Source of the DNA: Thermodesulfobacteriota bacterium
GTDB taxonomy: Bacteria; Desulfobacterota; Desulfobacteria; Desulfobacterales; C00003060
Assembly (NCBI GenBank): GCA_034189385.1
Contig: JAXHVD010000008.1
Span: 1 to 64,000, forward strand
DNA: 64,000 bases
Reading direction: 5' to 3'
Positions 1-64,000 of this stretch are shown piece by piece. The first letter of the stretch is position 1. Every line of letters begins with the position of its first letter. A program made the translations under genes and the position numbers. The notes under the pieces were generated by a model. It was not told the origin of the DNA. It saw nothing but the letters and a program-made list of their open reading frames with translations, and searched no databases.

Positions 1-2
1 TT

Positions 3-118
3 GAAGGGGTGAACAACAAAATAAAGGTCATTAAGCGTAAAGCCTATGGGTTCCATGATCTGCGCTACTTTACACTGAAAATCTACCAGGCTTTCTACAA
101 CTAATTGGGAGAAGAGCC
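3..118 (+). mobile_element. 3' end of ISL3-family transposase and right terminal repeat (element runs off the left edge)
   Basis: Frame 3 reads EGVNNKIKVIKRKAYGFHDLRYFTLKIYQAFYN* (ISL3 C-terminal motif). The element ends in ...GAAGAGCC, the reverse complement of the GGCTCTT ISL3 terminus, followed by AT-rich AAAATATT. Confidence 0.85.
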
Positions 119-1756
119 AAAAATATTGGCAATCTGGGCTTTGACCTTTTTGGAGATACGGCAGAGGAAGAAGAAAACAAGGTGCAGCCTGTTGCAAATC
201 TTACGTATGCAGTGGGTCGCTATGGCGGTCAATACATCCTGAAACAATTTTCCGATATGATCGAATCTCCAGGTGAAATCATAATAGAAAATCCGGGCGT
301 TATCAGCGGGCTTGGCAAGTCATTATATAATGAACCTTATCATGAATATTTATTCAGCCTAGTTGATAGCCTTGGCCAAGAACATAGCAATATTATTTTT
401 GCTCCTAACCCCCCACATGCGAGAAAAACTGCTGATTTTTTATCTAAAAGAATGAAAACTTCCCAAGATATTCATGGCACCTTGCGGTCTCTATCGGAAT
501 ATATCAAAAAGTTTGTTCATCCCTCTTACGACCTGTCAGATATGGTACTTAATGGAGTAGCTTACCATACCGGAAAAACACCTTTCCACGTCAGACGTGT
601 TATTGAGGAAGGATACTCAGATGGGCTCATAAAAAACATCGTATGCACAACTACCTTAATGCAAGGTGTAAACCTTCCAGCCCAAAATCTTTTTATACGG
701 AACCCGAGACTCTTTGTTAGGAGAACGTCTCCCAATGCCCCAGAACTTTCTAACTATGAGTTTGCAAACCTGAGAGGAAGAGCGGGTAGACTGTTAAAAG
801 ATTTTATTGGACGAACAATAGTTCTTGATGAATCATCTTTTGCACCAGAAGACGGCGAAGAAGACAAACTATTTGGGGACACCCACAAGGAACTAAAAGC
901 TGGATACAAGGAACTTTACGAAGAGTATGAAGAGGAAATTCTGTCAAGTATTTTCAACGATGAGGAAGTTTCAAGTGGGCCTGAAAAATACATTTTAACC
1001 TATATTCGGCAAACCTTATTACGCTTAAAAGAAAAAGGGCTGGAGAGGCTTCAAGAGGTCGGAGTAAATATTTCACAGGAATACGCTGAGAAAATACTAA
1101 AAAGGCTGTCTGATTTGAAAATACCATATCCTTTTTGTATTCAAAATCGCTATTGGGACCCGCTTGATTTAGAACAAATTTATCAGGACTATACAAATGG
1201 CCAAATCCCACCACTTACTCCAAACATATGGGATTCAGATTTGGTCACAAATCTCCGGGAACTAATCATCTATCACCTTGAGAACTTTCACTACTATTTC
1301 CAAAGGTATCTCGGGAACCCTCGCGGTAATATTGACAAATTTGTATGGGGACTATGCAAGTATGCTGAAAGTTGGGGAAGAGAAAACATGCTTTCAGAAA
1401 TTCTTTCAAGAAGAGGGTTTACTGGAGACATAAACAACGAAATAGACAATGCCATTTCAATGTTAACAGGGAAAGTGGTTTATGGCCTCCCAATGCTATT
1501 AAAACCTATTGCATCAATCTCAGATGAAGAAAATCCAGTTTTAAACATTATAGAACAAGGAGCATACAATAGTATCACAAGACTCTTAATAGATAAGGGG
1601 GTCCCTCGAGACACATCAATACACCTTCAGCGGACAATTCTGTCAGACATACAAGGTGACGAAACAAATTTATCTGAATTGGTTTCAAAAAGAATTCAAC
1701 GTAACTCAGCTCAAATAGACTACTGGACAATGAAACAACTTAACTCAATTATTTAG
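119..1756 (+). pseudogene. C-terminal part of an SF2 Ski2-like DEAD/DEAH helicase (HamB-like), interrupted by ISL3
   Basis: Motifs GVAYHTG, CTTTLMQGVNLPA and ANLRGRAGR. The frame is open back to the IS end at 119, and Walker A and DExH are absent. Confidence 0.75.
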
Positions 1757-1760
1757 GTGT

Positions 1761-1864
1761 ACCAATGGGGACTGGTGGGGACGTCCGTAAATAAGTAAAT
1801 AAAACTGGTTGATGGGGAGTTAGTTACTTTCCAGAGGACATCCCCATTGACCCATATTGACCCA
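1761..1864 (+). repeat. REP-like hairpin element type A, copy 1
   Basis: 27-mer TGGGGACGTCCGTAAATAAGTAAATAA at 1776-1802. Right arm GGACATCCCCATTG at 1836-1849 is complementary to CAATGGGGACGTCC. Confidence 0.8.
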
Positions 1865-1919
1865 CTCCAAGTGGCTTGGTTTAGGAGAGCAGCTTATTCG
1901 AAGAGCAACCAGTAACAGT

Positions 1920-1991
1920 GGCTAACAAGTCGCAAGAGGATCGACGGGCCAACGCTGGCGCGTTTACCGCGTCTCAGTTCCATCGTCAACT
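1920..1991 (+). other. Degenerate attC-like integron recombination site
   Basis: An ORF fragment (SKWLGLGEQLIRRATSNSG*) stops inside GGCTAAC, followed by AAGTCGC...CAGTTCCATC-GTCAACT (R' degenerate, GTC for GTT). Confidence 0.5.
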
Positions 1992-2038
1992 GCCTCCAAT
2001 ATGAAGTAAATGAATAAGGTTGAATGAAAGAATAATCC

Positions 2039-2409
2039 ATGGATAACAAAATAAGATGGCTAAGAATTGCTTATTGGACTGCTGCTATTGCGGACTTTCT
2101 TGTTGCTATCTTGGTACTCATTCCTACAAGAATGGGGGTCACTCATTATGTGTACCCTATGGACTTATGTCTGCAGTGGCCTTTTCTTGGGGTGTGCTAC
2201 TAATTTTCGCCGATAAACATCCGATTGAAAGACGCTGGATCTTAATTCCTACTATTTTGGTGGTGGCTCTGTTGGGTGTTGTTGCACTGCATGCCGGATT
2301 AACGGGATTGATACCCTTAGGCAGGGTAATTCCTACAGTTATTGTAACGGTTATTGTACTCTCGATATTGGTCTATAGTTATATGAATGCCCGCAATCTA
2401 AAGGAATAG
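2039..2409 (+). pseudogene. Small membrane protein with a frameshift near 2161
   Basis: ATG2039 frame gives MDNKIRWLRIAYWTAAIADFLVAILVLIP...YVYPM, and the hydrophobic continuation GLMSAVAFSWGVLLIFADKHPIERRW lies in another frame. One missing G in ATGG(G)A restores it. Confidence 0.6.
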
Positions 2410-2443
2410 CAATGCCTTATATGGGTATTATGAATAAATTTTT

Positions 2444-2583
2444 GGGCACGTTGTTCAGTTTTGCCGTGTTCAGAAGAATGCAACGATTACGGTCAAAACA
2501 TATTCGCCCTGGAGCTTGCATTGATGCCCTAGGCAAAGGCACATTGGACAATCGGACAAAAGGTCAAATGTAGAAAAGTAAAA
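2444..2583. repeat. Imperfect-palindrome element type C, copy 1 (similar to 5364-5513)
   Basis: Shares ACGGTCAAAA..ATTCG.CC.GGAG.TTGCATTGAT and CAAATGT.GAAAAGT with 5364-5513. Confidence 0.6.
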
Positions 2584-2591
2584 ATATTTGG

Positions 2592-3856
2592 GGTCAGGTC
2601 TGCTCTTGGCTCTTGACAGAAAAAAACCAAGAGTCAAAGGGAGACTTGACGAGAGAATTTTTTGTTTGCTCACACCATTTTCAATCCGACCGACGGCTTG
2701 CTATAAACTTACCGATTTTGAACCGGAGGTGGCGAAAGTGATTGAAGATCTCTCCCAAGTCAGATGGTTTTTCACCGGTTTTTCACCATGCTCTAACCCG
2801 AACCACGGGTGGCATATGGAGCAACACCCCAAAGTGTGCATACCTGGCTCCTGAGAGCACCGTTTTTGTGCTGTCGGGAGTCGAATCACCCCTAAAGATA
2901 AAGCTGTCCCTTGGATTTTCAGCGCGACGGGACCTAGACACGCCACACACTGCCCGAAGGAAAGGGATAAGTAGGAACGAACAGGGTCGGCGCATCTGCG
3001 TGTGCGTGTTGCGGTTGCCATTGATGGACACAATGGAGGGTGGTTATGGAAGGTTCGAGCAAGATGAAAAAAAGGCTTGCTGGCGTATGCGCGGCAATCG
3101 TCGCATCCGTACTGGCAGGTATGATTCTATACTTTGCTTTACCTGGCAGGGGGGAAGAGCACACTCCCCTGACTGCTGCGGACCAATTTTCAGTGGCAGA
3201 AGGAGACGAATTAGGCGTCCCTGCTCCAGGCGTCCTGGAAAATGATAAAGATCCTGACGGCAATACCCTGACGGCGTTGCTGGTATCGGACGTATCCCAT
3301 GGGAAATTACTGCTCAAACCGGATGGTTCGCTGTCCTATAGGCCGCAGTCTGACTTCAGTGGGAAGGATAGGTTCTTCTACCGGGCAAGGGATTTCATAA
3401 ATGAATCGGAACCTACGGAGGTAACGATTACAGTGATTGCGGAAGCAAAGAACGATTTTGATCCTCCGATCACAGCGAGCAGCGCCACGATGGTGCGTCC
3501 GTGGAACGAAATAAAGGTCACCTATCGGTATATAGGCGACTGCGGAGCCGATGTATGCATGACCGCCCATCCGCTACTGAGCAGTGGAGAACACGTTCCA
3601 GGATACATCGCACAGGCTTTTCCCATAGCCAAGGGATGTCATTGCCTTCGATTACGCATGAAACTAGACTGCAGACACGGGCCATACGTGATTACAGGCA
3701 TCCGATTGACTATGCGTGATACGCAGGGAATGCCCTTCTACAATGAGGAGTTTGCGCTCGATCATCCCTGGAACTGGAAGGGATGAGCATGCGGCTTTTG
3801 GGGGACGCCCTGGACTGGCAGGACTTGCTTGTTTGGGGACATATTGCTACGGCAGG
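2592..3856 (+). repeat. ~1.27 kb direct duplication, copy 1 (starts with type B hairpin 2590-2650)
   Basis: Near-identical to 6095-7359 (offset 3503). The hairpin is GTCAGGTCT..CTTGGCTCTTG..CAAGAGTCAA..AGACTTGAC. Confidence 0.95.
3046..3786 (+). CDS. Membrane-anchored Ig-like/cadherin-like (Big_9-type) domain protein, copy 1
   Basis: N-terminal TM helix; motif D.F.V.E..L.V.APGVL.ND.DPDG..L....G.L.L.PDGS..Y.P...F.G.D.F.Y; GGAGG RBS. Confidence 0.75.
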   Translation: MEGSSKMKKRLAGVCAAIVASVLAGMILYFALPGRGEEHTPLTAADQFSVAEGDELGVPAPGVLENDKDPDGNTLTALLVSDVSHGKLLLKPDGSLSYRPQSDFSGKDRFFYRARDFINESEPTEVTITVIAEAKNDFDPPITASSATMVRPWNEIKVTYRYIGDCGADVCMTAHPLLSSGEHVPGYIAQAFPIAKGCHCLRLRMKLDCRHGPYVITGIRLTMRDTQGMPFYNEEFALDHPWNWKG

Positions 3857-3981
3857 GAACCAATGGGAACCAATGGGGACGTCCGTAAATAAGTAAATAA
3901 ACCTGGTGGCCGGTGAGTTAGTTACGTTCTTACGGACGTCCGGGTCGGCTACGCGGACGTCCCGGTCGGCTACGGTCGGCT
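3857..3981 (+). repeat. REP-like hairpin element type A, copy 2
   Basis: 27-mer at 3874-3900 and a perfect 12-bp stem GGACGTCCGTAA/TTACGGACGTCC. Flanking micro-duplications AACCAATGGG x2 and GGTCGGCTA x3. Confidence 0.85.
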
Positions 3982-3994
3982 ATTTTGAGGTTAT

Positions 3995-4873
3995 ATGGCA
4001 CACCTGTTGAAAATTCGAAAAGGTTGGGAAAATGAAACTTTGGCAAAATTTATTCTATCAAAATTCTCATTTATTTCACGACCCTCAACCGTAGCAGATG
4101 ATGTGGGTGCTGATTTTTTCTGTACATTCTTTTTTAAAATATCAAAAGATAGAAAAACTAAAAACAATAGAATGGTTAAGGATGTCTTTATTTATCCTAA
4201 ACATTCATTTGCTATTCAGATAAAAAGTAGCAGAAGGCAAATTAATCTCACAAACAAACTTGAGTTTTTTGATAATTTGGAGACCCCTTTCTTCATTGGG
4301 GTTGTCAACCAAAAAAAGCTTTCTATGACGATTTATTCCGGTGATGTAATCCCTGAATTATTTTCATTAGTTGGATTGCCGACAAGCAACAAAGACATTA
4401 CAGTAAGAGCGGCTTTTTTAGACGAACGAAAGGATCACGGTCAACAACCAAGACAAACTAAATATACCGTTCCGTTTTTCAAGATTGGAGAAATATGTGC
4501 TGGCGATACTGAGGAAAAGGTCAAGGCATTTGTTGAAGAGTTCTCTGAATTATGTCTGAATTACCAAAGAAATATTATTTCAAAAAAGAAACATCAGTAT
4601 ATTTTTCATGATGCGGTGACATTGGAACCTAAAATAATTTTTGGCAGTGGTTCTTATCAAGTGTGTAGAAACAATTTCATTGAGAGATTAGCAGAGGTTA
4701 TTTGTAACTTGGCATGGGCAGCCCCACAAATTAGAGATAAAGACAAAAAACTGTTTTTGAAAGAGTATGACTTATACAAGCAATTGTATTTTGATGTTAC
4801 GAAATTCTACGGTGAAGGCGTTTTCTTAAAAGGATGTTTTGAAAGGATGGAAGGTGCTGTAAGACAAATATAA
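3995..4873 (+). CDS. Putative PD-(D/E)xK nuclease (DUF4365-like)
   Basis: DDVGAD...FAIQIKS motif; AT-rich; bounded by GTTATAT (3990) and ATATAAC (4868). Confidence 0.55.
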   Translation: MAHLLKIRKGWENETLAKFILSKFSFISRPSTVADDVGADFFCTFFFKISKDRKTKNNRMVKDVFIYPKHSFAIQIKSSRRQINLTNKLEFFDNLETPFFIGVVNQKKLSMTIYSGDVIPELFSLVGLPTSNKDITVRAAFLDERKDHGQQPRQTKYTVPFFKIGEICAGDTEEKVKAFVEEFSELCLNYQRNIISKKKHQYIFHDAVTLEPKIIFGSGSYQVCRNNFIERLAEVICNLAWAAPQIRDKDKKLFLKEYDLYKQLYFDVTKFYGEGVFLKGCFERMEGAVRQI

Positions 4874-4883
4874 CGTTGGGAAG

Positions 4884-5085
4884 CTGAATTCTACTTCAAA
4901 GTGCACCATTTAAGATAACTAAAGGACATGACAGGGTTTCTGATAGTGTAGGAAGCACGACCAACCTTACACCCAGAAGGAGCCTGCCATGCCCTACACC
5001 CATCTTACAGAAAATGAGAGATATGTCATCAGTCATTTAAGCGTTGCCGGTTATCCTCTGAGAGAGATCGCTCGAAGGATCAAGG
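4884..5085 (+). mobile_element. Truncated IS30-family element (left end plus transposase N-terminus)
   Basis: ATG4989 gives MPYTHLTENERYVISHLSVAGYPLREIARRIK (IS30 HTH N-terminus), cut at the type A repeat. The left boundary is approximate. Confidence 0.7.
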
Positions 5086-5182
5086 AAACCAATGGGAAAC
5101 CGATGGGGACGTCCGTAAATAAGTAAATAAGCCTAGTTGGCGAGGGGTTAGTTACTTTGTGTTTTCTGAGAAATAAGTCCCT
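5086..5182 (+). repeat. REP-like element type A, copy 3
   Basis: 27-mer at 5104-5130 plus TTAGTTACTT inner arm. Confidence 0.8.
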
Positions 5183-5300
5183 CTTTTTGGGCCCAAGTCG
5201 ATTTGTGACGGCCAGCCTCGGCTCAACACAAAGGCGAGGCGAGATTTGGGGGCTATGCGGGACGCTCTTAAGAGACTAAGTCGAAGGACAGGAGACTCAA

Positions 5301-5355
5301 GGGGACGTCTATAAAATTATGGAACCAATGGGGACGTCCGTAAATAAGTAAATAA
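5301..5355 (+). repeat. REP-like element type A, copy 4 (left arm only) plus a partial GGGGACGTC
   Basis: 27-mer at 5329-5355; GGGGACGTCT at 5301. Confidence 0.8.
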
Positions 5356-5363
5356 GGGACTTT

Positions 5364-5513
5364 GAGGTACGTTTTTTACTTTTGCAGCTTTGACAATAAT
5401 GGAACAATCACGGTCAAAAAGAATTCGTCCAGGAGTTTGCATTGATTACACGAGCCAACGATGCCGTTGGTAATAGCATAAGAGGCCAAATGTGGAAAAG
5501 TGAATGGCGTCCC
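5364..5513. repeat. Imperfect-palindrome element type C, copy 2
   Basis: GGTACGTTTTTTACTTTT ... AAAAGTGAATGGCGTCCC imperfect inverted arms; homologous to 2444-2583. Confidence 0.6.
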
Positions 5514-5540
5514 TCTTCTCTTTCAAGGAGAAGGTAACAA

Positions 5541-6032
5541 TTGAGTCTACTTGATCCATTTTATGCGAAGTCATTTCTTGAGCAATACAAGCGACTTCTT
5601 TCGGAGGTAGCGGGGAAGCAACTCGATGACACTGCCGACTATGTTGAAGCACGAGAGGTCTTGTACGCGGACGGTTTCAATAAGACACACCACATGGGCC
5701 CCAAATACGACACCTCATTTATCGAAGCAATTGGAAATGCAGAATATGGAATGTTTATTTACGGCAAGAAGTACAAACAAGGGTATGCTCTAAAATCAAA
5801 AGATAATATTTGGTACTGCGTACAAGCTCTTACTACCCCTCTTGAGGAAATGTTGCCTGATTGGATAGTAGTAGATACTGCGATACTTCCTTACCATGAC
5901 AACTATATTTGTGATGGGCTTATAATTGATAAGCATGTATCCATTGGAAAGAATATGATACATGACATGATTCAGGATCTTAAGATTGAGAGACCAAAGT
6001 GGTCATCTAAGTGCATGAAATCGGACCGGTAA
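5541..6032 (+). CDS. Hypothetical protein (cassette-like)
   Basis: 163-aa AT-rich ORF with AAGGAG RBS. The 3' end ATCTAAGTGCATGAAATCGGAC resembles a damaged attC left half. Confidence 0.6.
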   Translation: MSLLDPFYAKSFLEQYKRLLSEVAGKQLDDTADYVEAREVLYADGFNKTHHMGPKYDTSFIEAIGNAEYGMFIYGKKYKQGYALKSKDNIWYCVQALTTPLEEMLPDWIVVDTAILPYHDNYICDGLIIDKHVSIGKNMIHDMIQDLKIERPKWSSKCMKSDR

Positions 6033-6094
6033 GGAAAAGCCCAGGAGCGCATCTTAATTTGTAACTATTGGCTCTTGAGGGGAAAAAGCATTGT

Positions 6095-7359
6095 GGTCAG
6101 GTCTGCTCTTGGCTCTTGACAGAAAAAACCAAGAGTCAAAGGGAGACTTGACGAGAGAAGTTGTTGTTTGCTGACACCATTTTCAATCAAACCGACGGCT
6201 TGCTATAAACTTACCGATTTTGAACCGGAGGTGGCGAAAGTGATTGAAGATCTCTCCCAAGTCAGATGGTTTTTCACCGGTTTTTCACCATGCTCTAAGC
6301 TGAACCACGGGTGGCATATGGAGCAACACCCCAAAGTGTGCCTACCTGGCTCCTGAGAGCACCGTTTTTGTGCTGTCGGGAGTCGAATCACTCCTAAAGA
6401 TAAGGCCTGTCCCTTGGAGTTTCACCGCGACGGGACCTAAACACGCCACACACTGCCCGAAGGAAAGGGATAAGTAGGAACGAACAGGGTCGGCGCATCT
6501 GCGTGTGCGTGTTGCGGTTGCCATTGATGAACACAATGGAGGGTGGTTATGGAAGGTTCGAGCAAGATGAAAAAAAGGCTTGCTGGCGTATGCGCGGCAA
6601 TCGTCGCATCCGCACTGGCAGGTATGATTCTATACACTTTTGTACCTGGCAGGGGGGAAGAGCACACTCCCCTGACTGCTGCGGACCAATTTTTAGTGGC
6701 AGAAGGAGACGAATTAGGCGTCCCTGCTCCGGGCGTCCTGGAAAATGATAAAGATCCTGACGGCAATACCCTGACGGCGTTGCTGGTATCGGACGTATCC
6801 CATGGGAAATTACTGCTCAAACCGGATGGGTCGCTGTCCTATAGGCCGCAGTCTGACTTCAGTGGGAAGGATAGGTTCTACTACCGGGCAAGGGATTTCA
6901 TAAATGAATCGGAACCTACGGAGGTAACGATTACAGTGATTGCGGAAGCAAAGAACGATTTTGATCCTCCGATCACAGCGAGCAGCGCCACGATGGCGCG
7001 TCCGTGGAACGAAATAGAGGTCAGCTATCGGTATATAGGCGACTGCGGAACCGATGTATGCATGACCGCCCATCCGCTACTGAGCAGTGGAGAAGATGTC
7101 CCAGGATACATCGCACAGGCTTTTCCCATAGCCAAGGGATGTCATTGCCTTCGATTACGCATGAAACTAGACTGCAGACACGGGCCATACGTGATTACAG
7201 GCATCCGATTGACTATGCGTGATACGCAGGGAATGCCCTTCTACAATGAGGAGTTTGCGCTCGATCATCCCTGGAACTGGAAGGGATGAGCATGCGGCTT
7301 TTGGGGGACGCCCTGGACTGGCAGGACTTGCTTGTTTGGGGACATATTGCTACGGCAGG
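6095..7359 (+). repeat. ~1.27 kb direct duplication, copy 2 (type B hairpin 6095-6152)
   Basis: Near-identical to 2592-3856. Confidence 0.95.
6549..7289 (+). CDS. Membrane-anchored Ig-like/cadherin-like domain protein, copy 2
   Basis: Paralog of 3046-3786, differing at 11 residues by my count. Confidence 0.75.
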   Translation: MEGSSKMKKRLAGVCAAIVASALAGMILYTFVPGRGEEHTPLTAADQFLVAEGDELGVPAPGVLENDKDPDGNTLTALLVSDVSHGKLLLKPDGSLSYRPQSDFSGKDRFYYRARDFINESEPTEVTITVIAEAKNDFDPPITASSATMARPWNEIEVSYRYIGDCGTDVCMTAHPLLSSGEDVPGYIAQAFPIAKGCHCLRLRMKLDCRHGPYVITGIRLTMRDTQGMPFYNEEFALDHPWNWKG

Positions 7360-7530
7360 TACTCTATAACATCGTTCAGTTTTGCAGCGATGGAAATGCA
7401 TGAAGGTTGGAAGAGGCGCGGCAATGGGCATCTATTGATGCGTCTGGCATGGATGAAGGCCGCCATGAAGCATGCAGAGAGACGTGGATAAGCAACGAGC
7501 CTATTCACCCTTCTTCTGAAGCCCCATTGC

Positions 7531-8193
7531 TCAAATGACCCAAATGGGGACGTCGGCCCTCTTTTGAAGAAGCCGTGCGGTTACATTACCCAAGACCGCG
7601 TCTTTGAGCTTGCTGAGGCCTTTTCGCCCAACGACAATGGTCGTGTAGCCTTCCTTGGACTCTTCTACGATATCTCTTGCAACGCTGGCCCGCTTTTTAC
7701 GAATTTGGACCCGAACTGCTTCTTCAGGAAAACCCGCATCAAGGAAGATTTGACGGCCACGCTTCATGAACGCTTCCATGGCGCGTTTTTGCAGCCCCTC
7801 CAAGACCGCTATATCGGCACTCTGTACACGGAACAAGGGATGGGTGCCCATGTCTTTGTAGGATAGGGTTGCCTGTTTTTTCACGTGGAATAGCACCACG
7901 AACGCTCTTTGTCGCGCTACGACCTTGGCCACGTGGCGCACCGCTTCCATGGACCAATCAGAGCCATCAACGGCCAACAATATTTTTTCTTGATATGGCT
8001 CAGTGGTGCGTCTCTTTTTTTCCGCAACGTAACAAGGTTCACAGTAAAGGCCTTCGGGTGTTGCGTAGTGCCTGTCAATAATACACTCGCAGTCGTTACC
8101 GTGATGGACCAGGCCGCATAATCGTTTTTTGCATCTGATACAGAGGCATGGTTCCGCACACATGTCTCTAATGATTCTAATGTCCATTATCAT
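7531..8193 (-). CDS. Universal stress protein with N-terminal Cys-rich extension
   Basis: KILLAVDGS...IVVGRKGLS...VLGNV USP motifs; N-terminal CxxC...CxxC. Confidence 0.8.
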   Translation of the reverse strand: MIMDIRIIRDMCAEPCLCIRCKKRLCGLVHHGNDCECIIDRHYATPEGLYCEPCYVAEKKRRTTEPYQEKILLAVDGSDWSMEAVRHVAKVVARQRAFVVLFHVKKQATLSYKDMGTHPLFRVQSADIAVLEGLQKRAMEAFMKRGRQIFLDAGFPEEAVRVQIRKKRASVARDIVEESKEGYTTIVVGRKGLSKLKDAVLGNVTARLLQKRADVPIWVI

Positions 8194-8546
8194 GATCGGT
8201 TCTCACCGCCTCCGATGAGGTTGGGCTCTGTCCCGTTTCAAAAAGCCCGTGAAAGGAGACCATGTGACACGAATCAGACGACATTTTCGAAAATGACAGA
8301 CAGCCTTAAAACCTATATCATTTCCCTGTGCGGATATCCACTGTAAAAGGCCTGGGGCCATGCCGTCGAAGATGCCTCCTTCTAAAGTTAGATGAACAAA
8401 ACATCCATCAAGGAACACGCCCCTTTTGGGGCTGCTTTGAGGCAGTTGCCTTGGCCTTGACAGGTTTGACGCCATATTGATAGGACTTTCTAGGCAACGG
8501 CATGATGAGTCCTTTGTTTCATCCGGTCCGACAACAGGAGCAGACC

Positions 8547-9086
8547 ATGCCCCTTTATGAAGGTGTTGTGGCAAACCTCATGGCAGACGGCAAGGCCGAG
8601 GTCGTGATTAGGCCCGGGAAGCCGGGTATTCACGGCGCCCCGGAGTTGACCGAAAAAGTGTGTCACTGTGCCACCAATGGCTCTACCGTCAAGACCGAGG
8701 CGTTGAACGGGGTCGGCGCCGGCGTGGGGGATTGGGTCCTGCTGAGTCGGAGAGCCGGTGTGCTGCTGAAGAATGCGGTTGTGCTCTTAGGGATACCCGT
8801 GATAGGAGGACTATCAGGCCTCGTGGCTGGTGCGATTTTTTTTGATGACGTCACTTTTCGGTTCGCGGCCACGGTTGTCTCAGCCGCAGTGGGGCTGTTG
8901 CTGGGACTGGTTGTGGGCGTGGCGACCTATCGACGAATCTCAGTCGACGACCAGCCTGTGATAAGGCGTATCATCAGGAGTCGAACAGATGTGGCCTCTA
9001 TGCCTCATGGTGACCCATCCTCCAATCCCACCTGCGTTTCGAAAGCCGGACCCGATTGCATTCTTTCAAGGCCTCCAAGAAAATAG
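8547..9086 (+). CDS. RseC/MucC-family membrane protein
   Basis: A.N.VGA.VGD.V motif then two TM helices; directly upstream of rnfC. Confidence 0.7.
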   Translation: MPLYEGVVANLMADGKAEVVIRPGKPGIHGAPELTEKVCHCATNGSTVKTEALNGVGAGVGDWVLLSRRAGVLLKNAVVLLGIPVIGGLSGLVAGAIFFDDVTFRFAATVVSAAVGLLLGLVVGVATYRRISVDDQPVIRRIIRSRTDVASMPHGDPSSNPTCVSKAGPDCILSRPPRK

Positions 9087-9109
9087 GTGGTTCCCGATGA
9101 CAGAGAGGG

Positions 9110-10459
9110 GTGTCTATGGCTGCTGAGTCATTAGCCACCTTCCCGATGGGAGGAATCCACCCTCCGGAAGGAAAGGAACTGACGGAGCGTCTTGCTGTGG
9201 AGGTGATGCCACCTCCTTCAAGGGTGCACCTTTTCTTGAAGCAACACATCGGCGCACCCTGCGAGGCCTTGGTGAAGAAAAAGGCTAAGGTGGGGGAAGG
9301 CGACGTGGTTGCATCGGTGAAGGAGGGCTTGGGTGCCAACCTCCATGCCAGCATTACGGGTACGGTGAAAGGTGTCCAAAACACGCTCCACCCTATGGTG
9401 GGCAATGCGCCCGCCCTGGTGATCTCAGCAGACCCCAATGGACAGGCCAGGTCCTTTTCTCCAGTCGATTGGGCGTCCTTTTCCAAAGAAGAACTTCTGG
9501 CCAAAATCAAAGATGCAGGTGTTGTAGGTATGGGCGGGGCGGGATTTCCCGCAGGCGTGAAGCTGACGATTCGGCCCGGCGTGAAGCTTGACACCCTTAT
9601 CCTAAATGGTGCGGAGTGCGAACCCTGCCTGACAAGTGACCACCGTCTCATGGTGGAGCACGCCAGGGAGATTGTGGAAGGCGCTAAGATCATCTTGAAG
9701 ATCCTTGGCATCGGCTATTGTGCCATCGCCATCGAAGACAACAAGAGGGACGCCATCGAAAGCCTGAATAGGGTCATCTCTGAGGATGGATCTGAAAACG
9801 GATTGAACATCATGGTAAAGCCCCTTCAAGTCCGGTATCCGCAGGGGGCCTCAGACCAGCTCATGGAGGCGATCACGGGCCGGGTGCGACCTGCGGGCGT
9901 GCGCTCTTCGGCCATCGGCATCATCGTCCAAAATGTCCATACCACAAAGGCGATCTACGACGCTGTGGCCCTGGGCAAGCCCCTTTATGAGAGAATCGTC
10001 ACCATTACGGGCAAGGGAATCAAGCGGCCTGCCAATCTCATGGTGCGGGTGGGGACCAGTGTAGCCGACATCGTGGACTATTTGGGCGGGACCACCCCGG
10101 ATTTGGCCAAGGTGGTGATCGGGGGGCCGATGATGGGCTTTGCCGTTTCCAGCTTCCATATTCCCATTACCAAGATTACATCAGCCGTGCTCTTTCTTAC
10201 TGAGGAAGAGATCGACACGCAGTCCCATTATCCCTGCATTCGATGCGGGTTTTGCGTGAACGTTTGTCCCATGGGTCTTGAGCCGAACAATGTGAGCATC
10301 TACGTGGAGGCAGGACGTGGGGCCGATACGGAACCATTTGGGGTGGATGACTGTTATCTCTGCGGCTGCTGTGCCTATGTGTGCCCTGCAAAGAGACCGC
10401 TCGTGCAGTTTATGACGCTGGCAAAGAACGCCCTTGATGAGGCAAGGAGAAGGCCCTAG
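9110..10459 (+). CDS. rnfC: Rnf complex subunit C
   Basis: GGIHPPE.K, QHIGAP, GMGGAGFP, NGAECEP, GGPMMG and two CxxCxxCxxxCP motifs. Confidence 0.95.
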   Translation: MSMAAESLATFPMGGIHPPEGKELTERLAVEVMPPPSRVHLFLKQHIGAPCEALVKKKAKVGEGDVVASVKEGLGANLHASITGTVKGVQNTLHPMVGNAPALVISADPNGQARSFSPVDWASFSKEELLAKIKDAGVVGMGGAGFPAGVKLTIRPGVKLDTLILNGAECEPCLTSDHRLMVEHAREIVEGAKIILKILGIGYCAIAIEDNKRDAIESLNRVISEDGSENGLNIMVKPLQVRYPQGASDQLMEAITGRVRPAGVRSSAIGIIVQNVHTTKAIYDAVALGKPLYERIVTITGKGIKRPANLMVRVGTSVADIVDYLGGTTPDLAKVVIGGPMMGFAVSSFHIPITKITSAVLFLTEEEIDTQSHYPCIRCGFCVNVCPMGLEPNNVSIYVEAGRGADTEPFGVDDCYLCGCCAYVCPAKRPLVQFMTLAKNALDEARRRP

Positions 10460-10468
10460 GCCCTGCAA

Positions 10469-11557
10469 GTGAAGAAAAGGAGCATGAGGCAACCACCAGC
10501 AGGAAGTCCTGTAGAAGAGGCAGCCGGAGCCGTGGGCCCAAGATGGTTTGTCTCTGTTTCGCCTCATATTAAGAGCCCTGTGACGGTGTCCAGGATCATG
10601 TGGACCGTGGTGGCCTGCCTCCTGCCCCCCCTTGTGTTGTCTGTCTTCATCTTTGGGTTTCAAACCCTGATGATCACCTTGGTCAGTGTGGCAAGCTGCG
10701 TGGCCACCGAGGCCATATCGAATAGGTGCTTGGGGCGGCCTGTTTCCACGATCAAAGACGGCAGTGCCGTGATCACGGGCCTGCTTTTGGCCTATGTGAT
10801 CCCGCCTGGCGTGTCCTACTGGATGCCTGTTCTGGGCAGCGTGGTCGCCATCTATGTCACCAAGGTCCTCATGGGCGGCATCGGGTTCAACATATTCAAC
10901 CCTGCCCTGATCGGCCGAGCCTTTCTGGTGGCCACCTATCCCGTGGCCATGACCTCGGCCTGGCTGGAACCGATCCGGGACGCATCGATCTTCAAGTATA
11001 TGGGATCGGGTGTGGACGCCGTGTCTATGGCTACCCCGCTCTATGTTCTGAAACACTACGGCATGGAAGGGGTCATCGAAAGGTTTGGGTCCTTGTCGGT
11101 CATCTACAAGGATTTCTTTTTCGGCTGGAGGCCTGGTTGCATTGCAGAAACCTCAGCCCTCCTCTTGATGGCCGGCGGGGCCTATCTCCTCTATAAAAGA
11201 TATATCACGTGGCATATCCCGGTGTCGGTGATCGCCTCTGTGGCCTTCTTTACCTGGGTTTTTGGCGGAGAAACACTCTTTACGGGCAGGCCCTTGCTGG
11301 CCCTATTGTCCGGAGGGGTGATGCTCGGGGCCATCTACATGGCCACGGACTACGTCACCTCCCCCACGCAGAAGACGGGGCAATTGCTCTATGGCGTGGG
11401 CATCGGTGCCCTCACCGTCCTGATCCGGTTGAAAGGCGGCTATCCAGAGGGGGTCTGCTACGCCATTTTACTCATGAACGCCCTGACGCCTGCCCTTGAC
11501 AATTGGTTGAAACCGAAACGCTTCGCTTCCCAACTAGAAAAAGGCGTCTTTTCGTGA
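10469..11557 (+). CDS. rnfD: Rnf complex subunit D
   Basis: SPHI, NIFNPALIGR, DAVSMATPL (FMN Thr), MATDYVTSP and GGYPEGV. Confidence 0.95.
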   Translation: MKKRSMRQPPAGSPVEEAAGAVGPRWFVSVSPHIKSPVTVSRIMWTVVACLLPPLVLSVFIFGFQTLMITLVSVASCVATEAISNRCLGRPVSTIKDGSAVITGLLLAYVIPPGVSYWMPVLGSVVAIYVTKVLMGGIGFNIFNPALIGRAFLVATYPVAMTSAWLEPIRDASIFKYMGSGVDAVSMATPLYVLKHYGMEGVIERFGSLSVIYKDFFFGWRPGCIAETSALLLMAGGAYLLYKRYITWHIPVSVIASVAFFTWVFGGETLFTGRPLLALLSGGVMLGAIYMATDYVTSPTQKTGQLLYGVGIGALTVLIRLKGGYPEGVCYAILLMNALTPALDNWLKPKRFASQLEKGVFS

Positions 11558-12468
11558 AAGAGATCCTGCGTATTACGATCGCCCTGACCCTTTCTTGCCT
11601 GATCGCCGCAACGGTCATGGGACTGGCCTTTGTGATGACGGCCAAGGCCAAGAAGCACAACGAAGATCTGTACATGCAAGAGACGATGCTCGGACTCCTT
11701 GGATACTCCAAGGCCCGTCCCGCTCCGTCAGACCTGAGGTTTTATGGGGTATACCGTTACATCATTGCAGACGGCGACAGAAGGTTTCTGGGGTACATGG
11801 TCCCCGTGAAAAGGGGTGGGGAGCAGAATTATGCCTTGGTGGTCATGGATTTGAAGGGGCGCTTCGTAGAGACGATGGACCTTTCCATCTCCCCAGAGGC
11901 CGCTGGTGACGCGCCGGAGCGGGAAAAGGCCCTAAGGGTGGCATTGGGGCCGCCAAAGGCCGTTACCTATGGCGACACCACCATCATCGCCAAGCGGGGA
12001 GAGAGACGACTGGCTTACCTGCTGCCTGGTTCGTTCCCAGGTTTTAAGACCTTTATCTCGATCATGCTGGCCCTCGATCCCAGCTTCAAGGTCCTGGGCC
12101 TGGAGATCATGGAGCACGAGGAAGACCCCGGGCTAGGTGCGGAGATCGAAGAGGAGTATTTCAAGCATCAGTTCAAGGGGAAGACCTTTGAAAGGATCAA
12201 GACGATCGATGTCGTCAGAGAGCCCCTGCCGGAGCAGTACAAGAAGTACCTGGAGCGTTCAACCTGGCAAGAAGGTGCCTTTACGGAAGAAGAGATTGAA
12301 GAGATAGGAAGGACCTACGAGGACAAGGACATCTATGCGATCACAGGTGCTACGATTTCCAGCAAATCCGTGTCCGATGGGGTCAGGAATATGACGAAGC
12401 GGTTCTCCTACCGGATGGGAAGCCTTGATCGTGTCATTGCCAGTCAAGGCGTGGAGGTCCTATTTTGA
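11554..12468 (+). CDS. rnfG: Rnf complex subunit G (long form)
   Basis: N-terminal TM, E.PGLGA.I and ITGATIS FMNylation motif; GTGA overlap with rnfD. Confidence 0.9.
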   Translation: MKEILRITIALTLSCLIAATVMGLAFVMTAKAKKHNEDLYMQETMLGLLGYSKARPAPSDLRFYGVYRYIIADGDRRFLGYMVPVKRGGEQNYALVVMDLKGRFVETMDLSISPEAAGDAPEREKALRVALGPPKAVTYGDTTIIAKRGERRLAYLLPGSFPGFKTFISIMLALDPSFKVLGLEIMEHEEDPGLGAEIEEEYFKHQFKGKTFERIKTIDVVREPLPEQYKKYLERSTWQEGAFTEEEIEEIGRTYEDKDIYAITGATISSKSVSDGVRNMTKRFSYRMGSLDRVIASQGVEVLF

Positions 12469-12477
12469 GGAAAGAGA

Positions 12478-13101
12478 GTGGCAGCTAGGACAAAGACGAA
12501 TAAAGAGCTCTTCTTTAACGGCATCTTGAACGAAAATCCGATTTTTCGTCTGGCCCTTTCCATGTGCCCGGCCGTGGGGATCAGCACGACCGTCATGAAC
12601 GGGCTCCTTCTTGGCATGGCCGTCCTTTTCGTGCAGGTCTTTTCGAGTTGCACCATCGCCCTCATCAAGGACTACATCCACCCCAGAATCCGGATACCCA
12701 CCTATACGCTCACGATTGCCACCTGGGTGACGGTCATTGACTTGGTCCTGGCAGCCTATGTGCCGGTGGCCTACAAGGCCATGGGGATCTTTGTGAAGCT
12801 TATCGTGGCCTTTGCCATCATCACCATGCGCCTTGAGATGTTTGCTTCCAAGAATTCTGTCACGGCCTCTTTCTGCGATGGCCTTGGCATGGGGCTGGGG
12901 TTCATGTTCGCCATGATGACCCTGGGTTTTGTCCGGGAGCTTCTGGGAATGGGGACGGTGCTGGGATATGATGTGCTGGGCTTTTGCCCCCTTCTTTTCT
13001 TTGTCCTCCCGTCGGCCGGTTTCTTTGTCGTGGGCCTGATGATGGCGATGTTTAACTACATAGAGATCGTTTACAACCGACGGAAAAAGGTCAAAAGATA
13101 A
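12478..13101 (+). CDS. rnfE: Rnf complex subunit E
   Basis: NGILNENPIF..LSMCP, IRIP, DGLGMGLGF and RELLG. Confidence 0.93.
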   Translation: MAARTKTNKELFFNGILNENPIFRLALSMCPAVGISTTVMNGLLLGMAVLFVQVFSSCTIALIKDYIHPRIRIPTYTLTIATWVTVIDLVLAAYVPVAYKAMGIFVKLIVAFAIITMRLEMFASKNSVTASFCDGLGMGLGFMFAMMTLGFVRELLGMGTVLGYDVLGFCPLLFFVLPSAGFFVVGLMMAMFNYIEIVYNRRKKVKR

Positions 13102-14061
13102 ATGAAAGAAAGGATGCGCCATCTCACGCTCACAGGTTTGCTTCTGGTGGCCATTCTTGTCTCGGTGGGATGCGATACGGGGCACCGCTTTGTCAAGAAG
13201 ACGGAATTCAAGGACGGGGAGACAATTGTCATCACCTTTGCCGGACCTGTGGACGAGGCTTGGGCAAAGGAGAAGGCCAACTATGCGGTCTACGAGGAAC
13301 CAGACCCGGATATCCTGTTGCCTATCAAGGAGATTCGTCTAAGTCCCGACAGGACCAAGGTGACACTTAGCTTTGACGATGGGCTGAACACGAGACAGGC
13401 CCACGTCTTAAAGACGAAAGAGATGCTGTCTGAAGGCAGGTCTCAGGGGACAGCGGTCCTGACGGTGAAGAAGCTCTATTTCGGGCTGCTCCTTTCCATT
13501 TTCATCGGGGCCATGCTGGTCAACAATTTTGTCTTTACCAAGTATCTGGGCCTGTGTGTATTTTTTGGCACCTCCCAGCGGAAGTCAACGGCTGTGGGCA
13601 TGGGCATCACCTTTACCATTGTGATCGTCTTTGCCGCCATGATGGCGTGGGCCCTGTACCAGTTTGTGCTCAAACCCTTCCAACTCACGTTTTTGAACAT
13701 CGTGGTCTTTATCGGTCTTGTATCGCTCTCTGTCCAGGCAGTGGACACGATCCTCAGGAAGGTCAACCCTGCCCTGTTCAAGGCCTTTGGGGTCTATCTC
13801 GTTCTGGTCATTGCAAATTGCATTGCTATTGCCGTGCCCTTGATCTTGGCAGACAATGAATACACAGGCCCGGAGAGTTTTATGCTGGCCCTTGGGGCCG
13901 GTCTGGGATTTCTTGTGGCCCTTTTCTTGATGTCTTCTGCCCGCGAGAGGCTGGAACTGGCCAATGTGCCGCCCTCATTCAGAGGGCTCCCCATTGCCTT
14001 TATCGTTGCAGGGCTCTTTGCCCTGGCCTTTTTGGGTTTTTCCGGCATGTCCATCCATTGA
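13102..14061 (+). CDS. rnfA: Rnf complex subunit A with N-terminal lipoprotein/Ig-like extension
   Basis: The C-terminal ~190 aa carry VNNFVFTKYLGLC, GVYL.LVIANC and P.SFRGLPIA. The first ~125 aa are extra. Confidence 0.9.
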   Translation: MKERMRHLTLTGLLLVAILVSVGCDTGHRFVKKTEFKDGETIVITFAGPVDEAWAKEKANYAVYEEPDPDILLPIKEIRLSPDRTKVTLSFDDGLNTRQAHVLKTKEMLSEGRSQGTAVLTVKKLYFGLLLSIFIGAMLVNNFVFTKYLGLCVFFGTSQRKSTAVGMGITFTIVIVFAAMMAWALYQFVLKPFQLTFLNIVVFIGLVSLSVQAVDTILRKVNPALFKAFGVYLVLVIANCIAIAVPLILADNEYTGPESFMLALGAGLGFLVALFLMSSARERLELANVPPSFRGLPIAFIVAGLFALAFLGFSGMSIH

Positions 14062-14102
14062 GGAGGGGTTGTGCAAAGGCCTCATAAGAATATGGAGTGC
14101 CC

Positions 14103-14972
14103 ATGGATCCGGCGTTAATCAAACTGGCCCTTGGCGGTCTGGCCGTTTTGGGCTGCATCGGGCTCTTTTTCGGTATCGGCCTGGGCCTGGCGGCCCACAA
14201 ATTCGCCATTCAGATCAACCCCAAGGTGGAAGAAGTCATCGAGGTCCTGGCAGGGGCCCAATGAGGTGCCTGCGGCTTCCCAGGGTGTGAAGCTTACGCG
14301 GAGGCGGTGGTAAACGACCCCGATGTCCCGCCAAACCTGTGCTTTCCCGGTAAGGAGGAGGTTGCAGAGGCCGTGGCCGCCATCACGGGCAAAGCGGCGG
14401 GGGCCGCGGAAGCCCTGGTGGCGGTGGTGCACTGTTCCAGGGTCCAGGGGGGTGTGCACAAGAAGTATAAGTACACCGGCCACCAAACCTGCGCTGGGGC
14501 CAGCCTGGCATTTGCCGGTCCCATGGGGTGCCAATACGGTTGTCTTGGTTTTGGAGATTGCGCGGCCGCGTGTCCCTTTGACGCCCTTCACATGGTAAAG
14601 GGCTTTCCAGTGGTAGATCCAGAGGCCTGTGTGGCCTGCGGCAATTGTGTGCATGCCTGTCCCAAGGAGCTTATCAAGCTCATTCCCAGAAACGCCCGCG
14701 TGATCATCCCGTGCAGCACGAAGGATAGCCCCAAGGTGACCATGTCCGTCTGCAAGGTGGGGTGTCTGCACAACAGGGCCTGCATCAGGAAATGCCCGGC
14801 CAACGCCATCTCCGAGGTGGACGGGGTCGTGACTGTAGATCAGAAAAAGTGCATCGCCTACGGCCCGGCCTGTAAGGAAGTCTGTCTCTCTGCCTGTAAG
14901 AAAGTCCATATACTCCAACCCATGAGTCTTGAGGGAACCTATAAGAGGCTCACAGAAGCGGCGGCCGCCTAG
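14103..14972 (+). CDS. rnfB: Rnf complex subunit B, selenoprotein (Sec54, TGA 14262-14264)
   Basis: Read-through gives MDPALIKLALGGLAVLG...LAGAQ-U-GACGFPGC...CFPG, where U replaces the first Cys of the RnfB CxxCxxxxC motif. A hairpin follows the TGA. Confidence 0.9.
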
Positions 14973-14989
14973 GATTCAAGGAGAAGACC

Positions 14990-16030
14990 ATGTCTCGGCA
15001 ACAGAATAACGGCGAGGAGATGGATCGAAGGACCTTTCTAAAATACTCCGGTGTGCTGGGCCTGGGGGTGGCCTTTGGCGGGCTGATGCCTACGTCCGAA
15101 TGCGTGGCCTTTAACAGGAAGCTCTGGAAGGTGACCCGCACCCGCCTTTCCATGGGGACCTTTTGCGCCATTACCCTCATGCATGGGTCCAGGGCTGAAG
15201 CAGATGACGTGATCGGAAAGACCTTTGAAGAAATGGATCGCGTAAGTCGGCTGCTTAATCGCTATGAATCGGACTCCCTCGTGGCAGTACTGAATCGGGA
15301 GGGCCTGCTTTGCCACACGCCACGGGAGGTGTCTGACGTGATCGGCCGATCGCTCTATTTTCACCAAGCAAGCGGTGGTGCCTTTGACATTACCGTAAAG
15401 CCCGTGGTGGATCTGTACAAGGCGCATTTTGAGGCCCACAAGACCCCTCCCCCCGAGGCCCAGGTGGCCCGGGTCCTAAACCTGGTGGATGCCCGCGGGG
15501 TCCAGCTTGACGGCCGGACCGTACGATTGGCGAAAGAGGGGATGGGCATTACCTTGGACGGCATTGCCAAGGGATATGTCATCGACTGCGGGGCCAGGGT
15601 TATGAAGGGGTACGGTATTCAACACGCCCTTATCAATGCCGGAGGCGACATTCGGGCCATCGGGGGAAGGAAAAGCAACATCCCGTGGAAAGTGGCTGTT
15701 CAAGATCCTAAAAAGACAGGGCCTTATGCGGAGACCCTCGCCATGATGGACGGTGCCATCGCCACGTCAGGCAATTATGAACTCTATTTTGACCAAGAAA
15801 AGCTCTATCATCACATCGTGGACCCGAAAACAGGCCACTGTCCTGTTGAAAGCACCAGTGTGACCGTGATGACTCAAAACGCCATGGATGCCGATGCCCT
15901 TTCCACAAGCGTCTTTGTGCTGGGCCCCGGCGAGGGGAAGCGTTTTGTCGAGACCATAGCCGACACGGAATGCCTCATCCTGGACTCGAGGGAGCAAAAG
16001 GTGATGTCCAATGGATGGCCGTCGGGCTGA
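14990..16030 (+). CDS. apbE: FAD:protein FMN transferase ApbE with Tat signal
   Basis: DRRTFLK; GAFDITV, LDGIAKGY, INAGGDI, ATSGNYE, HHIVDPKTG and ADALST. Confidence 0.93.
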   Translation: MSRQQNNGEEMDRRTFLKYSGVLGLGVAFGGLMPTSECVAFNRKLWKVTRTRLSMGTFCAITLMHGSRAEADDVIGKTFEEMDRVSRLLNRYESDSLVAVLNREGLLCHTPREVSDVIGRSLYFHQASGGAFDITVKPVVDLYKAHFEAHKTPPPEAQVARVLNLVDARGVQLDGRTVRLAKEGMGITLDGIAKGYVIDCGARVMKGYGIQHALINAGGDIRAIGGRKSNIPWKVAVQDPKKTGPYAETLAMMDGAIATSGNYELYFDQEKLYHHIVDPKTGHCPVESTSVTVMTQNAMDADALSTSVFVLGPGEGKRFVETIADTECLILDSREQKVMSNGWPSG

Positions 16031-16198
16031 AGCGGGTTTGTCCTTGTGTGCAGACCCGTGAGCCTGGATGTGGAGACATGGTATCTGCAGTTTCGTTCAT
16101 AGTTCACATCACCGCATGGTTGAGGACTTGAACCCCTTTTTCTGTTTTACTGTATTGGAGAAAACGGAGGGAGGGGGAGAAGAAAAGGAAAGGCTGAC

Positions 16199-16615
16199 AT
16201 GGATTACGCTCACATGACCGCTCCTTGCGGACTGGATTGTTTTAACTGCCCCATGTATCTGGCAGCTGAGAACCAGGATCTAAAAGAGGCTGTTGCGAAG
16301 AATCTGGGCATCCCTGTGGAAAAGGCCGTCTGTAAAGGCTGTAGAAACGAAAATGGCACCATAGCCTTTTTAAATAAGACGGAACCCTGCAATGTCTACA
16401 AGTGCATAGGGCAAAAGAAGATCGAGTTTTGTTGTGATTGCTCGGACTTCCCATGTGATTATCTCCATCCCTATGCAGATAAAGCCAATGAGGTTCCCCA
16501 TAATACGAAGGTATTCAACTTGTGCTTGATCAAAAAGATGGGATTGGAAGCCTGGGCAAGAGACAAGGCAAGAAGTGTCAAAAGGACCTATTTCAAAGGA
16601 CGATGGAAAATCTAG
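16199..16615 (+). CDS. DUF3795-family Cys-rich protein
   Basis: APCGLDCFNCP...CKGCR...C..YKC...FCCDCSDFPC pattern. Confidence 0.8.
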   Translation: MDYAHMTAPCGLDCFNCPMYLAAENQDLKEAVAKNLGIPVEKAVCKGCRNENGTIAFLNKTEPCNVYKCIGQKKIEFCCDCSDFPCDYLHPYADKANEVPHNTKVFNLCLIKKMGLEAWARDKARSVKRTYFKGRWKI

Positions 16616-16665
16616 GTGCAAGAATCGACTGCCAGATGGCAGCCACATGGGGGGGCCAGGTTGCG

Positions 16666-17478
16666 TCAGACGCGTTTTCTCTTATCATCCAGGGTGTGGC
16701 TTAGATATTGGTGCACCAGCTCCTCTGGGACGAGGCTTGGAGCACTTGTGATCACCTCGATACCCTCTTGCCCCAAGAGGGCGAGTGCCCGGTGGCCCAT
16801 GCGTCCTGCAATAATCACTTCCACGCCCAGTTGATGAAGCCAGTGTGGCAACAGTCCCGGCTCGTGGGATGGCGGAGTCAACAGGTTTTTCCGCGTTATT
16901 TCTTGGTTTTCCACTTGGACAATGGCGAATTGCGGCGCATGGCCAAAATGGGCTGCCAGAGATCCTTCGGCCACGGGAATGGCGATCGTCATGGCTGTGG
17001 CCCCTTCCTTCTTGCCTTTTTCCCGGATAGATGATGTTGCCACAGAGATGGTCGCCTGAGCGGCCTCCACGATTTTTGCCACCCGTGAACGGCCCGGCAT
17101 CAAGAAGTGTGGCTCGCCGAGGCGGCCGGATATAAAGCCTTGGAGCACGTCCTCAATCTGGCCGGCGATTCCGTCAATGACGCGGATGCCTGCACCTTCG
17201 AGCATGTTATCCAGGACCTCGCTGATGCCGGCACAGATCAATGTCGTCACGCCCGCCCGTTGCAGGGCGGCCACCCGTTCAGATGGCCAGAGGCCGTAGA
17301 CACGGAGCTCACTCTTTTTCTCGTAGTGATCACCCTCGACGTCGAAGGTAAGGACACGAAGACACGCGTCAAAGACAGGGGCAATGCGCCGTTGAAATAC
17401 GGGTATGGCCACCCTGGTCACGTGGGTTGTATCGGTTTTCGCTGTTTCTGTAAGGGATGCTTCCACAACCTCTCTCAC
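16666..17478 (-). CDS. Tandem NifB/NifX-family domain protein
   Basis: Domain 1 RIAPVFD...LICAGI; domain 2 AHFGHA...H.PG..P.WL. Confidence 0.8.
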   Translation of the reverse strand: MREVVEASLTETAKTDTTHVTRVAIPVFQRRIAPVFDACLRVLTFDVEGDHYEKKSELRVYGLWPSERVAALQRAGVTTLICAGISEVLDNMLEGAGIRVIDGIAGQIEDVLQGFISGRLGEPHFLMPGRSRVAKIVEAAQATISVATSSIREKGKKEGATAMTIAIPVAEGSLAAHFGHAPQFAIVQVENQEITRKNLLTPPSHEPGLLPHWLHQLGVEVIIAGRMGHRALALLGQEGIEVITSAPSLVPEELVHQYLSHTLDDKRKRV

Positions 17479-17796
17479 TGATTCATAAGCGCTTTTGATC
17501 CATCCCCATCCATCTACCCCCTTGGTAACGTTTAAAAGTCAGGGCAAACCCTCTTAGCAGGCAGCTAAAAGGATAGGGGGGATCGCTGAACGTAGGCATA
17601 GAGCCATCTCCCTCGACACCAATGGGATGGGCAACTCAAAGGCATTGGATGCCGAAGAGAAGCGATTCGCCCTATCCGGAATGTCTATTCAGAAAGAGGC
17701 GATGTCACATTCTAAACGTTACGAACCCCTTTGGTTTGTGTCGCCAGACCGCTGACCAGACAATGGCAAAGGTCTTGTTTGCCAATCTAAAGGTGA

Positions 17797-17959
17797 GCAA
17801 TAGCCATGCCATAACCATGCGGGTTGTCTTGTTATTTCATAAGGGACTACAAATACAAGGCATTGAGGATGAGACATTCCTGCAAATAATCAAGGGAGGA
17901 AGATGCCCAGTGGGAACAAAATGAATCATTAGATGCTTGAAAAGGAACAATTTGAACCG
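17797..17959 (-). promoter_or_regulatory. sigma54 promoter (17797-17811) plus two candidate enhancer boxes (17912-17928, 17943-17959)
   Basis: Minus strand TGGCATGGCTATTGC (GG-N10-GC); boxes GGGAACAAAATGAATCA and AGGAACAATTTGAACCG. Confidence 0.7.
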
Positions 17960-18179
17960 TCACTCTGTTTCCAAGGAGCCGTCGCTGGCCTCTTCGTTGA
18001 CAGATTCTACGTATTTTGTTACCCTTATAGATACTGCATCCCCACCCTGTTGCATTCTTGCCATGGGATATGGCGGTGCCGATTTTACGGGGTGAAGCTG
18101 TGCGGCGTATAAGTACCTAGCATTACTGGCAAGCGTTTCCACGTCTAACGTCTTTCAGGTCACAATAGGGAAAGATTGA

Positions 18180-19520
18180 ATGGAATCACGCAAGCTGGGC
18201 ATTGGACATGGTCAGATTATCCTGGACAGCATTGCTGACGGGGTCTTCACGGTGGATTTGGAATGGCGAATTACCTCCTTCAACAAAGCTGCTGAAGGGA
18301 TCACGGGAATTCCGCGTGAAGAGGCCATTGGTCAGCCTTGTTGTGAAGTACTAAGGGCCAATGTCTGTGAGGACGGTTGTGTGCTACGCCGGACCATGGG
18401 CAGTGGAAAGCCCATTCGAAACATGCCCGTTCACATCATCCGTGCGGACAAGAAGGTCATCCCTGTGAGTGTGAATACGACCCTGTTAAGGGATGAGGAG
18501 GGCCAGGTGATAGGTGGTGTGGAAACCTTCAGCGATTTGACCTTGGTCCATGAACTGCGCAAAGAGCTTCGCAAGGGGCATTCCTTCGGCGATATTGTCA
18601 GCAAGAATCAAAAGATGCTGGAGCTTTTTTCAATACTGCCTCACATTGCCCAGAGTAATAGCACGGTCATGATTGAAGGGGCCAGCGGCACCGGCAAGGA
18701 ACTCATAGCCAGGGCCATTCATAATGGGAGCTTGCGGAAGCAAGGGCCTTTTGTGGCCGTAAACTGCGGCGCAGTGCCTGAAACCTTGATCGAATCGGAG
18801 CTTTTTGGATATAGGGCCGGGGCTTTTACGGACGCCAAAGGGAATAAGCCGGGCCGATTTGCCCTGGCAGAAGATGGGACCCTCTTTTTGGATGAAATTG
18901 GGGACATCTCGCAGGCGGCCCAGGTGCGGCTTCTTCGGGTCCTGGAACAGAAGGTATACGAACCATTGGGCTCTACCAAGCCTGTGAAGACGAATGCGAG
19001 GGTGATCACGGCAACCCATTGCAACGTGGAGGAGATGGTTCAACAGGGTACGTTCAGAGAAGATTTATACTACCGCATTAATGTGGTGAGACTATCCCTC
19101 CCACCCCTGTCGGAACGAAAAGGCGATATCCCCCTCCTGGTGGACCACTTCTTGGATCGCTTCAACCATCTGACAGGAAAACATTGCGTCGGTCTCTCGT
19201 CAGAAGCCATGGCCACCCTCATGCTTTGCGAATGGCCTGGAAATGTGCGCGAACTTGAAAACGCCATCGAAAGCGCCTTTGTCCTTTGCCAGGGAGAACT
19301 GATTGAACAGCGCCACCTGCCCAAAGAGCTGATTCCTCAAGACCGATCTGGGGTTGTCAGTACCGGTTTGACGCTTAAAGAGGCAGAAAGGCGTACCATT
19401 GAGGAAGCCCTTGAGAGGAATCATTGGAGAAAAGTCACAACAGCCCGCGAACTGGGGATCGATAAGAATAGCCTTCGTCGAAAGATAAAGCGCCTCGGCA
19501 TTGTGAGACCTTCCGACTGA
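18180..19520 (+). CDS. PAS-domain sigma54-dependent activator (bEBP), paralog 1
   Basis: PAS, GASGTGKE, ESELFG..GAFTDA, LFLDEIGD, WPGNVREL and a Fis HTH. Confidence 0.95.
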   Translation: MESRKLGIGHGQIILDSIADGVFTVDLEWRITSFNKAAEGITGIPREEAIGQPCCEVLRANVCEDGCVLRRTMGSGKPIRNMPVHIIRADKKVIPVSVNTTLLRDEEGQVIGGVETFSDLTLVHELRKELRKGHSFGDIVSKNQKMLELFSILPHIAQSNSTVMIEGASGTGKELIARAIHNGSLRKQGPFVAVNCGAVPETLIESELFGYRAGAFTDAKGNKPGRFALAEDGTLFLDEIGDISQAAQVRLLRVLEQKVYEPLGSTKPVKTNARVITATHCNVEEMVQQGTFREDLYYRINVVRLSLPPLSERKGDIPLLVDHFLDRFNHLTGKHCVGLSSEAMATLMLCEWPGNVRELENAIESAFVLCQGELIEQRHLPKELIPQDRSGVVSTGLTLKEAERRTIEEALERNHWRKVTTARELGIDKNSLRRKIKRLGIVRPSD

Positions 19521-19624
19521 CCCCGCCACCCTCTATTCCCGCTGAGCACTTGTCGTTCATTGGCAGCTTCGTTGCCTTGGATCTGCCCCTATTTGAACCA
19601 GTGTCTTTGCACTGGGGAAAATGC

Positions 19625-19869
19625 TGTCCCATATTGTTCCCTTTAAGCCCCGCTGCGGGGGAATGCTGCCCCATATTGTTTCCCGCAGTGCGATTATTCA
19701 AGAGGAATGGAACAGTTTGTTCCCTTAAAACGCCCCTAATGCTCTAAATTGTTCCCAAATTGATGCTGGAGCCCTGCCTTCATCATGCCACCACGGCGCA
19801 GATTACTGTGTTTTTCCAATTGGTTATCTTCATGACAAAGAGACTTCCACGGGCTGGCACGATTCTGGC
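19625..19869 (+). promoter_or_regulatory. Four candidate enhancer boxes and sigma54 promoter (19855-19869)
   Basis: ...TTGTTCCC-type boxes at 19625, 19667, 19708 and 19740; TGGCACGATTCTGGC. Confidence 0.65.
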
Positions 19870-20295
19870 TTAAGACATTTCCACAACAAACCAGATCTGG
19901 GTCATGTTGCCATGGGCCATGACGATCATCATGTAGCCCTGTTAAGGCGTTGGCCAATACACGGACTGCAGAGTCCTCTCTTTGCGGTCCTTGGCTCTTT
20001 TTTGACACCTACAATACCCTGGAGCGGTAGGTTGAGCACCACCAGAGCAAACCCTGGGGCAACGGGGGGTGATCTTTTCAAATGGCATCAACGTATTTAG
20101 CGGAGGGGGTGATTTGCGGCAAGGATGAGGGACTGCCATAGCGGTTTACATGGCAGATCCACTAACTGGTCAGAGGAGGCAATCATTCATTGAAGGTTTG
20201 AAAGCTGGTCTTAAAAAAATGCAGACAAAAGGCGTGATATGAGAGAGATGGACTTTCCTTGTAGAGGAGGAGTAGAAAACAAAAAGGGAGGAGAA

Positions 20296-21606
20296 ATGAA
20301 AAAAGAGACAGATCTTAGTAGAAGGAAGTTCTTGAAAGGGAGTGTCATCGGGGCCGGTGCCCTGACAGCGGGCTTTGCAGGAGGCCTTGGTGTCCCCGGC
20401 ACCGCCCATGCTTCGCTCCCGGTGTTGCCGCTGCCGTATTGTAAAGACAGTGGCGGCACCCCGACGAACACGCCGAACGCATCGAATCAAACCGTCCTTG
20501 ACCCGGACGACGTGCGGGTCATGACCTGGTGGTATTATTCCTCCCAGGGCAAGGGGTGAATGCAGTCCGTTGTGTCAGGTTTGATGCAAGGATTCAAAGC
20601 GGCATTTGCCAGTGACGGCACGGACTGGGACTTTATTCCCTACGACATGTTAACTTACGGCGGAGGCGGCATTGGCGGTTGGGGCACCCTGTGCGGGATT
20701 GCCAACGGGTGTCCAGCGCTGTGCAATCTCATCGGCCTCCACGGCGCCCTGGGATCAGACATCCTGGGCCACTATTCCAGCACCGAGTGGCCGCCTGCGT
20801 CGCTTGCCGACATTTACTGGGATGATGATCCCACCTACGGCCCTTCGAGCGCCGGCTACAGCGGTATTTGGTCGGCAGCCAAGACGCCCATACCGGATGA
20901 CGAGGTCTTGGCCAAGGTGATCCCTTATTCACCCCTGTGCCACATTTCCATCAGCAAGTGGTGCTATGCGGCAGGCGTCAACTTGGGGAGTCCGAATCCC
21001 TATGGCTTCACGCACAAGAATGATCGCTGCGGCAAGATAGCCGCTGAGATGGCCGGTTATACGGCTGAACTGATCAATTATTACGCTCTTAACGGGGCCT
21101 CGGCAGATCCGTACGCGATCCCAGCGGCAACTGCAGACTGCCTTACCTGTCACTACACAGGGAGCAATCCCAATATAGCTCCCGCCCAGATCACCAAAAT
21201 GGACTGCGCGGAGTGTCATGCGGTCACGCCCGACGCCGTTCATCAAGGCCTGAGGATGATCGTTGAAAGTGTGTGGACAGCAGACGGCTCCGGCACGCCC
21301 AAGAACACCTTTACCTCGGGTGACCCGATTCAGTACAAGGTTCGGTTCCACCTCTTGGGTGCCGGCTTTAGCTTCGTGAAGACCGCTGATTCCAAGGTAA
21401 AAGACAGTGCAGCCGTCAAGATGCTGAAGCTTATCAAGAGTGACACGTTAGTTGCAGCTACCTATGAATGGACGTTTTCTGACACCATCGACCCAACCGA
21501 TGCCCTTGGCACGGCAAAGGTCGTTATGAAATTGAAGTGCTTCGACTATCAAGGTGGCAATCTCCTTGATAAGCAGGAAATGAAGTACAAGTTTACCATC
21601 GTATAA
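20296..21606 (+). CDS. Split-Soret cytochrome c-like (C-GCAxxG-C-C family) selenoprotein with Tat signal (Sec88, TGA 20557-20559)
   Basis: SRRKFLK; two ORFs abut in frame across the TGA; YGGGGIGGWGTLCG, LCHISISKWC, RCG, CLTCH and CAECH; hairpin TTGTGTCA-GGTT-TGATGCAA. Confidence 0.85.
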
Positions 21607-21839
21607 GCGCCTTCCGCAAAGAGCCTTGAGGCTGCAACCGCATGATTTCAGGGGTGGCGGTCGATAACGTGGCTTGCGGAGGGTTCCCATCCCAGCTCCC
21701 GCCCACTGCTTGGGGTGGGGTAAAACAAAGAGGCGTTCACGTGGGGTTGCCGGTTTTTTGGGCAAGGCCGGTGATGTGGTGGAAACAGATAGCGCCAGCG
21801 TTCTCCTGGCTCAGAATCTATGAAAGGAGGTGCATCATT

Positions 21840-23144
21840 ATGGCTGAACAAGCAATAGATCTCGACAAAGTCACAAGAAGCTTCAAAAAGGAGGTCATGG
21901 AAGTCATCCCGGGCGGGGGCAATTTGGATCTGTGCCTCAACTGCGGGACGTGTGCTGCGGGCTGCCCTGCCACGGGTCTTGCAGACATGGACCCCAGGAA
22001 GTTTCTAAGAATGATCCTGCTCGGTCTGCATGAAGAGGCAACCAAGTCGCCCTGGGTATGGATGTGCACCGGGTGCCAGCGTTGCATCTACGCCTGCCCC
22101 ATGGAGATCGACATCCCCAGGCTGGTGTACAACGCGCGGGCCACGTGGCCCCGTGAAGAGCGGCCAAAGGGGATCCTTGGTTCATGTGATATGGCATTGA
22201 GAAATGACAGCGGTAGCGCCATGGGGGCATCTCCTGAGGACTTCACCTTTGTCGTAGAAGATGTGCTCGAAGAGGTGAAGGAGAGCCAGCCCGGCTGGGA
22301 GGAGCTCCAGGCCCCCGTAGATAAAAAGGGCGCCCATTTCTTCTTAAATCAGAATTCCAGGGAACCGGTGACCGAACCGGATGAACTCATCCCCTTGTGG
22401 AGAATCCTGCACGTTGTTGGTGCCGACTGGACATACGGGAGCAAGGGATGGGCTGGAGAGAACTACTGCATGTTCCTTGCCGACGACAAGTCCTGGGAGC
22501 ATGTCACACGGACCAGCATCATGCAGTGTGCAGAACTGGGATGCAAGGTCTACCTCAATACCGAATGAGGGCACGTCACCTTTTCAGTCCTGGAAGGACT
22601 GAGAAAATTCAAGATCCCTTACGATTTTGAAGTAGCGAGTATCTATCAATATTATGCAAAATGGATCCGGGAAGGAAAGCTCAAGGTCAACTCCGACTGG
22701 AACAAGGACCTGAAGCTGAAATTCACGGTGCAGGACCCCTGTCAGATCATTCGCAAGAGCTACGGTGATCCTGTAGCAGAGGACCTGCGTTTTGTGGTCA
22801 AGTCTGTTGTGGGAGAAGAGAATTTTATTGAGATGTGGCCCAACAAGTCGAATAACTTCTGCTGCGGTGGAGGCGGAGGCTTCCTCCAGTCAGGATATGC
22901 CGATGAACGTCGGGCCTATGGCAAGATTAAGTTTGACCAGATCGTGGCGACAGATGCTGATTACTGCGTTGCTGCGTGCCACAACTGTCATGCGCAGATC
23001 CACGATCTGGCCCATCACTTCGAAGGCAAATACCAAACCGTCCATTTGTGGACACTGATCTGTCTCTCCCTGGGGATCCTGGGTCCGAATGAACGTGAGT
23101 ATCTCGGAGACGACTTGAAAGAAGTCAACATGCCGCCCGAGTAG
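21840..23144 (+). CDS. HdrD/HmcF/TmcB-like Fe-S protein with CCG domains, selenoprotein (Sec243, TGA 22566-22568)
   Basis: Two CxxCxxCxxxCP motifs; NTE-U-GH matches the ECGH motif; in frame with QDPC, CCGGGGG and CHNC; hairpin TCAGTCCT-GGA-AGGACTGA. Confidence 0.9.
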
Positions 23145-23161
23145 AAAGGATCCAGGCATTG

Positions 23162-23202
23162 AAGGCGTCCCGCTAACTGGTAGGTGGGACGCCTTTTCTT
23201 TT
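23162..23202 (+). terminator. Rho-independent terminator
   Basis: AAGGCGTCCCGCT...GGTGGGACGCCTT followed by a T tract. Confidence 0.8.
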
Positions 23203-23247
23203 GATCGTAACTCTCTCTGAACGCATGCACGGGCGACCGGCCTCCTT

Positions 23248-23901
23248 TTAGGAGGTCGGTTTTTCCCCTTCAGGAACAGGCCGAAAGTCCGGCTTTTTGC
23301 CCTTAAAAAGGTCCCTGATGAACCCAAAGACCTTCTTGATCCCCCGCCAGATCTTGGGAAGGAGCCAAATCATCAGCAGAATGAAGATGATAACAAGGCC
23401 TACAAAGACCCAAGGATAGTGAAGGGCCGTCCACAGGCCGCCCACCACGGCCACGTCTTCCACCACAGAGGCCGTCCAGTTTGTCACCGGTTCAGGAGAG
23501 GTGTTGATGAGGACCCGTGTCCCGGCCTTGGTGGCGTGGCTTACTGCTGCAAGGCCCCCTCCCATGATGCCTGCGGCCACGGCCACGGCCGGATTCACCT
23601 CACCCACGGCGCCTGCGGCCAAAAGGGCCCCCGCAGGGATGCGGATAAAGGTGTGCAGCGTATCCCAGCCCGTGTCCACGCCCGGGACCTTGTCGGCAAA
23701 AAACTCTACCAGGTACATAACGCCGGCCGCTGCAATCACCAAAGGATTCATGAGGACTTCAAGCCCGGCAGGCAAGACGATGTTTCCGGTCACCCCGAGG
23801 AGTCCCAGGACTAAAATAGCGGCGTAGAGGTTGATCCCGCTTGCCCATGCAGCGCCCATGGTGAGAGACAAGGTTCTTACAAGCTGATCAAAAGGTTCCA
23901 T
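23248..23901 (-). CDS. DUF4126-family membrane protein
   Basis: WASGINLYA, EFFADKVPGVD..WD..HTFIRIP and NTSPEP. Confidence 0.85.
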   Translation of the reverse strand: MEPFDQLVRTLSLTMGAAWASGINLYAAILVLGLLGVTGNIVLPAGLEVLMNPLVIAAAGVMYLVEFFADKVPGVDTGWDTLHTFIRIPAGALLAAGAVGEVNPAVAVAAGIMGGGLAAVSHATKAGTRVLINTSPEPVTNWTASVVEDVAVVGGLWTALHYPWVFVGLVIIFILLMIWLLPKIWRGIKKVFGFIRDLFKGKKPDFRPVPEGEKPTS

Positions 23902-23921
23902 GGTCTTGCCTCCTTATGCCA

Positions 23922-24080
23922 TCACTTCCTGAGGTGCACCCACACGGCGTGGATGATGCCCGGGACGTAGCCCAAGAGGGTGAGGATGCAGTTGATCCAA
24001 AAATGGAGACCGATGCCGACTTTTAAAAAGACTCCCAGGGGCGGGAGAAAGATGGATAGGAGTAAGCGTATGACGTCCAT
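23922..24080 (-). CDS. YqaE/Pmp3-family small membrane protein (absent from ORF track)
   Basis: MDVIRLLLSIFLPPLGVFLKVGIGLHFWINCILTLLGYVPGIIHAVWVHLRK*. Confidence 0.9.
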   Translation of the reverse strand: MDVIRLLLSIFLPPLGVFLKVGIGLHFWINCILTLLGYVPGIIHAVWVHLRK

Positions 24081-24154
24081 GTCACCCCCTTCATGCTCCT
24101 TGGTATCCAGGCAGAGGTTCTTGGGTGAGGGGCTTTTTGCCCCGCGCCATCCTT

Positions 24155-24802
24155 CTATTTGAAGGATGCTAAGAAATCGTCAGCCTCTTTGATCGACTCG
24201 GCTATGTCTTTGATGAGTCTGTCGACTTCCCCTTCAATGTCTTCCACTTCCTCCTTGAGGGCGCCAATGGCCTGGGCATTTAGATTGTGCTTCAGGTACA
24301 AGACATAGTCTTCAAGCTGCTTTAAGACAGGGCCCATCTTTGATTCTGCTTTGACCATGGCCTCGTTCAGGCGGGCGTACCTGGCCTTGGTGTCCTTTAA
24401 GGATTGGGCGCTTTTTGACTTAAAGGTCTCATTTGACATGCCATTGATTTCAGTTTCCCACTCCTTGAAAAGATCGGCAGCAATCTGCTCCACTGTGTTG
24501 ATCCTGCTTTTGACGGCCTGGGCCCTTTTTTCGCAAGATGCATAGTCGTCTCGAAGCCTGTTGTAGAAATTTTCCAGCTCGCCGCCCTTGAATCCGTAAA
24601 GCTCCTTTACCCGGGTCAGGGCGTCCTTGAATTTTTCAGAGGCCCTTTCCTGTTCTGTGCGGGCCTTTTCCACGTTGTCTTTCAGTAAATGCCTCTTTTC
24701 CTTTCCCAGCTTCTCCCAGACAGCATAATAGGTGGTTTGGCATCCGAACGTGATTCCCAGTATCAGGGTGAACAAGAGCACCATGGGAAGACGTCTCGTC
24801 AT
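24155..24802 (-). CDS. DUF2959-family lipoprotein
   Basis: Lipobox FGC; YY..WEKLG.EKR and VLYLKHNLNAQAI. Confidence 0.85.
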   Translation of the reverse strand: MTRRLPMVLLFTLILGITFGCQTTYYAVWEKLGKEKRHLLKDNVEKARTEQERASEKFKDALTRVKELYGFKGGELENFYNRLRDDYASCEKRAQAVKSRINTVEQIAADLFKEWETEINGMSNETFKSKSAQSLKDTKARYARLNEAMVKAESKMGPVLKQLEDYVLYLKHNLNAQAIGALKEEVEDIEGEVDRLIKDIAESIKEADDFLASFK

Positions 24803-24963
24803 AGGACCTCCCTTCAGTAGACCTGTATTCTTTCTGCCACCGTCTAAAGTCAAGAAAATCATGCCGATACCTTATCAAAGGATTGGCATAGGTGCTTTCA
24901 TTTGTCAACCTTTTCGCCCCTCGGCGGCTGGTTGCTAGGTCTTAGCAGGCGATGGAGATGGGA

Positions 24964-24996
24964 AGAGGATTCGGGGGCCGGTGCCCCCGATCCTCT
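24964..24996 (-). terminator. Stem-loop downstream of ferredoxin
   Basis: AGAGGAT-TCGGGGGC-CGGT-GCCCCCGA-TCCTCT; weak U tract. Confidence 0.55.
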
Positions 24997-25056
24997 AGTG
25001 GGGTGACAGGGGGGTGTGGGAAACGGGCTGGACTTGGATTGGCGGTCTCAATACGC

Positions 25057-25245
25057 CTATGTCTCCTCGACGGTAATGGCCTCCTGCTCGCAGACTTCTA
25101 CACAGCTTTCACAGCCAAGGCATTCCTCTGCATTGACTGGCACGGATTTCTCATCTTGCATTTCGTAGACCTCCACAGGGCACACGTCTACGCATTCCCC
25201 ACAGCCTACACACTTTTCACTGTCCACTGTTGGTACAAATGCCAT
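25057..25245 (-). CDS. 2[4Fe-4S] ferredoxin
   Basis: CVGCGECVDVCP and CLGCESCVEVC. Confidence 0.93.
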   Translation of the reverse strand: MAFVPTVDSEKCVGCGECVDVCPVEVYEMQDEKSVPVNAEECLGCESCVEVCEQEAITVEET

Positions 25246-25474
25246 ATGTTACCTCCTTGTAGATCCCTTACAGAACATGATGTCCGAATATCTCACATGG
25301 GCCACGCCCGTTTCGCACAGCCCCCCTTCAGTAAAACCCCTTCCTCTGCATCTGCCCATGCTCCGGGCTACAAACCCCTGGTGCACGATCTTCCAAAAAA
25401 CCGCAGAAACAGGAGGCTCATCCCCATTTTCCTGACCAAGGTGTGTCTTCCCCGTCCACACCCTCTCTGGAAGT

Positions 25475-25717
25475 CTATTTTCGCCTGCAGGCCCCACTGT
25501 CGGAGCATGGTGGCGTTTCACACCGTTCCTGACGACCACAGCACGTTCGGCCCGGCATCTGACCTGTCCCAAAGGAGAAATGGGAGGGGGCAGAAAGGAC
25601 CCGGGTCATTTTCGTGCTGCCACAACTGCCGCAGATAATGTTCTCTTCATCTCCAGAGGCCATGAGGTGCTCGGAGGTACGGCCACATTCATCACATCGA
25701 AATTCGTAAATCGGCAT
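25475..25717 (-). CDS. FmdB-family zinc-ribbon protein
   Basis: MPIYEFRCDECG...CGSCGS...RVLS; Cys-rich tail. Confidence 0.88.
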   Translation of the reverse strand: MPIYEFRCDECGRTSEHLMASGDEENIICGSCGSTKMTRVLSAPSHFSFGTGQMPGRTCCGRQERCETPPCSDSGACRRK

Positions 25718-25902
25718 GCCTTTTTCTCCTTCGTCTCCTCAATCAGGCTGACTGTGAGAAGCTATCCGCCTCTTTGCCGATAAGGGCCTTGAACCGATCC
25801 AATGAATTGATCAAAGCCAGCCCAAAGGTTCAGCCAACTGCATTGGAGATGATCGGCCCTCCCTAAACGGTGGCTATAAGATGCAGCACCCGGCTGCGTC
25901 GG

Positions 25903-26121
25903 TCACGCTCACGAGAAACCGCCTGAGTTGGAACAGGAGGATAGAGATGACGTGCCTTTTCCGCTATCACGGGAACCTGTTGAGCTGAATGTGGAGAGCA
26001 AGGCCTCTGTCTCTTTGTGCCCGCAAGAGGGACAGCAGGCTTGATCTCTGTCGTTCATAGAGAGGCACAAATATTCAAAAACATGGTTGCACTTTTTGCA
26101 CCTGAATTCGTAAATTGGCAT
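25903..26121 (-). CDS. FmdB-family zinc-ribbon protein, possible penultimate Sec (ends at 25909 if the first TGA is a stop)
   Basis: MPIYEFRCKKC...CPSCG...SGGFS-TGA-GCG-TGA followed by a GCAGC-CGGGT-GCTGC hairpin. Confidence 0.8.
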
Positions 26122-26226
26122 TCGTTGAAAAACCTCCGGTGACCTTGATTCGATGGCATCAAGGGTAATGCATACGGAATAAACTCCCGGGCGGGAGACG
26201 TTGTTACCATCTGCGCCGCCCGTGCG

Positions 26227-26577
26227 TTACTCTGGCTTCTTCCTGGCTTCCAGCTCGGCGATCCGTTTGGTGACGCTTTCAAGGGAACTTCTGAGAAACG
26301 CTGCGTCGGCCTGCAGCGACGCCAGTTCCTGTTGGGGGGGCGTCGCTGCACCCGTAAATGGTGCAAAGGGGGCACCGTATCGGTGATAGGGCGTAGCCCA
26401 TCCTCCCCGCCGGCCGCCTCGAAAACCGAGGCCCAACCCTCGGCCAAAGCCGCCACCGTAACCCCGGCCAACGCCAAGATTCATGGCGCCAGGGCCTGCA
26501 TTTCCAACGCAATACCCTTCCCGTCGTCCTGTCATGGGCCCCATTCCTGCAGGACCTGTTCTGTCTCCACCTGGCAT
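26227..26577 (-). CDS. DUF5320-family protein
   Basis: MPGGDRTGP.GMGPMTGR..GYC, Gly/Arg-rich middle, C-terminal coiled coil. Confidence 0.85.
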   Translation of the reverse strand: MPGGDRTGPAGMGPMTGRREGYCVGNAGPGAMNLGVGRGYGGGFGRGLGLGFRGGRRGGWATPYHRYGAPFAPFTGAATPPQQELASLQADAAFLRSSLESVTKRIAELEARKKPE

Positions 26578-26609
26578 AGTACCCTCCTTTTCTTTAACTT
26601 TGCTCTTAG

Positions 26610-26808
26610 ACGGGTTGTTGCCCAAATGCCTTCTCCCTTAGTTCTGAGCCGTTTGTTGATACATCTAAGGCTTGCTCCAGGCGATGCCAAAACTCGCCCT
26701 TCGGGCTCAAACAGTTGACATCGCTGATCTTCCGCTTCGCCAAGATGTATTGGCAAAAAACTGCTCAATGAACCGGTCGAAAGCATTTTGGTTTGGGCAA
26801 CAGCCCGT
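26610..26808. mobile_element. MITE-like element
   Basis: TIRs ACGGGTTGTTGCCCAAA / TTTGGGCAACAGCCCGT with TAG on both flanks. Confidence 0.7.
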
Positions 26809-26856
26809 TAGATCATTGACTCCATGGCCTTTAGGCAGCCGTGGGACTCCTGTCTG

Positions 26857-28020
26857 TTACCCCTTTCGGATCTCTGACAGACTCTCCTGCGTGACAATGA
26901 CATCGACCCCAGCATCGGAAAAGACATATCCAGGGCCCTTACCTTGAAATCCCTTTGGGGAGTAAATGACATCGATGTCCTGTTCGAGTAACCATTCACT
27001 CACTTTGATCCCCTTGCCCTTTGCCTCCTCTGTGAAGGGATTGCGCAGATAGGACTCTGAGAGAAGAAGGCCGTCGTTCACCCCCACAGTGAACAGGTAG
27101 AAGTAGGGGGCCTCGCCAAAGTGTTCTGAGAGGGTTTGCTTATCCGTCTTAAGAGGAATGGCAGAGGTGATTGTCTTTTTTCTTTGAGGCTCATAATGTA
27201 TCAGTATGTGGTCTACCTTGGTCACCTGTTCCCTGATTTCTCTTTCGATGTTACGGCTCCCGGCATCAGCCTTTTCCAAGTCCTTTGCGCTGGTTACAAT
27301 ATCAGCTTCGATAAATTTGAAGGGGCCGGAGTTTCTCCCCCACAGCCCATTAATAGAGATCACCCTAGGGTCCTTCAGGATGATGGTCTTTACGCGGTCC
27401 ATGGTTTCGAAGTCAATAGAGGCGTCTAGAAGTACCCGAACGGCATCCACAAAGATGGTAAAGCCCGCTTTTAGAATGAGGACGACGACCAGCAGTGCTG
27501 CTATCTTGTCCAAGTTGAGGCCGAACCATGCACCGATGAGACTGGCAAGGACCACGGCCGAGGAAAAGGCATCGGTACGAATGTGCTGGGCATCGGCCTG
27601 AAGACTGGGAGACCCCAGTTTTCTTCCCTGCCTCAGTTCGTACGCAGAGAAGACGAAAGTGATGACCATGGTCAAGATGACGCCGCAAATGGCATGGAAA
27701 AGATACTGGGTCTTTACCAGGGGCTCTTCAAAGAAGACGGTGTGCACGATCTCGTAGCCGGCAATAAAGATGAAGACAGAGGAGAGCAAAGAGACCAGAT
27801 TCTCCACCTTATAAAGCCCGTAAGGAAAGCTTTTGGACTTTCTTTTGGAGATCCTAATCCCGGCAAATACCGTGGCCGACGAAATGACATCGGCCGAGGA
27901 ATGGATGGCATCTGCAATAAGGGCCACTGATCCTGAGAGGAAACCCAACAGGCCCTTCATGGCCACGAGAATAAGGTTGACTCCTATAGAGTAGGCCCCA
28001 ATTCTTTCACTTTGTTCCAT
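26857..28020 (-). CDS. Cation diffusion facilitator fused to a NifB/NifX domain
   Basis: SVALIADAIHS..D, FPYG..KVE, ADAQH.RTD; C-terminal SEHFGEAPYF. Confidence 0.9.
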   Translation of the reverse strand: MEQSERIGAYSIGVNLILVAMKGLLGFLSGSVALIADAIHSSADVISSATVFAGIRISKRKSKSFPYGLYKVENLVSLLSSVFIFIAGYEIVHTVFFEEPLVKTQYLFHAICGVILTMVITFVFSAYELRQGRKLGSPSLQADAQHIRTDAFSSAVVLASLIGAWFGLNLDKIAALLVVVLILKAGFTIFVDAVRVLLDASIDFETMDRVKTIILKDPRVISINGLWGRNSGPFKFIEADIVTSAKDLEKADAGSRNIEREIREQVTKVDHILIHYEPQRKKTITSAIPLKTDKQTLSEHFGEAPYFYLFTVGVNDGLLLSESYLRNPFTEEAKGKGIKVSEWLLEQDIDVIYSPKGFQGKGPGYVFSDAGVDVIVTQESLSEIRKG

Positions 28021-28126
28021 ACTGGTTAAGACCCCGGAAGAGGGCAACTCGTATAAGGTGGATCCTATTGCCTCTGGCGGTCTCCCTGGAGGCTCCGGTC
28101 CTGGTTTTGCCGAAAGCGAGGGGCTG

Positions 28127-28723
28127 CTAGAGAAAGTCTCTTATCATGCCGACAGGGAGGCCAATGACAAGTCGATCTCTCCCGATGGCTCCGTATTTTC
28201 GGGAATCGGGGCAACCAAAGGACAGGCAAATTCGTTTGGTCCTGTGTACCTTAGCCACGACGCTTCCACATACGGCCATCACACTGGAGGCGGCTATATC
28301 AAGATCGGTACCCTTGACTTGTTGCCATAGACGAAGGAGCCTCATGGCGGCCTCTGGTTGGGTATAAGATATAGCGATGTCCGGAGAGTCGGTGTTTCCT
28401 ATGGTGACAGAGACGGCAGGTTCTAGATGGGGCGTATTGGCAACGAGCTTTTGTGCCACATCAGGGTCGGTGCCCGAGGCCTCCGCTATTTTGTGTGCGA
28501 GGCTGTCATCCAGATCAGTCGCCCAGCCAAGGCTCCTTAGGGCCCCGGGACAAGAGATAAGGTCTTTGGTCAAGACAATGGGTCGGGTGTAGGACTCTTT
28601 TATCGCTTCACAGAGCCGCATCTTTCTCTTTGCCAAGTCTTCTTTGACGGGATCGTTTCCGTTAAAGGTGATCCCTGTCCAACGTCCGCCAATTTTTTCC
28701 TCAAGTAGTTTTAGTTCCTCCAT
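28127..28723 (-). CDS. DUF169-family protein
   Basis: LC......SCPGA...LG; AVCG....SFGC.DSR.YG. Confidence 0.7.
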   Translation of the reverse strand: MEELKLLEEKIGGRWTGITFNGNDPVKEDLAKRKMRLCEAIKESYTRPIVLTKDLISCPGALRSLGWATDLDDSLAHKIAEASGTDPDVAQKLVANTPHLEPAVSVTIGNTDSPDIAISYTQPEAAMRLLRLWQQVKGTDLDIAASSVMAVCGSVVAKVHRTKRICLSFGCPDSRKYGAIGRDRLVIGLPVGMIRDFL

Positions 28724-28855
28724 TTGAAAATGTCCTTCTGTCCAAAAGCAGCAATATTCACCCGAAGAGAGCTTCTTTTAGAGATGGTTTTTTCCCTGCA
28801 TCTTCGTTTCATGGTTTGCCGAACGGTTAAGAAAAGGTGAAAGGCTGGCCGCGCG

Positions 28856-29527
28856 CTAGGGCTTTTTCTTCTCAAGCTCTTTGATTCGCGACTGGATCTC
28901 GTCCATCTGTGCACGCAACAGCTTGGCCTGTTCCTTGAGGTCTGCAAGGTCTTGTTTGCCTGTAACCCCACTGGAAGGTGGGTCTGTCAATGAGGTGGAC
29001 TGCATAGGGCCCATACCGCGACCGCACCCTATGCCACGGCCGCATCCTCTCCCTCGTCCTCCTCCCATGCCTCTGCCCCCGCCTCCTCCCATGCCGCGAC
29101 CTGTCCCAAAACCCGTGGCAGGGATCTGGCGGTTATCTGGAGATGGAGGCCCAGGCGGGAGGCTGCCCATGCCGAAATGATTCTCTACATTGGGTTTTTG
29201 GGCTGGTTTCAGGTGGCCCTCCTTGTATTGCTGGGCGGCATCACGCACCGTTCCCGCAACACCGGTGATCACCTCAAGACCCACCTCTGAAAGGACCTCG
29301 TAGGCGTTGGGGCCAACATTTCCTGTGAGCACGGCCTTTACTCCTTGGTCCACAACAACCTTGGCTGATTGTATTCCGGCTCCACCTTGTTGGCCAATGC
29401 TCGCATTGTCCAACGCCTCAAAGCTCATGTCATCCAAATCCACAATCAAAAAGCATTGACACCTCCCGAATCGAGGATCAACTGCTGAGTCAAGGGTTGG
29501 TCCCGTTGACGATACCGCTACTTTCAT
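28856..29527 (-). CDS. NifB/NifX-family (Orange-protein-like) protein with Gly/Arg-rich tail and coiled coil
   Basis: MKVAVSS...VDPRFGRC..F, GGAGIQSA and TGNVGPNA. Confidence 0.88.
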   Translation of the reverse strand: MKVAVSSTGPTLDSAVDPRFGRCQCFLIVDLDDMSFEALDNASIGQQGGAGIQSAKVVVDQGVKAVLTGNVGPNAYEVLSEVGLEVITGVAGTVRDAAQQYKEGHLKPAQKPNVENHFGMGSLPPGPPSPDNRQIPATGFGTGRGMGGGGGRGMGGGRGRGCGRGIGCGRGMGPMQSTSLTDPPSSGVTGKQDLADLKEQAKLLRAQMDEIQSRIKELEKKKP

Positions 29528-29550
29528 TACACATGTCTCCTTAATGTTTC

Positions 29551-29970
29551 TTAGTTGATTTCCTCCACGTTCTTGCCTGCATTGGGCCCGGGACTGGTGA
29601 CAAAGATGTCTGTAATCTTCACCACAACAGCCGATTTGGGCGTCAAATCAGGCTTTTCCTCCTTCACCATGGCAACGGCCATGTCGTAGATTTTGCCGGA
29701 GGTTTCGATCCTGGGCTCTCCCTTGAACTGATAGCCTTTTCTGGGCTTCACATCCCAGTCCCATACAGAGATCGCCATGATAGGATTCTGCTGAATGTTT
29801 TCAAAGGTCTTCTTCATGAAGATGTCAGCCAGCATGATCTCATCATCTGACAGGATCTTGACAAAATGAATAGGGACCACATTAGGGATGCCTTCTTTGG
29901 TACATGTTGCTATGGAGTACCCCCTGGTCTTTTCCATCACGTCCTTCATGTCTTGCGTCAGTTTGGCCAC
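29551..29970 (-). CDS. Pyridoxamine 5'-phosphate oxidase-like FMN-binding protein
   Basis: ATC.KEG.PNVVP, D.FM.KT..N...NP, GYQFKG and SPGP.AGK. Confidence 0.85.
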   Translation of the reverse strand: MAKLTQDMKDVMEKTRGYSIATCTKEGIPNVVPIHFVKILSDDEIMLADIFMKKTFENIQQNPIMAISVWDWDVKPRKGYQFKGEPRIETSGKIYDMAVAMVKEEKPDLTPKSAVVVKITDIFVTSPGPNAGKNVEEIN

Positions 29971-30197
29971 TGTTTGCCTCCTTTCTCCTTTTCGTTATTC
30001 TCCTGTGGCAAGGCCAGACAATCTCCTCGCCCCCAGTCTGATGGAGCATGTCCAAGCTCCTTCCCTCTACCGTTAGAGGCCTGGACGCTGCCACAAAGGC
30101 GCCTTCCCTTTGAAATGGCGTCTCTGGGCAAGCACTAAGTGCCCAATTTCCCAATCAACAAGAGGGCAGCCTTGATGTTGACTATGGCCTGGTGGGC

Positions 30198-30244
30198 ATT
30201 ATGGGTATATGCTCAAAAATAACCACATCGGCCGAGGTTGTCAA
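30198..30244 (-). promoter_or_regulatory. sigma70 promoter with overlapping palindromic operator
   Basis: TTGACA-17bp-TATTTT on the minus strand; ATTATGGGTATATGCTCAAAAAT, also present at 39321. Confidence 0.6.
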
Positions 30245-30316
30245 GTCTTTTTTGTAGGCAGTGGTGCGGGGGGTCTTGCAGGGTGCAGCAGCAAGGGGAT
30301 TGTGTGATGGAAGGGT

Positions 30317-30340
30317 TGGGGGGGGCTATAAGCCCCCCCA
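30317..30340 (-). terminator. GC-rich stem-loop after the barrel gene
   Basis: GGGGGGGCT-ATA-AGCCCCCCC. Confidence 0.55.
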
Positions 30341-30440
30341 GTCGTATTTTAGCCAGTGCCGGACTCCTTGCAGGGCCTGCCAGCTGGGCAGGTCTCACCC
30401 AGAGCCAATGGCCTGGCAACGGTTAACGAAACATGCTCTT

Positions 30441-32654
30441 TTAGAAGACGTAATTCAAGCCTGCACTCAAGACATAGAGTTCGCCATCATCGCTAAAGAG
30501 GTAAGGGTCGTCATCCTCATACACGGTCATGGCAAGTCCCACGCCCAAGGCAAGGTCAGGATTGATGTCATAAGCAAGATCCATCTCCAGACTATATTGC
30601 TGGATGTCCAGATCAGAATACCCCGGAACGCTGGTAAGATCATAGGCATAACCCTGGGTGGCCGGATCATAACCGGTCCAGTCGTTTTGGTTAAAGGTCA
30701 TGCTGTCGATTTCAGCTGTGGAGTCTGTGAAAGAGCCTGTAAGCGTACAACTGAGTTTGTCAGTCGGTAAGTAGGTGGCTGAGAGAATGGCGGTGTGACT
30801 TTCGATCTCATAGTCTTCACTGGTTGCGAGCGAGCCAAACTGGCCCGTTGTGATGCCGCCCGCTCAGCCATTAAAGACCGGTATACAGACCACACTCTCC
30901 CTTGTTTCATCGTCATAGAGGTAGCTCAACATGAAACTCAGCTTCTCGTGAGGCGTGTACCACAAGGAGACCGAAGGCATGTGGAGTTCGCCGTCTCCGC
31001 TAGTGGTGTCCTCATCCTGCCATCGATAATGCCCCGAGAGACTCAGATTGTGTCTGATGGGGTAGCTCACATTGGCCGTTATCTCATGGCGCTCTTCAGG
31101 CTGATTGCTCATGTCCTGGGTCCTCGTCGTCCAGAATTGGTAGTACTGCTCACCAGTTCTCCAATTGCCGGTCACTTCTTGGGTCCCAAAGGCCTCGCAA
31201 GCACCGCCCTGATCGCTGGCTGTGGAGTTGACGAACTCATCATCGATGTCCTCGAAGGTGTATCGGACCCGTGCCTTGAGCTTTCCCCACCGGCCGTTTA
31301 CGCCCAGCTTGTACGTATCTATCTCTGTTTCTGTTTCATTCTCTGCCACCAGGTAGTCGTCGCGATCGATCTGTCGCCACTCATAGCTACCGTAGACTGA
31401 GAGCCCCGGCCGAATGGTGTACCGTGCCTTTAGATCGGCCCTGTAGTCATCCCTGGAAAGGGCCGACTCCCTGTTGTAGGGCCATGTAAAGGCCGGGTCA
31501 GAGGTCCCATAGAAGCTCTGATAGGTCCCGCTGTAATCTGGATTGGCGCCAGTGGGTTCCGCGTAATTTACAAGATAATCGTCGTTGTCGATTTCCATCC
31601 ATCGGAACCCGGCATTTAAGACCAGATTGGGGATATAGCTGTTGGTGATCCTAAAAGAGGCGGCATCCGTGTCAATCTCCAGGCTGCCGTCCACCATGTT
31701 GTCCCGGTTTTTCACGTTGGAGTTCACATAGGAAGCAAAGAGGCTGGTGTTTGTATCAGGAAGGGTCGCCTCTGCCTTGACCTTGTGGGTCTGCTTGTCC
31801 ATCTCAGGCACTTGGTCGAAGGCGAGCTCCTCATTTTGATACCACAACCGGTCTCCAAAGGGTTTGCTACCGATCTTTCTGGGATTGACCCCTTCATCAT
31901 AGAGATTGTGCGGGGTATGGCCCTCTTCCTTGAACTCTCGGTAGAGGAAGCTGTATTCCAGGGCAAGCTGGTTGGACCTGGCATCGCCAAACTTCGCCGT
32001 AATACTGGGATTGTAGTCCTCTGTATCCTCAGCAATAGAGCGGCTGTGGCTCTGCACATGGCAGGACGTACACTTGCTCATGGTCATGGATTGGCGATGG
32101 CCGTCCCTGGTCTCTTTTCGATAGTCAAATTTAAACTGCCCCCCAGGGATAAAGGGGAGGGCAATCTGGGTGCTGCTTTTGGTTTCTGTATGGATGATAT
32201 GGTATTCGCTACCCATATCGTAGTCGGTATGATGGGTGATGACGTGTGGGTCGCCGGGCGAATACACAGCGTTGAGGTTATCCATCGGGTCATGGTCCAG
32301 CCAGTGTTGAAAACGGTCGTATTCAAAGCTTTGCCTGACCATGCGTCTGAAATCCGCATCCAGATGGTATTGCTGCTCTTCGTCATCTAGAAAGTGGCCA
32401 CCAATTCCAAAGTAATCATCGCCTTTGTTTCCAGAGAGAGAAAACCCGATGGTCGGGTGGAGGCCTTCGTCCATGACCTCATACTCTCCCACCTTCCTGC
32501 TGTCTAGATCGGACGTTGCCACGGCCTCAAAGCCCGCTTCAAATTCAATCTCTGCCTCAACGTCTTCTGTAGCCGCCCAGGTTGGTGTTTGACCCCATAC
32601 CAGTAAAAGCGCAATAAAAAGGCTGAGGCCTATCCATTTAATGTTCTTTTTCAT
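30441..32654 (-). CDS. MtrB-like outer-membrane beta-barrel with CxxCH (GSU2204-like), selenoprotein (Sec597, TGA 30866-30864)
   Basis: Signal peptide; CTSCH; CIPVFNG-U-AGG continues in frame to the C-terminal barrel signature LNYVF; hairpin CGGGCCA-GTT-TGGCTCG. Confidence 0.85.
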
Positions 32655-32701
32655 GAGTGATTTTTCCCCCTTTCTTCAATAGAAACACGTTGCTCCACCA
32701 A

Positions 32702-33745
32702 TTACCTGGTCAAGGCCTTGCCTTTTCCTGGTACGGCCTGTGACGGCAAATCAGAACCGTGAATCCTCGAGTGACACTGGGTACACTTGGTCGTCCAAGC
32801 CCTCTTGAAGGCCAAACGGTCCGAGAGGTCATGGGCCTGGGCATATTTGGCATTGTTGTCCGGATTCACCTGGTACGTGGTGTACGGAAAGCTTTCATTG
32901 CCCTTATAAGGAAATTCGGCCACAGGTGTATCCAAGTCTTCGTCCCAGCCGACCTTGCCAGCATGGAAGTGAAACTCGTGGCACTGGAGGCAAAGGAAGG
33001 GTTCATTCTGCGAGAGGAGATTGTTCGCAATGGTCCCATGGGCCGAATGGCAGATGGTGCAGTCTTCCACCACTGGTGCGTGCTCAAAGACAAAGGGGCC
33101 CTGCTTGGAAGCATGACAGGTCAGGCACAGGTCGTTTAGCCTTTCATCTGTCTTGAGACTTCCCACGGCAGAGCCATGGGGATCATGACAGTCAGAACAG
33201 CCCATCTTTCCTTCCCTGATGGGATGATGGGAAGGATATTGGACTTTGGCCTGGATGTCCGGGTGACAGCTGTAGCAGCCTTCAGGCTCTGCCTTGGCCA
33301 GCAGATGCTTGCCTGCCGGCGGGTGGACCTTGTGGCATTCCACGCAACTCACATTATTCATGTGGTGCTCGCTGCCGCCCCAGTGATATCTGGTGTGACA
33401 GTCCAGACAAATCCTAGACTGTTCGGCCGCGGTGAGCTCACCAAATGCGATAATGTCAGAAGGTGCCTCTGATTCAACGTGCAAACTCCCGCCCCCGTGG
33501 CACGTTTCACAACCTGTGCCCAGGCCTGCTGTTTCAAAAGGGGCGATCCTGCCGTGAATGGTTTTGTCAAAGGCGTTGCAGACCTCGTCATGACAGTCGG
33601 CACAGGTCTCACTGCCCACGCTTGTGGCCCCCTGTATGACGGGCAGGCACACCGCTTTGGGTGGCAAGGCCTGCTTGGCACACTGCGTGCCGGCAAAGGC
33701 CACCAATGATAGTAACAATAGAAACCAAGGAAACTTTTTCTTCAT
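32702..33745 (-). CDS. Decaheme c-type cytochrome (MtrA/DmsE-like)
   Basis: Ten CxxCH; GPFVFEHAPV.EDC..CH and IHGSD.P; probable lipoprotein signal. Confidence 0.93.
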   Translation of the reverse strand: MKKKFPWFLLLLSLVAFAGTQCAKQALPPKAVCLPVIQGATSVGSETCADCHDEVCNAFDKTIHGRIAPFETAGLGTGCETCHGGGSLHVESEAPSDIIAFGELTAAEQSRICLDCHTRYHWGGSEHHMNNVSCVECHKVHPPAGKHLLAKAEPEGCYSCHPDIQAKVQYPSHHPIREGKMGCSDCHDPHGSAVGSLKTDERLNDLCLTCHASKQGPFVFEHAPVVEDCTICHSAHGTIANNLLSQNEPFLCLQCHEFHFHAGKVGWDEDLDTPVAEFPYKGNESFPYTTYQVNPDNNAKYAQAHDLSDRLAFKRAWTTKCTQCHSRIHGSDLPSQAVPGKGKALTR

Positions 33746-33999
33746 GCCCTGTTCCTCCTGTGTGGTTTGGGGTCGCCTCTCCTGGCGACAAACCACTAAA
33801 ATAGCTTTCTTAGGTTATTCCTCTTTCAGGCGAATCGGCTCTTCAGTGAGAAAGCTGGCACTGTTGAACCAGAATAAGGCCTAAAGTCTCTTGCATCTGA
33901 CCCGGCCTTCTTCGCCTCCTCTATTACTTAATTGTCATGCGACACCTTTTCGCGCTGCGGATATCACCTCCTTTCTTCGAGCATTACAACCATCGATCT

Positions 34000-34401
34000 C
34001 TATGAATGCCTTTGTTTATCGTAAAGGGGACCTGTCCCTTCTCCCTGGCGAGAAGACCGTGTGCCGGCCCGTCCAGGCATAAGGAATTTAGGGTCGTCCA
34101 GCTGATGAGACGCAAAGGCTGAAAGCACCTCTTCTACATCTCCGGCTATCCCTGTGATGACAGAAATTCCTGAGCTTTCCAATATGACGCGTAGGGTGTG
34201 GCTGATGCCGCCACAGATCAAGGTCGTAACCCCTGCTCTCTTGAGCAAGGAGACACGTTCAGATGAGGAAGGGTTCTGGAAAGGTAGGTCGGTTCTCTCT
34301 ATATCAGAACCATCTCCAGTGCGGATGACCAAGGCCTGGAGACAAGAGTCAAAAACCGGCGCAACCCGAGATCGAAACACGGGTATGGCAAATATGGCCA
34401 C
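34000..34401 (-). CDS. NifB/NifX-family protein
   Basis: AIPVFRSRVAPVFD...LICGGIS; paralog of domain 1 of 16666-17478. Confidence 0.85.
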   Translation of the reverse strand: MAIFAIPVFRSRVAPVFDSCLQALVIRTGDGSDIERTDLPFQNPSSSERVSLLKRAGVTTLICGGISHTLRVILESSGISVITGIAGDVEEVLSAFASHQLDDPKFLMPGRAGTRSSRQGEGTGPLYDKQRHS

Positions 34402-34639
34402 GTGATGTAAGTGCCCTTCGTTTCTTCCCCTGGCTATGGGAAACGGTGTCTCGCAACCCCATCAAATACTCGAAGCGGCACGTACTCATGTCCCCCGAAC
34501 AGAGTTCCGTACCTTTAATCCATGGGGCGTGTGACATCCCTCCGTGCCGCTTCGAGTAGGGTTGCGAGACACCCTCCAGGGGGGGGTAGCATGCCCCAGA
34601 ATTCTCGTATCCCATACAAGACTATTCTATTGTCAAATG

Positions 34640-34801
34640 GCAAGATATGTGCCAATATAAAAAAAACAGGACAAATATATATAACTAGTTGAAATACAAG
34701 AAAATTTTGTTGCCTAATGGCGCACTTCCAGGCGGGTTGAGCAGCGGGTAATGGGGCCAAAATGAACCAGAGTAGCGTTCGCCAGGGAACAATGTGAACC
34801 A
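34640..34801 (-). promoter_or_regulatory. sigma54 promoter (34640-34654) plus two candidate enhancer boxes (34753-34769, 34785-34801)
   Basis: TGGCACATATCTTGC; GGGGCCAAAATGAACCA and GGGAACAATGTGAACCA; AT-rich IHF-like tract in between. Confidence 0.72.
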
Positions 34802-34926
34802 TGACCTTGATTTTGGCCACAGACCGTCATCTCTTGATAAAGGGCAGGAGAATTCGGTCATGAAGGTCCCCCTGTTTGCCGGGGATTCTTGGTTTCTCAT
34901 ATGTCTTACGGGCCGCGGAGAATGGC

Positions 34927-36267
34927 ATGACACGACCTAAGATGTCCGGCGCTGAACATCATCAGATCATCCTGAACAGTATTGCAGATGGGGTTTTCAC
35001 TGTTGATACCAAATGGCGCGTTACTTCCTTTAATAAGGCGGCCGAGAAGATCACGGGTATTCCCAGCGAAGAGGCCATCGGCCAGTTATGCTATGAAGTC
35101 TTCAGGGCCAATGTCTGTGAGTCAGGCTGTGTGCTCCGGCACACCATGAAGTGCGGCAGACCCGTTCGCAATATGCCGGTCTTCATTGTGCGGGCAGACG
35201 AGCAACAAATCCCTATCAGTGTGACTACCAGCCTCTTGAAGGACAGCACAGGCCGCATTGTGGGCGGTGTGGAAACCTTCCGCGACCTGACGGTCATCCA
35301 CGAACTCAGAAAGGAGCTGCAAAAACAGCATTCTTTTGGGGATATTGTCAGTAAGAATGAAAAAATGCGCAGCCTGTTTTCCATTCTTCCTCATGTGGCC
35401 CAAAGTGACAGTACGGTGCTTGTTGAAGGGGCCAGCGGTACAGGGAAAGAGCTCTTTGCCAGGGCGATTCACAACAACAGCGCAAGAAAGACAGGCCCCT
35501 TTGTAGCGGTTAATTGTGGGGCCTTGCCCGATACCTTGATTGAATCTGAGCTCTTTGGCTATAAGGCAGGGGCCTTCACGGATGCCAAGAAGGACAAGCC
35601 GGGCCGATTTGCCTTGGCCCAAGGCGGTACCATCTTTCTGGACGAAATTGGAGATATCTCCCAGGCTGTGCAGGTGCGCCTGCTGCGTGTGTTGGAACAA
35701 AAAGTCTATGAGCCTTTGGGATCTACCAAGGAGGTTCATGCCAATGCGAGAGTGATTACGGCAACACATCAAAACATGCAAGAAATGGTTGCGCAGGGAG
35801 AATTTAGGAAGGATTTGCTTTACCGTATCAATGTGATCAAATTGTCTTTGCCTTCCCTTTCGGAACGAAGAGAGGACATTCCTCTTTTGGTGGACCATTT
35901 TGTGGGACGGTTCAACCACCTGACAGGACAAGAGGCCCTGGGCCTGACCCAGGAGGCCATGGCCGCACTCATGCTTCACGACTGGCCCGGAAATGTCCGC
36001 GAACTTGAAAATGCGATAGAACATGCCTTTGTGCTGCGTCAAGAGGCACTCATTCGCCTGCGAGACCTGCCGGGCCACCTCGTACCGGAAGATCGTGCAG
36101 CAATTGTTCCCAGCGGTTTGACCCTGAAGCAGATAGAAAAACGTGCCATTCAGGAGGCCCTGCAACGAAATGATTGGAAAAGAGTGGCAACAGCCCGGGA
36201 GCTGGGTATTGACAAGAACACCCTCCGCCGCAAGATAAAGCGTCTGGGCATCATGGAAGCCCCTTAG
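34927..36267 (+). CDS. PAS-domain sigma54-dependent activator, paralog 2
   Basis: Same architecture as, and highly similar to, 18180-19520 (GAFTDA). Confidence 0.95.
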   Translation: MTRPKMSGAEHHQIILNSIADGVFTVDTKWRVTSFNKAAEKITGIPSEEAIGQLCYEVFRANVCESGCVLRHTMKCGRPVRNMPVFIVRADEQQIPISVTTSLLKDSTGRIVGGVETFRDLTVIHELRKELQKQHSFGDIVSKNEKMRSLFSILPHVAQSDSTVLVEGASGTGKELFARAIHNNSARKTGPFVAVNCGALPDTLIESELFGYKAGAFTDAKKDKPGRFALAQGGTIFLDEIGDISQAVQVRLLRVLEQKVYEPLGSTKEVHANARVITATHQNMQEMVAQGEFRKDLLYRINVIKLSLPSLSERREDIPLLVDHFVGRFNHLTGQEALGLTQEAMAALMLHDWPGNVRELENAIEHAFVLRQEALIRLRDLPGHLVPEDRAAIVPSGLTLKQIEKRAIQEALQRNDWKRVATARELGIDKNTLRRKIKRLGIMEAP

Positions 36268-36703
36268 AGCGTTTTGCAGGGATCTGGTTAAAGGGAGTAG
36301 CGTCTTCGAGGTTCATACCAAACAGATATCTGAAGTCCCTCATCCTTATCAACCCCTTGAAATAACAGTCACAAACATGCCGAGGTTTCCGGGGAAGGGC
36401 AATGCTCTGGTTTGGGCCTTTTCCATGCAACGGGAGCCTCGGGATAGGGAAATCCGCTTCTCTTCGGCCTCCAATGCCTTTAGTAGCTGTGCAAAGATGG
36501 TGGGTGGCAATGGCTGTAGGCCTTCGTTCCGCGAATTTCCCATCCCTCTGTTGCCTAATTAGGGGGGCTACAAGTCTTGACACACCTACTATTGGTGGAA
36601 ACGAGGGGTGCGCCTCTTTTCAAGCCGTGAGGCGCAAACTTGAGCAGATATCTTTGGAGCCCATGATGAAGACGGTGGGGATAGGGGCCCTGCAGCGGTC
36701 TTT

Positions 36704-37348
36704 TCAACTCTTGTCAGGTATGCAGCACATGATCTTGGTCCTGCCACCAGGCATGGTGATCTTGTCAACACGGCTGAAATACTGGAGCAGCAACGTCCGT
36801 TCGTGTCTGAGGATTTCCATGGTTTTTTTCAGTCCCATGGAGAGAAGGCGCACATAGAAAAGGATGCGTATGAGCCGTTGCCTGGGGAGATCATGCTCCA
36901 TGATCAGAAATGGCCTGCCCGGTTTGAGTACCCTCACGATTTCATGGAGGGACTGTTCTTGCGTTTTCCCTTTCAGTTCGTAAAAGGCATAGCAGCATGT
37001 CACTGCATCAAAGATACTCTCTTTAAAGGGGACATTGGCAGCATCCCCTTCAACGAGGCGCACGTTGGCAAGGTTCCGGATCTTGGGTTTGGCTTTTTTA
37101 AGCATGCCTGTTGAGAAATCCATTCCCACCACTAGACTGCTACTTCCCACCCTTTTTTGCAGGTGAGACAGGGTCGATCCTGTGCCGGTGCAAAGGTCCA
37201 GCACTTTGGCCCCTTTTTTTGTCCCTACCTGGCCAGCCAGGAGGGCCCTCAGGGTTTCTTGCCTGTCCGTGGAGTGAAGGGCCACAAAGCGATCGTAGAT
37301 TCGAGAAAAAGCATCGTAATACTTCTGTCTAAATGTCTTCACTTGCAA
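36704..37348 (-). CDS. Class I SAM-dependent methyltransferase (UbiE-like)
   Basis: VLDLCTGTG, GMDFS.GML, GDA..PF....FD and RVLKPG. Confidence 0.88.
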   Translation of the reverse strand: MQVKTFRQKYYDAFSRIYDRFVALHSTDRQETLRALLAGQVGTKKGAKVLDLCTGTGSTLSHLQKRVGSSSLVVGMDFSTGMLKKAKPKIRNLANVRLVEGDAANVPFKESIFDAVTCCYAFYELKGKTQEQSLHEIVRVLKPGRPFLIMEHDLPRQRLIRILFYVRLLSMGLKKTMEILRHERTLLLQYFSRVDKITMPGGRTKIMCCIPDKS

Positions 37349-37498
37349 TCCCTGGTGCGGCCTTGCTGATCAGGAGAAAATACTCATCGGTACACTGACG
37401 CCCGCGCTCCATTCCTTTTGAGGCCAGTGGATGGGCACCAACGTGTCCATCCACGAATGGCCATCTTACAGCGTCTTCCCTATGGGGCAGTATGGAGG

Positions 37499-37894
37499 TC
37501 ACGTCCTCAACACCAGGTGTCGTCGGGCCTCGCCCTTCTCGTATTCCTCCCGGACCCGTTTTGCATTGCCTTTCATGACCTCCACGGCGTCGCTGACCTT
37601 CTGGGTTCTGATAACCACGCAGAGCAGCTTTTTGAGCAGCCTTGGCAAGTTCGGCCCATAGGTCCTGGCTACCAGAACATGGAGCCCTTCAAGGGCGGCT
37701 AGGGTTGCCTGTGCCTTCTTTGGGTCACCGTGTCTCAGCGCCTCATTGCCTTTGTACTTGGAGTTGGTCCTGCGCTCTAAGAACTGAGCTTTGCCCCCAG
37801 AAAAGCTGTAGACGTCAAAGTATTTCGCCTGGCCTGCATGATCATTGATCATGTGCTCGCCATCGTCGGTACTGAAGCCAATCAGTAATTCCAT
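37499..37894 (-). CDS. NifB/NifX-family protein
   Basis: DHAGQAKYF..Y, E.R.N, HGDP.KA and GPN. Confidence 0.75.
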   Translation of the reverse strand: MELLIGFSTDDGEHMINDHAGQAKYFDVYSFSGGKAQFLERRTNSKYKGNEALRHGDPKKAQATLAALEGLHVLVARTYGPNLPRLLKKLLCVVIRTQKVSDAVEVMKGNAKRVREEYEKGEARRHLVLRT

Positions 37895-37919
37895 CGCGTT
37901 TCCCAAACGTCTTTGCCAT

Positions 37920-39278
37920 CTATTTCCTGAGCTTCTGCAGGGCCTGTTCTGCCGCAATGGCAATGGGTTCCAGACTCGGTTCAGAGGAGCAATCTGGATG
38001 GCCCGCACATATAAAGGTTGTCAGGTCGGCAATCGTTTTCTCTCCTAGAATCAGGGCGCATACGGCATCGATCTCCTTTGCCGGCGCCTGACTGTCACTG
38101 ATGATCTGGCCGCCGATGAGCCTTTGCGTCTTTTTGTCAAAGACGAGCTTAAGCGTCCAAGGCTTGGCCCCGCTGATCATTCCGTGCTTGCTCCTGGAAT
38201 CGACTACGGCACTAACTGTCTCAAACCCTTCACTGTCCTGGGCTTGGACTTCTGTCAATCCCGTTGCCGCAATGGTCTTGTCGAAAAGCTTGACGGCAGT
38301 GCTCATCAATACACCGGGAAATGCGATATCATATCCGGCCAGCCTCTTGGCCACAAGGCGTCCCTGTATCACGGCCGGACCGCGGATCTGTCCTGCAACG
38401 GGTTTCTTTGTAATAAAATGGGTCTTCTCCACGCAGTCGCCTGCGGCGAGGACATCAGGGTTTGACGTCTCCAAGAACTGGTTTACCTTTATGCCGTATC
38501 GACCTATCTCCAAGCCCATGTCGTTTGCCAACTCCAGATTTGCCCTCGCCCCTACGCCCACTATGACCATATCTGCATCCAACAGTTGGCCTGCGGCGAG
38601 CTCTACACTTGAAACGCGTCCGTCTTGGCCCTTGATCTTGGTCACTTCCTCGCCCATTTTCATGGTAAGGCCTTTTTCAACGAGGTATTTCTCAATATTG
38701 AGCCCCATCTCCGTATCTAACATGAACGGCAACGGATGGGCCCGCCGGCCAACGACCGTCATCTCATCATAGTCTGGCATGGAGGCTGAAAGAAGGGTAG
38801 CTGTCTCCAGACTGATAAAACCCGCTCCTATGAATACCAGTCTCCTGGGTTTGCGCTCATCAATGAAGGCCCTTATTCTTTCTGCGTCCGGCACCTGCCT
38901 CAGTGTAAAGACCCCTTCCAGATCGTGGCCTTCAATCTGAGGCACCACCTGTGTGGCCCCGACCGCCAGCACCATCTTGTCATAAGGGACCTCACTTCCA
39001 TCCGACAATGCTATCATCTTCTTTTGGGCATCCACGTGTGTTGCCCGGGCCTTTATGAGATTGATGTTGGCATTGGAAAACATCTCGTCAGGATTGGTAA
39101 TGGAGTCTGCCGTGGCCAGACCGGCCACTACATGGGGCAGGGCTCACCTTACAATGAATCGTTCCTCCTCGCTAATGATGGTCACATCAACTTCCGGCAT
39201 GAGTTTCCTGCTGAGCATGGCAGCAGGCCCTCCCACGCCACCGCGGCCGACAATCACCAGTTTTTCACCCTTTTCCAT
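37920..39278 (-). CDS. NADH oxidase / CoA-disulfide reductase-like flavoprotein, selenoprotein (Sec45, TGA 39146-39144)
   Basis: Read-through from ATG39278 (AGGAGG RBS) gives VIVGRGGVG...FIVR-U-ALPH, with U at the single redox Cys position; GAGFISLE and AAGD; hairpin GTGGCC-GGTCT-GGCCAC. Confidence 0.9.
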
Positions 39279-39320
39279 GATGGCCCTCCTTTCGATCGTC
39301 ACGGCTTCCACACCCCTAAC

Positions 39321-39377
39321 ATTATTGGTATATGCTCATAATAAGAGACAAATACCTGTTCTCTGGCACAGTGTCAA
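39321..39377 (-). promoter_or_regulatory. sigma70 promoter with downstream palindromic operator
   Basis: TTGACA-17bp-TATTTG; ATTATTGGTATATGCTCATAAT. Confidence 0.6.
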
Positions 39378-39604
39378 GTCGTTTGTGGAGGAAAAATCGT
39401 CTAGGGCAGGGTGTAAGATGAACCTGGCAAGAAAAACTGGAAAGTCGTCATTCCTCGGTTTGCCTGTCTCCCGATGTTGATCTTGGCACCGGGGAATCCA
39501 GAAAAAGAAATGGATGACGGAAATGGTAAGGCCTAGCGTTGCAAGAGTCGAGGATGCGGCAGGTCCAAGGCGTCGGCGGTGAGGCTTGAGACTATCATGG
39601 CTTC

Positions 39605-39907
39605 CTAGTGTCGTGTCTCAGAAGTCCTTCTAAAAAGTAGAGTGCCGCCTTTAAGCCATTTTCCGGGCTCCGTGAGTATTTCCGGGAGGTCAGCTTCGTC
39701 GCGCTGAATCATGCACGAAGTGGCTCTTTTCAAGCCGTCAGGCGCCACCGTTAGCGCTATAACTCTCCGCCGCGGCGGATCAAAGAGTTTATGATTCCTA
39801 ACGCTTCACTCAGCTGACCTCTGATTCCGAAAATACTCAATGTCGAACGTAAAAGGCTTTCGGCTGCACAGTGACCAATGACACTTATTTCTGGTTCATG
39901 ACATTAG
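39605..39907. mobile_element. MITE-like element with nested inverted repeats
   Basis: CTAGTGTCGTGTCTCAGAAGT / ATTTCTGGTTCATGACATTAG imperfect TIRs; internal GAGGTCAGCT/AGCTGACCTC. Confidence 0.6.
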
Positions 39908-39965
39908 CACCTCTTGCCATGTCGTTTATGAAACATGAGGGTAACGCCACCGTGGAGATGCCAGA

Positions 39966-41372
39966 CTAAAACTTGAATATCATGCGCAGTCCCACCATGT
40001 CCTCATTGGTAAGGGACCCTTTTCCTCCATAGTTGTCGTCCGATCCAGTCCTGATTCCGTCTCGGTTTCCGTGGAGATGGACATAGTTTAGCTGCCAGCG
40101 GACCATCGGGTTCCATGTCCAGCAGAGTCCCAGGGTATATTCATTGACTTTGTCTGCACCTCTTAGGATGCCAGTGTCAAATAGGTTCTCATCGGTCTCC
40201 GTGTAAGTATACCGAGCCAGAACTTCCCATGCCCCTGTTCCTTTGAGGTGAACGGGATCAAAATTCTCCTTAGGCTTTGGCTGTTTCCACCCGAAGTTAC
40301 TCACCCTTTTCTGCTCGCCAGTGAGGAAATAGCTAATCCATGTGCCCCAAGAGGTCACATCACCATCTTCATCGGCGCCGGCTGCTGTCTCTATATCATC
40401 CCACCGTGTCACAAGGTACTCTGAACTTAGGCTGAACGGCCCAGCGATGTAATGGATCTCAGCCCCCCAGCGATCTCTGCTTCCGATTTCAGCATTACTA
40501 TCCAGCCACGTCCAGTATTTGTCATCTCTTACAGCAGCCCCATATCCTTTGTTTTCAAATCTCTTGGTCGAAACTGATTGTCTGCCAGTCGTTGCCTCTA
40601 AACATAGATTGAGCCCCTGGAGGAGGGAGTCTTCCCGATGCTTGAAGGGGGTGTAAAACAACCGAGCAACGTAGTCCTTATGATCGTCACTATCTCCTTT
40701 GTGGTAATCAAGCTCCATTCCTGCCCCCGTAAATCCGCCTAAATTCCAGGTGAGGGTCTTATCAAGGACATCTCCCCAAAGCCACCAACCCCGGTCAAAA
40801 TAGGTGTACATGGGTGTACCTGACATCCGTTCAAGGAAGTGAACATTATTGTCTGTGGTCCACCATGCAGTGCTAAAGGGCGGCTTCATCTGACCTGCAC
40901 GGAGGTGGAGCCAGTCTCGGAATTTGTAGTCAGCCCAGAAATTGCGGGCGTAAGGAGAATCAGCGAATTCTGCCTGACATCGGAAATAAATGTACTTATA
41001 CCACATGCCCTGAAAATCGAAACGGGCACGACGAACGTCGAACTGCGTCGGATTGTGACTGTTTCCACCATAAAACTTTGTGTCAAGATGTAGGTTCCCT
41101 CGAATCTTCATCCAGAAATTCTCGTCTGGCGTAGAAAGAAAAAAATCGTTTTTCCAAAAGGCAACAGCCGGGATGGCCTTCCTTTTCTGGATGATTTCAC
41201 TGGCCGCTTCGGTTTCGCTAGAGGTTTGCTTGACCTGCTCAAGCTCATCCTCAAGGGTCTTAATCCTCCTTTCAAGGGCCTCTAGTTTTTCGTCACTGGT
41301 TTCTCCCATGGCCGGCAGATAGGAGGTGCAGACCACTACGAGGGAAAAAAAGAGCACGATCCATTTTCTCAT
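39966..41372 (-). CDS. OprO/OprP-family (phosphate-selective-type) porin
   Basis: Signal peptide and coiled coil; F.VRRAR, GQMK.PFS, FLER, GAWEV.ARY; terminal Phe. Confidence 0.88.
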   Translation of the reverse strand: MRKWIVLFFSLVVVCTSYLPAMGETSDEKLEALERRIKTLEDELEQVKQTSSETEAASEIIQKRKAIPAVAFWKNDFFLSTPDENFWMKIRGNLHLDTKFYGGNSHNPTQFDVRRARFDFQGMWYKYIYFRCQAEFADSPYARNFWADYKFRDWLHLRAGQMKPPFSTAWWTTDNNVHFLERMSGTPMYTYFDRGWWLWGDVLDKTLTWNLGGFTGAGMELDYHKGDSDDHKDYVARLFYTPFKHREDSLLQGLNLCLEATTGRQSVSTKRFENKGYGAAVRDDKYWTWLDSNAEIGSRDRWGAEIHYIAGPFSLSSEYLVTRWDDIETAAGADEDGDVTSWGTWISYFLTGEQKRVSNFGWKQPKPKENFDPVHLKGTGAWEVLARYTYTETDENLFDTGILRGADKVNEYTLGLCWTWNPMVRWQLNYVHLHGNRDGIRTGSDDNYGGKGSLTNEDMVGLRMIFKF

Positions 41373-41816
41373 TTCTTGCCTCCCTTTTCGAGCTAGTGTT
41401 AAGTAAAGCATCCTGTTTGGTATACTTCTTTAAAAAATGAGATTTTAAAAAGCCCTTTTGCTCTCTCCGTGGGCCTTTGCGCGTGCGGGCCTGAAAAGAG
41501 ACGGGCGCACTTAGCGTATTCGGCTAAAACACTGCACAACGTGGCTCTGTTCACGCCGTGAGGCGCTACCTACATAGCTGAAAATGAATGCTGGAGTATT
41601 GGAGAAGGGTCGTGAACTCCTGGGGGGCTTTTCCATGCTTCACTTCCGTCACCCCAATACTCCAGCAGAAAACCGAACCAGAGACCGTCTCTGGGCACTT
41701 TTCGAAAAGCCAGACGCTGCTCCATTTTTAGGGTGTGGGTTTTCTAGATGACCCTCTAACGGTGCGATCGTCCCTGGGTTCCGATTCCATATGGGCGAGT
41801 TGAGAAAGAAGAAACG

Positions 41817-41951
41817 GCAATGACTATGCCAAGTGGAAGGCCCTTTGAAAAAAACATAACCGACTGATAGTTATCGAGAATTGATTCTGAAGATGAGGCA
41901 CTGGCAAGACCTGGGAGGCCACAGCTGTCAGCATTTTTTACAGAGTGTAAA
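41817..41951 (-). promoter_or_regulatory. sigma54 promoter plus enhancer (porin)
   Basis: TGGCATAGTCATTGC 41817-41831; TGTCAGCATTTTTTACAGAGTGTAAA 41926-41951. Confidence 0.8.
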
Positions 41952-41966
41952 GGACGCAGGGGATTC

Positions 41967-42896
41967 TCATGGGATGATCCACAGGGCCTGGTCGGTAGTC
42001 TTTTGGACCAACCGCATAGCAATCCGCCCCGTGAAAAAGGCATCCCTTTCGCCGCGTCGGCCTACGACAACGGTGCTGTAGTCTCCGGTTTTGGCTTCTT
42101 CAATAATGGTGGTGGAGATGTCGTAACTCCTGAGTCTGGTCTTTGTCTCTATTTGGTCTTTTTTCAACCCCACGGCCTCGAACCTTTGATAGGCCTTTTC
42201 GTAAAAACGCTCCATCCGCCTCTTGTCCTGGCGTTCAAGGATTTTCTGCAGTGCAGGGTTCTTTTTTTGAAAATCAATGCTATAGTAATGGCTCAGACAA
42301 GGTTGGACGTGAAACAATGTAACCTTCAGGTCTGGATGGGTGCCTACCATGTCGATAAGGTGATCAACATCTCGCAGAGAGTTTTTAGAGCCATCAACGG
42401 CAAGCATGATCTTCATGGAAATGGTTTCTCCAGAGATGACCCACACGGGCGTTCTCAGCGCATGTTCGACTACCTTGGCAGCAGTGGTGCCAATGAAGAA
42501 ATCTCGACTCGGCGTGAGGCCCCTCCGTGCCAAGACAATAGCATCATAGCGCCCTTGTTCAGCCTTTTTGATGATGTCTATAGCCAGCCCGACTTGCATA
42601 GGTCGGGCGATGACTTCGATTCTGTGTTCAGGTATCCCCTCACGCAGCATGATGTCTTTCAGTGCCCCAGCAGTGCACGCCCCGATTTCGGCGTTCTCTT
42701 TCACCATGGCATTGATGTGGGCCTTCATATCAGGCTCTGTCTCTGCCGCGTCAGAAAATATTGCTGGCACTAGTGCCTGCAAATGAAAAAGGGTATAGGT
42801 TGTCTCCTTTTGAGCAGCACAAACCTTGGCAGCGTACCGGACGGCCTGCTTTGAATAGGTGCAGTCCCCCACGGCGACTAGGATCTTTCTCCCCAT
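41967..42896 (-). CDS. Tandem-domain universal stress protein
   Basis: Two USP domains (KILVAV, KIMLAVDGS, VVVGRRG). Confidence 0.9.
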   Translation of the reverse strand: MGRKILVAVGDCTYSKQAVRYAAKVCAAQKETTYTLFHLQALVPAIFSDAAETEPDMKAHINAMVKENAEIGACTAGALKDIMLREGIPEHRIEVIARPMQVGLAIDIIKKAEQGRYDAIVLARRGLTPSRDFFIGTTAAKVVEHALRTPVWVISGETISMKIMLAVDGSKNSLRDVDHLIDMVGTHPDLKVTLFHVQPCLSHYYSIDFQKKNPALQKILERQDKRRMERFYEKAYQRFEAVGLKKDQIETKTRLRSYDISTTIIEEAKTGDYSTVVVGRRGERDAFFTGRIAMRLVQKTTDQALWIIP

Positions 42897-43075
42897 GAAA
42901 CCCCTCCCTTGCTGAAAGCCCATGACCCATTCATTGCCACATCCACCTCTTTACAAGGATACACTGTGCTGCTGTTCCTCGTCTGGATCCCCTGGCCCCC
43001 CGATCAGGGTCCATGGCAGGCGATGGGGGCAATGGGCTTTAGCCTTTTTTTCTTACCACTGCAATAGTCACATGT

Positions 43076-44350
43076 TCAGGCTTTGGTGGCTTCCAAGGCC
43101 TTTGAAATAGAGATGTAAAAGGTTGTCCCTCTTTTCGCGCCCGATTCAAGCCAGACCTTTCCTTTGTGGGCTTCGGCGATTTCCTTGACAATGGCTAACC
43201 CCAGCCCCGAGCCCTCTGTCTGCTCCGATGCCGGGAGTCTTTTAAACATCTTAAAGACAGCCTCCGCATCCTTCTTTTTAATAGCCGCACCGTTGTTGGT
43301 GAGCGAGAATATGTGATAAGACTGGTCTTGGTCATAGCCTATAGTGATCTTGGCAAGCTTGTCTCCAGCATGTTTTAAGGCGTTGTCAATCAGGTTTCTG
43401 AAGACCCGGGTGATGGCCATCTGGTCCGCCATGATCTCCGGAATGGTTTGAGGCTCTGACCACGCGATATTTCGCTCTTTTAAGACAGGTGCCACGTCAC
43501 TTCTGATATGGGCGAGAATCCTTTTGATGTTGGTCCGTCTTATTTCAAAGGGGAACCTGTTAGACCTTATGTATTCATTAATGTCCCTGGTGAATGTCTC
43601 AATCCGTTGGGCCGCCTGCCTGATCTGCTCGCAGTACTTCTTTCCATTTTCATCTAGGCGATCTTCATATTTGTTTGCCAGCAGTCTGGCAAATCCAGAG
43701 ATGCCTACTGCCGGGTTCTTCAAATCGTGGGCAATGGTGTAGGCAAAGAACTCCAGCGCCTCCTTTTTTTCTCGGATCTCTTCTGCCTTCTTCCACAAGT
43801 CGTGGTGCAGCTTGGCCACGTTGGTGGCAATGGCAATCTGGCTTCCTATGGCTACGAGCAAATCGATCTTTCTTTGGTTGAGGGAAACCAGGTGTTTTGC
43901 GGCCAGATTCATCACCCCCACGACCTTGTCTTTTACGATGAGGGGCACGCAGATGATCACCTTAAACCCCTTGCCGGCTAGGAATGCCGACCTCTCCCCG
44001 TTTTCCAGGTCCGACACCTTTTGGGCGACAAAGCTTTTGGTCCTGGCGGCTTTGCCGGAAAACCCTTTGCCTATTGGCATGTGGCGTAGTCCCTCCACCT
44101 GTTTTTTGGAGATTCCTTTATAGGCAACGAGTTCTAAGTTCTCGCCTGTGTCGTCCATGAGGTAGATCCTGACGGCATCTACGTGAAAATGCTCCCGGAC
44201 CTTCATGATGGCCCGGTCCAAGATTTCCGTAAGGCTAAGCGAGCTTGTCAGGTCACTGGCAATGTCGTGGACGACAGCAAGCTCCTTGTGCCTTGCTTTG
44301 AGCTTGCTTTGGCTAAATCGAACGGATATGTATTTCTTGTCAACTAACAT
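43076..44350 (-). CDS. GAF-domain sensor histidine kinase
   Basis: GAF; IAHDLKNP, NLIDNALKH and GSGLGLAIV. Confidence 0.92.
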   Translation of the reverse strand: MLVDKKYISVRFSQSKLKARHKELAVVHDIASDLTSSLSLTEILDRAIMKVREHFHVDAVRIYLMDDTGENLELVAYKGISKKQVEGLRHMPIGKGFSGKAARTKSFVAQKVSDLENGERSAFLAGKGFKVIICVPLIVKDKVVGVMNLAAKHLVSLNQRKIDLLVAIGSQIAIATNVAKLHHDLWKKAEEIREKKEALEFFAYTIAHDLKNPAVGISGFARLLANKYEDRLDENGKKYCEQIRQAAQRIETFTRDINEYIRSNRFPFEIRRTNIKRILAHIRSDVAPVLKERNIAWSEPQTIPEIMADQMAITRVFRNLIDNALKHAGDKLAKITIGYDQDQSYHIFSLTNNGAAIKKKDAEAVFKMFKRLPASEQTEGSGLGLAIVKEIAEAHKGKVWLESGAKRGTTFYISISKALEATKA

Positions 44351-44465
44351 CCTCTTTGTCCCGCAGAAGGCCTATGAAGGATCCCTCTGTTCCACATGAA
44401 GCTCGCGATAAAGCGTTTTGTCACATGTTGGCCAGATATTGAGCGGTTCGGCGAGAAAGGGCCTA

Positions 44466-45164
44466 CTATCTCGGAATCCTGATGCGTCGCCTCTCAACCT
44501 CTTCAAGCAAGTCCCTGACAGTGTATAGGACCACGTACCCCTTTTCCAAGGCTTCTACCAGGGCCTTGGCCTTGTCATCAGCCAAGATCCCGATACGTAT
44601 GTATACGTTTCGGCGACCCTGTTCAGCCAGTTCCCGGGTGGAGAGAATACTATCGATACGCCCACCATAGGAACGGATCAGATTACTGGCCTCCTGGATG
44701 GAGCCTGGGCGGTCTTCCAGGCTCAGGGCAATCTGAATGCCAGCGGTGTAGACGCCCATAATGTTGATCAGCACCTTGAAGATGTCCGTTTGGGTGATGA
44801 TGCCGATGAGGGCGCCTTGATCATTCATGACGGGAAGCGATGAGATTCTATTCTCCAGCATAAGGATGGCAGCGAATTCCACTGTCTCATTGGGCCTGAC
44901 ACAGATCGGGTCCTTGGTCATGATGCTCTTGACGCTCACCGTTGAAATGAGATAGTTGAGTTCATACATATCCAAGGAAGTTGCCTTTGATGGAGAGGCG
45001 TCCCTCAAATCCCTATCAGAGACGATCCCTGCGAGCTTGCCCTTCTTGTTTAAGACGGGCAGCGACCGGATGTTTCTTTCCTTCATGATGATGGAGGCCT
45101 TCATCATGGGGGTATCCTCGTTCACTGTGATGACATCGTTGGTCATCCAGCCTTTGACTAACAT
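44466..45164 (-). CDS. CBS-pair plus ACT domain protein (AcuB-like)
   Basis: Two CBS repeats, ASPSKATSLD.YEL and EDRPG. Confidence 0.88.
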   Translation of the reverse strand: MLVKGWMTNDVITVNEDTPMMKASIIMKERNIRSLPVLNKKGKLAGIVSDRDLRDASPSKATSLDMYELNYLISTVSVKSIMTKDPICVRPNETVEFAAILMLENRISSLPVMNDQGALIGIITQTDIFKVLINIMGVYTAGIQIALSLEDRPGSIQEASNLIRSYGGRIDSILSTRELAEQGRRNVYIRIGILADDKAKALVEALEKGYVVLYTVRDLLEEVERRRIRIPR

Positions 45165-45182
45165 AGAGTCCCCCTTTTTCTT

Positions 45183-45653
45183 TTAGGTGTGGACATACTT
45201 CACCTGGGTCCTAAAGGGATTGACGGTCATTACCGGCACTGAGGCCCTTCTGACGACCAGGTCTGCAACGCTGCCCATCAGTGTCCGTTCCAGGCCCTTC
45301 CTGCCGTGTGTGCCCATGATGATGAGGTCAATATCCTCATCCTGGGCGTATTTCAAAATGTCTTCTCCGGGGTTCCCGATGAGGACCTTGGCCTCGTAAT
45401 CGGAAAAATCGCTCAGTTGTTTCTTGCAAAAAGCCTCCATCTCCTCCTCGGCTCCGCGGGCGATTTCAGCCACCGTATTCATGAGCGTATCCTTTGGAAC
45501 ACTCACTGTGGTGAGATAAGAGATGTCCCGTGCCACGAAGAGCAGATGAAGGCGCGCATTGAATTTCTTGGCCATGTCAAGGGCCTGTGGAAAAACCTTT
45601 TCAGAACACTCTGAAAAGTCTATGGGAAAGAGTATGTTCTTAAATGTCTGCAT
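45183..45653 (-). CDS. Universal stress protein
   Basis: ILFPIDFS and DLIIMGTHGRKGL...GSVA. Confidence 0.92.
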   Translation of the reverse strand: MQTFKNILFPIDFSECSEKVFPQALDMAKKFNARLHLLFVARDISYLTTVSVPKDTLMNTVAEIARGAEEEMEAFCKKQLSDFSDYEAKVLIGNPGEDILKYAQDEDIDLIIMGTHGRKGLERTLMGSVADLVVRRASVPVMTVNPFRTQVKYVHT

Positions 45654-45806
45654 GGCACCCTCCTTTTTTTCTTTTGATTTACTCGTAAACGATCTCGTCA
45701 ATGATATGCTCTTAGCCGGTGCCCCGCCATTTCACCATGACCTCGTCTCCAGAGACAAGATCTGTCAAAGCTGCGGACCATCTGTGCCTACTCTTGGTGC
45801 AAGGGG

Positions 45807-46259
45807 CTATTTCGCACTCCTCGAATGAATGGTCATAACGGGAACACTCGACTTTTTTACGACATTTTCTGCCACACTTCCCATGAGCATGTGCTCCAAT
45901 CCTCTTTTGCCGTGGGTTCCCATAATGACGAGATCAATATCTTCCGATTCAATGGTTTTTAAAATTTCCGTGATCGGATCCCCGGACACCAGTTTTCTTT
46001 CAAGGTCAGAGTACCCCTTCAACTGTTCCTCGCAAATCTTATCCATGGCCTTCTCCGCCGCTTTTAAGGCCTCCCCTTGAAAGGCGTCCATAGAAGTGTG
46101 GGGAATGTAAGCCTTGCCCCATTTTCCTAGATCGTCAACTACATGAAGCAGGTATATTTCACTGTCGTAAGCTTCAGCTACCGAAAGCACATAAGGGGCG
46201 AGCTCTGCTCCACTTTCTGACAAATCGCACGGAAAGAGTATCTTCTTTATTTCTGTCAT
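45807..46259 (-). CDS. Universal stress protein
   Basis: KILFP.DLS and DLVIMGTHGKRGL...GSVAE. Confidence 0.92.
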   Translation of the reverse strand: MTEIKKILFPCDLSESGAELAPYVLSVAEAYDSEIYLLHVVDDLGKWGKAYIPHTSMDAFQGEALKAAEKAMDKICEEQLKGYSDLERKLVSGDPITEILKTIESEDIDLVIMGTHGKRGLEHMLMGSVAENVVKKSSVPVMTIHSRSAK

Positions 46260-46422
46260 TGCATCCACCTCCCGCGTTGCCTGCATGTCGCATCTTCGGC
46301 ATACAGTTTATGATTAAAACCGAGCCCTCGTTGCCTTTGGACTCCATCGCAATAGAGACTGAAACCCTCTTCTTTGACCTCTGCGGCCATGGCCGACCCC
46401 TCTCACCTCCTTCCCACCATAC

Positions 46423-46860
46423 TTATCCCCTGCCAGGGCTCTGTTCCGCCCCCTGTTGTGACGCTGAGGGGCCGGAGGGAGCCCGGCGGGGATACCATTT
46501 CTCTAACACCTCTGCCACCGTCGCCTTGAAGCCTTGAATGTTGTTGCCGCGCTTTTCCCAGAAACAGGCTGCCCTCTGCACTGCCGGGTGCTTCCGCCAC
46601 TCCACATGGAATGTATGGACGATGACTGGAAGAGGCCTATCCCTGGTCTCCAGCTCTTCTAGTATGGTCAGCCCGTTGACATAGGGAAGATCTAGGTCGA
46701 GGATCAGGAGATCTGGAAGATGATCATCGCCGGTCATCTTCATGACCTCTCGGCCGTCCTTTGCCACTTGGACCAGATAACCGGCCAACATCAACTCGCG
46801 GCGAAGAAACTCTCGGACGTGTCGGTTCCGGTCGGCTATTAAGATGCAGAATCGTTTCAT
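46423..46860 (-). CDS. Single-domain response regulator
   Basis: ILIAD, PDLLILDLDLP..NG and PVIVHT. Confidence 0.8.
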   Translation of the reverse strand: MKRFCILIADRNRHVREFLRRELMLAGYLVQVAKDGREVMKMTGDDHLPDLLILDLDLPYVNGLTILEELETRDRPLPVIVHTFHVEWRKHPAVQRAACFWEKRGNNIQGFKATVAEVLEKWYPRRAPSGPSASQQGAEQSPGRG

Positions 46861-46896
46861 GGCTGTAAAAGACTCCTCATGTGAGAAGGTACAAAA

Positions 46897-47032
46897 GCAA
46901 CGGCTATGCCAAGATCGACACCCCGCAGTTAGCCCCATAACCCATTGGAAATAAATAGAATTACTACAAAACCGGTGGGCTCCTCCCAGAGCCATGTGGA
47001 AATCTGTGTCAGCATTCTTTACAGAGTGTAAA
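46897..47032 (-). promoter_or_regulatory. sigma54 promoter plus enhancer (RR-USP-USP-CBS-HK-USP unit)
   Basis: TGGCATAGCCGTTGC 46897-46911; TGTCAGCATTCTTTACAGAGTGTAAA 47007-47032. Confidence 0.82.
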
Positions 47033-47174
47033 GGGCCCCTTGAACTCAACTCAAGGGGTGAGGCAACCCAGGGCTCCCTGCTGATGCTGAAGGGGGAAAG
47101 GCCGGCTTAAAAGCTGTTTTTCGGGACGGGCTCAGGTGACCTGTGGCGCTGTGGGGCCGCTGGCATCTCCCCTC

Positions 47175-49886
47175 TCAGGGCGTCTGCTTTTGCCAGCGTA
47201 ACCATTTACACCCCTCGGCCAGGAGAAAGATGGGGAGAGCGACCAAAACAATCAAGCCCCAGTCTCCCCAAGCCAGTGGCACCGTGTGGAGGGCCTTTTG
47301 GAAAAAGGGGACATAGACTGCACATACCTGCAGGCCTATGGTAACGGTCCAGGCGAGCAATACCCAGGGATTGGAGAAAAAGCCGATCACTGAGAGCGGC
47401 ACACGGAGGGCGCGGTAGTTGAATACATTCATCTTCTCCAACACGATGATGCCGGTAAAGGCTGCTGTTTGGGCCAACAGCACCCCGTTTGCCCGGCTGC
47501 AGGCAAGATAATGGTGAAACAACCACAGGGCGGCGCCGCCGATGTATCCGCCCAAGAGCAGTACCATGACGATGCCCCCTCGATCCAGAATCGGTTCTTG
47601 GACTGCCCGCGGTGGGCGCTCCATGATCCCTTTCTCAACACGTTCAAGGCCCAGGGCCACGGCCGTCATGCCGTCGGTGACCAGGTTCATCCACAGAATC
47701 TGCACCGGAAGCAGAATGAGTGGTCCGCCCAAGAGGATGTTGACAAAGATGGCCACCACCTCGCCCATGTTGGACGATAGGAGGTAGCGCACGAATTTCT
47801 GGATGTTGTCGTACTGGCGGCGTCCCTCCTCGACGGCACCGATGATCGAGGCAAAGTTGTCATCCGTAAGGATCATGTCTGATGCCCCTTTGGCCACATC
47901 GGTCCCACGTAGGCCCATGGCGATGCCGATGTCGGCCTTTTTCAGGGCTGGGGCGTCATTGACGCCGTCACCAGTCATGGCCACCACCTGGCCCATTTCC
48001 TTGAGGACACGCACGATGCGCAGTTTGTCCTCTGGCGTCGTGCGTGCAAAGAGCACGGCTTCTTTTAGGAGATGGCGTAGACCGGTGTCGTCCATATGTT
48101 GCAGTTCCCTGCCGCTTATAGCTCTTGTCGCGTGCAGGCCGATGGACCGGGCGATAGACCGGGCCGTGGCCGCGGCGTCGCCCGTAATCATGACAACACT
48201 TATGCCTGCGCTGCGGGCCAGTCGAATGGCCGCGGGGACCTCCACATGGGGCGGGTCGATGATGCCCACAATGCCCAGCAATGTGAGGTCTCGTTCTATG
48301 TGTTCTTCATCCAGGGCAATTCCTTCAGGCAGGCTGCGACGAGCCAGTGCCAGGGTGCGCAAGCCCTGCTCGGCCAGGGCCTCATAGGCGGCTATGGCGG
48401 CCCGTCGGTCCCCATCGGTCATCTCCCGTTCCCCAACCTTTTCAGAAATGCGCGAGCAGCGCTCCAGGATCACCTCTGGAGCGCCCTTGACATGAGCAAT
48501 GAGGGCCTCGGGGAGGTGTTCTATGATTGTCATGCGTTTGCGGCAGGCATTGAAAGAGAATTCGCTCACCGTGTGGGCCCCTTCCTCCGGGTGTAGCAAG
48601 GCCTTATAAGAAGCCACTACCAGGGCTGCCTCCGTTGGCTCACCGATTTCGTGCCAGCCCCCTTCATCCTTGACAATGCGCGCGTGATTGCAACGCAGCC
48701 CTGTTTGGAGCAGCGCCATGAGATCCGGCCTCTGACGACAGTCGATTTTCTGTCCCTTTTCCTCAAAATGGCCTTTTGGGTCGTAGCCGATGCCGTTGAC
48801 TGCCAGCTCTCCAGAGGGAAGCCAGATGCGCGTCACGGTCATCTCGTTTTGGGTCAGGGTGCCGGTCTTGTCCGTACAGATGACCGTAGCCGCCCCCAGC
48901 GTTTCTGCTGCCTGCAGACGCCGCAGTAAGGCACGCCGTCGCACCATGGCTCGCACGCCCAGGGCCAGCGTGATCGTCACCACTGCCGGCAGCCCCTCGG
49001 GCACCACGGCCACAGCCAACGAGACACCGGTCATGAACATTTCCACCAAGGGTTTGCCGAGGAGCCAGCCGCTGACCGCCACCACTACGGAAATGGCGAC
49101 TGAGAATATGCCCAACTGCTTTCCCAGCACAGCGAGCTTGCGTTGCAGGGGGGTGACTTCCCGTCCTACAGTCTGGGTCAACCGCGCAATGCGCCCGAAT
49201 TCAGTGGCCATACCCGTTGCTGTTACCACACCGCGGGCCCGGCCGTTGGTGACCGCCGTGCCCATCCAGACCAGGGACGAGCGCTCGGCAAGGGGAGAGT
49301 CTTTGCTCACTGGATGAACGCCCTTGCTGACCGATTCTGATTCGCCAGTCAGTGACGATTCATCCAGGCTGAGATCGAGGGCTTCGACCAGCCGAAGGTC
49401 GCCAGGAACACGGTCACCGATTTCTAAGACGACGATATCGCCAGGGACCAGTTCTTTGGCATCCACGGTTTGCTCGTGGCCATTACGCACGACCTTGCAG
49501 TGGGGAGACAGCATCCGCTGAAGGGCTTCGATGGCCCGCTCTGCCTTCCATTCCTGGACAAAGCCCAAAACGCCGTTCAGCAACACGATGACCATGATGG
49601 TGACGGCGTCGGCCATCTCGCCTACGGCCACAGAGAGGAGAGCTGCTGCCAGCAGAATAAAGATCAGCACATCCCAGAACTGACGGGCCAATACCGCATG
49701 CCAGGACGCCTTGCCCCTTGTTTCCAGGGTGTTGGGGCCATACTGCTCCAGGCGGTGTGCAGCCTCGTCGGTGCTCAAGCCATGGCGAAAATCGGCATGC
49801 AGCCGGCAGAGGACCGCTTCGGCATCCAGGCTATGCCAGGCTGGCGTCTCGATCTTCTCTGTGGGCGACCCTTCCTGTGTTTTCAC
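47175..49886 (-). CDS. Type IIA-like P-type cation-transporting ATPase
   Basis: TGES, PEGL, DKTGTLT, KGAPE and TGDGVND; GTG start overlaps the upstream stop. Confidence 0.95.
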   Translation of the reverse strand: MKTQEGSPTEKIETPAWHSLDAEAVLCRLHADFRHGLSTDEAAHRLEQYGPNTLETRGKASWHAVLARQFWDVLIFILLAAALLSVAVGEMADAVTIMVIVLLNGVLGFVQEWKAERAIEALQRMLSPHCKVVRNGHEQTVDAKELVPGDIVVLEIGDRVPGDLRLVEALDLSLDESSLTGESESVSKGVHPVSKDSPLAERSSLVWMGTAVTNGRARGVVTATGMATEFGRIARLTQTVGREVTPLQRKLAVLGKQLGIFSVAISVVVAVSGWLLGKPLVEMFMTGVSLAVAVVPEGLPAVVTITLALGVRAMVRRRALLRRLQAAETLGAATVICTDKTGTLTQNEMTVTRIWLPSGELAVNGIGYDPKGHFEEKGQKIDCRQRPDLMALLQTGLRCNHARIVKDEGGWHEIGEPTEAALVVASYKALLHPEEGAHTVSEFSFNACRKRMTIIEHLPEALIAHVKGAPEVILERCSRISEKVGEREMTDGDRRAAIAAYEALAEQGLRTLALARRSLPEGIALDEEHIERDLTLLGIVGIIDPPHVEVPAAIRLARSAGISVVMITGDAAATARSIARSIGLHATRAISGRELQHMDDTGLRHLLKEAVLFARTTPEDKLRIVRVLKEMGQVVAMTGDGVNDAPALKKADIGIAMGLRGTDVAKGASDMILTDDNFASIIGAVEEGRRQYDNIQKFVRYLLSSNMGEVVAIFVNILLGGPLILLPVQILWMNLVTDGMTAVALGLERVEKGIMERPPRAVQEPILDRGGIVMVLLLGGYIGGAALWLFHHYLACSRANGVLLAQTAAFTGIIVLEKMNVFNYRALRVPLSVIGFFSNPWVLLAWTVTIGLQVCAVYVPFFQKALHTVPLAWGDWGLIVLVALPIFLLAEGCKWLRWQKQTP

Positions 49887-50302
49887 GAGGACTCTTCCGA
49901 AAAGTCTAGCGGTACGACCAACACCGGGCAGCACGCCAGTGAAATGACGGTACTGGTGGTACTGCCGACTTGCATACGCTCCACCATCGAGCGCTTTCTT
50001 CGGCCCAAGACAATAGGGTCCACCGGATATTCTTTTACATAGGCGGCAATCGTCTCCTCGGGCAAGCCAGCACGTATTGCTACCGCCTCAACGGCAACCT
50101 GCTCAAGAAAAGCGGTTACCAGCCCCTTTAGGCGGACTCGGGCCTCTTCGATTGCCGACGTGCTTGCCCCTTTTGGGCAAACATGGAGCACATGCACAGC
50201 TTGTTTGTAGCAGGCCGCGCGGACGGCTACATAACGGGCCAGGGCCTCGGAACCTTCGTCAAGGTCCAGGCACAACAGCATGGGTTGTGTTTTAGCTGAC
50301 AT
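49883..50302 (-). CDS. Universal stress protein
   Basis: IVLGRR...VGST...CPVLVVP. Confidence 0.82.
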   Translation of the reverse strand: MSAKTQPMLLCLDLDEGSEALARYVAVRAACYKQAVHVLHVCPKGASTSAIEEARVRLKGLVTAFLEQVAVEAVAIRAGLPEETIAAYVKEYPVDPIVLGRRKRSMVERMQVGSTTSTVISLACCPVLVVPLDFSEESS

Positions 50303-51536
50303 GGGGCATCTCTCCTACTGGGGTTGTGCCTTGTGGTGTTCTTAGGTCTTTGCCCCAAAGGCGCACAAGGAGGGTAAAGGCCAAGGGGACGGTAATGGCC
50401 GTGAATGACGCCGCCGATACGAGAGCGGTGAAGAGGTGCCCATTGATCAGGTGGGCATGGAAAAGCAACTGGGCGACAATGATTTCCGTGGTGAGACGGG
50501 CATCGAGGCCAATGCCGATGGCCCAGGCCTCCTTGGCCGTGAGCCGCTTCATGGGCACCATGAGCAAGACGCCACCAAGTTTGCCTATGGTCCCTGCAAG
50601 ATACAAGAGGACAGCCAGGGCAGGTTCTCTCAACAAACCTTCCAAGTCGGCATTGAGTCCGACCCAGAAAAAAAAGAGGGGTCCCAGAAAACCATAGCTT
50701 ACCGATTGTATGGTCTGCATGACCTCCTCGCCCACCATACCCATGTCATTGAATGCCGGACGCATCAACACCCCGGCAGTGATGGCCCCCACGACCATGC
50801 CGAGATTGCCCTGTTCCGATAGACCCCCAAAACCAAGGAGCAGAACCATGGAAAGCAGCATCAGGTTGCGGGGCCGGCGGGGCAGCCAGGCGGCAAGGAA
50901 AGCGACAAGCCAGCGGTAACCGAGCCAGGCAAGGAGGACGAATACCAGGGCTCCCACAAGGAGTCCGGCGATGTTTCCGCCCACATCACCTGCCTTTTCA
51001 CCGATCCAGACCGATACGAGGGCAACCAGAAAGACTTCGATGACATCATCCAGCACGCCGGCGCCGATGATAAACTCGCCCACACGGGTGCGGATGAGTT
51101 CAAATTCGTCCAGGATAGGAACGATGACCGCCTCAGCCGTGGGCATACGCGTCAGGCCGATAATAAAAGCGAGAAGCCATCCGTAACCCAGCAGGAGCAT
51201 GACCGCCATGCCCATGAGGAATGGTACCGTGGTGTTCAATACGGTGAGCCAGATGATGTCTCCACTCTGATCCCGCATCTCTTTCAAGTCGATCTGAAGC
51301 CCAATAAAAAAAAGGAGAAACAGCACGCCAAGATCAGCCAAAAACGAGAGAGGCCCGTGGAGAGCCGGGGAGAGCAGACGCTCCCCGAGGGGCACATAAC
51401 GCACCGCCATGGCCACGAACAAGGCGGCAAGAATGCCGGGGATGCGTCTCCGCTCCAGGACTCCGGCCAGCAGATAGGTGGAAGCGAAAAAAAAGGCCAA
51501 ATCCAATAGAAGTTGGCCAACGTGGATGTCAGTCAT
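50292..51536 (-). CDS. CPA2-type cation:proton antiporter
   Basis: Many TM helices; LGVLFLLF.IGL, GAGVLDDV and FF..VG. Confidence 0.88.
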   Translation of the reverse strand: MTDIHVGQLLLDLAFFFASTYLLAGVLERRRIPGILAALFVAMAVRYVPLGERLLSPALHGPLSFLADLGVLFLLFFIGLQIDLKEMRDQSGDIIWLTVLNTTVPFLMGMAVMLLLGYGWLLAFIIGLTRMPTAEAVIVPILDEFELIRTRVGEFIIGAGVLDDVIEVFLVALVSVWIGEKAGDVGGNIAGLLVGALVFVLLAWLGYRWLVAFLAAWLPRRPRNLMLLSMVLLLGFGGLSEQGNLGMVVGAITAGVLMRPAFNDMGMVGEEVMQTIQSVSYGFLGPLFFFWVGLNADLEGLLREPALAVLLYLAGTIGKLGGVLLMVPMKRLTAKEAWAIGIGLDARLTTEIIVAQLLFHAHLINGHLFTALVSAASFTAITVPLAFTLLVRLWGKDLRTPQGTTPVGEMPHVS

Positions 51537-51802
51537 GAGATCTTCCTACAAGCTGCACTTCCGGACATAGGGTCTTCCCCGGTGCTTTTCTCCTTTGCCG
51601 CAGCCGGGGCGTTGCCTTCAAAAGACTTTTTTGCGAAACCGTCACGCTTGATGTTTTTTCACGGTACAGAAAAAGGGGAAGGTTAGAGAAAACCGTCCCC
51701 CCTTTTCGAGAGAGATCCTCGTCGAGGCACAGGGGTCCCCTTTCGCATTGGGCGCGGCACACCCAAGCAGTGCCCTTGAGGAGTGATACTCTCAGTACCG
51801 GG

Positions 51803-52252
51803 CTATTCAGCCTTAACGTGGATCTTCTTTGCTTCAGCCTCTTTGGTCTTGGGCAGACTGATCTTTAGCACGCCATCCTTATAGGTGGCCTTCACCTTAG
51901 TGGCATCCACCTCGGCAGGGAGTCGGATCAATCGGGAGAATGCCCCATAGCTCCGCTCTACTCGATGGAAATCTTCGCCCTTCTCTTCGTGTTCGTTCTT
52001 GCGTTCTCCCTTGAGCGTCAAGACATTGCCTTGCACGGATAGGTCGATCGCCTTGGGGTCGATGCCCGGAATTTCCGCCCTTACGATGACTTCTTTCCCG
52101 CTTTCAGAGACATCGACAGAGGGCGTCCACTGGCCCTCACCAACAAAGGCGCTAAATGGCCATCCCTCAAAGAACCGGTCAAAGAGCAGGTCCATCTCTC
52201 GTCTAAAGTTCGTCATGTCTCTTTGCGAACTCCATGGTGTGAGACTATTCAT
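51803..52252 (-). CDS. Hsp20/alpha-crystallin small heat shock protein
   Basis: PSVDVSE, AEIPG, ERSYG.F.R...LP and A.YKDGVL...LPK. Confidence 0.95.
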   Translation of the reverse strand: MNSLTPWSSQRDMTNFRREMDLLFDRFFEGWPFSAFVGEGQWTPSVDVSESGKEVIVRAEIPGIDPKAIDLSVQGNVLTLKGERKNEHEEKGEDFHRVERSYGAFSRLIRLPAEVDATKVKATYKDGVLKISLPKTKEAEAKKIHVKAE

Positions 52253-52318
52253 CTTCTCTCTCCTTTCTCAATGGTGTCTTAGGGTACCCTGCTGTAAGAC
52301 AGCTATGAGAGAAGGATG

Positions 52319-52455
52319 GCAAGGGGCGTGCCAACAGAGGCGACGGTGCTGGGTGTGGCTAACTTCCTTAGAACAATATCTATTATGGAGCCTGTCGGGA
52401 GTACTCACAGGGGGGTGAGGAAGGAATCATGTCAGCATTTTTTACAGGGTGTAAA
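52319..52455 (-). promoter_or_regulatory. sigma54 promoter plus enhancer (hsp20 unit)
   Basis: TGGCACGCCCCTTGC 52319-52333; TGTCAGCATTTTTTACAGGGTGTAAA 52430-52455. Confidence 0.82.
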
Positions 52456-52506
52456 ACGCTCTGCTTTACAGATGGGGGATTGTCGTCCAGCTAGGGGAGT
52501 GGACGC

Positions 52507-52815
52507 TCAGGGCACAGCGACCGTGAGAAAGGTCTTCTTGCGTTGTAGTTCTATCTGTTTGGCATTCTTGCCTGTGAATACCAAGTTCACGCCCTTGCCC
52601 TTTAGCGCATAGACGTTATTCTGAAAGGTATCCTGGCCGAAGGGATAGATATGCCTTAGCCCTGTGGTGTGGATAAAGACTTTTTCTGAGCCGTTGCATT
52701 TTTCTTTAAGAACGTTGAGGAGTTCACATGCTGAAGTGCCATCGAAATCACCTGCAAGTCTAAGCTCCAGATGGCCCTTCTTTCGACGAGGTGAGACTCT
52801 GAAATTTGTGGCCAT
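52507..52815 (-). CDS. Small STAS-like hypothetical protein
   Basis: L.L.GDFDG.SA.EL pattern; AGGAGG RBS. Confidence 0.65.
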   Translation of the reverse strand: MATNFRVSPRRKKGHLELRLAGDFDGTSACELLNVLKEKCNGSEKVFIHTTGLRHIYPFGQDTFQNNVYALKGKGVNLVFTGKNAKQIELQRKKTFLTVAVP

Positions 52816-52967
52816 GACTACCCTCCTGTCTTTGGTTTGATCTACAAGGGGGGCGGCGCCGTCACAGACACTCATCGTGCCTGGCGGGACCTCTACAGGG
52901 AACATGGCCCGTCGCCCTTCGAAAGGCAGCCGGTAGTAAGTTCGGCGCAACGAGTCGGTTCTTCCCG

Positions 52968-53351
52968 CTATTTCGCTGTTGAAGTGGCCCTTGTTTCAGC
53001 ATCTTTGGCCATTTCTGTCTTGCGTCGTTTCTTCTTTCTGCCCTCTTTGTGCCATTTCAGCCTCAGGTCATTTTCCTTTTCCCATGCCCGGTTCTGTGTA
53101 CTGACCATCTCGTCCCTATACTTTTTGCCAATCTCCCAGCACTCCAGGCAATACATCCCCTTGTGTGAATCCACCCACGGTTCTTTGTGAAACCGCCTGT
53201 GTCCGCTGCACACCAGCCTGCCGCAAGCATCGCATTCCATAATGGGGGTAACGCCCTTATTGCTCTTGTTGTGTGTTGTGCAGTAACTGCAGAAGTCACA
53301 ACAATACTCCAGAGTGACAGTACCATCGGGGTTTTCATGCTCTCTAATCAT
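52968..53351 (-). CDS. Cys/His-rich putative zinc-finger protein
   Basis: CDFC, CDAC...C..H and CLEC; GGAGG RBS. Confidence 0.6.
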   Translation of the reverse strand: MIREHENPDGTVTLEYCCDFCSYCTTHNKSNKGVTPIMECDACGRLVCSGHRRFHKEPWVDSHKGMYCLECWEIGKKYRDEMVSTQNRAWEKENDLRLKWHKEGRKKKRRKTEMAKDAETRATSTAK

Positions 53352-53488
53352 AAGCCCCTCCCCACAAAAATCGTGATGATTGGTTGGCCTTCGTCTTTCT
53401 GCCGCGATCCGGAAAACAGACCCAATTCCTTCATATTAAAGAATGATAATGGCACAGAGAGTCTTTGCCGGTAGCTGTTCATCTTGAT

Positions 53489-53914
53489 TCAAAGCCCATG
53501 ATCTCCAGCAACACCCTGGACGAACGGCTGCGCCTTTGGCACCATGTTCGAATTTCGCTCAGGTCCCAGGAGATATGCTATCTTCCGCTTCAATTTGCCC
53601 AGAAACATGCTCTTTATCACGTAGCCGTCGGCTTCAGATATCCTCGGGTCCTCTCTGTAGCTGTCATAAGCCGTAAATATGATGACCGGTAGTCCAGGAT
53701 ATTGGTCCTTGATCTCGTGCAAGACGGAAACGCCGTCGTGCCCGTCCAGACAGAAATCCAAAAGGATCAAGTCGGGTGGCCAAAACCTCAAATAACCACG
53801 GACTGACTCCGCATCGTGTGCGGTTTGAACTCTATATCCCTCAGCGATCAGTTCCTCAGAAAGGAATGCTCGAATGCAGGCCTGATCATCCACAATGAGT
53901 ATTCTTGCCATCAT
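53489..53914 (-). CDS. Single-domain response regulator
   Basis: ILIVDD, PDLILLD, PVIIFTAY and YVIK. Confidence 0.88.
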   Translation of the reverse strand: MMARILIVDDQACIRAFLSEELIAEGYRVQTAHDAESVRGYLRFWPPDLILLDFCLDGHDGVSVLHEIKDQYPGLPVIIFTAYDSYREDPRISEADGYVIKSMFLGKLKRKIAYLLGPERNSNMVPKAQPFVQGVAGDHGL

Positions 53915-54093
53915 GCCCTTCCTATCGTGGTAGTGCGAAACTGTTTGGATGAAGAATGGGACTCGGATTGCTGAAAGGGTTTGTCCTCCTTGCAAACCAT
54001 CTCGATCTGGCATTCAGGAAAGAGCCTCTTGAGCCATCCCCCTAGGGCCTCATTCGGTGTTGCCCCGCTGGTAAGTATCACAGTCCTGTCCAT
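53911..54093 (-). CDS. Small hypothetical protein
   Basis: 60 aa, ATGA-coupled to the response regulator, first ORF after a sigma54 promoter. Confidence 0.5.
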   Translation of the reverse strand: MDRTVILTSGATPNEALGGWLKRLFPECQIEMVCKEDKPFQQSESHSSSKQFRTTTIGRA

Positions 54094-54277
54094 GGTCTGC
54101 TTCTCGCCTTTTGCGGCTTGTGCATTTGTTCGGTGTGTGTTGTTTGCCCCGAAGCTTCTTCAGCGGATTTGGCCCAACTTGAGGCTTATTGGGACAAGGA
54201 TCCAGGCTATCTCCGAGGTCAATAGAATAGGGGCTCCTATGACGCCTGAATGCAAGCCAACTATGTAAAGAAAAACA

Positions 54278-54415
54278 GCAAGGACTGTGCCAACCCTCCA
54301 ATATGGGGCGTTGGTAGGCCAAGAAGCTGAAAATAGGAATAATTCTGTGAGGTGGGCCGATTCTTTCACCTCGTGTTTTGACGAGAGGCTGTCAGCATTC
54401 TTTACACATTGTAAA
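54278..54415 (-). promoter_or_regulatory. sigma54 promoter plus enhancer
   Basis: TGGCACAGTCCTTGC 54278-54292; TGTCAGCATTCTTTACACATTGTAAA 54390-54415. Confidence 0.82.
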
Positions 54416-54444
54416 GGGTGGTTTTACGGTAACAAGGATGGGGA

Positions 54445-56067
54445 TTACAGGCGATTTTGTCCAACGGCCTGGGCAGTTTGTCTGGGCACCAGAAGATTGT
54501 CCTGGGAGAGTATCTCCTGTAACGCCCCTTCCAAAGACCCTTCCGTATCAATACGGATGTGAACATCATCAGGCACCTCGTCCAAGGGCTCAAAGAGGGC
54601 TTTCATCTTGTCAAAGTGGTGAAGCCGGGCGTCAGATACGGAAGCTGTCTTTTCCCTTTGAATAAGGCGTTCTTTGAGAACGGCTTCCGAAGAGATGCAC
54701 TCTACAAACATCACGTTAGCGTCGGCATCATTTGCCAGCCGAAGCACTTCGCGACGCTGGTGAAGGCTGGCGTATGTTGCATCCAGAATCACAGAGCGAC
54801 CGTTTTCAAGCTCTTCCTGGGCCAGGAGGAGGAGCTTGCCATATGTGAGCGAAGTGGCCTCTTTTGAGTAGAGCCCTGCTTCAAAAGGAAGATCCCTCTG
54901 CTCTTGGGGGTGCAGACCGAAGAGTGCCTTGCGAACCCTATCTGATGAAAAGGCATTGATATCCAGAGACTTGCCCAGGTCTTTGGCAATGGTACTCTTG
55001 CCCGAAGCTGGCATGCCGCAAATGACCCACAGGGTAGGGCGGGTAAACTGGACGGCATATTGATAGGCAAGGTCCGTGTATCGTCTGGTGTCCTTAAGGA
55101 GTCGGCCTCTTTCCTTCTTGGTGATATCCTTTTGCTGGAGGCGGAGACAATTTACCTTTATGCGCACAGAGGCCCTATAGCACTTATAGAAATCAAGGAG
55201 CGCAAACACGTCATGGTCTTGTGTGTCGCTAACGTACGCCTGGAGCAGGTCCTGGGCACTCCGTGGGTGGCCCTCGTAATCCAGGTCCATGGCCAGGAAG
55301 GCCAGGTCGGACGTGATATCTCCGTATCTAAATCGCTCATTGAATTCGATGCAGTCAACGATCTGAATGCCGTCTTCGAAATAGATATGCCCGGATCTCA
55401 AGTCGCCATGGCAATCACGGATCTTTTCCTTTTCCATGCGACGCTCGAAGAGCTCCTTCCGTCTTCTCAAAAAGGATCGCGTGGCAGCGCGCACAATCTG
55501 AAACAGGCGCTCATCTATGATGGTTCCCGAAAACGGTTCCGTTTGTCTGAAGTTTTCTTCGCAATTGGCCCGAACTGTTTTCCATGACCCAAAAGCGGTG
55601 ATGTCGCCCCCAGTGAGGGCTTGATCATAGAACCGGACAAGCGTGCGGGCCAGGGCCCGCAGTTTCCCCTTGTCGATCTTTCCTGCCTCCAACAGACGAA
55701 TCATGGAAGACTCCTGGAGGAGCTGGCGCATCTTCACGCAATACTCCACGGGGCGGCCGGGCCCTGCCATGAAATAGCGTCCGTCTTTTTGGGTGATGGG
55801 AACAACGCCAAGGTATACGTTTTGGGTGAGACGCCGATTGAGTGCCACCTCCTGGTGGCAAAAATATCTCCTCTTTTCGAGCGTGGTGTAGTCCAGAAAT
55901 TCCAGATCAATGGCCTTCTTTATCTTGTAGACAAAAGGCCCTGTCAAAAAGACCTTGGAAATATGCGTGTCACGTTGCTGAAGAAGCGTTACGGGGTGAG
56001 GATAAAAATCAGCCCGTTCCATGGCCTGAAAGATGTCCTTTTGTCTCGCCGTAGCCGCGCTTGTCAT
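54445..56067 (-). CDS. Bifunctional APH-like kinase / P-loop (AAA_33) protein
   Basis: THIS.VFLTG, CHGDL, DCIEFNERFR..D, GMPASGKST, VILDAT and SDA. Confidence 0.92.
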   Translation of the reverse strand: MTSAATARQKDIFQAMERADFYPHPVTLLQQRDTHISKVFLTGPFVYKIKKAIDLEFLDYTTLEKRRYFCHQEVALNRRLTQNVYLGVVPITQKDGRYFMAGPGRPVEYCVKMRQLLQESSMIRLLEAGKIDKGKLRALARTLVRFYDQALTGGDITAFGSWKTVRANCEENFRQTEPFSGTIIDERLFQIVRAATRSFLRRRKELFERRMEKEKIRDCHGDLRSGHIYFEDGIQIVDCIEFNERFRYGDITSDLAFLAMDLDYEGHPRSAQDLLQAYVSDTQDHDVFALLDFYKCYRASVRIKVNCLRLQQKDITKKERGRLLKDTRRYTDLAYQYAVQFTRPTLWVICGMPASGKSTIAKDLGKSLDINAFSSDRVRKALFGLHPQEQRDLPFEAGLYSKEATSLTYGKLLLLAQEELENGRSVILDATYASLHQRREVLRLANDADANVMFVECISSEAVLKERLIQREKTASVSDARLHHFDKMKALFEPLDEVPDDVHIRIDTEGSLEGALQEILSQDNLLVPRQTAQAVGQNRL

Positions 56068-56224
56068 CGGTTCTCAGCAAGGACCCTTAAATGGTGTCTC
56101 CTTGTTTCCACGATACCGCCACCGGTTGTTGAGCCCACCCTGCCTCTTTCATCGTCGTAGGCAAGGGTAACAAGACTGACAGGGACGGGGGAAGCATCCC
56201 TGTGGCCATGGCAAGGCGCTTTTC

Positions 56225-56734
56225 CTATCCTGGAAGGGCTGTGATGAGGGTGGGTGTTCTAACCATTTCATAGACTTGCCTCTTGGCGATTTTGTATCTT
56301 TCAAAATAGCGTTGTGCAATGGAAAACATCACATTATATCCTAACCTGGGGTCATTGCGGCAGAGCTCAAACAACGGGACGGACTCTATGGCCATGACCT
56401 CGGAGTTCTCCAAGCACACAGCCGTTATGGGGTACTCTGGCGCCCTTAGCAAGGAGGCGGCTCCAAAAAGCTTGCCAGGATCACATGTCTCATAGGAAAT
56501 ACCTACCACATCTCCTGGACCGATATCTCGCAGGCTCACTAGGCCCTTGCTTACAAAAAAGACGTGAGTGGCCCTGTCGCCCCGATCATATACGTGTGTG
56601 TGCCGTCTATGAACCCTTTTCTCGGCACTTTTTGCCAGTTCTGATAATTGGTTATCTGAGAACGAATCAAACACTTGGCACTCTCTAAGATCGATGCCCT
56701 CTATCATCCTATTCCTCCCTTCGAACATGACCAT
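56225..56734 (-). CDS. Cyclic-nucleotide-binding domain protein (no HTH)
   Basis: F..FS..QL, GD.A..FFV.KG.V, PG.LFG and TA.C.E. Confidence 0.8.
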   Translation of the reverse strand: MVMFEGRNRMIEGIDLRECQVFDSFSDNQLSELAKSAEKRVHRRHTHVYDRGDRATHVFFVSKGLVSLRDIGPGDVVGISYETCDPGKLFGAASLLRAPEYPITAVCLENSEVMAIESVPLFELCRNDPRLGYNVMFSIAQRYFERYKIAKRQVYEMVRTPTLITALPG

Positions 56735-56905
56735 TGACCAAACCCTTTCTTACTCGGCTCTGTGAGCTTTTTGATCCGCCAGGGCACGATCCTTCAGCGC
56801 CGCCCGGTGGTCCCGAAAAGCTGACGATAGCCACTCAAAGGGGGTGTCGTGAGGTCTCGGTATCTCATATGCCACTTGTGCCCACATGGGTTACCCCTGC
56901 AAAGA

Positions 56906-57041
56906 GCAATGGGTATGCCAAGCAAAGAGATCCCTGGTCATCAGTCTAAGATTTTGAAAAGGCGTCACTTTCTAAAGAGTTGGCGGGTTAGGTGACCGAG
57001 AGATGGGGGAAGGACTGTTTGAATTTTTTACAAATTGTAAA
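56906..57041 (-). promoter_or_regulatory. sigma54 promoter plus enhancer
   Basis: TGGCATACCCATTGC 56906-56920; TGTTTGAATTTTTTACAAATTGTAAA 57016-57041. Confidence 0.78.
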
Positions 57042-57200
57042 AGCGTCTGGCCGGAGAGTATGACAAGGTGAACAGCCAGACCCATTTCTGCCTTGGGGAA
57101 TCTGCTGTCTCCATCGGAGACTTCTGGGAGCGCTCAGGTGATAAATCTGGGGGGCAAGGATGGGAAGGGTTTAAGGTGCCTGGACAGGACTCCGTCCTTC

Positions 57201-57494
57201 TTACGAGTCCTGAGGGGCGAACTCGTGATGCCCTCGGAGGCAAGATATGTACTGCTGGGCAAGTTCGATCTCCATGACATGTTCACGAACTTTGTCAATA
57301 GCATCGGATCTATTCACAACACCTGCAGCAAAGGTTTCTTGAACCTGCACCAGCCTGTCCTCAAGCTGCTCGATGCGGCTTCGGAGCTGAGTCACGGCAT
57401 TTTGAGGACATAGTGCCATTAAGTAGTCGGACGGCTGAATCATGGCGGACTTCTGGTGGGTATCGCAACGCATCTTGTAAAGTCTGTTTTGCAT
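57201..57494 (-). CDS. Small helical hypothetical protein
   Basis: 97 aa with coiled-coil character, downstream of a sigma54 promoter. Confidence 0.45.
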   Translation of the reverse strand: MQNRLYKMRCDTHQKSAMIQPSDYLMALCPQNAVTQLRSRIEQLEDRLVQVQETFAAGVVNRSDAIDKVREHVMEIELAQQYISCLRGHHEFAPQDS

Positions 57495-57795
57495 GAAAGC
57501 ACCTTCTATGCCGCTTTGGTTTGGAAGGCCCTGATCGGGGCCCTTTGTCCACGAAAAGTTGCTCTGCTGCCCCCGCCAAGTGCCGTGTGACAACCCTCTA
57601 ATCACCTTTAAAAATGGTCAGGCCTTGTTGCTCCCTTAGGTGTTTCTGTTAAAGACAGAACATACACACAGAAGCAAGGTAAGGTCTGGATGCATCGTGT
57701 GTGTTGTATTAGAGCCATTGGTCCTAATCACGGACACGGCAGGGGCAGCAGCATATCGTGTTTTTCTCCCCTTATCATAATACAATCTACAACAA

Positions 57796-58054
57796 GCACA
57801 GAGCATGCCAACGACGCCACATGAGATCTTCTCCCATAACTCCTTGAAAGCACATGAGTGTTCTCGGGCAAAAACGGGGCTGGATGCTCGCGCGGCCAAA
57901 GGTTCTGTCAGGTTTTTTTACAGCCTGTAAAAAGGGCAACGTACGGGTCTCGTGAATCGCCACAGGGCGTTGTTGTTACAGCGGGAAGATGTGTCCTTTT
58001 ATCAAACAATTAGGCCTGGTTCGCAGCCATGTGTTGCCTTGGCACATCTCTTGC
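57796..58054. promoter_or_regulatory. Divergent sigma54 promoters sharing one enhancer
   Basis: Minus TGGCATGCTCTGTGC 57796-57810; enhancer 57906-57931; plus TGGCACATCTCTTGC 58040-58054. Confidence 0.78.
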
Positions 58055-58138
58055 GGAAAATAATAATATACCATGCTTGTCGCTGCGGAGGCCACAGGCC
58101 AGGACAACAATCGCAGTTCCAATGGAAGGAGAAAGGTT

Positions 58139-58648
58139 ATGGAAATAGCAGAAGTATTAAAAGATGCGAGTCTATTTGCACCTCTATCCAGGGACCAACG
58201 GGACAGGATTGTTGCTCTTGGCAAAATGAAGAACTTCAAGGGATGCGACGTAGTCTTCAAACAAGGACAACCGGCCGATATCTTTTACGTGTTGTTGCAC
58301 GGGTGCCTTCGCCTTACTGTGGAGCACCCGGACGAGCTTGATCTCCTGGCCGAGACCATAGATCACAGGGGCGCCATTTTCGGGATGGCGGCATTGACAA
58401 AGAACGCCAGGTACAACGTGACGGCCACATGCAAAGACAGCGCGGCTGCCTTTGCTGTAGAAGCAAAAGGGCTGAGAGAAATCATAAGACAGGAGCCGAG
58501 TAACGGCCTTGAATCCATGGCTGAGCTGGCTCAGCTTTATTCAAACCGCCTGAACAACGCTCGCGCCACGGTGAACACCATGTGCAGGATCTTCGCGTCA
58601 CAAAGCCATAAGACCGAACTGTCTCACGCTTACTGGGAAGGGGAGTGA
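58139..58648 (+). CDS. Cyclic-nucleotide-binding domain protein (no HTH)
   Basis: LF..LS, VF.QG.PA..FYVL.G, G.IFG..AL and TA.C. Confidence 0.82.
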   Translation: MEIAEVLKDASLFAPLSRDQRDRIVALGKMKNFKGCDVVFKQGQPADIFYVLLHGCLRLTVEHPDELDLLAETIDHRGAIFGMAALTKNARYNVTATCKDSAAAFAVEAKGLREIIRQEPSNGLESMAELAQLYSNRLNNARATVNTMCRIFASQSHKTELSHAYWEGE

Positions 58649-58713
58649 ACCCGGAAAGCGCGTGCATTGCCCGTAGCTCCCTTGCAGGGATCCTCAATCG
58701 CGGGGCCTCCTAC

Positions 58714-60081
58714 TTACTTGAAGTGGAGACGCTTTTCTTTTTCCATGACGTCAATGATTTCATAGAAAATATTGGGAAATTTTCGAGAAATCCTTTCCCA
58801 AGACACGGTCTGGGGGGTCTCGAAGAGCTCATCGCTGGCCTGGTCCGCTGTCTGCGCCATGGTATGCAACAGACCGGAGGCCAGGTAAGGCTCGAAGGCC
58901 TTATGACTTCCCAGCAACGCGCTGAATCGTTCCACGATCCGATAAGGTGATATGAGAAGATCGCCGGCAGAAAGAATGGCGTTTTTGAAAACCTTCTGAA
59001 CCGTGGCCTCTTCAAGGTTCGTGTCATATTCGAGTCCGGAAAAAGCGGCATTGTCCGCATACATCTTAATCAGGCTGCTGGCTACATTGAGGTACGTTAC
59101 TGTAAGATCTCGGATGAAATGATCGGAGATCTCCAATCCCTCTTCAATAACAAGGGCACTCAACAGGGTGGTGACGATGTCAGTTGCCATCTTGTAGAGG
59201 CCCTTTTTCTTGTCCTCTTCTGACAGCGGTTGGTGCTTGTGATCAAAGGGCCCGCGGGAGATCTCCACTTGGGCAATGTTGGTGGCCTTGCGATAGACCT
59301 CGATGAGTGTGAAGATTTCCACACCCCAGTTCGTGGCGAAGTGCATTCGTTTGAGTAAATTGGCTTGAAAAACGACCTCCCCTGAAAGCTGGTAATGGAA
59401 GTTCAAGAGAAAATCTACCAAGCGTAAGACCTTTTCTTGTTTGGTGTCCGTGAATTTACGTTTCAGGGTGATGAGCAAAGGGTCCAGCAAGAGCCTCTTG
59501 ACGCGTCCATACATCCTGCGTTCCTGAAGGCGGGCGTAAAAGGCTTTGGAAAATTGATAGTTCAGGACCTGAACCGGGTAGAAAAGCCGGTCCAGTTGCT
59601 CCCGTCGGAACGTGCGGATGTCGGCGTCAATAAGGCCCACACTCTCGGCACCTAAGGCCATGGCGATGCCAAAGGAAAGGAACATGTTCCGACCCTTTCC
59701 GGGAACATCAAGGCGAAATCCTGCTTGAGACAGGTTCCTGTAGATCGAAGAGAATCCGGGCCCATCATTGTGCTGGATAAAACAGTTTTTAACACCATAG
59801 TGATCAACGAGTCTCATCAGTTCATAGACATCCTCTTCCTTAGCCTGATCTAGGCCGAGAATGATGCGGGAAAGGTAAGAGGCGGTGCGCAGCTGTTTGA
59901 GCATGTTTTCGAAAGTAGCCCGATTTTCGGGATTCGTGTACTCTGATGCCAAAAGGGGAATGATGAGCACAGCCTTCTTCCACTTGGAATGGTCCCTGAG
60001 TTCTGACTTCAGGTCGGGACGGGATCTGGCCAAGAGGTGGAATGTGGCAATCTGTGTATGCTTTTGAGCAAAATTGGACAC
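58714..60081 (-). CDS. Glucosyl-3-phosphoglycerate synthase-like glycosyltransferase
   Basis: PGKGRN, DADI, K.FY.R...YGRV.RL, Y.LSGE, WGVEI..L.EV and DHKHQ. Confidence 0.8.
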   Translation of the reverse strand: MSNFAQKHTQIATFHLLARSRPDLKSELRDHSKWKKAVLIIPLLASEYTNPENRATFENMLKQLRTASYLSRIILGLDQAKEEDVYELMRLVDHYGVKNCFIQHNDGPGFSSIYRNLSQAGFRLDVPGKGRNMFLSFGIAMALGAESVGLIDADIRTFRREQLDRLFYPVQVLNYQFSKAFYARLQERRMYGRVKRLLLDPLLITLKRKFTDTKQEKVLRLVDFLLNFHYQLSGEVVFQANLLKRMHFATNWGVEIFTLIEVYRKATNIAQVEISRGPFDHKHQPLSEEDKKKGLYKMATDIVTTLLSALVIEEGLEISDHFIRDLTVTYLNVASSLIKMYADNAAFSGLEYDTNLEEATVQKVFKNAILSAGDLLISPYRIVERFSALLGSHKAFEPYLASGLLHTMAQTADQASDELFETPQTVSWERISRKFPNIFYEIIDVMEKEKRLHFK

Positions 60082-60246
60082 TTCTATCCCTCCTTTTCAA
60101 TCATGACAGAGCAACAAAGGAAGCGCCTTGACAGGCTCACAAGCAACGAACAAAGGTCTTTTTCGGCAGCACAGTGCAAAAGGGGCCTCTCTTTTGCGTC
60201 GTGGTTTGTCATGAAGCAAAGTGAGGATAAGAAGAGACACTTTTTC

Positions 60247-61176
60247 TCAGGGAACCAACCACGCAGCACTGTCAGAGATCTTGTTGAGAATATGCCTGGA
60301 GACGCTTCCCATGAAAAAGGCATTGCTTGTACCGGTTCTTCCAACGACAATGGTACCGTATTTTCCTTTCTTGGCTTGCGTCACGATGGCCTTGGCCACG
60401 TCCATGGTGGGTTTGGTTACGCTGATTTCGATCTGTGTCTCACTCAGACCAACTTCTTTAAATTTATCCAAGGCTTGGGCATAGAAACGGTCGATGCACC
60501 GTTTCTCGCCTCTTGCCATTACTTCGCCGGCAGCCCCTTCTTTATCGTCAAAATCAATGGCACAGTAGTCCCTGAACTTTGGTTTCACATGAACTAAGGT
60601 GGCCTTTGCTTCTTCGTTCCCCCCTACCATGAAGCAAAGGTGATCCACAGCCCGAAGTGAGGCCTCAGAGCCATCCACGGCGAGCAGAAGCTTCATGGAG
60701 GTCACATCTCCATCTACTATCCATAGGGGAATCACCCGGGAGTGCTCCACTAATTTCGTGGTGATGCTTCCCATTAAAGTCTCCTGTATTCTGGAGAGCC
60801 CTCTTCTGCCTACAACAATGGCATCAAAAAGACCCTTCTGGGCGCCGTCCAGGATGTCTTTACAAATCCCCATTATCTTTATTTGGGTGGAAGTCTCAAT
60901 GCGCTCCTCTTTGATTCCCATTCTGACCATTCTGGCCTTGTGCTTTTCCAGAACTCTTTGGGCAAGTTCAGTGTTCTTCTGGATGATCTTTTTCAGTTCG
61001 GCCCTGGCCTTGAGATCGGTTTCAGCCTCATCCAAGAGATACTGGGACAGGGTGGGTTGTACATGAAAAAGGGTGTACGTCAGATCTGAGACAACGGTTG
61101 CCATTCTGACGGCATATGTCACTGCGTTGGTTGAATGGATGGATCCGTCCACTGCCAGCAAGATTTTCTTGTCCAT
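60247..61176 (-). CDS. Tandem-domain universal stress protein
   Basis: Two KILLAVDGS...IVVGR domains; paralog of 41967-42896. Confidence 0.92.
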   Translation of the reverse strand: MDKKILLAVDGSIHSTNAVTYAVRMATVVSDLTYTLFHVQPTLSQYLLDEAETDLKARAELKKIIQKNTELAQRVLEKHKARMVRMGIKEERIETSTQIKIMGICKDILDGAQKGLFDAIVVGRRGLSRIQETLMGSITTKLVEHSRVIPLWIVDGDVTSMKLLLAVDGSEASLRAVDHLCFMVGGNEEAKATLVHVKPKFRDYCAIDFDDKEGAAGEVMARGEKRCIDRFYAQALDKFKEVGLSETQIEISVTKPTMDVAKAIVTQAKKGKYGTIVVGRTGTSNAFFMGSVSRHILNKISDSAAWLVP

Positions 61177-61362
61177 AGCACACACTCCTTTGCCTTGATG
61201 GCCCCTATGGTGGATGTGACCCTCAGTCAGACCGACCGGCCATACCCTTCCACGTGCGTTGTCACATCCCTGGATAAGCCAAGCCACCAATTCCATGGGG
61301 CTCTTTGGCCCTCTTTTCACTTACCAAATAGCCGCGACAAGATCGGCTGCTACACTCAAACA

Positions 61363-61503
61363 GCAACGGCTGTGCCAGAAGAAGATGGAGGAGCGAAAAA
61401 ACAACTAATAGTCTGAAATGAGGCGCCCTTGACAAGACCGGGGGGAGCCTCTTGATGGAAGAAAAAGCACGGGCCCCTGTCTCAAATTTTTACATGCTGT
61501 AAA
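61363..61503 (-). promoter_or_regulatory. sigma54 promoter plus enhancer (USP-gpgS unit)
   Basis: TGGCACAGCCGTTGC 61363-61377; TGTCTCAAATTTTTACATGCTGTAAA 61478-61503. Confidence 0.8.
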
Positions 61504-61542
61504 AGGCTGGGCGAAAAGGCTCCCCAGGTGCACGGCAAAACC

Positions 61543-62976
61543 TCAGGTCGAATCGCCTTTCACAGAGGCCTCGATCTGGATGCGATACTTCTCCATTTTG
61601 GATAGAAGGGTGGGCCGGGAAATGCCGAGGAGCTCTGCTGCCTGGCTGCGGTTGCCCCCCGTGTACTTGAGACCTTCTGCGATGAGCATGCCAGCAAAAC
61701 GGTCCATGAGGGTGTTAAACACGTCCTTACCCGTGCCGGCGATCAGGGCATTGCGGATCCATGTGCGTAGTGCGTCAACAGCCGTGTCATCTGGCCCGAC
61801 TGAGACACGCTCGCTCCCCATGACTTTAGAGATGTCCTCCCGACTGATGGGGCCGCCAGGGCTGAAAATCAAGGCCTTTTGCATGGTGTTGGCCAGTTCG
61901 CGGACATTTCCCGGCCAGGGGTGACTGCTGAGCAAGGCGCTGGCAGGTTTGTTTATGCCAGGATTGCCCACGCCCATTTCTGCTGCAAATCGGGCCAGGA
62001 AGTAATCAGCCAGCAGGGGGATGTCGTCTACACGGTCCCGCAAGGGCGGAAGCCACAGGGTCACCACCTTGAGCCGATAGTAGAGATCTTCTCGAAACCG
62101 ACCTTCCCGCAAAGCCGCTTCCAGATCTCGATTGGTGGCAGCAATGATCCGCACGTCCACGGGGATGGGTTCCCTTCCGCCAAGGCGTTCAATACTCTTT
62201 TCCTGCAACAAACGCAGAATCTTGGCCTGGATGCTGAAAGGCATGTCCCCGATTTCATCCAGAAGGATCGTTCCTCGGTCCGCCTGCTGGATCTTTCCTA
62301 CCCGCCGACTTACAGCGCCGGTGAAGGCCCCTTTCTCATATCCAAAGAGCTCGCTTTCCAGAAGGGTTTCAGGGATGGCCACGCAGTTGATGACGAGAAA
62401 GGGTCTATGGGCCCGAAGACCGTGCTGATAGATGGCCCGGGACACCAGTTCCTTGCCCGTACCGGACTCGCCGCGAATGAGCACAGTGGCCTCAGTGGGG
62501 GCCACCCTGCCGATGGCCTTGTAGACATCCTGCATGGCCTTGCTTCGACCGATAAGGGCATCTTCCGTCGTCGTCTCAGGGGCCACATCCATCTTGACCC
62601 GTGATCGCATGAAGCGGCCGGCTTCAAGGGCCTGTTTGATGACGGCCAGCATGTCAGGGATTTCAAAGGGCTTTAAGACGTAGTCATAGGCCCCAAGCTT
62701 GGTGGCTTCAATAGCAGTCTCTGTAGTGCCAAAGGCGGTCATGATAATGACTGGCAGCTTTGGCTCTATGTCGCGCATGGCCTGGAAGGCCTCCAAACCA
62801 CCCATGCCAGGCATACGCACATCCATGATCACCAGGTCAGGCACAGACTCTTCTACCAGGGCCACGCCCTCCTCGCCGGTGGACGCGGCTTGGACACCGT
62901 GGCCCTCTTCCACTAAGAGCTTGCCAAAGCTTTGCCGCAACTGGACGTCGTCGTCAACGATGAGGATCTTAGCCAA
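61543..62976 (-). CDS. NtrC-family sigma54-dependent response regulator
   Basis: REC, GESGTGKE, GAFTGA, WPGNVREL and a Fis HTH. Confidence 0.95.
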   Translation of the reverse strand: MAKILIVDDDVQLRQSFGKLLVEEGHGVQAASTGEEGVALVEESVPDLVIMDVRMPGMGGLEAFQAMRDIEPKLPVIIMTAFGTTETAIEATKLGAYDYVLKPFEIPDMLAVIKQALEAGRFMRSRVKMDVAPETTTEDALIGRSKAMQDVYKAIGRVAPTEATVLIRGESGTGKELVSRAIYQHGLRAHRPFLVINCVAIPETLLESELFGYEKGAFTGAVSRRVGKIQQADRGTILLDEIGDMPFSIQAKILRLLQEKSIERLGGREPIPVDVRIIAATNRDLEAALREGRFREDLYYRLKVVTLWLPPLRDRVDDIPLLADYFLARFAAEMGVGNPGINKPASALLSSHPWPGNVRELANTMQKALIFSPGGPISREDISKVMGSERVSVGPDDTAVDALRTWIRNALIAGTGKDVFNTLMDRFAGMLIAEGLKYTGGNRSQAAELLGISRPTLLSKMEKYRIQIEASVKGDST

Positions 62977-62980
62977 TGTG

Positions 62981-64000
62981 TTACTCCTTGTACGGAAGGG
63001 TGATCTTAAAAGTAGCCCCCTTCCCTTCTTGTGACTTGAGGTTCAACCAACCTCCGTGTTCTTCCACAATGCGGGCTGCGATGCTCAGGCCCAAACCTGT
63101 GCCCTCTTCTTTTACACTAAAAAAGGGTTCAAATAACCTGCCCTGAATCGCTTCTGGAATCCCTGGCCCGTTGTCAGTCACGGCGATGATCGCTACATGT
63201 CCCAGTCGTTCTACTACTTCATCTTGCTCGGAGATCACGATCTTTCCCCCTTTGCCCATGGCTTCGCAAGCGTTGATCAGAAGGTTCACCAGGACCTCTT
63301 TCAACTGCTCCGGATCGACCGAGATTTCAGCAAGGCGCTGTTGACGATCAAGTTTGACCTCGGCGTCGTAGGATTGAAGGCGGTGCTTTAAGAGCTGGAG
63401 GGTCATGTCCACCACGTCTGAAGGGCTGACCTTTTGCATCTTCAGTTTGGGCGGTCGAGAAAACTCCAGAAAGTTCTGAACAATGTTGTCAATATGACGG
63501 ATCTCTTCAGAGATGACGCCCAGGTCCTCTTTCTGCGTACCAGTGGTATCCAGTGTCCTTTCCAACGAAAAGAGCCTCATCTTCACAGAAGTCAAGGGAT
63601 TTCTGATGCTGTGAGCCACCCCTGCCGCCAACTTTCCCACCAGGGCCAACCTTCCCGACTGCAAGAGGTGTTCCTGGCTCCGTTCAAGCTCCGTCTTGGT
63701 GTGACCCATATCTTCCCGCAGGCTGTGGACTTGATGGCTGATGGCCTTCACTTCATTGCCGGGGGCCACGTAGCCTTTCGTATCATGGGCATCTGCGGCC
63801 AACCTGCGAAGGGGGTTTAGAATCTGGGTCACAAGCACAAAGGCCAACAAGGCGCCAAGGAGCATGGCCGTCCAGAGGGCCATGGCGGCGATGACCCGAA
63901 GACGCTTTGCCTGGCCATGACTCCTGTCCTGTGCAAGCCTGATTCTCTCCTTATGGATGTCCTTATGCCCCTGGCACAGTTCCAGGATTCTGAAAAAGTG
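62981..64000 (-). CDS. Membrane sensor histidine kinase (5' end outside window)
   Basis: TM; VAHSIRNPL, NLLINA, DNGPG and GTGLGL. Confidence 0.92.
   Translation of the reverse strand, partial: HFFRILELCQGHKDIHKERIRLAQDRSHGQAKRLRVIAAMALWTAMLLGALLAFVLVTQILNPLRRLAADAHDTKGYVAPGNEVKAISHQVHSLREDMGHTKTELERSQEHLLQSGRLALVGKLAAGVAHSIRNPLTSVKMRLFSLERTLDTTGTQKEDLGVISEEIRHIDNIVQNFLEFSRPPKLKMQKVSPSDVVDMTLQLLKHRLQSYDAEVKLDRQQRLAEISVDPEQLKEVLVNLLINACEAMGKGGKIVISEQDEVVERLGHVAIIAVTDNGPGIPEAIQGRLFEPFFSVKEEGTGLGLSIAARIVEEHGGWLNLKSQEGKGATFKITLPYKE

Follow-up and report, generated by a model that had tools for sequence, protein, structure and literature searches.

Each of the six gene families considered here is already listed as a selenoprotein family, by NCBIfam, by the 2022 and 2026 reviews, or by both; the tables of the reviews give each of them as a selenoprotein (PMC13188914, PMC9312934). 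For RnfB the catalogued selenocysteine (Sec, U) occupies a UxxC place, in the C_GCAxxG_C_C proteins (PF09719/TIGR01909) it is the first conserved Cys, in a GlpC/HdrD-like protein it stands in the motif UGH, and for the CoA-disulfide-reductase (CoADR)-like flavoproteins one review table has the motif UGxP (PMC13188914). The closest described system for the outer-membrane barrel is GSU2203/GSU2204, in which a decahaem cytochrome gene adjoins a barrel gene with an invariant CXXCH and a Sec codon after ...F-[ND]-G; one study reports that GSU2203 (OmcK) and GSU2204 are up 2.4- to 2.7-fold with hematite (PMC4070692). A literature search for a biochemical study of the GSU2204-type barrel family found none. 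Other close known systems are MtrAB of Shewanella (PDB 6R2Q) and, for a Tat-exported protein, the split-Soret cytochrome c of Desulfovibrio desulfuricans (PDB 1H21).

In the window (the whole stretch of 64,000 nucleotides analysed) we identified five genes that read through an in-frame TGA to a full-length product, and a candidate sixth:

14097-14972, + strand: rnfB selenoprotein, TGA at 14262-14264, 291 aa (NF005503 377.5 bits, cut-off 252; PF04060 over residues 51-83)
20296-21606, + strand: Tat-exported selenoprotein, TGA at 20557-20559, 436 aa from this likely start or 455 aa counted from the first ATG (TIGR01409 Tat signal 23.4 bits, cut-off 16.7)
21840-23144, + strand: HdrD/GlpC-like Fe-S oxidoreductase selenoprotein, TGA at 22566-22568, 434 aa counted from the M at 21840 (Pfam CCG and Fer4 domains)
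25903-26121, - strand: FmdB-family zinc-ribbon protein, TGA at 25911-25909 (TIGR02605 56.6 bits, cut-off 31.3)
30441-32654, - strand: GSU2204-family MtrB-like outer-membrane barrel, TGA at 30866-30864, 737 aa (NF041027 585.7 bits, cut-off 350, over residues 15-596)
37920-39278, - strand: CoADR-like FAD/NAD(P) oxidoreductase selenoprotein, TGA at 39146-39144, 452 aa (Pyr_redox_2 170 bits)

The initial annotation had placed five in-frame TGAs within ~25 kb, and all were found where it put them; Pfam, NCBIfam and PDB matches show that its gene identifications were essentially right. We think it probable that the five TGAs are ordinary bacterial Sec codons in already catalogued selenoprotein families and, together with this, that the five genes belong to separate functional units.

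UGA/SECIS recoding, as originally proposed, is supported for all five genes by TGA or Cys in the same column in relatives, by open frames and by the Sec machinery of the genome. Cys/TGA pairs exist for every one of them, and the original statement that motif Cys residues are replaced is right. Among the fetched RnfB loci the column holds U in 7 of 30 and C in 22 (the motif is absent in one); for the Tat protein it holds U in 8 of 14 loci and C in 6. The HdrD-like motif reads NTEUGH in 30/30 fetched TGA loci and NTECGH in 4/4 fetched stop-free loci, and the flavoprotein column has U in 13 of 16 loci and C in one, the motif being absent in two distant or partial loci. For the barrel, 134 of 179 homologs in the database stop exactly at the Sec codon, while four continue with Cys. 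Dicodon coding scores are positive on either side of each of the five TGAs. As first noted, the sel genes lie outside the window: selA is on the same contig (C63:111592-112689), selB on C10, tRNA-Sec on C31 and selD on C29. The selD gene itself contains an in-frame TGA.

SelB would decode each UGA at a hairpin just downstream, and the hairpin expected after each UGA is present, with a G in its loop ~19-25 nt downstream. When raw stability is set against that of the remaining in-frame 48-nt windows within each gene, only the barrel and flavoprotein hairpins stand out (z of -2.3 and -2.2); the HdrD-like hairpin has a z of -1.2, and those of RnfB (-0.5) and the Tat protein (-0.4) are no better than the average window. 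Conservation across relatives is stronger evidence. The HdrD-like hairpin is kept in 30/30 loci with two compensatory pairs, and the 5' arm and loop of the flavoprotein hairpin (GUGGCC-GGUCU-GGCCAC) are invariant in 13/13, wobble bases included. The RnfB hairpin (GCUUC/GAAGC, loop CCAGGGUGU) is kept in 6/6, with one pair altered on one side; that of the Tat protein has a GGUU loop; and the 35 nt past the barrel TGA are nearly identical in a relative whose protein is only 36-38% identical.

These data bear on whether the TGAs could instead be true stops, pseudogene lesions or assembly errors, with the downstream frames arising by chance or as separate genes. The two hairpins of unexceptional stability fit such a reading, as does the fact that gene callers end barrel family proteins at the TGA. 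However, the same codon is TGA across many independent genomes and Cys in others. In RnfB, the flavoprotein and the HdrD-like protein the site falls inside regions covered by family models and Pfam domains, and the last 140 residues of the barrel are required for closure and for its ...YVF end. Barrel relatives at 69% and 38% identity retain both the TGA and the downstream frame. Given also the Sec machinery of the genome, we attach almost no weight to true stops or lesions and continue to read the five codons as Sec. The related statement that gene callers fragment all of these genes was demonstrated for the barrel family, where 30/30 database proteins are cut at the TGA, and for that family only.

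RnfB is the last rnf gene of a full rnfCDGEAB set, followed by apbE as the last gene of the operon:

9110-10459, + strand: rnfC (NCBIfam rnfC 477 bits, above cut-off)
10469-11557, + strand: rnfD (NCBIfam rnfD 328 bits, above cut-off)
11503-12468, + strand: rnfG (match below cut-off, order as expected)
12478-13101, + strand: rnfE (NF009070/PRK12405, named RsxE, 215 bits, cut-off 184)
13102-14061, + strand: rnfA (match below cut-off, order as expected)
14990-16030, + strand: apbE, FAD:protein FMN transferase with a Tat signal (Pfam ApbE 256 bits)

Pfam FMN_bind and Rnf-Nqr matches are consistent with the rnfCDGEA assignments (9110-14061). The true start of rnfA is probably later than 13102, because the domain begins only at residue 131. 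The product of the operon is a ferredoxin:NAD+ oxidoreductase. The window RnfB matches the same model (NF005503) as the catalogued selenoprotein family and shares its UxxC place; U56, in ...AGAQ-U-GACGFPGC, stands where the N-terminal Fe-S motif otherwise has its first Cys. That Cys is the first ligand of a [4Fe-4S]-type motif; as with the chemical role of each Sec in this study, tuning of a low-potential cluster is what we infer. In the sample of 151 genomes, only a small clade carries the Sec form (the 7 of 30 fetched loci, window locus included, at 62-81% identity); RnfBs at 40% identity have Cys instead.

The Tat-exported protein has a C_GCAxxG_C_C-type four-Cys domain in which the first Cys is Sec (U107 counted from the ATG at 20239) and two CXXCH haem motifs. 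It is homologous to 1H21 over the four-Cys domain and both CXXCH motifs (E 2.3e-13), with U opposite a Cys. Unlike 1H21, it has an additional C-terminal domain of ~120 aa, and it scores 74 bits against the model NF047622 (cut-off 400). The Fe-S centre of 1H21 is reportedly bound via these Cys, as described by Abreu in 2003. PF09719 is matched by 7/7 homologs, four of them above cut-off; a search of the window protein at E <= 1 did not detect it. Compared with the C_GCAxxG_C_C selenoproteins, it shares U at the first conserved Cys and carries a Tat signal. We predict a periplasmic dihaem protein with a split-Soret-type domain, where Sec takes the first of four conserved Cys positions. Elsewhere in the genome, C56 encodes a stand-alone C_GCAxxG_C_C selenoprotein.

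The HdrD-like protein shares with the GlpC/HdrD-like selenoprotein the NTEUGH motif, the CCG domain and two 4Fe-4S motifs; a review credits the UGH-motif Fe-S oxidoreductase-like selenoprotein to Kryukov and Gladyshev in 2004. HmcF, TmcB and DsrK equivalogs were ruled out, since scores of 166, 145 and 109 bits all fall below the respective cut-offs (750, 735 and 400). No membrane or cytochrome subunit gene adjoins it. It differs from the known system in these respects and in having four Sec paralogs in the genome. Matches occur in 141 of the 151 genomes, mostly with one TGA, and the gene is very common in the order. The product is a CCG-domain Fe-S oxidoreductase, predicted to be cytoplasmic, with Sec in NTEUGH.

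The FmdB-type gene at 25903-26121 ends in ...GGFS-TGA-GCG-TGA, with the second TGA at 25905-25903, and its product may carry Sec adjoining the C-terminus. Three relatives end GFS-U-x(1-2)-stop/U, and in all four genes a hairpin of 5-8 bp follows, with a G in its loop ~20-24 nt past the UGA and no U-run. The sixth Sec site suggested at 25911 is therefore plausible, given relatives with the same ending and the hairpin.

On the - strand, the barrel gene lies among the following genes:

34000-34401, - strand: small Nitro_FeMo-Co (NifX-like) gene upstream of the cytochrome (Pfam 34.9 bits)
32702-33796, - strand: GSU2203-family decahaem c-type cytochrome with 10 CXXCH (NF041028 432.4 bits, cut-off 325; TIGR03508 241 bits)
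29551-29970, - strand: PNPOx-like, downstream of the barrel (Pfam)
28856-29527, - strand: Nitro_FeMo-Co/DUF5320, downstream of the barrel (Pfam)
28127-28723, - strand: DUF169, downstream of the barrel (Pfam)
26857-28047, - strand: CDF metal exporter fused to Nitro_FeMo-Co, downstream of the barrel (Pfam)

Both GSU2203/GSU2204 models are matched above cut-off, and the cytochrome-barrel adjacency, the invariant CXXCH (residues 195-199) and the place of the Sec codon (U597, in PVFNG-U-AGGIT) are shared with that system. In contrast, the barrel here is 737 aa long and comes from a Desulfobacterales-type genome, and its operon has additional NifX-like, PNPOx-like, DUF169 and CDF genes; from strand and spacing, the four downstream genes could be co-transcribed with the barrel. 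The decahaem cytochrome adjoins the barrel in 3/3 loci examined and is its sole conserved neighbour between the window and two other genomes; it is the predicted periplasmic partner of the barrel. The barrel ends in ...LNYVF, a typical outer-membrane ending, and its structural model (pLDDT 78) has 26 predicted strands, with MtrB (6r2q_B) as the top PDB match (E 6e-24, TM 0.64/0.72). As in MtrAB, the partner is a DmsE/MtrA-family decahaem cytochrome. As to differences from MtrAB, sequence identity to MtrB is 12%, the barrel has no gene for an MtrC-like surface cytochrome nearby, and CXXCH and Sec are both present, in a form that MtrB is not known to have. Pfam MtrB_PioB did not match the window protein at E <= 0.01, whereas database homologs carry precomputed matches to it. 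Barrel and cytochrome would form an MtrAB-like porin-cytochrome conduit of GSU2203/GSU2204 type; in the model, Sec lies in a surface-side loop and the CXXCH at the tip of another long hairpin, on the same side.

The flavoprotein shares Pyr_redox_2 and dimerisation domains with the CoADR-like family, as well as Sec at the N-terminal redox Cys position (U45, in FIVR-U-ALPHV), presumably equivalent to Cys43 of CoADR. A CoADR equivalog was ruled out (TIGR03385 247 bits, cut-off 579). The protein is CoADR/Nox-like with Sec at the redox-active Cys position; its motif is U-A-L-P, where the review table has UGxP (PMC13188914).

The initial annotation had suggested that a single selenium-dependent chain could run from the outer membrane to the cytoplasm, made up of barrel and decahaem cytochrome, Tat dihaem protein, Rnf, HdrD-like protein and flavoprotein. 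Each of the five is a redox protein, and between them their predicted locations cover the outer membrane, the periplasm, the inner membrane and the cytoplasm; their local density is above chance: simulated uniform scatter gave five genes in 25.2 kb with P of 0.0003, 0.0026, 0.026 and 0.09 for 25, 40, 60 and 80 selenoprotein genes, so the crowding is denser than random scatter unless the genome has ~80 or more. However, the single chain is unsupported because the five genes fall into four or more transcription units, placed on both strands and interspersed with unrelated genes, are dispersed on a megabase scale in a relative, differ in distribution and have no inner-membrane link. In G037, a near-complete relative in three contigs, the barrel lies at 0.49, the Cys form of RnfB at 2.0, the HdrD-like gene at 4.4 and the flavoprotein at 5.17 Mb; in G146 the Sec form of RnfB is 100 kb away from the HdrD-like gene. 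The co-occurrence suggested as a check gave differing distributions: the five genes occur in 3, 11, 16, 134 and 141 of the same 151 genomes, each searched at its own E-value cut-off. By Pfam annotation, the region encodes no inner-membrane quinol dehydrogenase, cytochrome b or cytochrome module, and the barrel neighbourhoods in two other genomes have only the cytochrome in common. Across the genome there are at least 25 selenoprotein genes on at least 15 contigs, at least 20 of them outside the five and each with a family domain across U; the count was made with a home-made filter and is a minimum, short of the full selenoproteome. One chain thus seems to us highly improbable, and separate functional units are preferred.

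Part of the region may nevertheless share regulation, as hinted by two sigma-54 activators and the candidate sites nearby:

18180-19520, + strand: PAS sigma-54 activator 1 with a Cys-rich PAS domain (Pfam Sigma54_activat, PAS, HTH_8)
34876-36267, + strand: PAS sigma-54 activator 2, paralog of activator 1 (Pfam; 75% identity)
19855-19870, + strand: -24/-12-like site TGGCACGATTCTGGCT, one mismatch to the typed consensus, ~430 nt upstream of the Tat-protein gene
34639-34654, - strand: -24/-12-like site TGGCACATATCTTGCC, one mismatch, ahead of the NifX-like, cytochrome and barrel genes

The activators are each other's sole close paralog in the genome, and they adjoin the Tat-protein gene and the cytochrome-barrel and flavoprotein genes. 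Through them, a single redox or metal signal could control the Tat dihaem protein and the NifX-like/cytochrome/barrel operon, perhaps also the flavoprotein, as a co-regulated envelope stress or extracellular electron-transfer response with no linear chain. Of 13 other flavoprotein loci, 3 have a homolog of this activator type at most 1.5 kb from the gene (G119, where identity is 77% over the part present in the locus, G037 and G121); for the HdrD-like gene this applies to 6 of 29 other loci (six genomes). Some neighbours are metal-related: the window has the CDF exporter, G037 a DtxR-like repressor and G119 a Metal_resist protein. Against this, sigma-54 activators are numerous in genomes of this type, the more distant homologs (38-43% identity) are family members rather than orthologs, and the G037 and G119 barrel loci have no such activator within ~8 kb. 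A strict -24/-12 motif stands upstream of 2/30 HdrD-like and 2/14 flavoprotein genes. The sites at 19855 and 34654 are candidate promoters by position, because window-wide matches (44) are not above the 39.6 expected. We regard such a partial regulon as a tentative and rather unlikely reading.

Separate units carrying ordinary Sec codons do not by themselves account for the crowding. It would reflect genome history, perhaps with shared regulation, rather than one pathway, in an organism that is simply rich in selenoproteins.

The initial annotation had marked six TGA codons in the window as selenocysteine (Sec, U) sites, and all six prove to be in frame, at 14262, 20557, 22566, 25911, 30866 and 39146. 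In five of the six cases, a pair of ORFs becomes a single protein of normal length once TGA is read as Sec. The genes concerned and their surroundings are listed here.

Sec genes of the window and the units to which they belong
9110-16030, unit 1: operon rnfC-D-G-E-A-B-apbE
14097-14972, unit 1: RnfB, U56
20239/20296-21606, unit 2: Tat protein (Tat-exported split-Soret-type dihaem protein), U107 from the first ATG; Tat signal, two CXXCH
21840-23144, unit 3: HdrD-like gene, U in NTEUGH; two 4Fe-4S motifs and a CCG domain
34401-26857, minus strand, unit 4: NifX-like, decahaem cytochrome and barrel genes, then PNPOx-like, NifX/DUF5320, DUF169 and CDF-NifX genes, all on the minus strand
32654-30441, minus strand, unit 4: barrel (GSU2204-family MtrB-like outer-membrane protein), U597; C-terminus ...LNYVF
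39278-37920, minus strand, unit 5: flavoprotein, U45; followed by a methyltransferase gene on the same strand
26121-25909, minus strand: FmdB-type zinc ribbon, candidate sixth gene, a 70-aa ORF (25903-26121 with its TGAs) that ends GGFS-TGA-GCG-TGA

A dicodon coding score trained on the long ORFs of the same genome is positive on both sides of the TGA in all five main genes. The genome (4.13 Mb in 64 contigs, 90% complete) encodes the complete Sec machinery: selA is sited outside the window on the same contig (C63:111592-112689), selB is on contig C10, the tRNA-Sec gene (selC) on C31, and selD, with an in-frame TGA of its own, on C29. In homologs of all five genes the UGA aligns with Cys or UGA and the coding frame continues beyond it.

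A hairpin with a G-bearing loop follows each of the five UGA codons, the loop being ~19-25 nt away, and is conserved in relatives. We compared the stability of the 48-nt stretch after each UGA with that of every further in-frame stretch of equal length in the gene. The z values are -2.3 for the barrel, -2.2 for the flavoprotein, -1.2 for the HdrD-like gene, -0.5 for RnfB and -0.4 for the Tat protein. Since only two of the five hairpins (barrel and flavoprotein) stand out from their same-gene windows, stability alone proves little, and as a SECIS test it is weak for the last two genes. Conservation says more. All 30 HdrD-like sequences retain the hairpin, with two pairs varying on both sides (UA 21/GC 9 and UA 23/GC 3), and one of these double-sided changes costs a Leu/Arg exchange. 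Across all 13 flavoprotein sequences neither the 5' arm nor the loop varies, even at wobble positions. One relative has the ~35 nt 3' of the barrel TGA almost unchanged, with just 36-38% identity at the protein level. The hairpin is kept in six of six RnfB and four of five Tat-protein sequences. As far as sequence analysis reaches, Sec recoding of the five genes is confirmed.

Each of the five proteins was compared with one sample of 151 genomes of the order, with stops read through. RnfB scores 377.5 bits against NF005503 (curated cut-off 252), adjoins rnfCDGEA and has matches in 134 of the 151 genomes. In its PF04060 Fe-S motif, U takes the place of the first Cys. Among 30 fetched loci, the first position of [UC]GxCGxxGC is U in seven and C in 22, and one locus has no motif; the Sec forms are the closest relatives of the RnfB studied here (62-81% identity).

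The Tat protein has far fewer matches (11/151 genomes). It aligns with split-Soret cytochrome c (PDB 1H21, E 2.3e-13), U falling on a Cys, and scores 73.6 bits against NF047622, whose equivalog cut-off is 400; by sequence it is thus a homolog of split-Soret cytochrome c and not an equivalog. The four-Cys pattern of the C_GCAxxG_C_C family (C, CGAxxG, C, C) is present, with U as its first member. A search of the protein with the model for that family, PF09719, gave no match at E <= 1; all seven homologs match the model, four of them above its 27-bit cut-off. In translated loci the Sec column holds U in 8 of 14 and C in 6 of 14. The genome carries two paralogs, a Sec form on C12 (82% identity) and a Cys form on C29 (59%), the latter ~6 kb from the Sec-containing selD (C29:10803-11726 and C29:17712-18968). 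The C-terminal ~120 aa (21250-21606, plus strand) match no family. This domain recurs in a 633-aa ORF 3 kb downstream of the C12 paralog (C12:221246-221665, 38% identity) and within a 629-aa open frame of G119, a genome of the same genus.

The HdrD-like gene starts 234 nt after the Tat-protein gene. This adjacency is not conserved: one relative (G050) has the Tat selenoprotein without a close HdrD-like ortholog, and the own-genome paralogs of the two genes are on other contigs. HdrD-like matches occur in 141 of the 151 genomes, mostly with one TGA; NTEUGH is found in all 30 fetched loci and NTECGH in all four fetched stop-free loci. Scores against HmcF (165.6 bits), TmcB (144.8) and DsrK (108.7) lie far below the respective cut-offs of 750, 735 and 400, and no membrane or cytochrome partner genes of the HmcF, TmcB or DsrK type stand next to the gene in the region. 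The CCG domain, the 4Fe-4S motifs and UGH with Cys counterparts are those of the Fe-S oxidoreductase-like (UGH) selenoproteins.

The barrel scores 585.7 bits (cut-off 350) over residues 15-596 against NF041027, "GSU2204 family CXXCH-containing (seleno)protein", a model that ends at the Sec codon. The adjoining GSU2203-type decahaem cytochrome has ten CXXCH motifs and scores 432 bits against NF041028 (cut-off 325). The barrel is found in only 3 of the 151 genomes, and relatives at 69% and 38% identity retain both the TGA and the downstream frame. All 30 barrel proteins in 90% clusters stop at the TGA, directly after ...[FY][ND]G. Among 179 aligned homologs, 134 end at the Sec column; the others have Cys (4), Gly (2), Trp (1) or a gap (26), or are fragments (12). 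C195, C198 and H199 of the CXXCH are invariant across 42 aligned sequences. A dependence of this motif on Sec was considered and rejected, as CXXCH occurs in 169 of 174 covering homologs, including the Gly, Trp and gap forms.

AlphaFold predicts 26 strands for the barrel (pLDDT 78), and among PDB entries MtrB matches the model best (6r2q_B; E 6e-24, TM 0.64/0.72). The predicted structure fits the 26-strand fold of the MtrB/PioB porin (6R2Q chain B). PF11854 is precomputed for most homologs, but the barrel of the window gave no Pfam match at E <= 0.01. In the model U597 lies in a loop (594-606, pLDDT <50) between two long strands, and a further long hairpin carries the CXXCH (195-199) at its tip. 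A strand count from the C-terminal end would place both on the side of the long loops, presumably the surface side. A table of PMC4070692 lists GSU2203 (OmcK) and GSU2204 as up ~2.4- to 2.7-fold with hematite. Near the barrel gene, only the decahaem cytochrome recurs in the relatives G037 and G119; apart from it, G037 has a DtxR-like repressor and a CxxCxxCC protein there, and G119 a Metal_resist protein, CbiA, RACo and PFOR. In the window, four Nitro_FeMo-Co (NifX-like) genes lie within 18 kb, all on the minus strand (16666-17478, 26857-28047, 28856-29527 and 34000-34401). Two of them are fusions, one with a CDF metal exporter and the other with DUF5320, and a DUF169 gene and a DUF3795 gene are near.

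The flavoprotein is a pyridine-nucleotide-disulfide oxidoreductase (Pyr_redox_2, 170 bits) that scores 247.3 bits against the CoA-disulfide reductase model TIGR03385 (cut-off 578.8). On this basis we class it as CoADR/Nox-like, a member of the CoADR superfamily and not an equivalog. It matches 16 of the 151 genomes at E <= 1e-80. Among 16 loci, 13 have FIVRU[AS]LPHV and one has FIVRCSLPYV; the two without the motif are distant or partial.

The sixth site, TGA 25911, had been called likely. Its in-frame TGA and hairpin stand, but a clear Cys-aligned column was not found among homologs, and a further stop lies within 1-3 codons of the TGA. The encoded protein scores 56.6 bits against TIGR02605 (cut-off 31.3). 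A paralog on C7 (C7:13451-13663, plus strand) and two relatives (L107 and L119) end in GFS-U-A-stop, GFS-U-G-P-stop and GFS-U-S-G-U. In all four of these genes, a small but strong hairpin of 5-8 bp with a G-bearing loop follows ~20-24 nt after the UGA, with no U-run. Because the GFS-U ends and the hairpins recur in all four, a Sec close to the C-terminal end is plausible; its SECIS would then lie in the 3' untranslated region. Another frame over this site, the minus-strand ORF 25863-26786, was dropped since its translation looks non-coding. A seventh candidate at 45240 on the plus strand (GHYRH-U-G) passed the coding filter but was not accepted, as it has no family match and low scores. Its frame (45189-45611, plus strand) and a paralog on C43 (C43:2998-3303) share a TGA in GH[YH]R[HN]-U-G, and for want of a family match and of more than weak coding scores they are probably not genes. 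The window also holds a 6S RNA at 57566-57748 on the minus strand (Rfam RF00013; 53.6 bits, gathering score 46.4).

For a genome-wide census, all TGA-joined frames were filtered by coding score, and 39 shortlisted frames were compared with NCBIfam. A family domain extends across U in 19 of the 39, all outside the window: three HdrD-like proteins, three HdrA, two formate dehydrogenases, SelD, PrxU, a Prx-like protein, HesB, a UXX-star protein, a rhodanese, an ExtKL cytochrome, OS_HP2, VhuD, a C_GCAxxG_C_C protein and a PhnD-like protein. Two candidates were false, one (L142) joining rplT and pheS in one frame and the other (L150) with a domain that begins after U; the remaining 18 had no match at E <= 1e-12 and were left out of the count. 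The Tat paralog brings these further genes to 20 and, with the five of the window, the genome has at least 25, a lower bound because frames under the score thresholds stayed outside the census. The PhnD-like periplasmic binding protein (C1:285380-286324), with its domain across the in-frame TGA and a weak match to TIGR04553 (putative selenate ABC binding protein), may be a selenoprotein binding protein.

Under random placement, the probability of five such genes in any 25.2-kb stretch is 0.0003 for 25 genes in the genome, 0.0026 for 40, 0.026 for 60 and 0.09 for 80. On these values the crowding is real for this genome. Elsewhere, the 25-kb contig C28 has three selenoprotein genes within 15.3 kb (7736-23554): an ExtKL-type multihaem cytochrome (NF040886, 564 bits), an HdrD-like paralog with 89% identity, and HdrA.

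The initial annotation had suggested that the genes could form a selenium-dependent electron-transfer chain, a reading that the comparisons do not support. In relatives their linkage is not kept. In G037 (3 contigs) the barrel is at 0.49 Mb, a Cys-form RnfB at 2.0, the HdrD-like gene at 4.4 and the flavoprotein at 5.17 Mb, and in G146 100 kb separate the Sec-form RnfB and the HdrD-like gene. The region has no genes for a quinol or cytochrome b module of the inner membrane. Because linkage is not conserved and such a module is absent from the region, we read the five genes as independent members of a large selenoproteome and not as one chain.

Part of the island may be regulated in common. Two PAS sigma-54 activators, one upstream of the Tat-protein gene (18180-19520) and one at 34876-36267, both on the plus strand, are 75% identical, have Cys-rich PAS domains and are each other's sole close paralogs in the genome. 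Sites resembling -24/-12 promoters precede the Tat gene (19855) and the NifX-like, cytochrome and barrel genes (34654), and the window has 44 such sites against 39.6 expected by chance, which is not an excess. Of 13 other flavoprotein loci, three have an activator homolog in the 1.5-kb flanks of the gene, among them that of G119 (77% identity over the part of the gene in the locus), and of 29 other HdrD-like loci six have one in the flanks (the nine loci being L090, L094, L097, L066, L067, L069, L071, L080 and L082). A strict sigma-54 motif lies upstream of only 2 of 30 HdrD-like and 2 of 14 flavoprotein genes and is not general. A partial sigma-54 regulon could be combined with a redox site at the outer mouth of the barrel, a joint reading that we consider improbable. 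The duplicated activators would then switch on both the Sec-dihaem Tat protein and the Sec-barrel/decahaem conduit in response to one redox or metal signal, and the Sec flavoprotein might belong to the same regulon. The Sec loop (594-606) and the CXXCH tip (195-199) would jointly form a haem- or metal-binding redox site that stands in for a separate surface cytochrome.

The genome is of an uncultured organism of the Desulfobacterales type, and a MAG assigned to uncultured Desulfobacterales is its closest relative with a name; a single-protein search for related loci yielded two loci. The selenoprotein lists of PMC13188914 (2026) and PMC9312934 (2022) cover the families found here, including "Fe-S oxidoreductase-like protein" (UGH), "C-GCAxxG-C-C family protein" and "Putative regulatory protein, FmdB family". 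Since these lists include them, all families here are already catalogued, mostly via sequence analysis. The passages of Zhang and Gladyshev 2008 (PMC2398784) considered here cover the FmdB family and do not include the barrel or RnfB, and literature searches on GSU2204, selenocysteine/RnfB and selenoprotein/MtrB/beta-barrel topics returned nothing on the chemistry of a Sec barrel or Sec-RnfB. No new system is revealed, and the genes are additions to known families; the hypothesis of a selenium-dependent chain is not supported. The window is a clean case of ordinary gene calling breaking selenoprotein genes, as with the barrel homologs cut at the Sec codon, and it shows how dense such genes get in genomes of the sulfate-reducer type. 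For five or six families known mostly from sequence, it supplies new members, Cys/Sec pairs and conserved SECIS hairpins, the most notable being the MtrB-like barrel that bears both selenium and CXXCH, and the RnfB in which Sec occupies the position of an Fe-S ligand.
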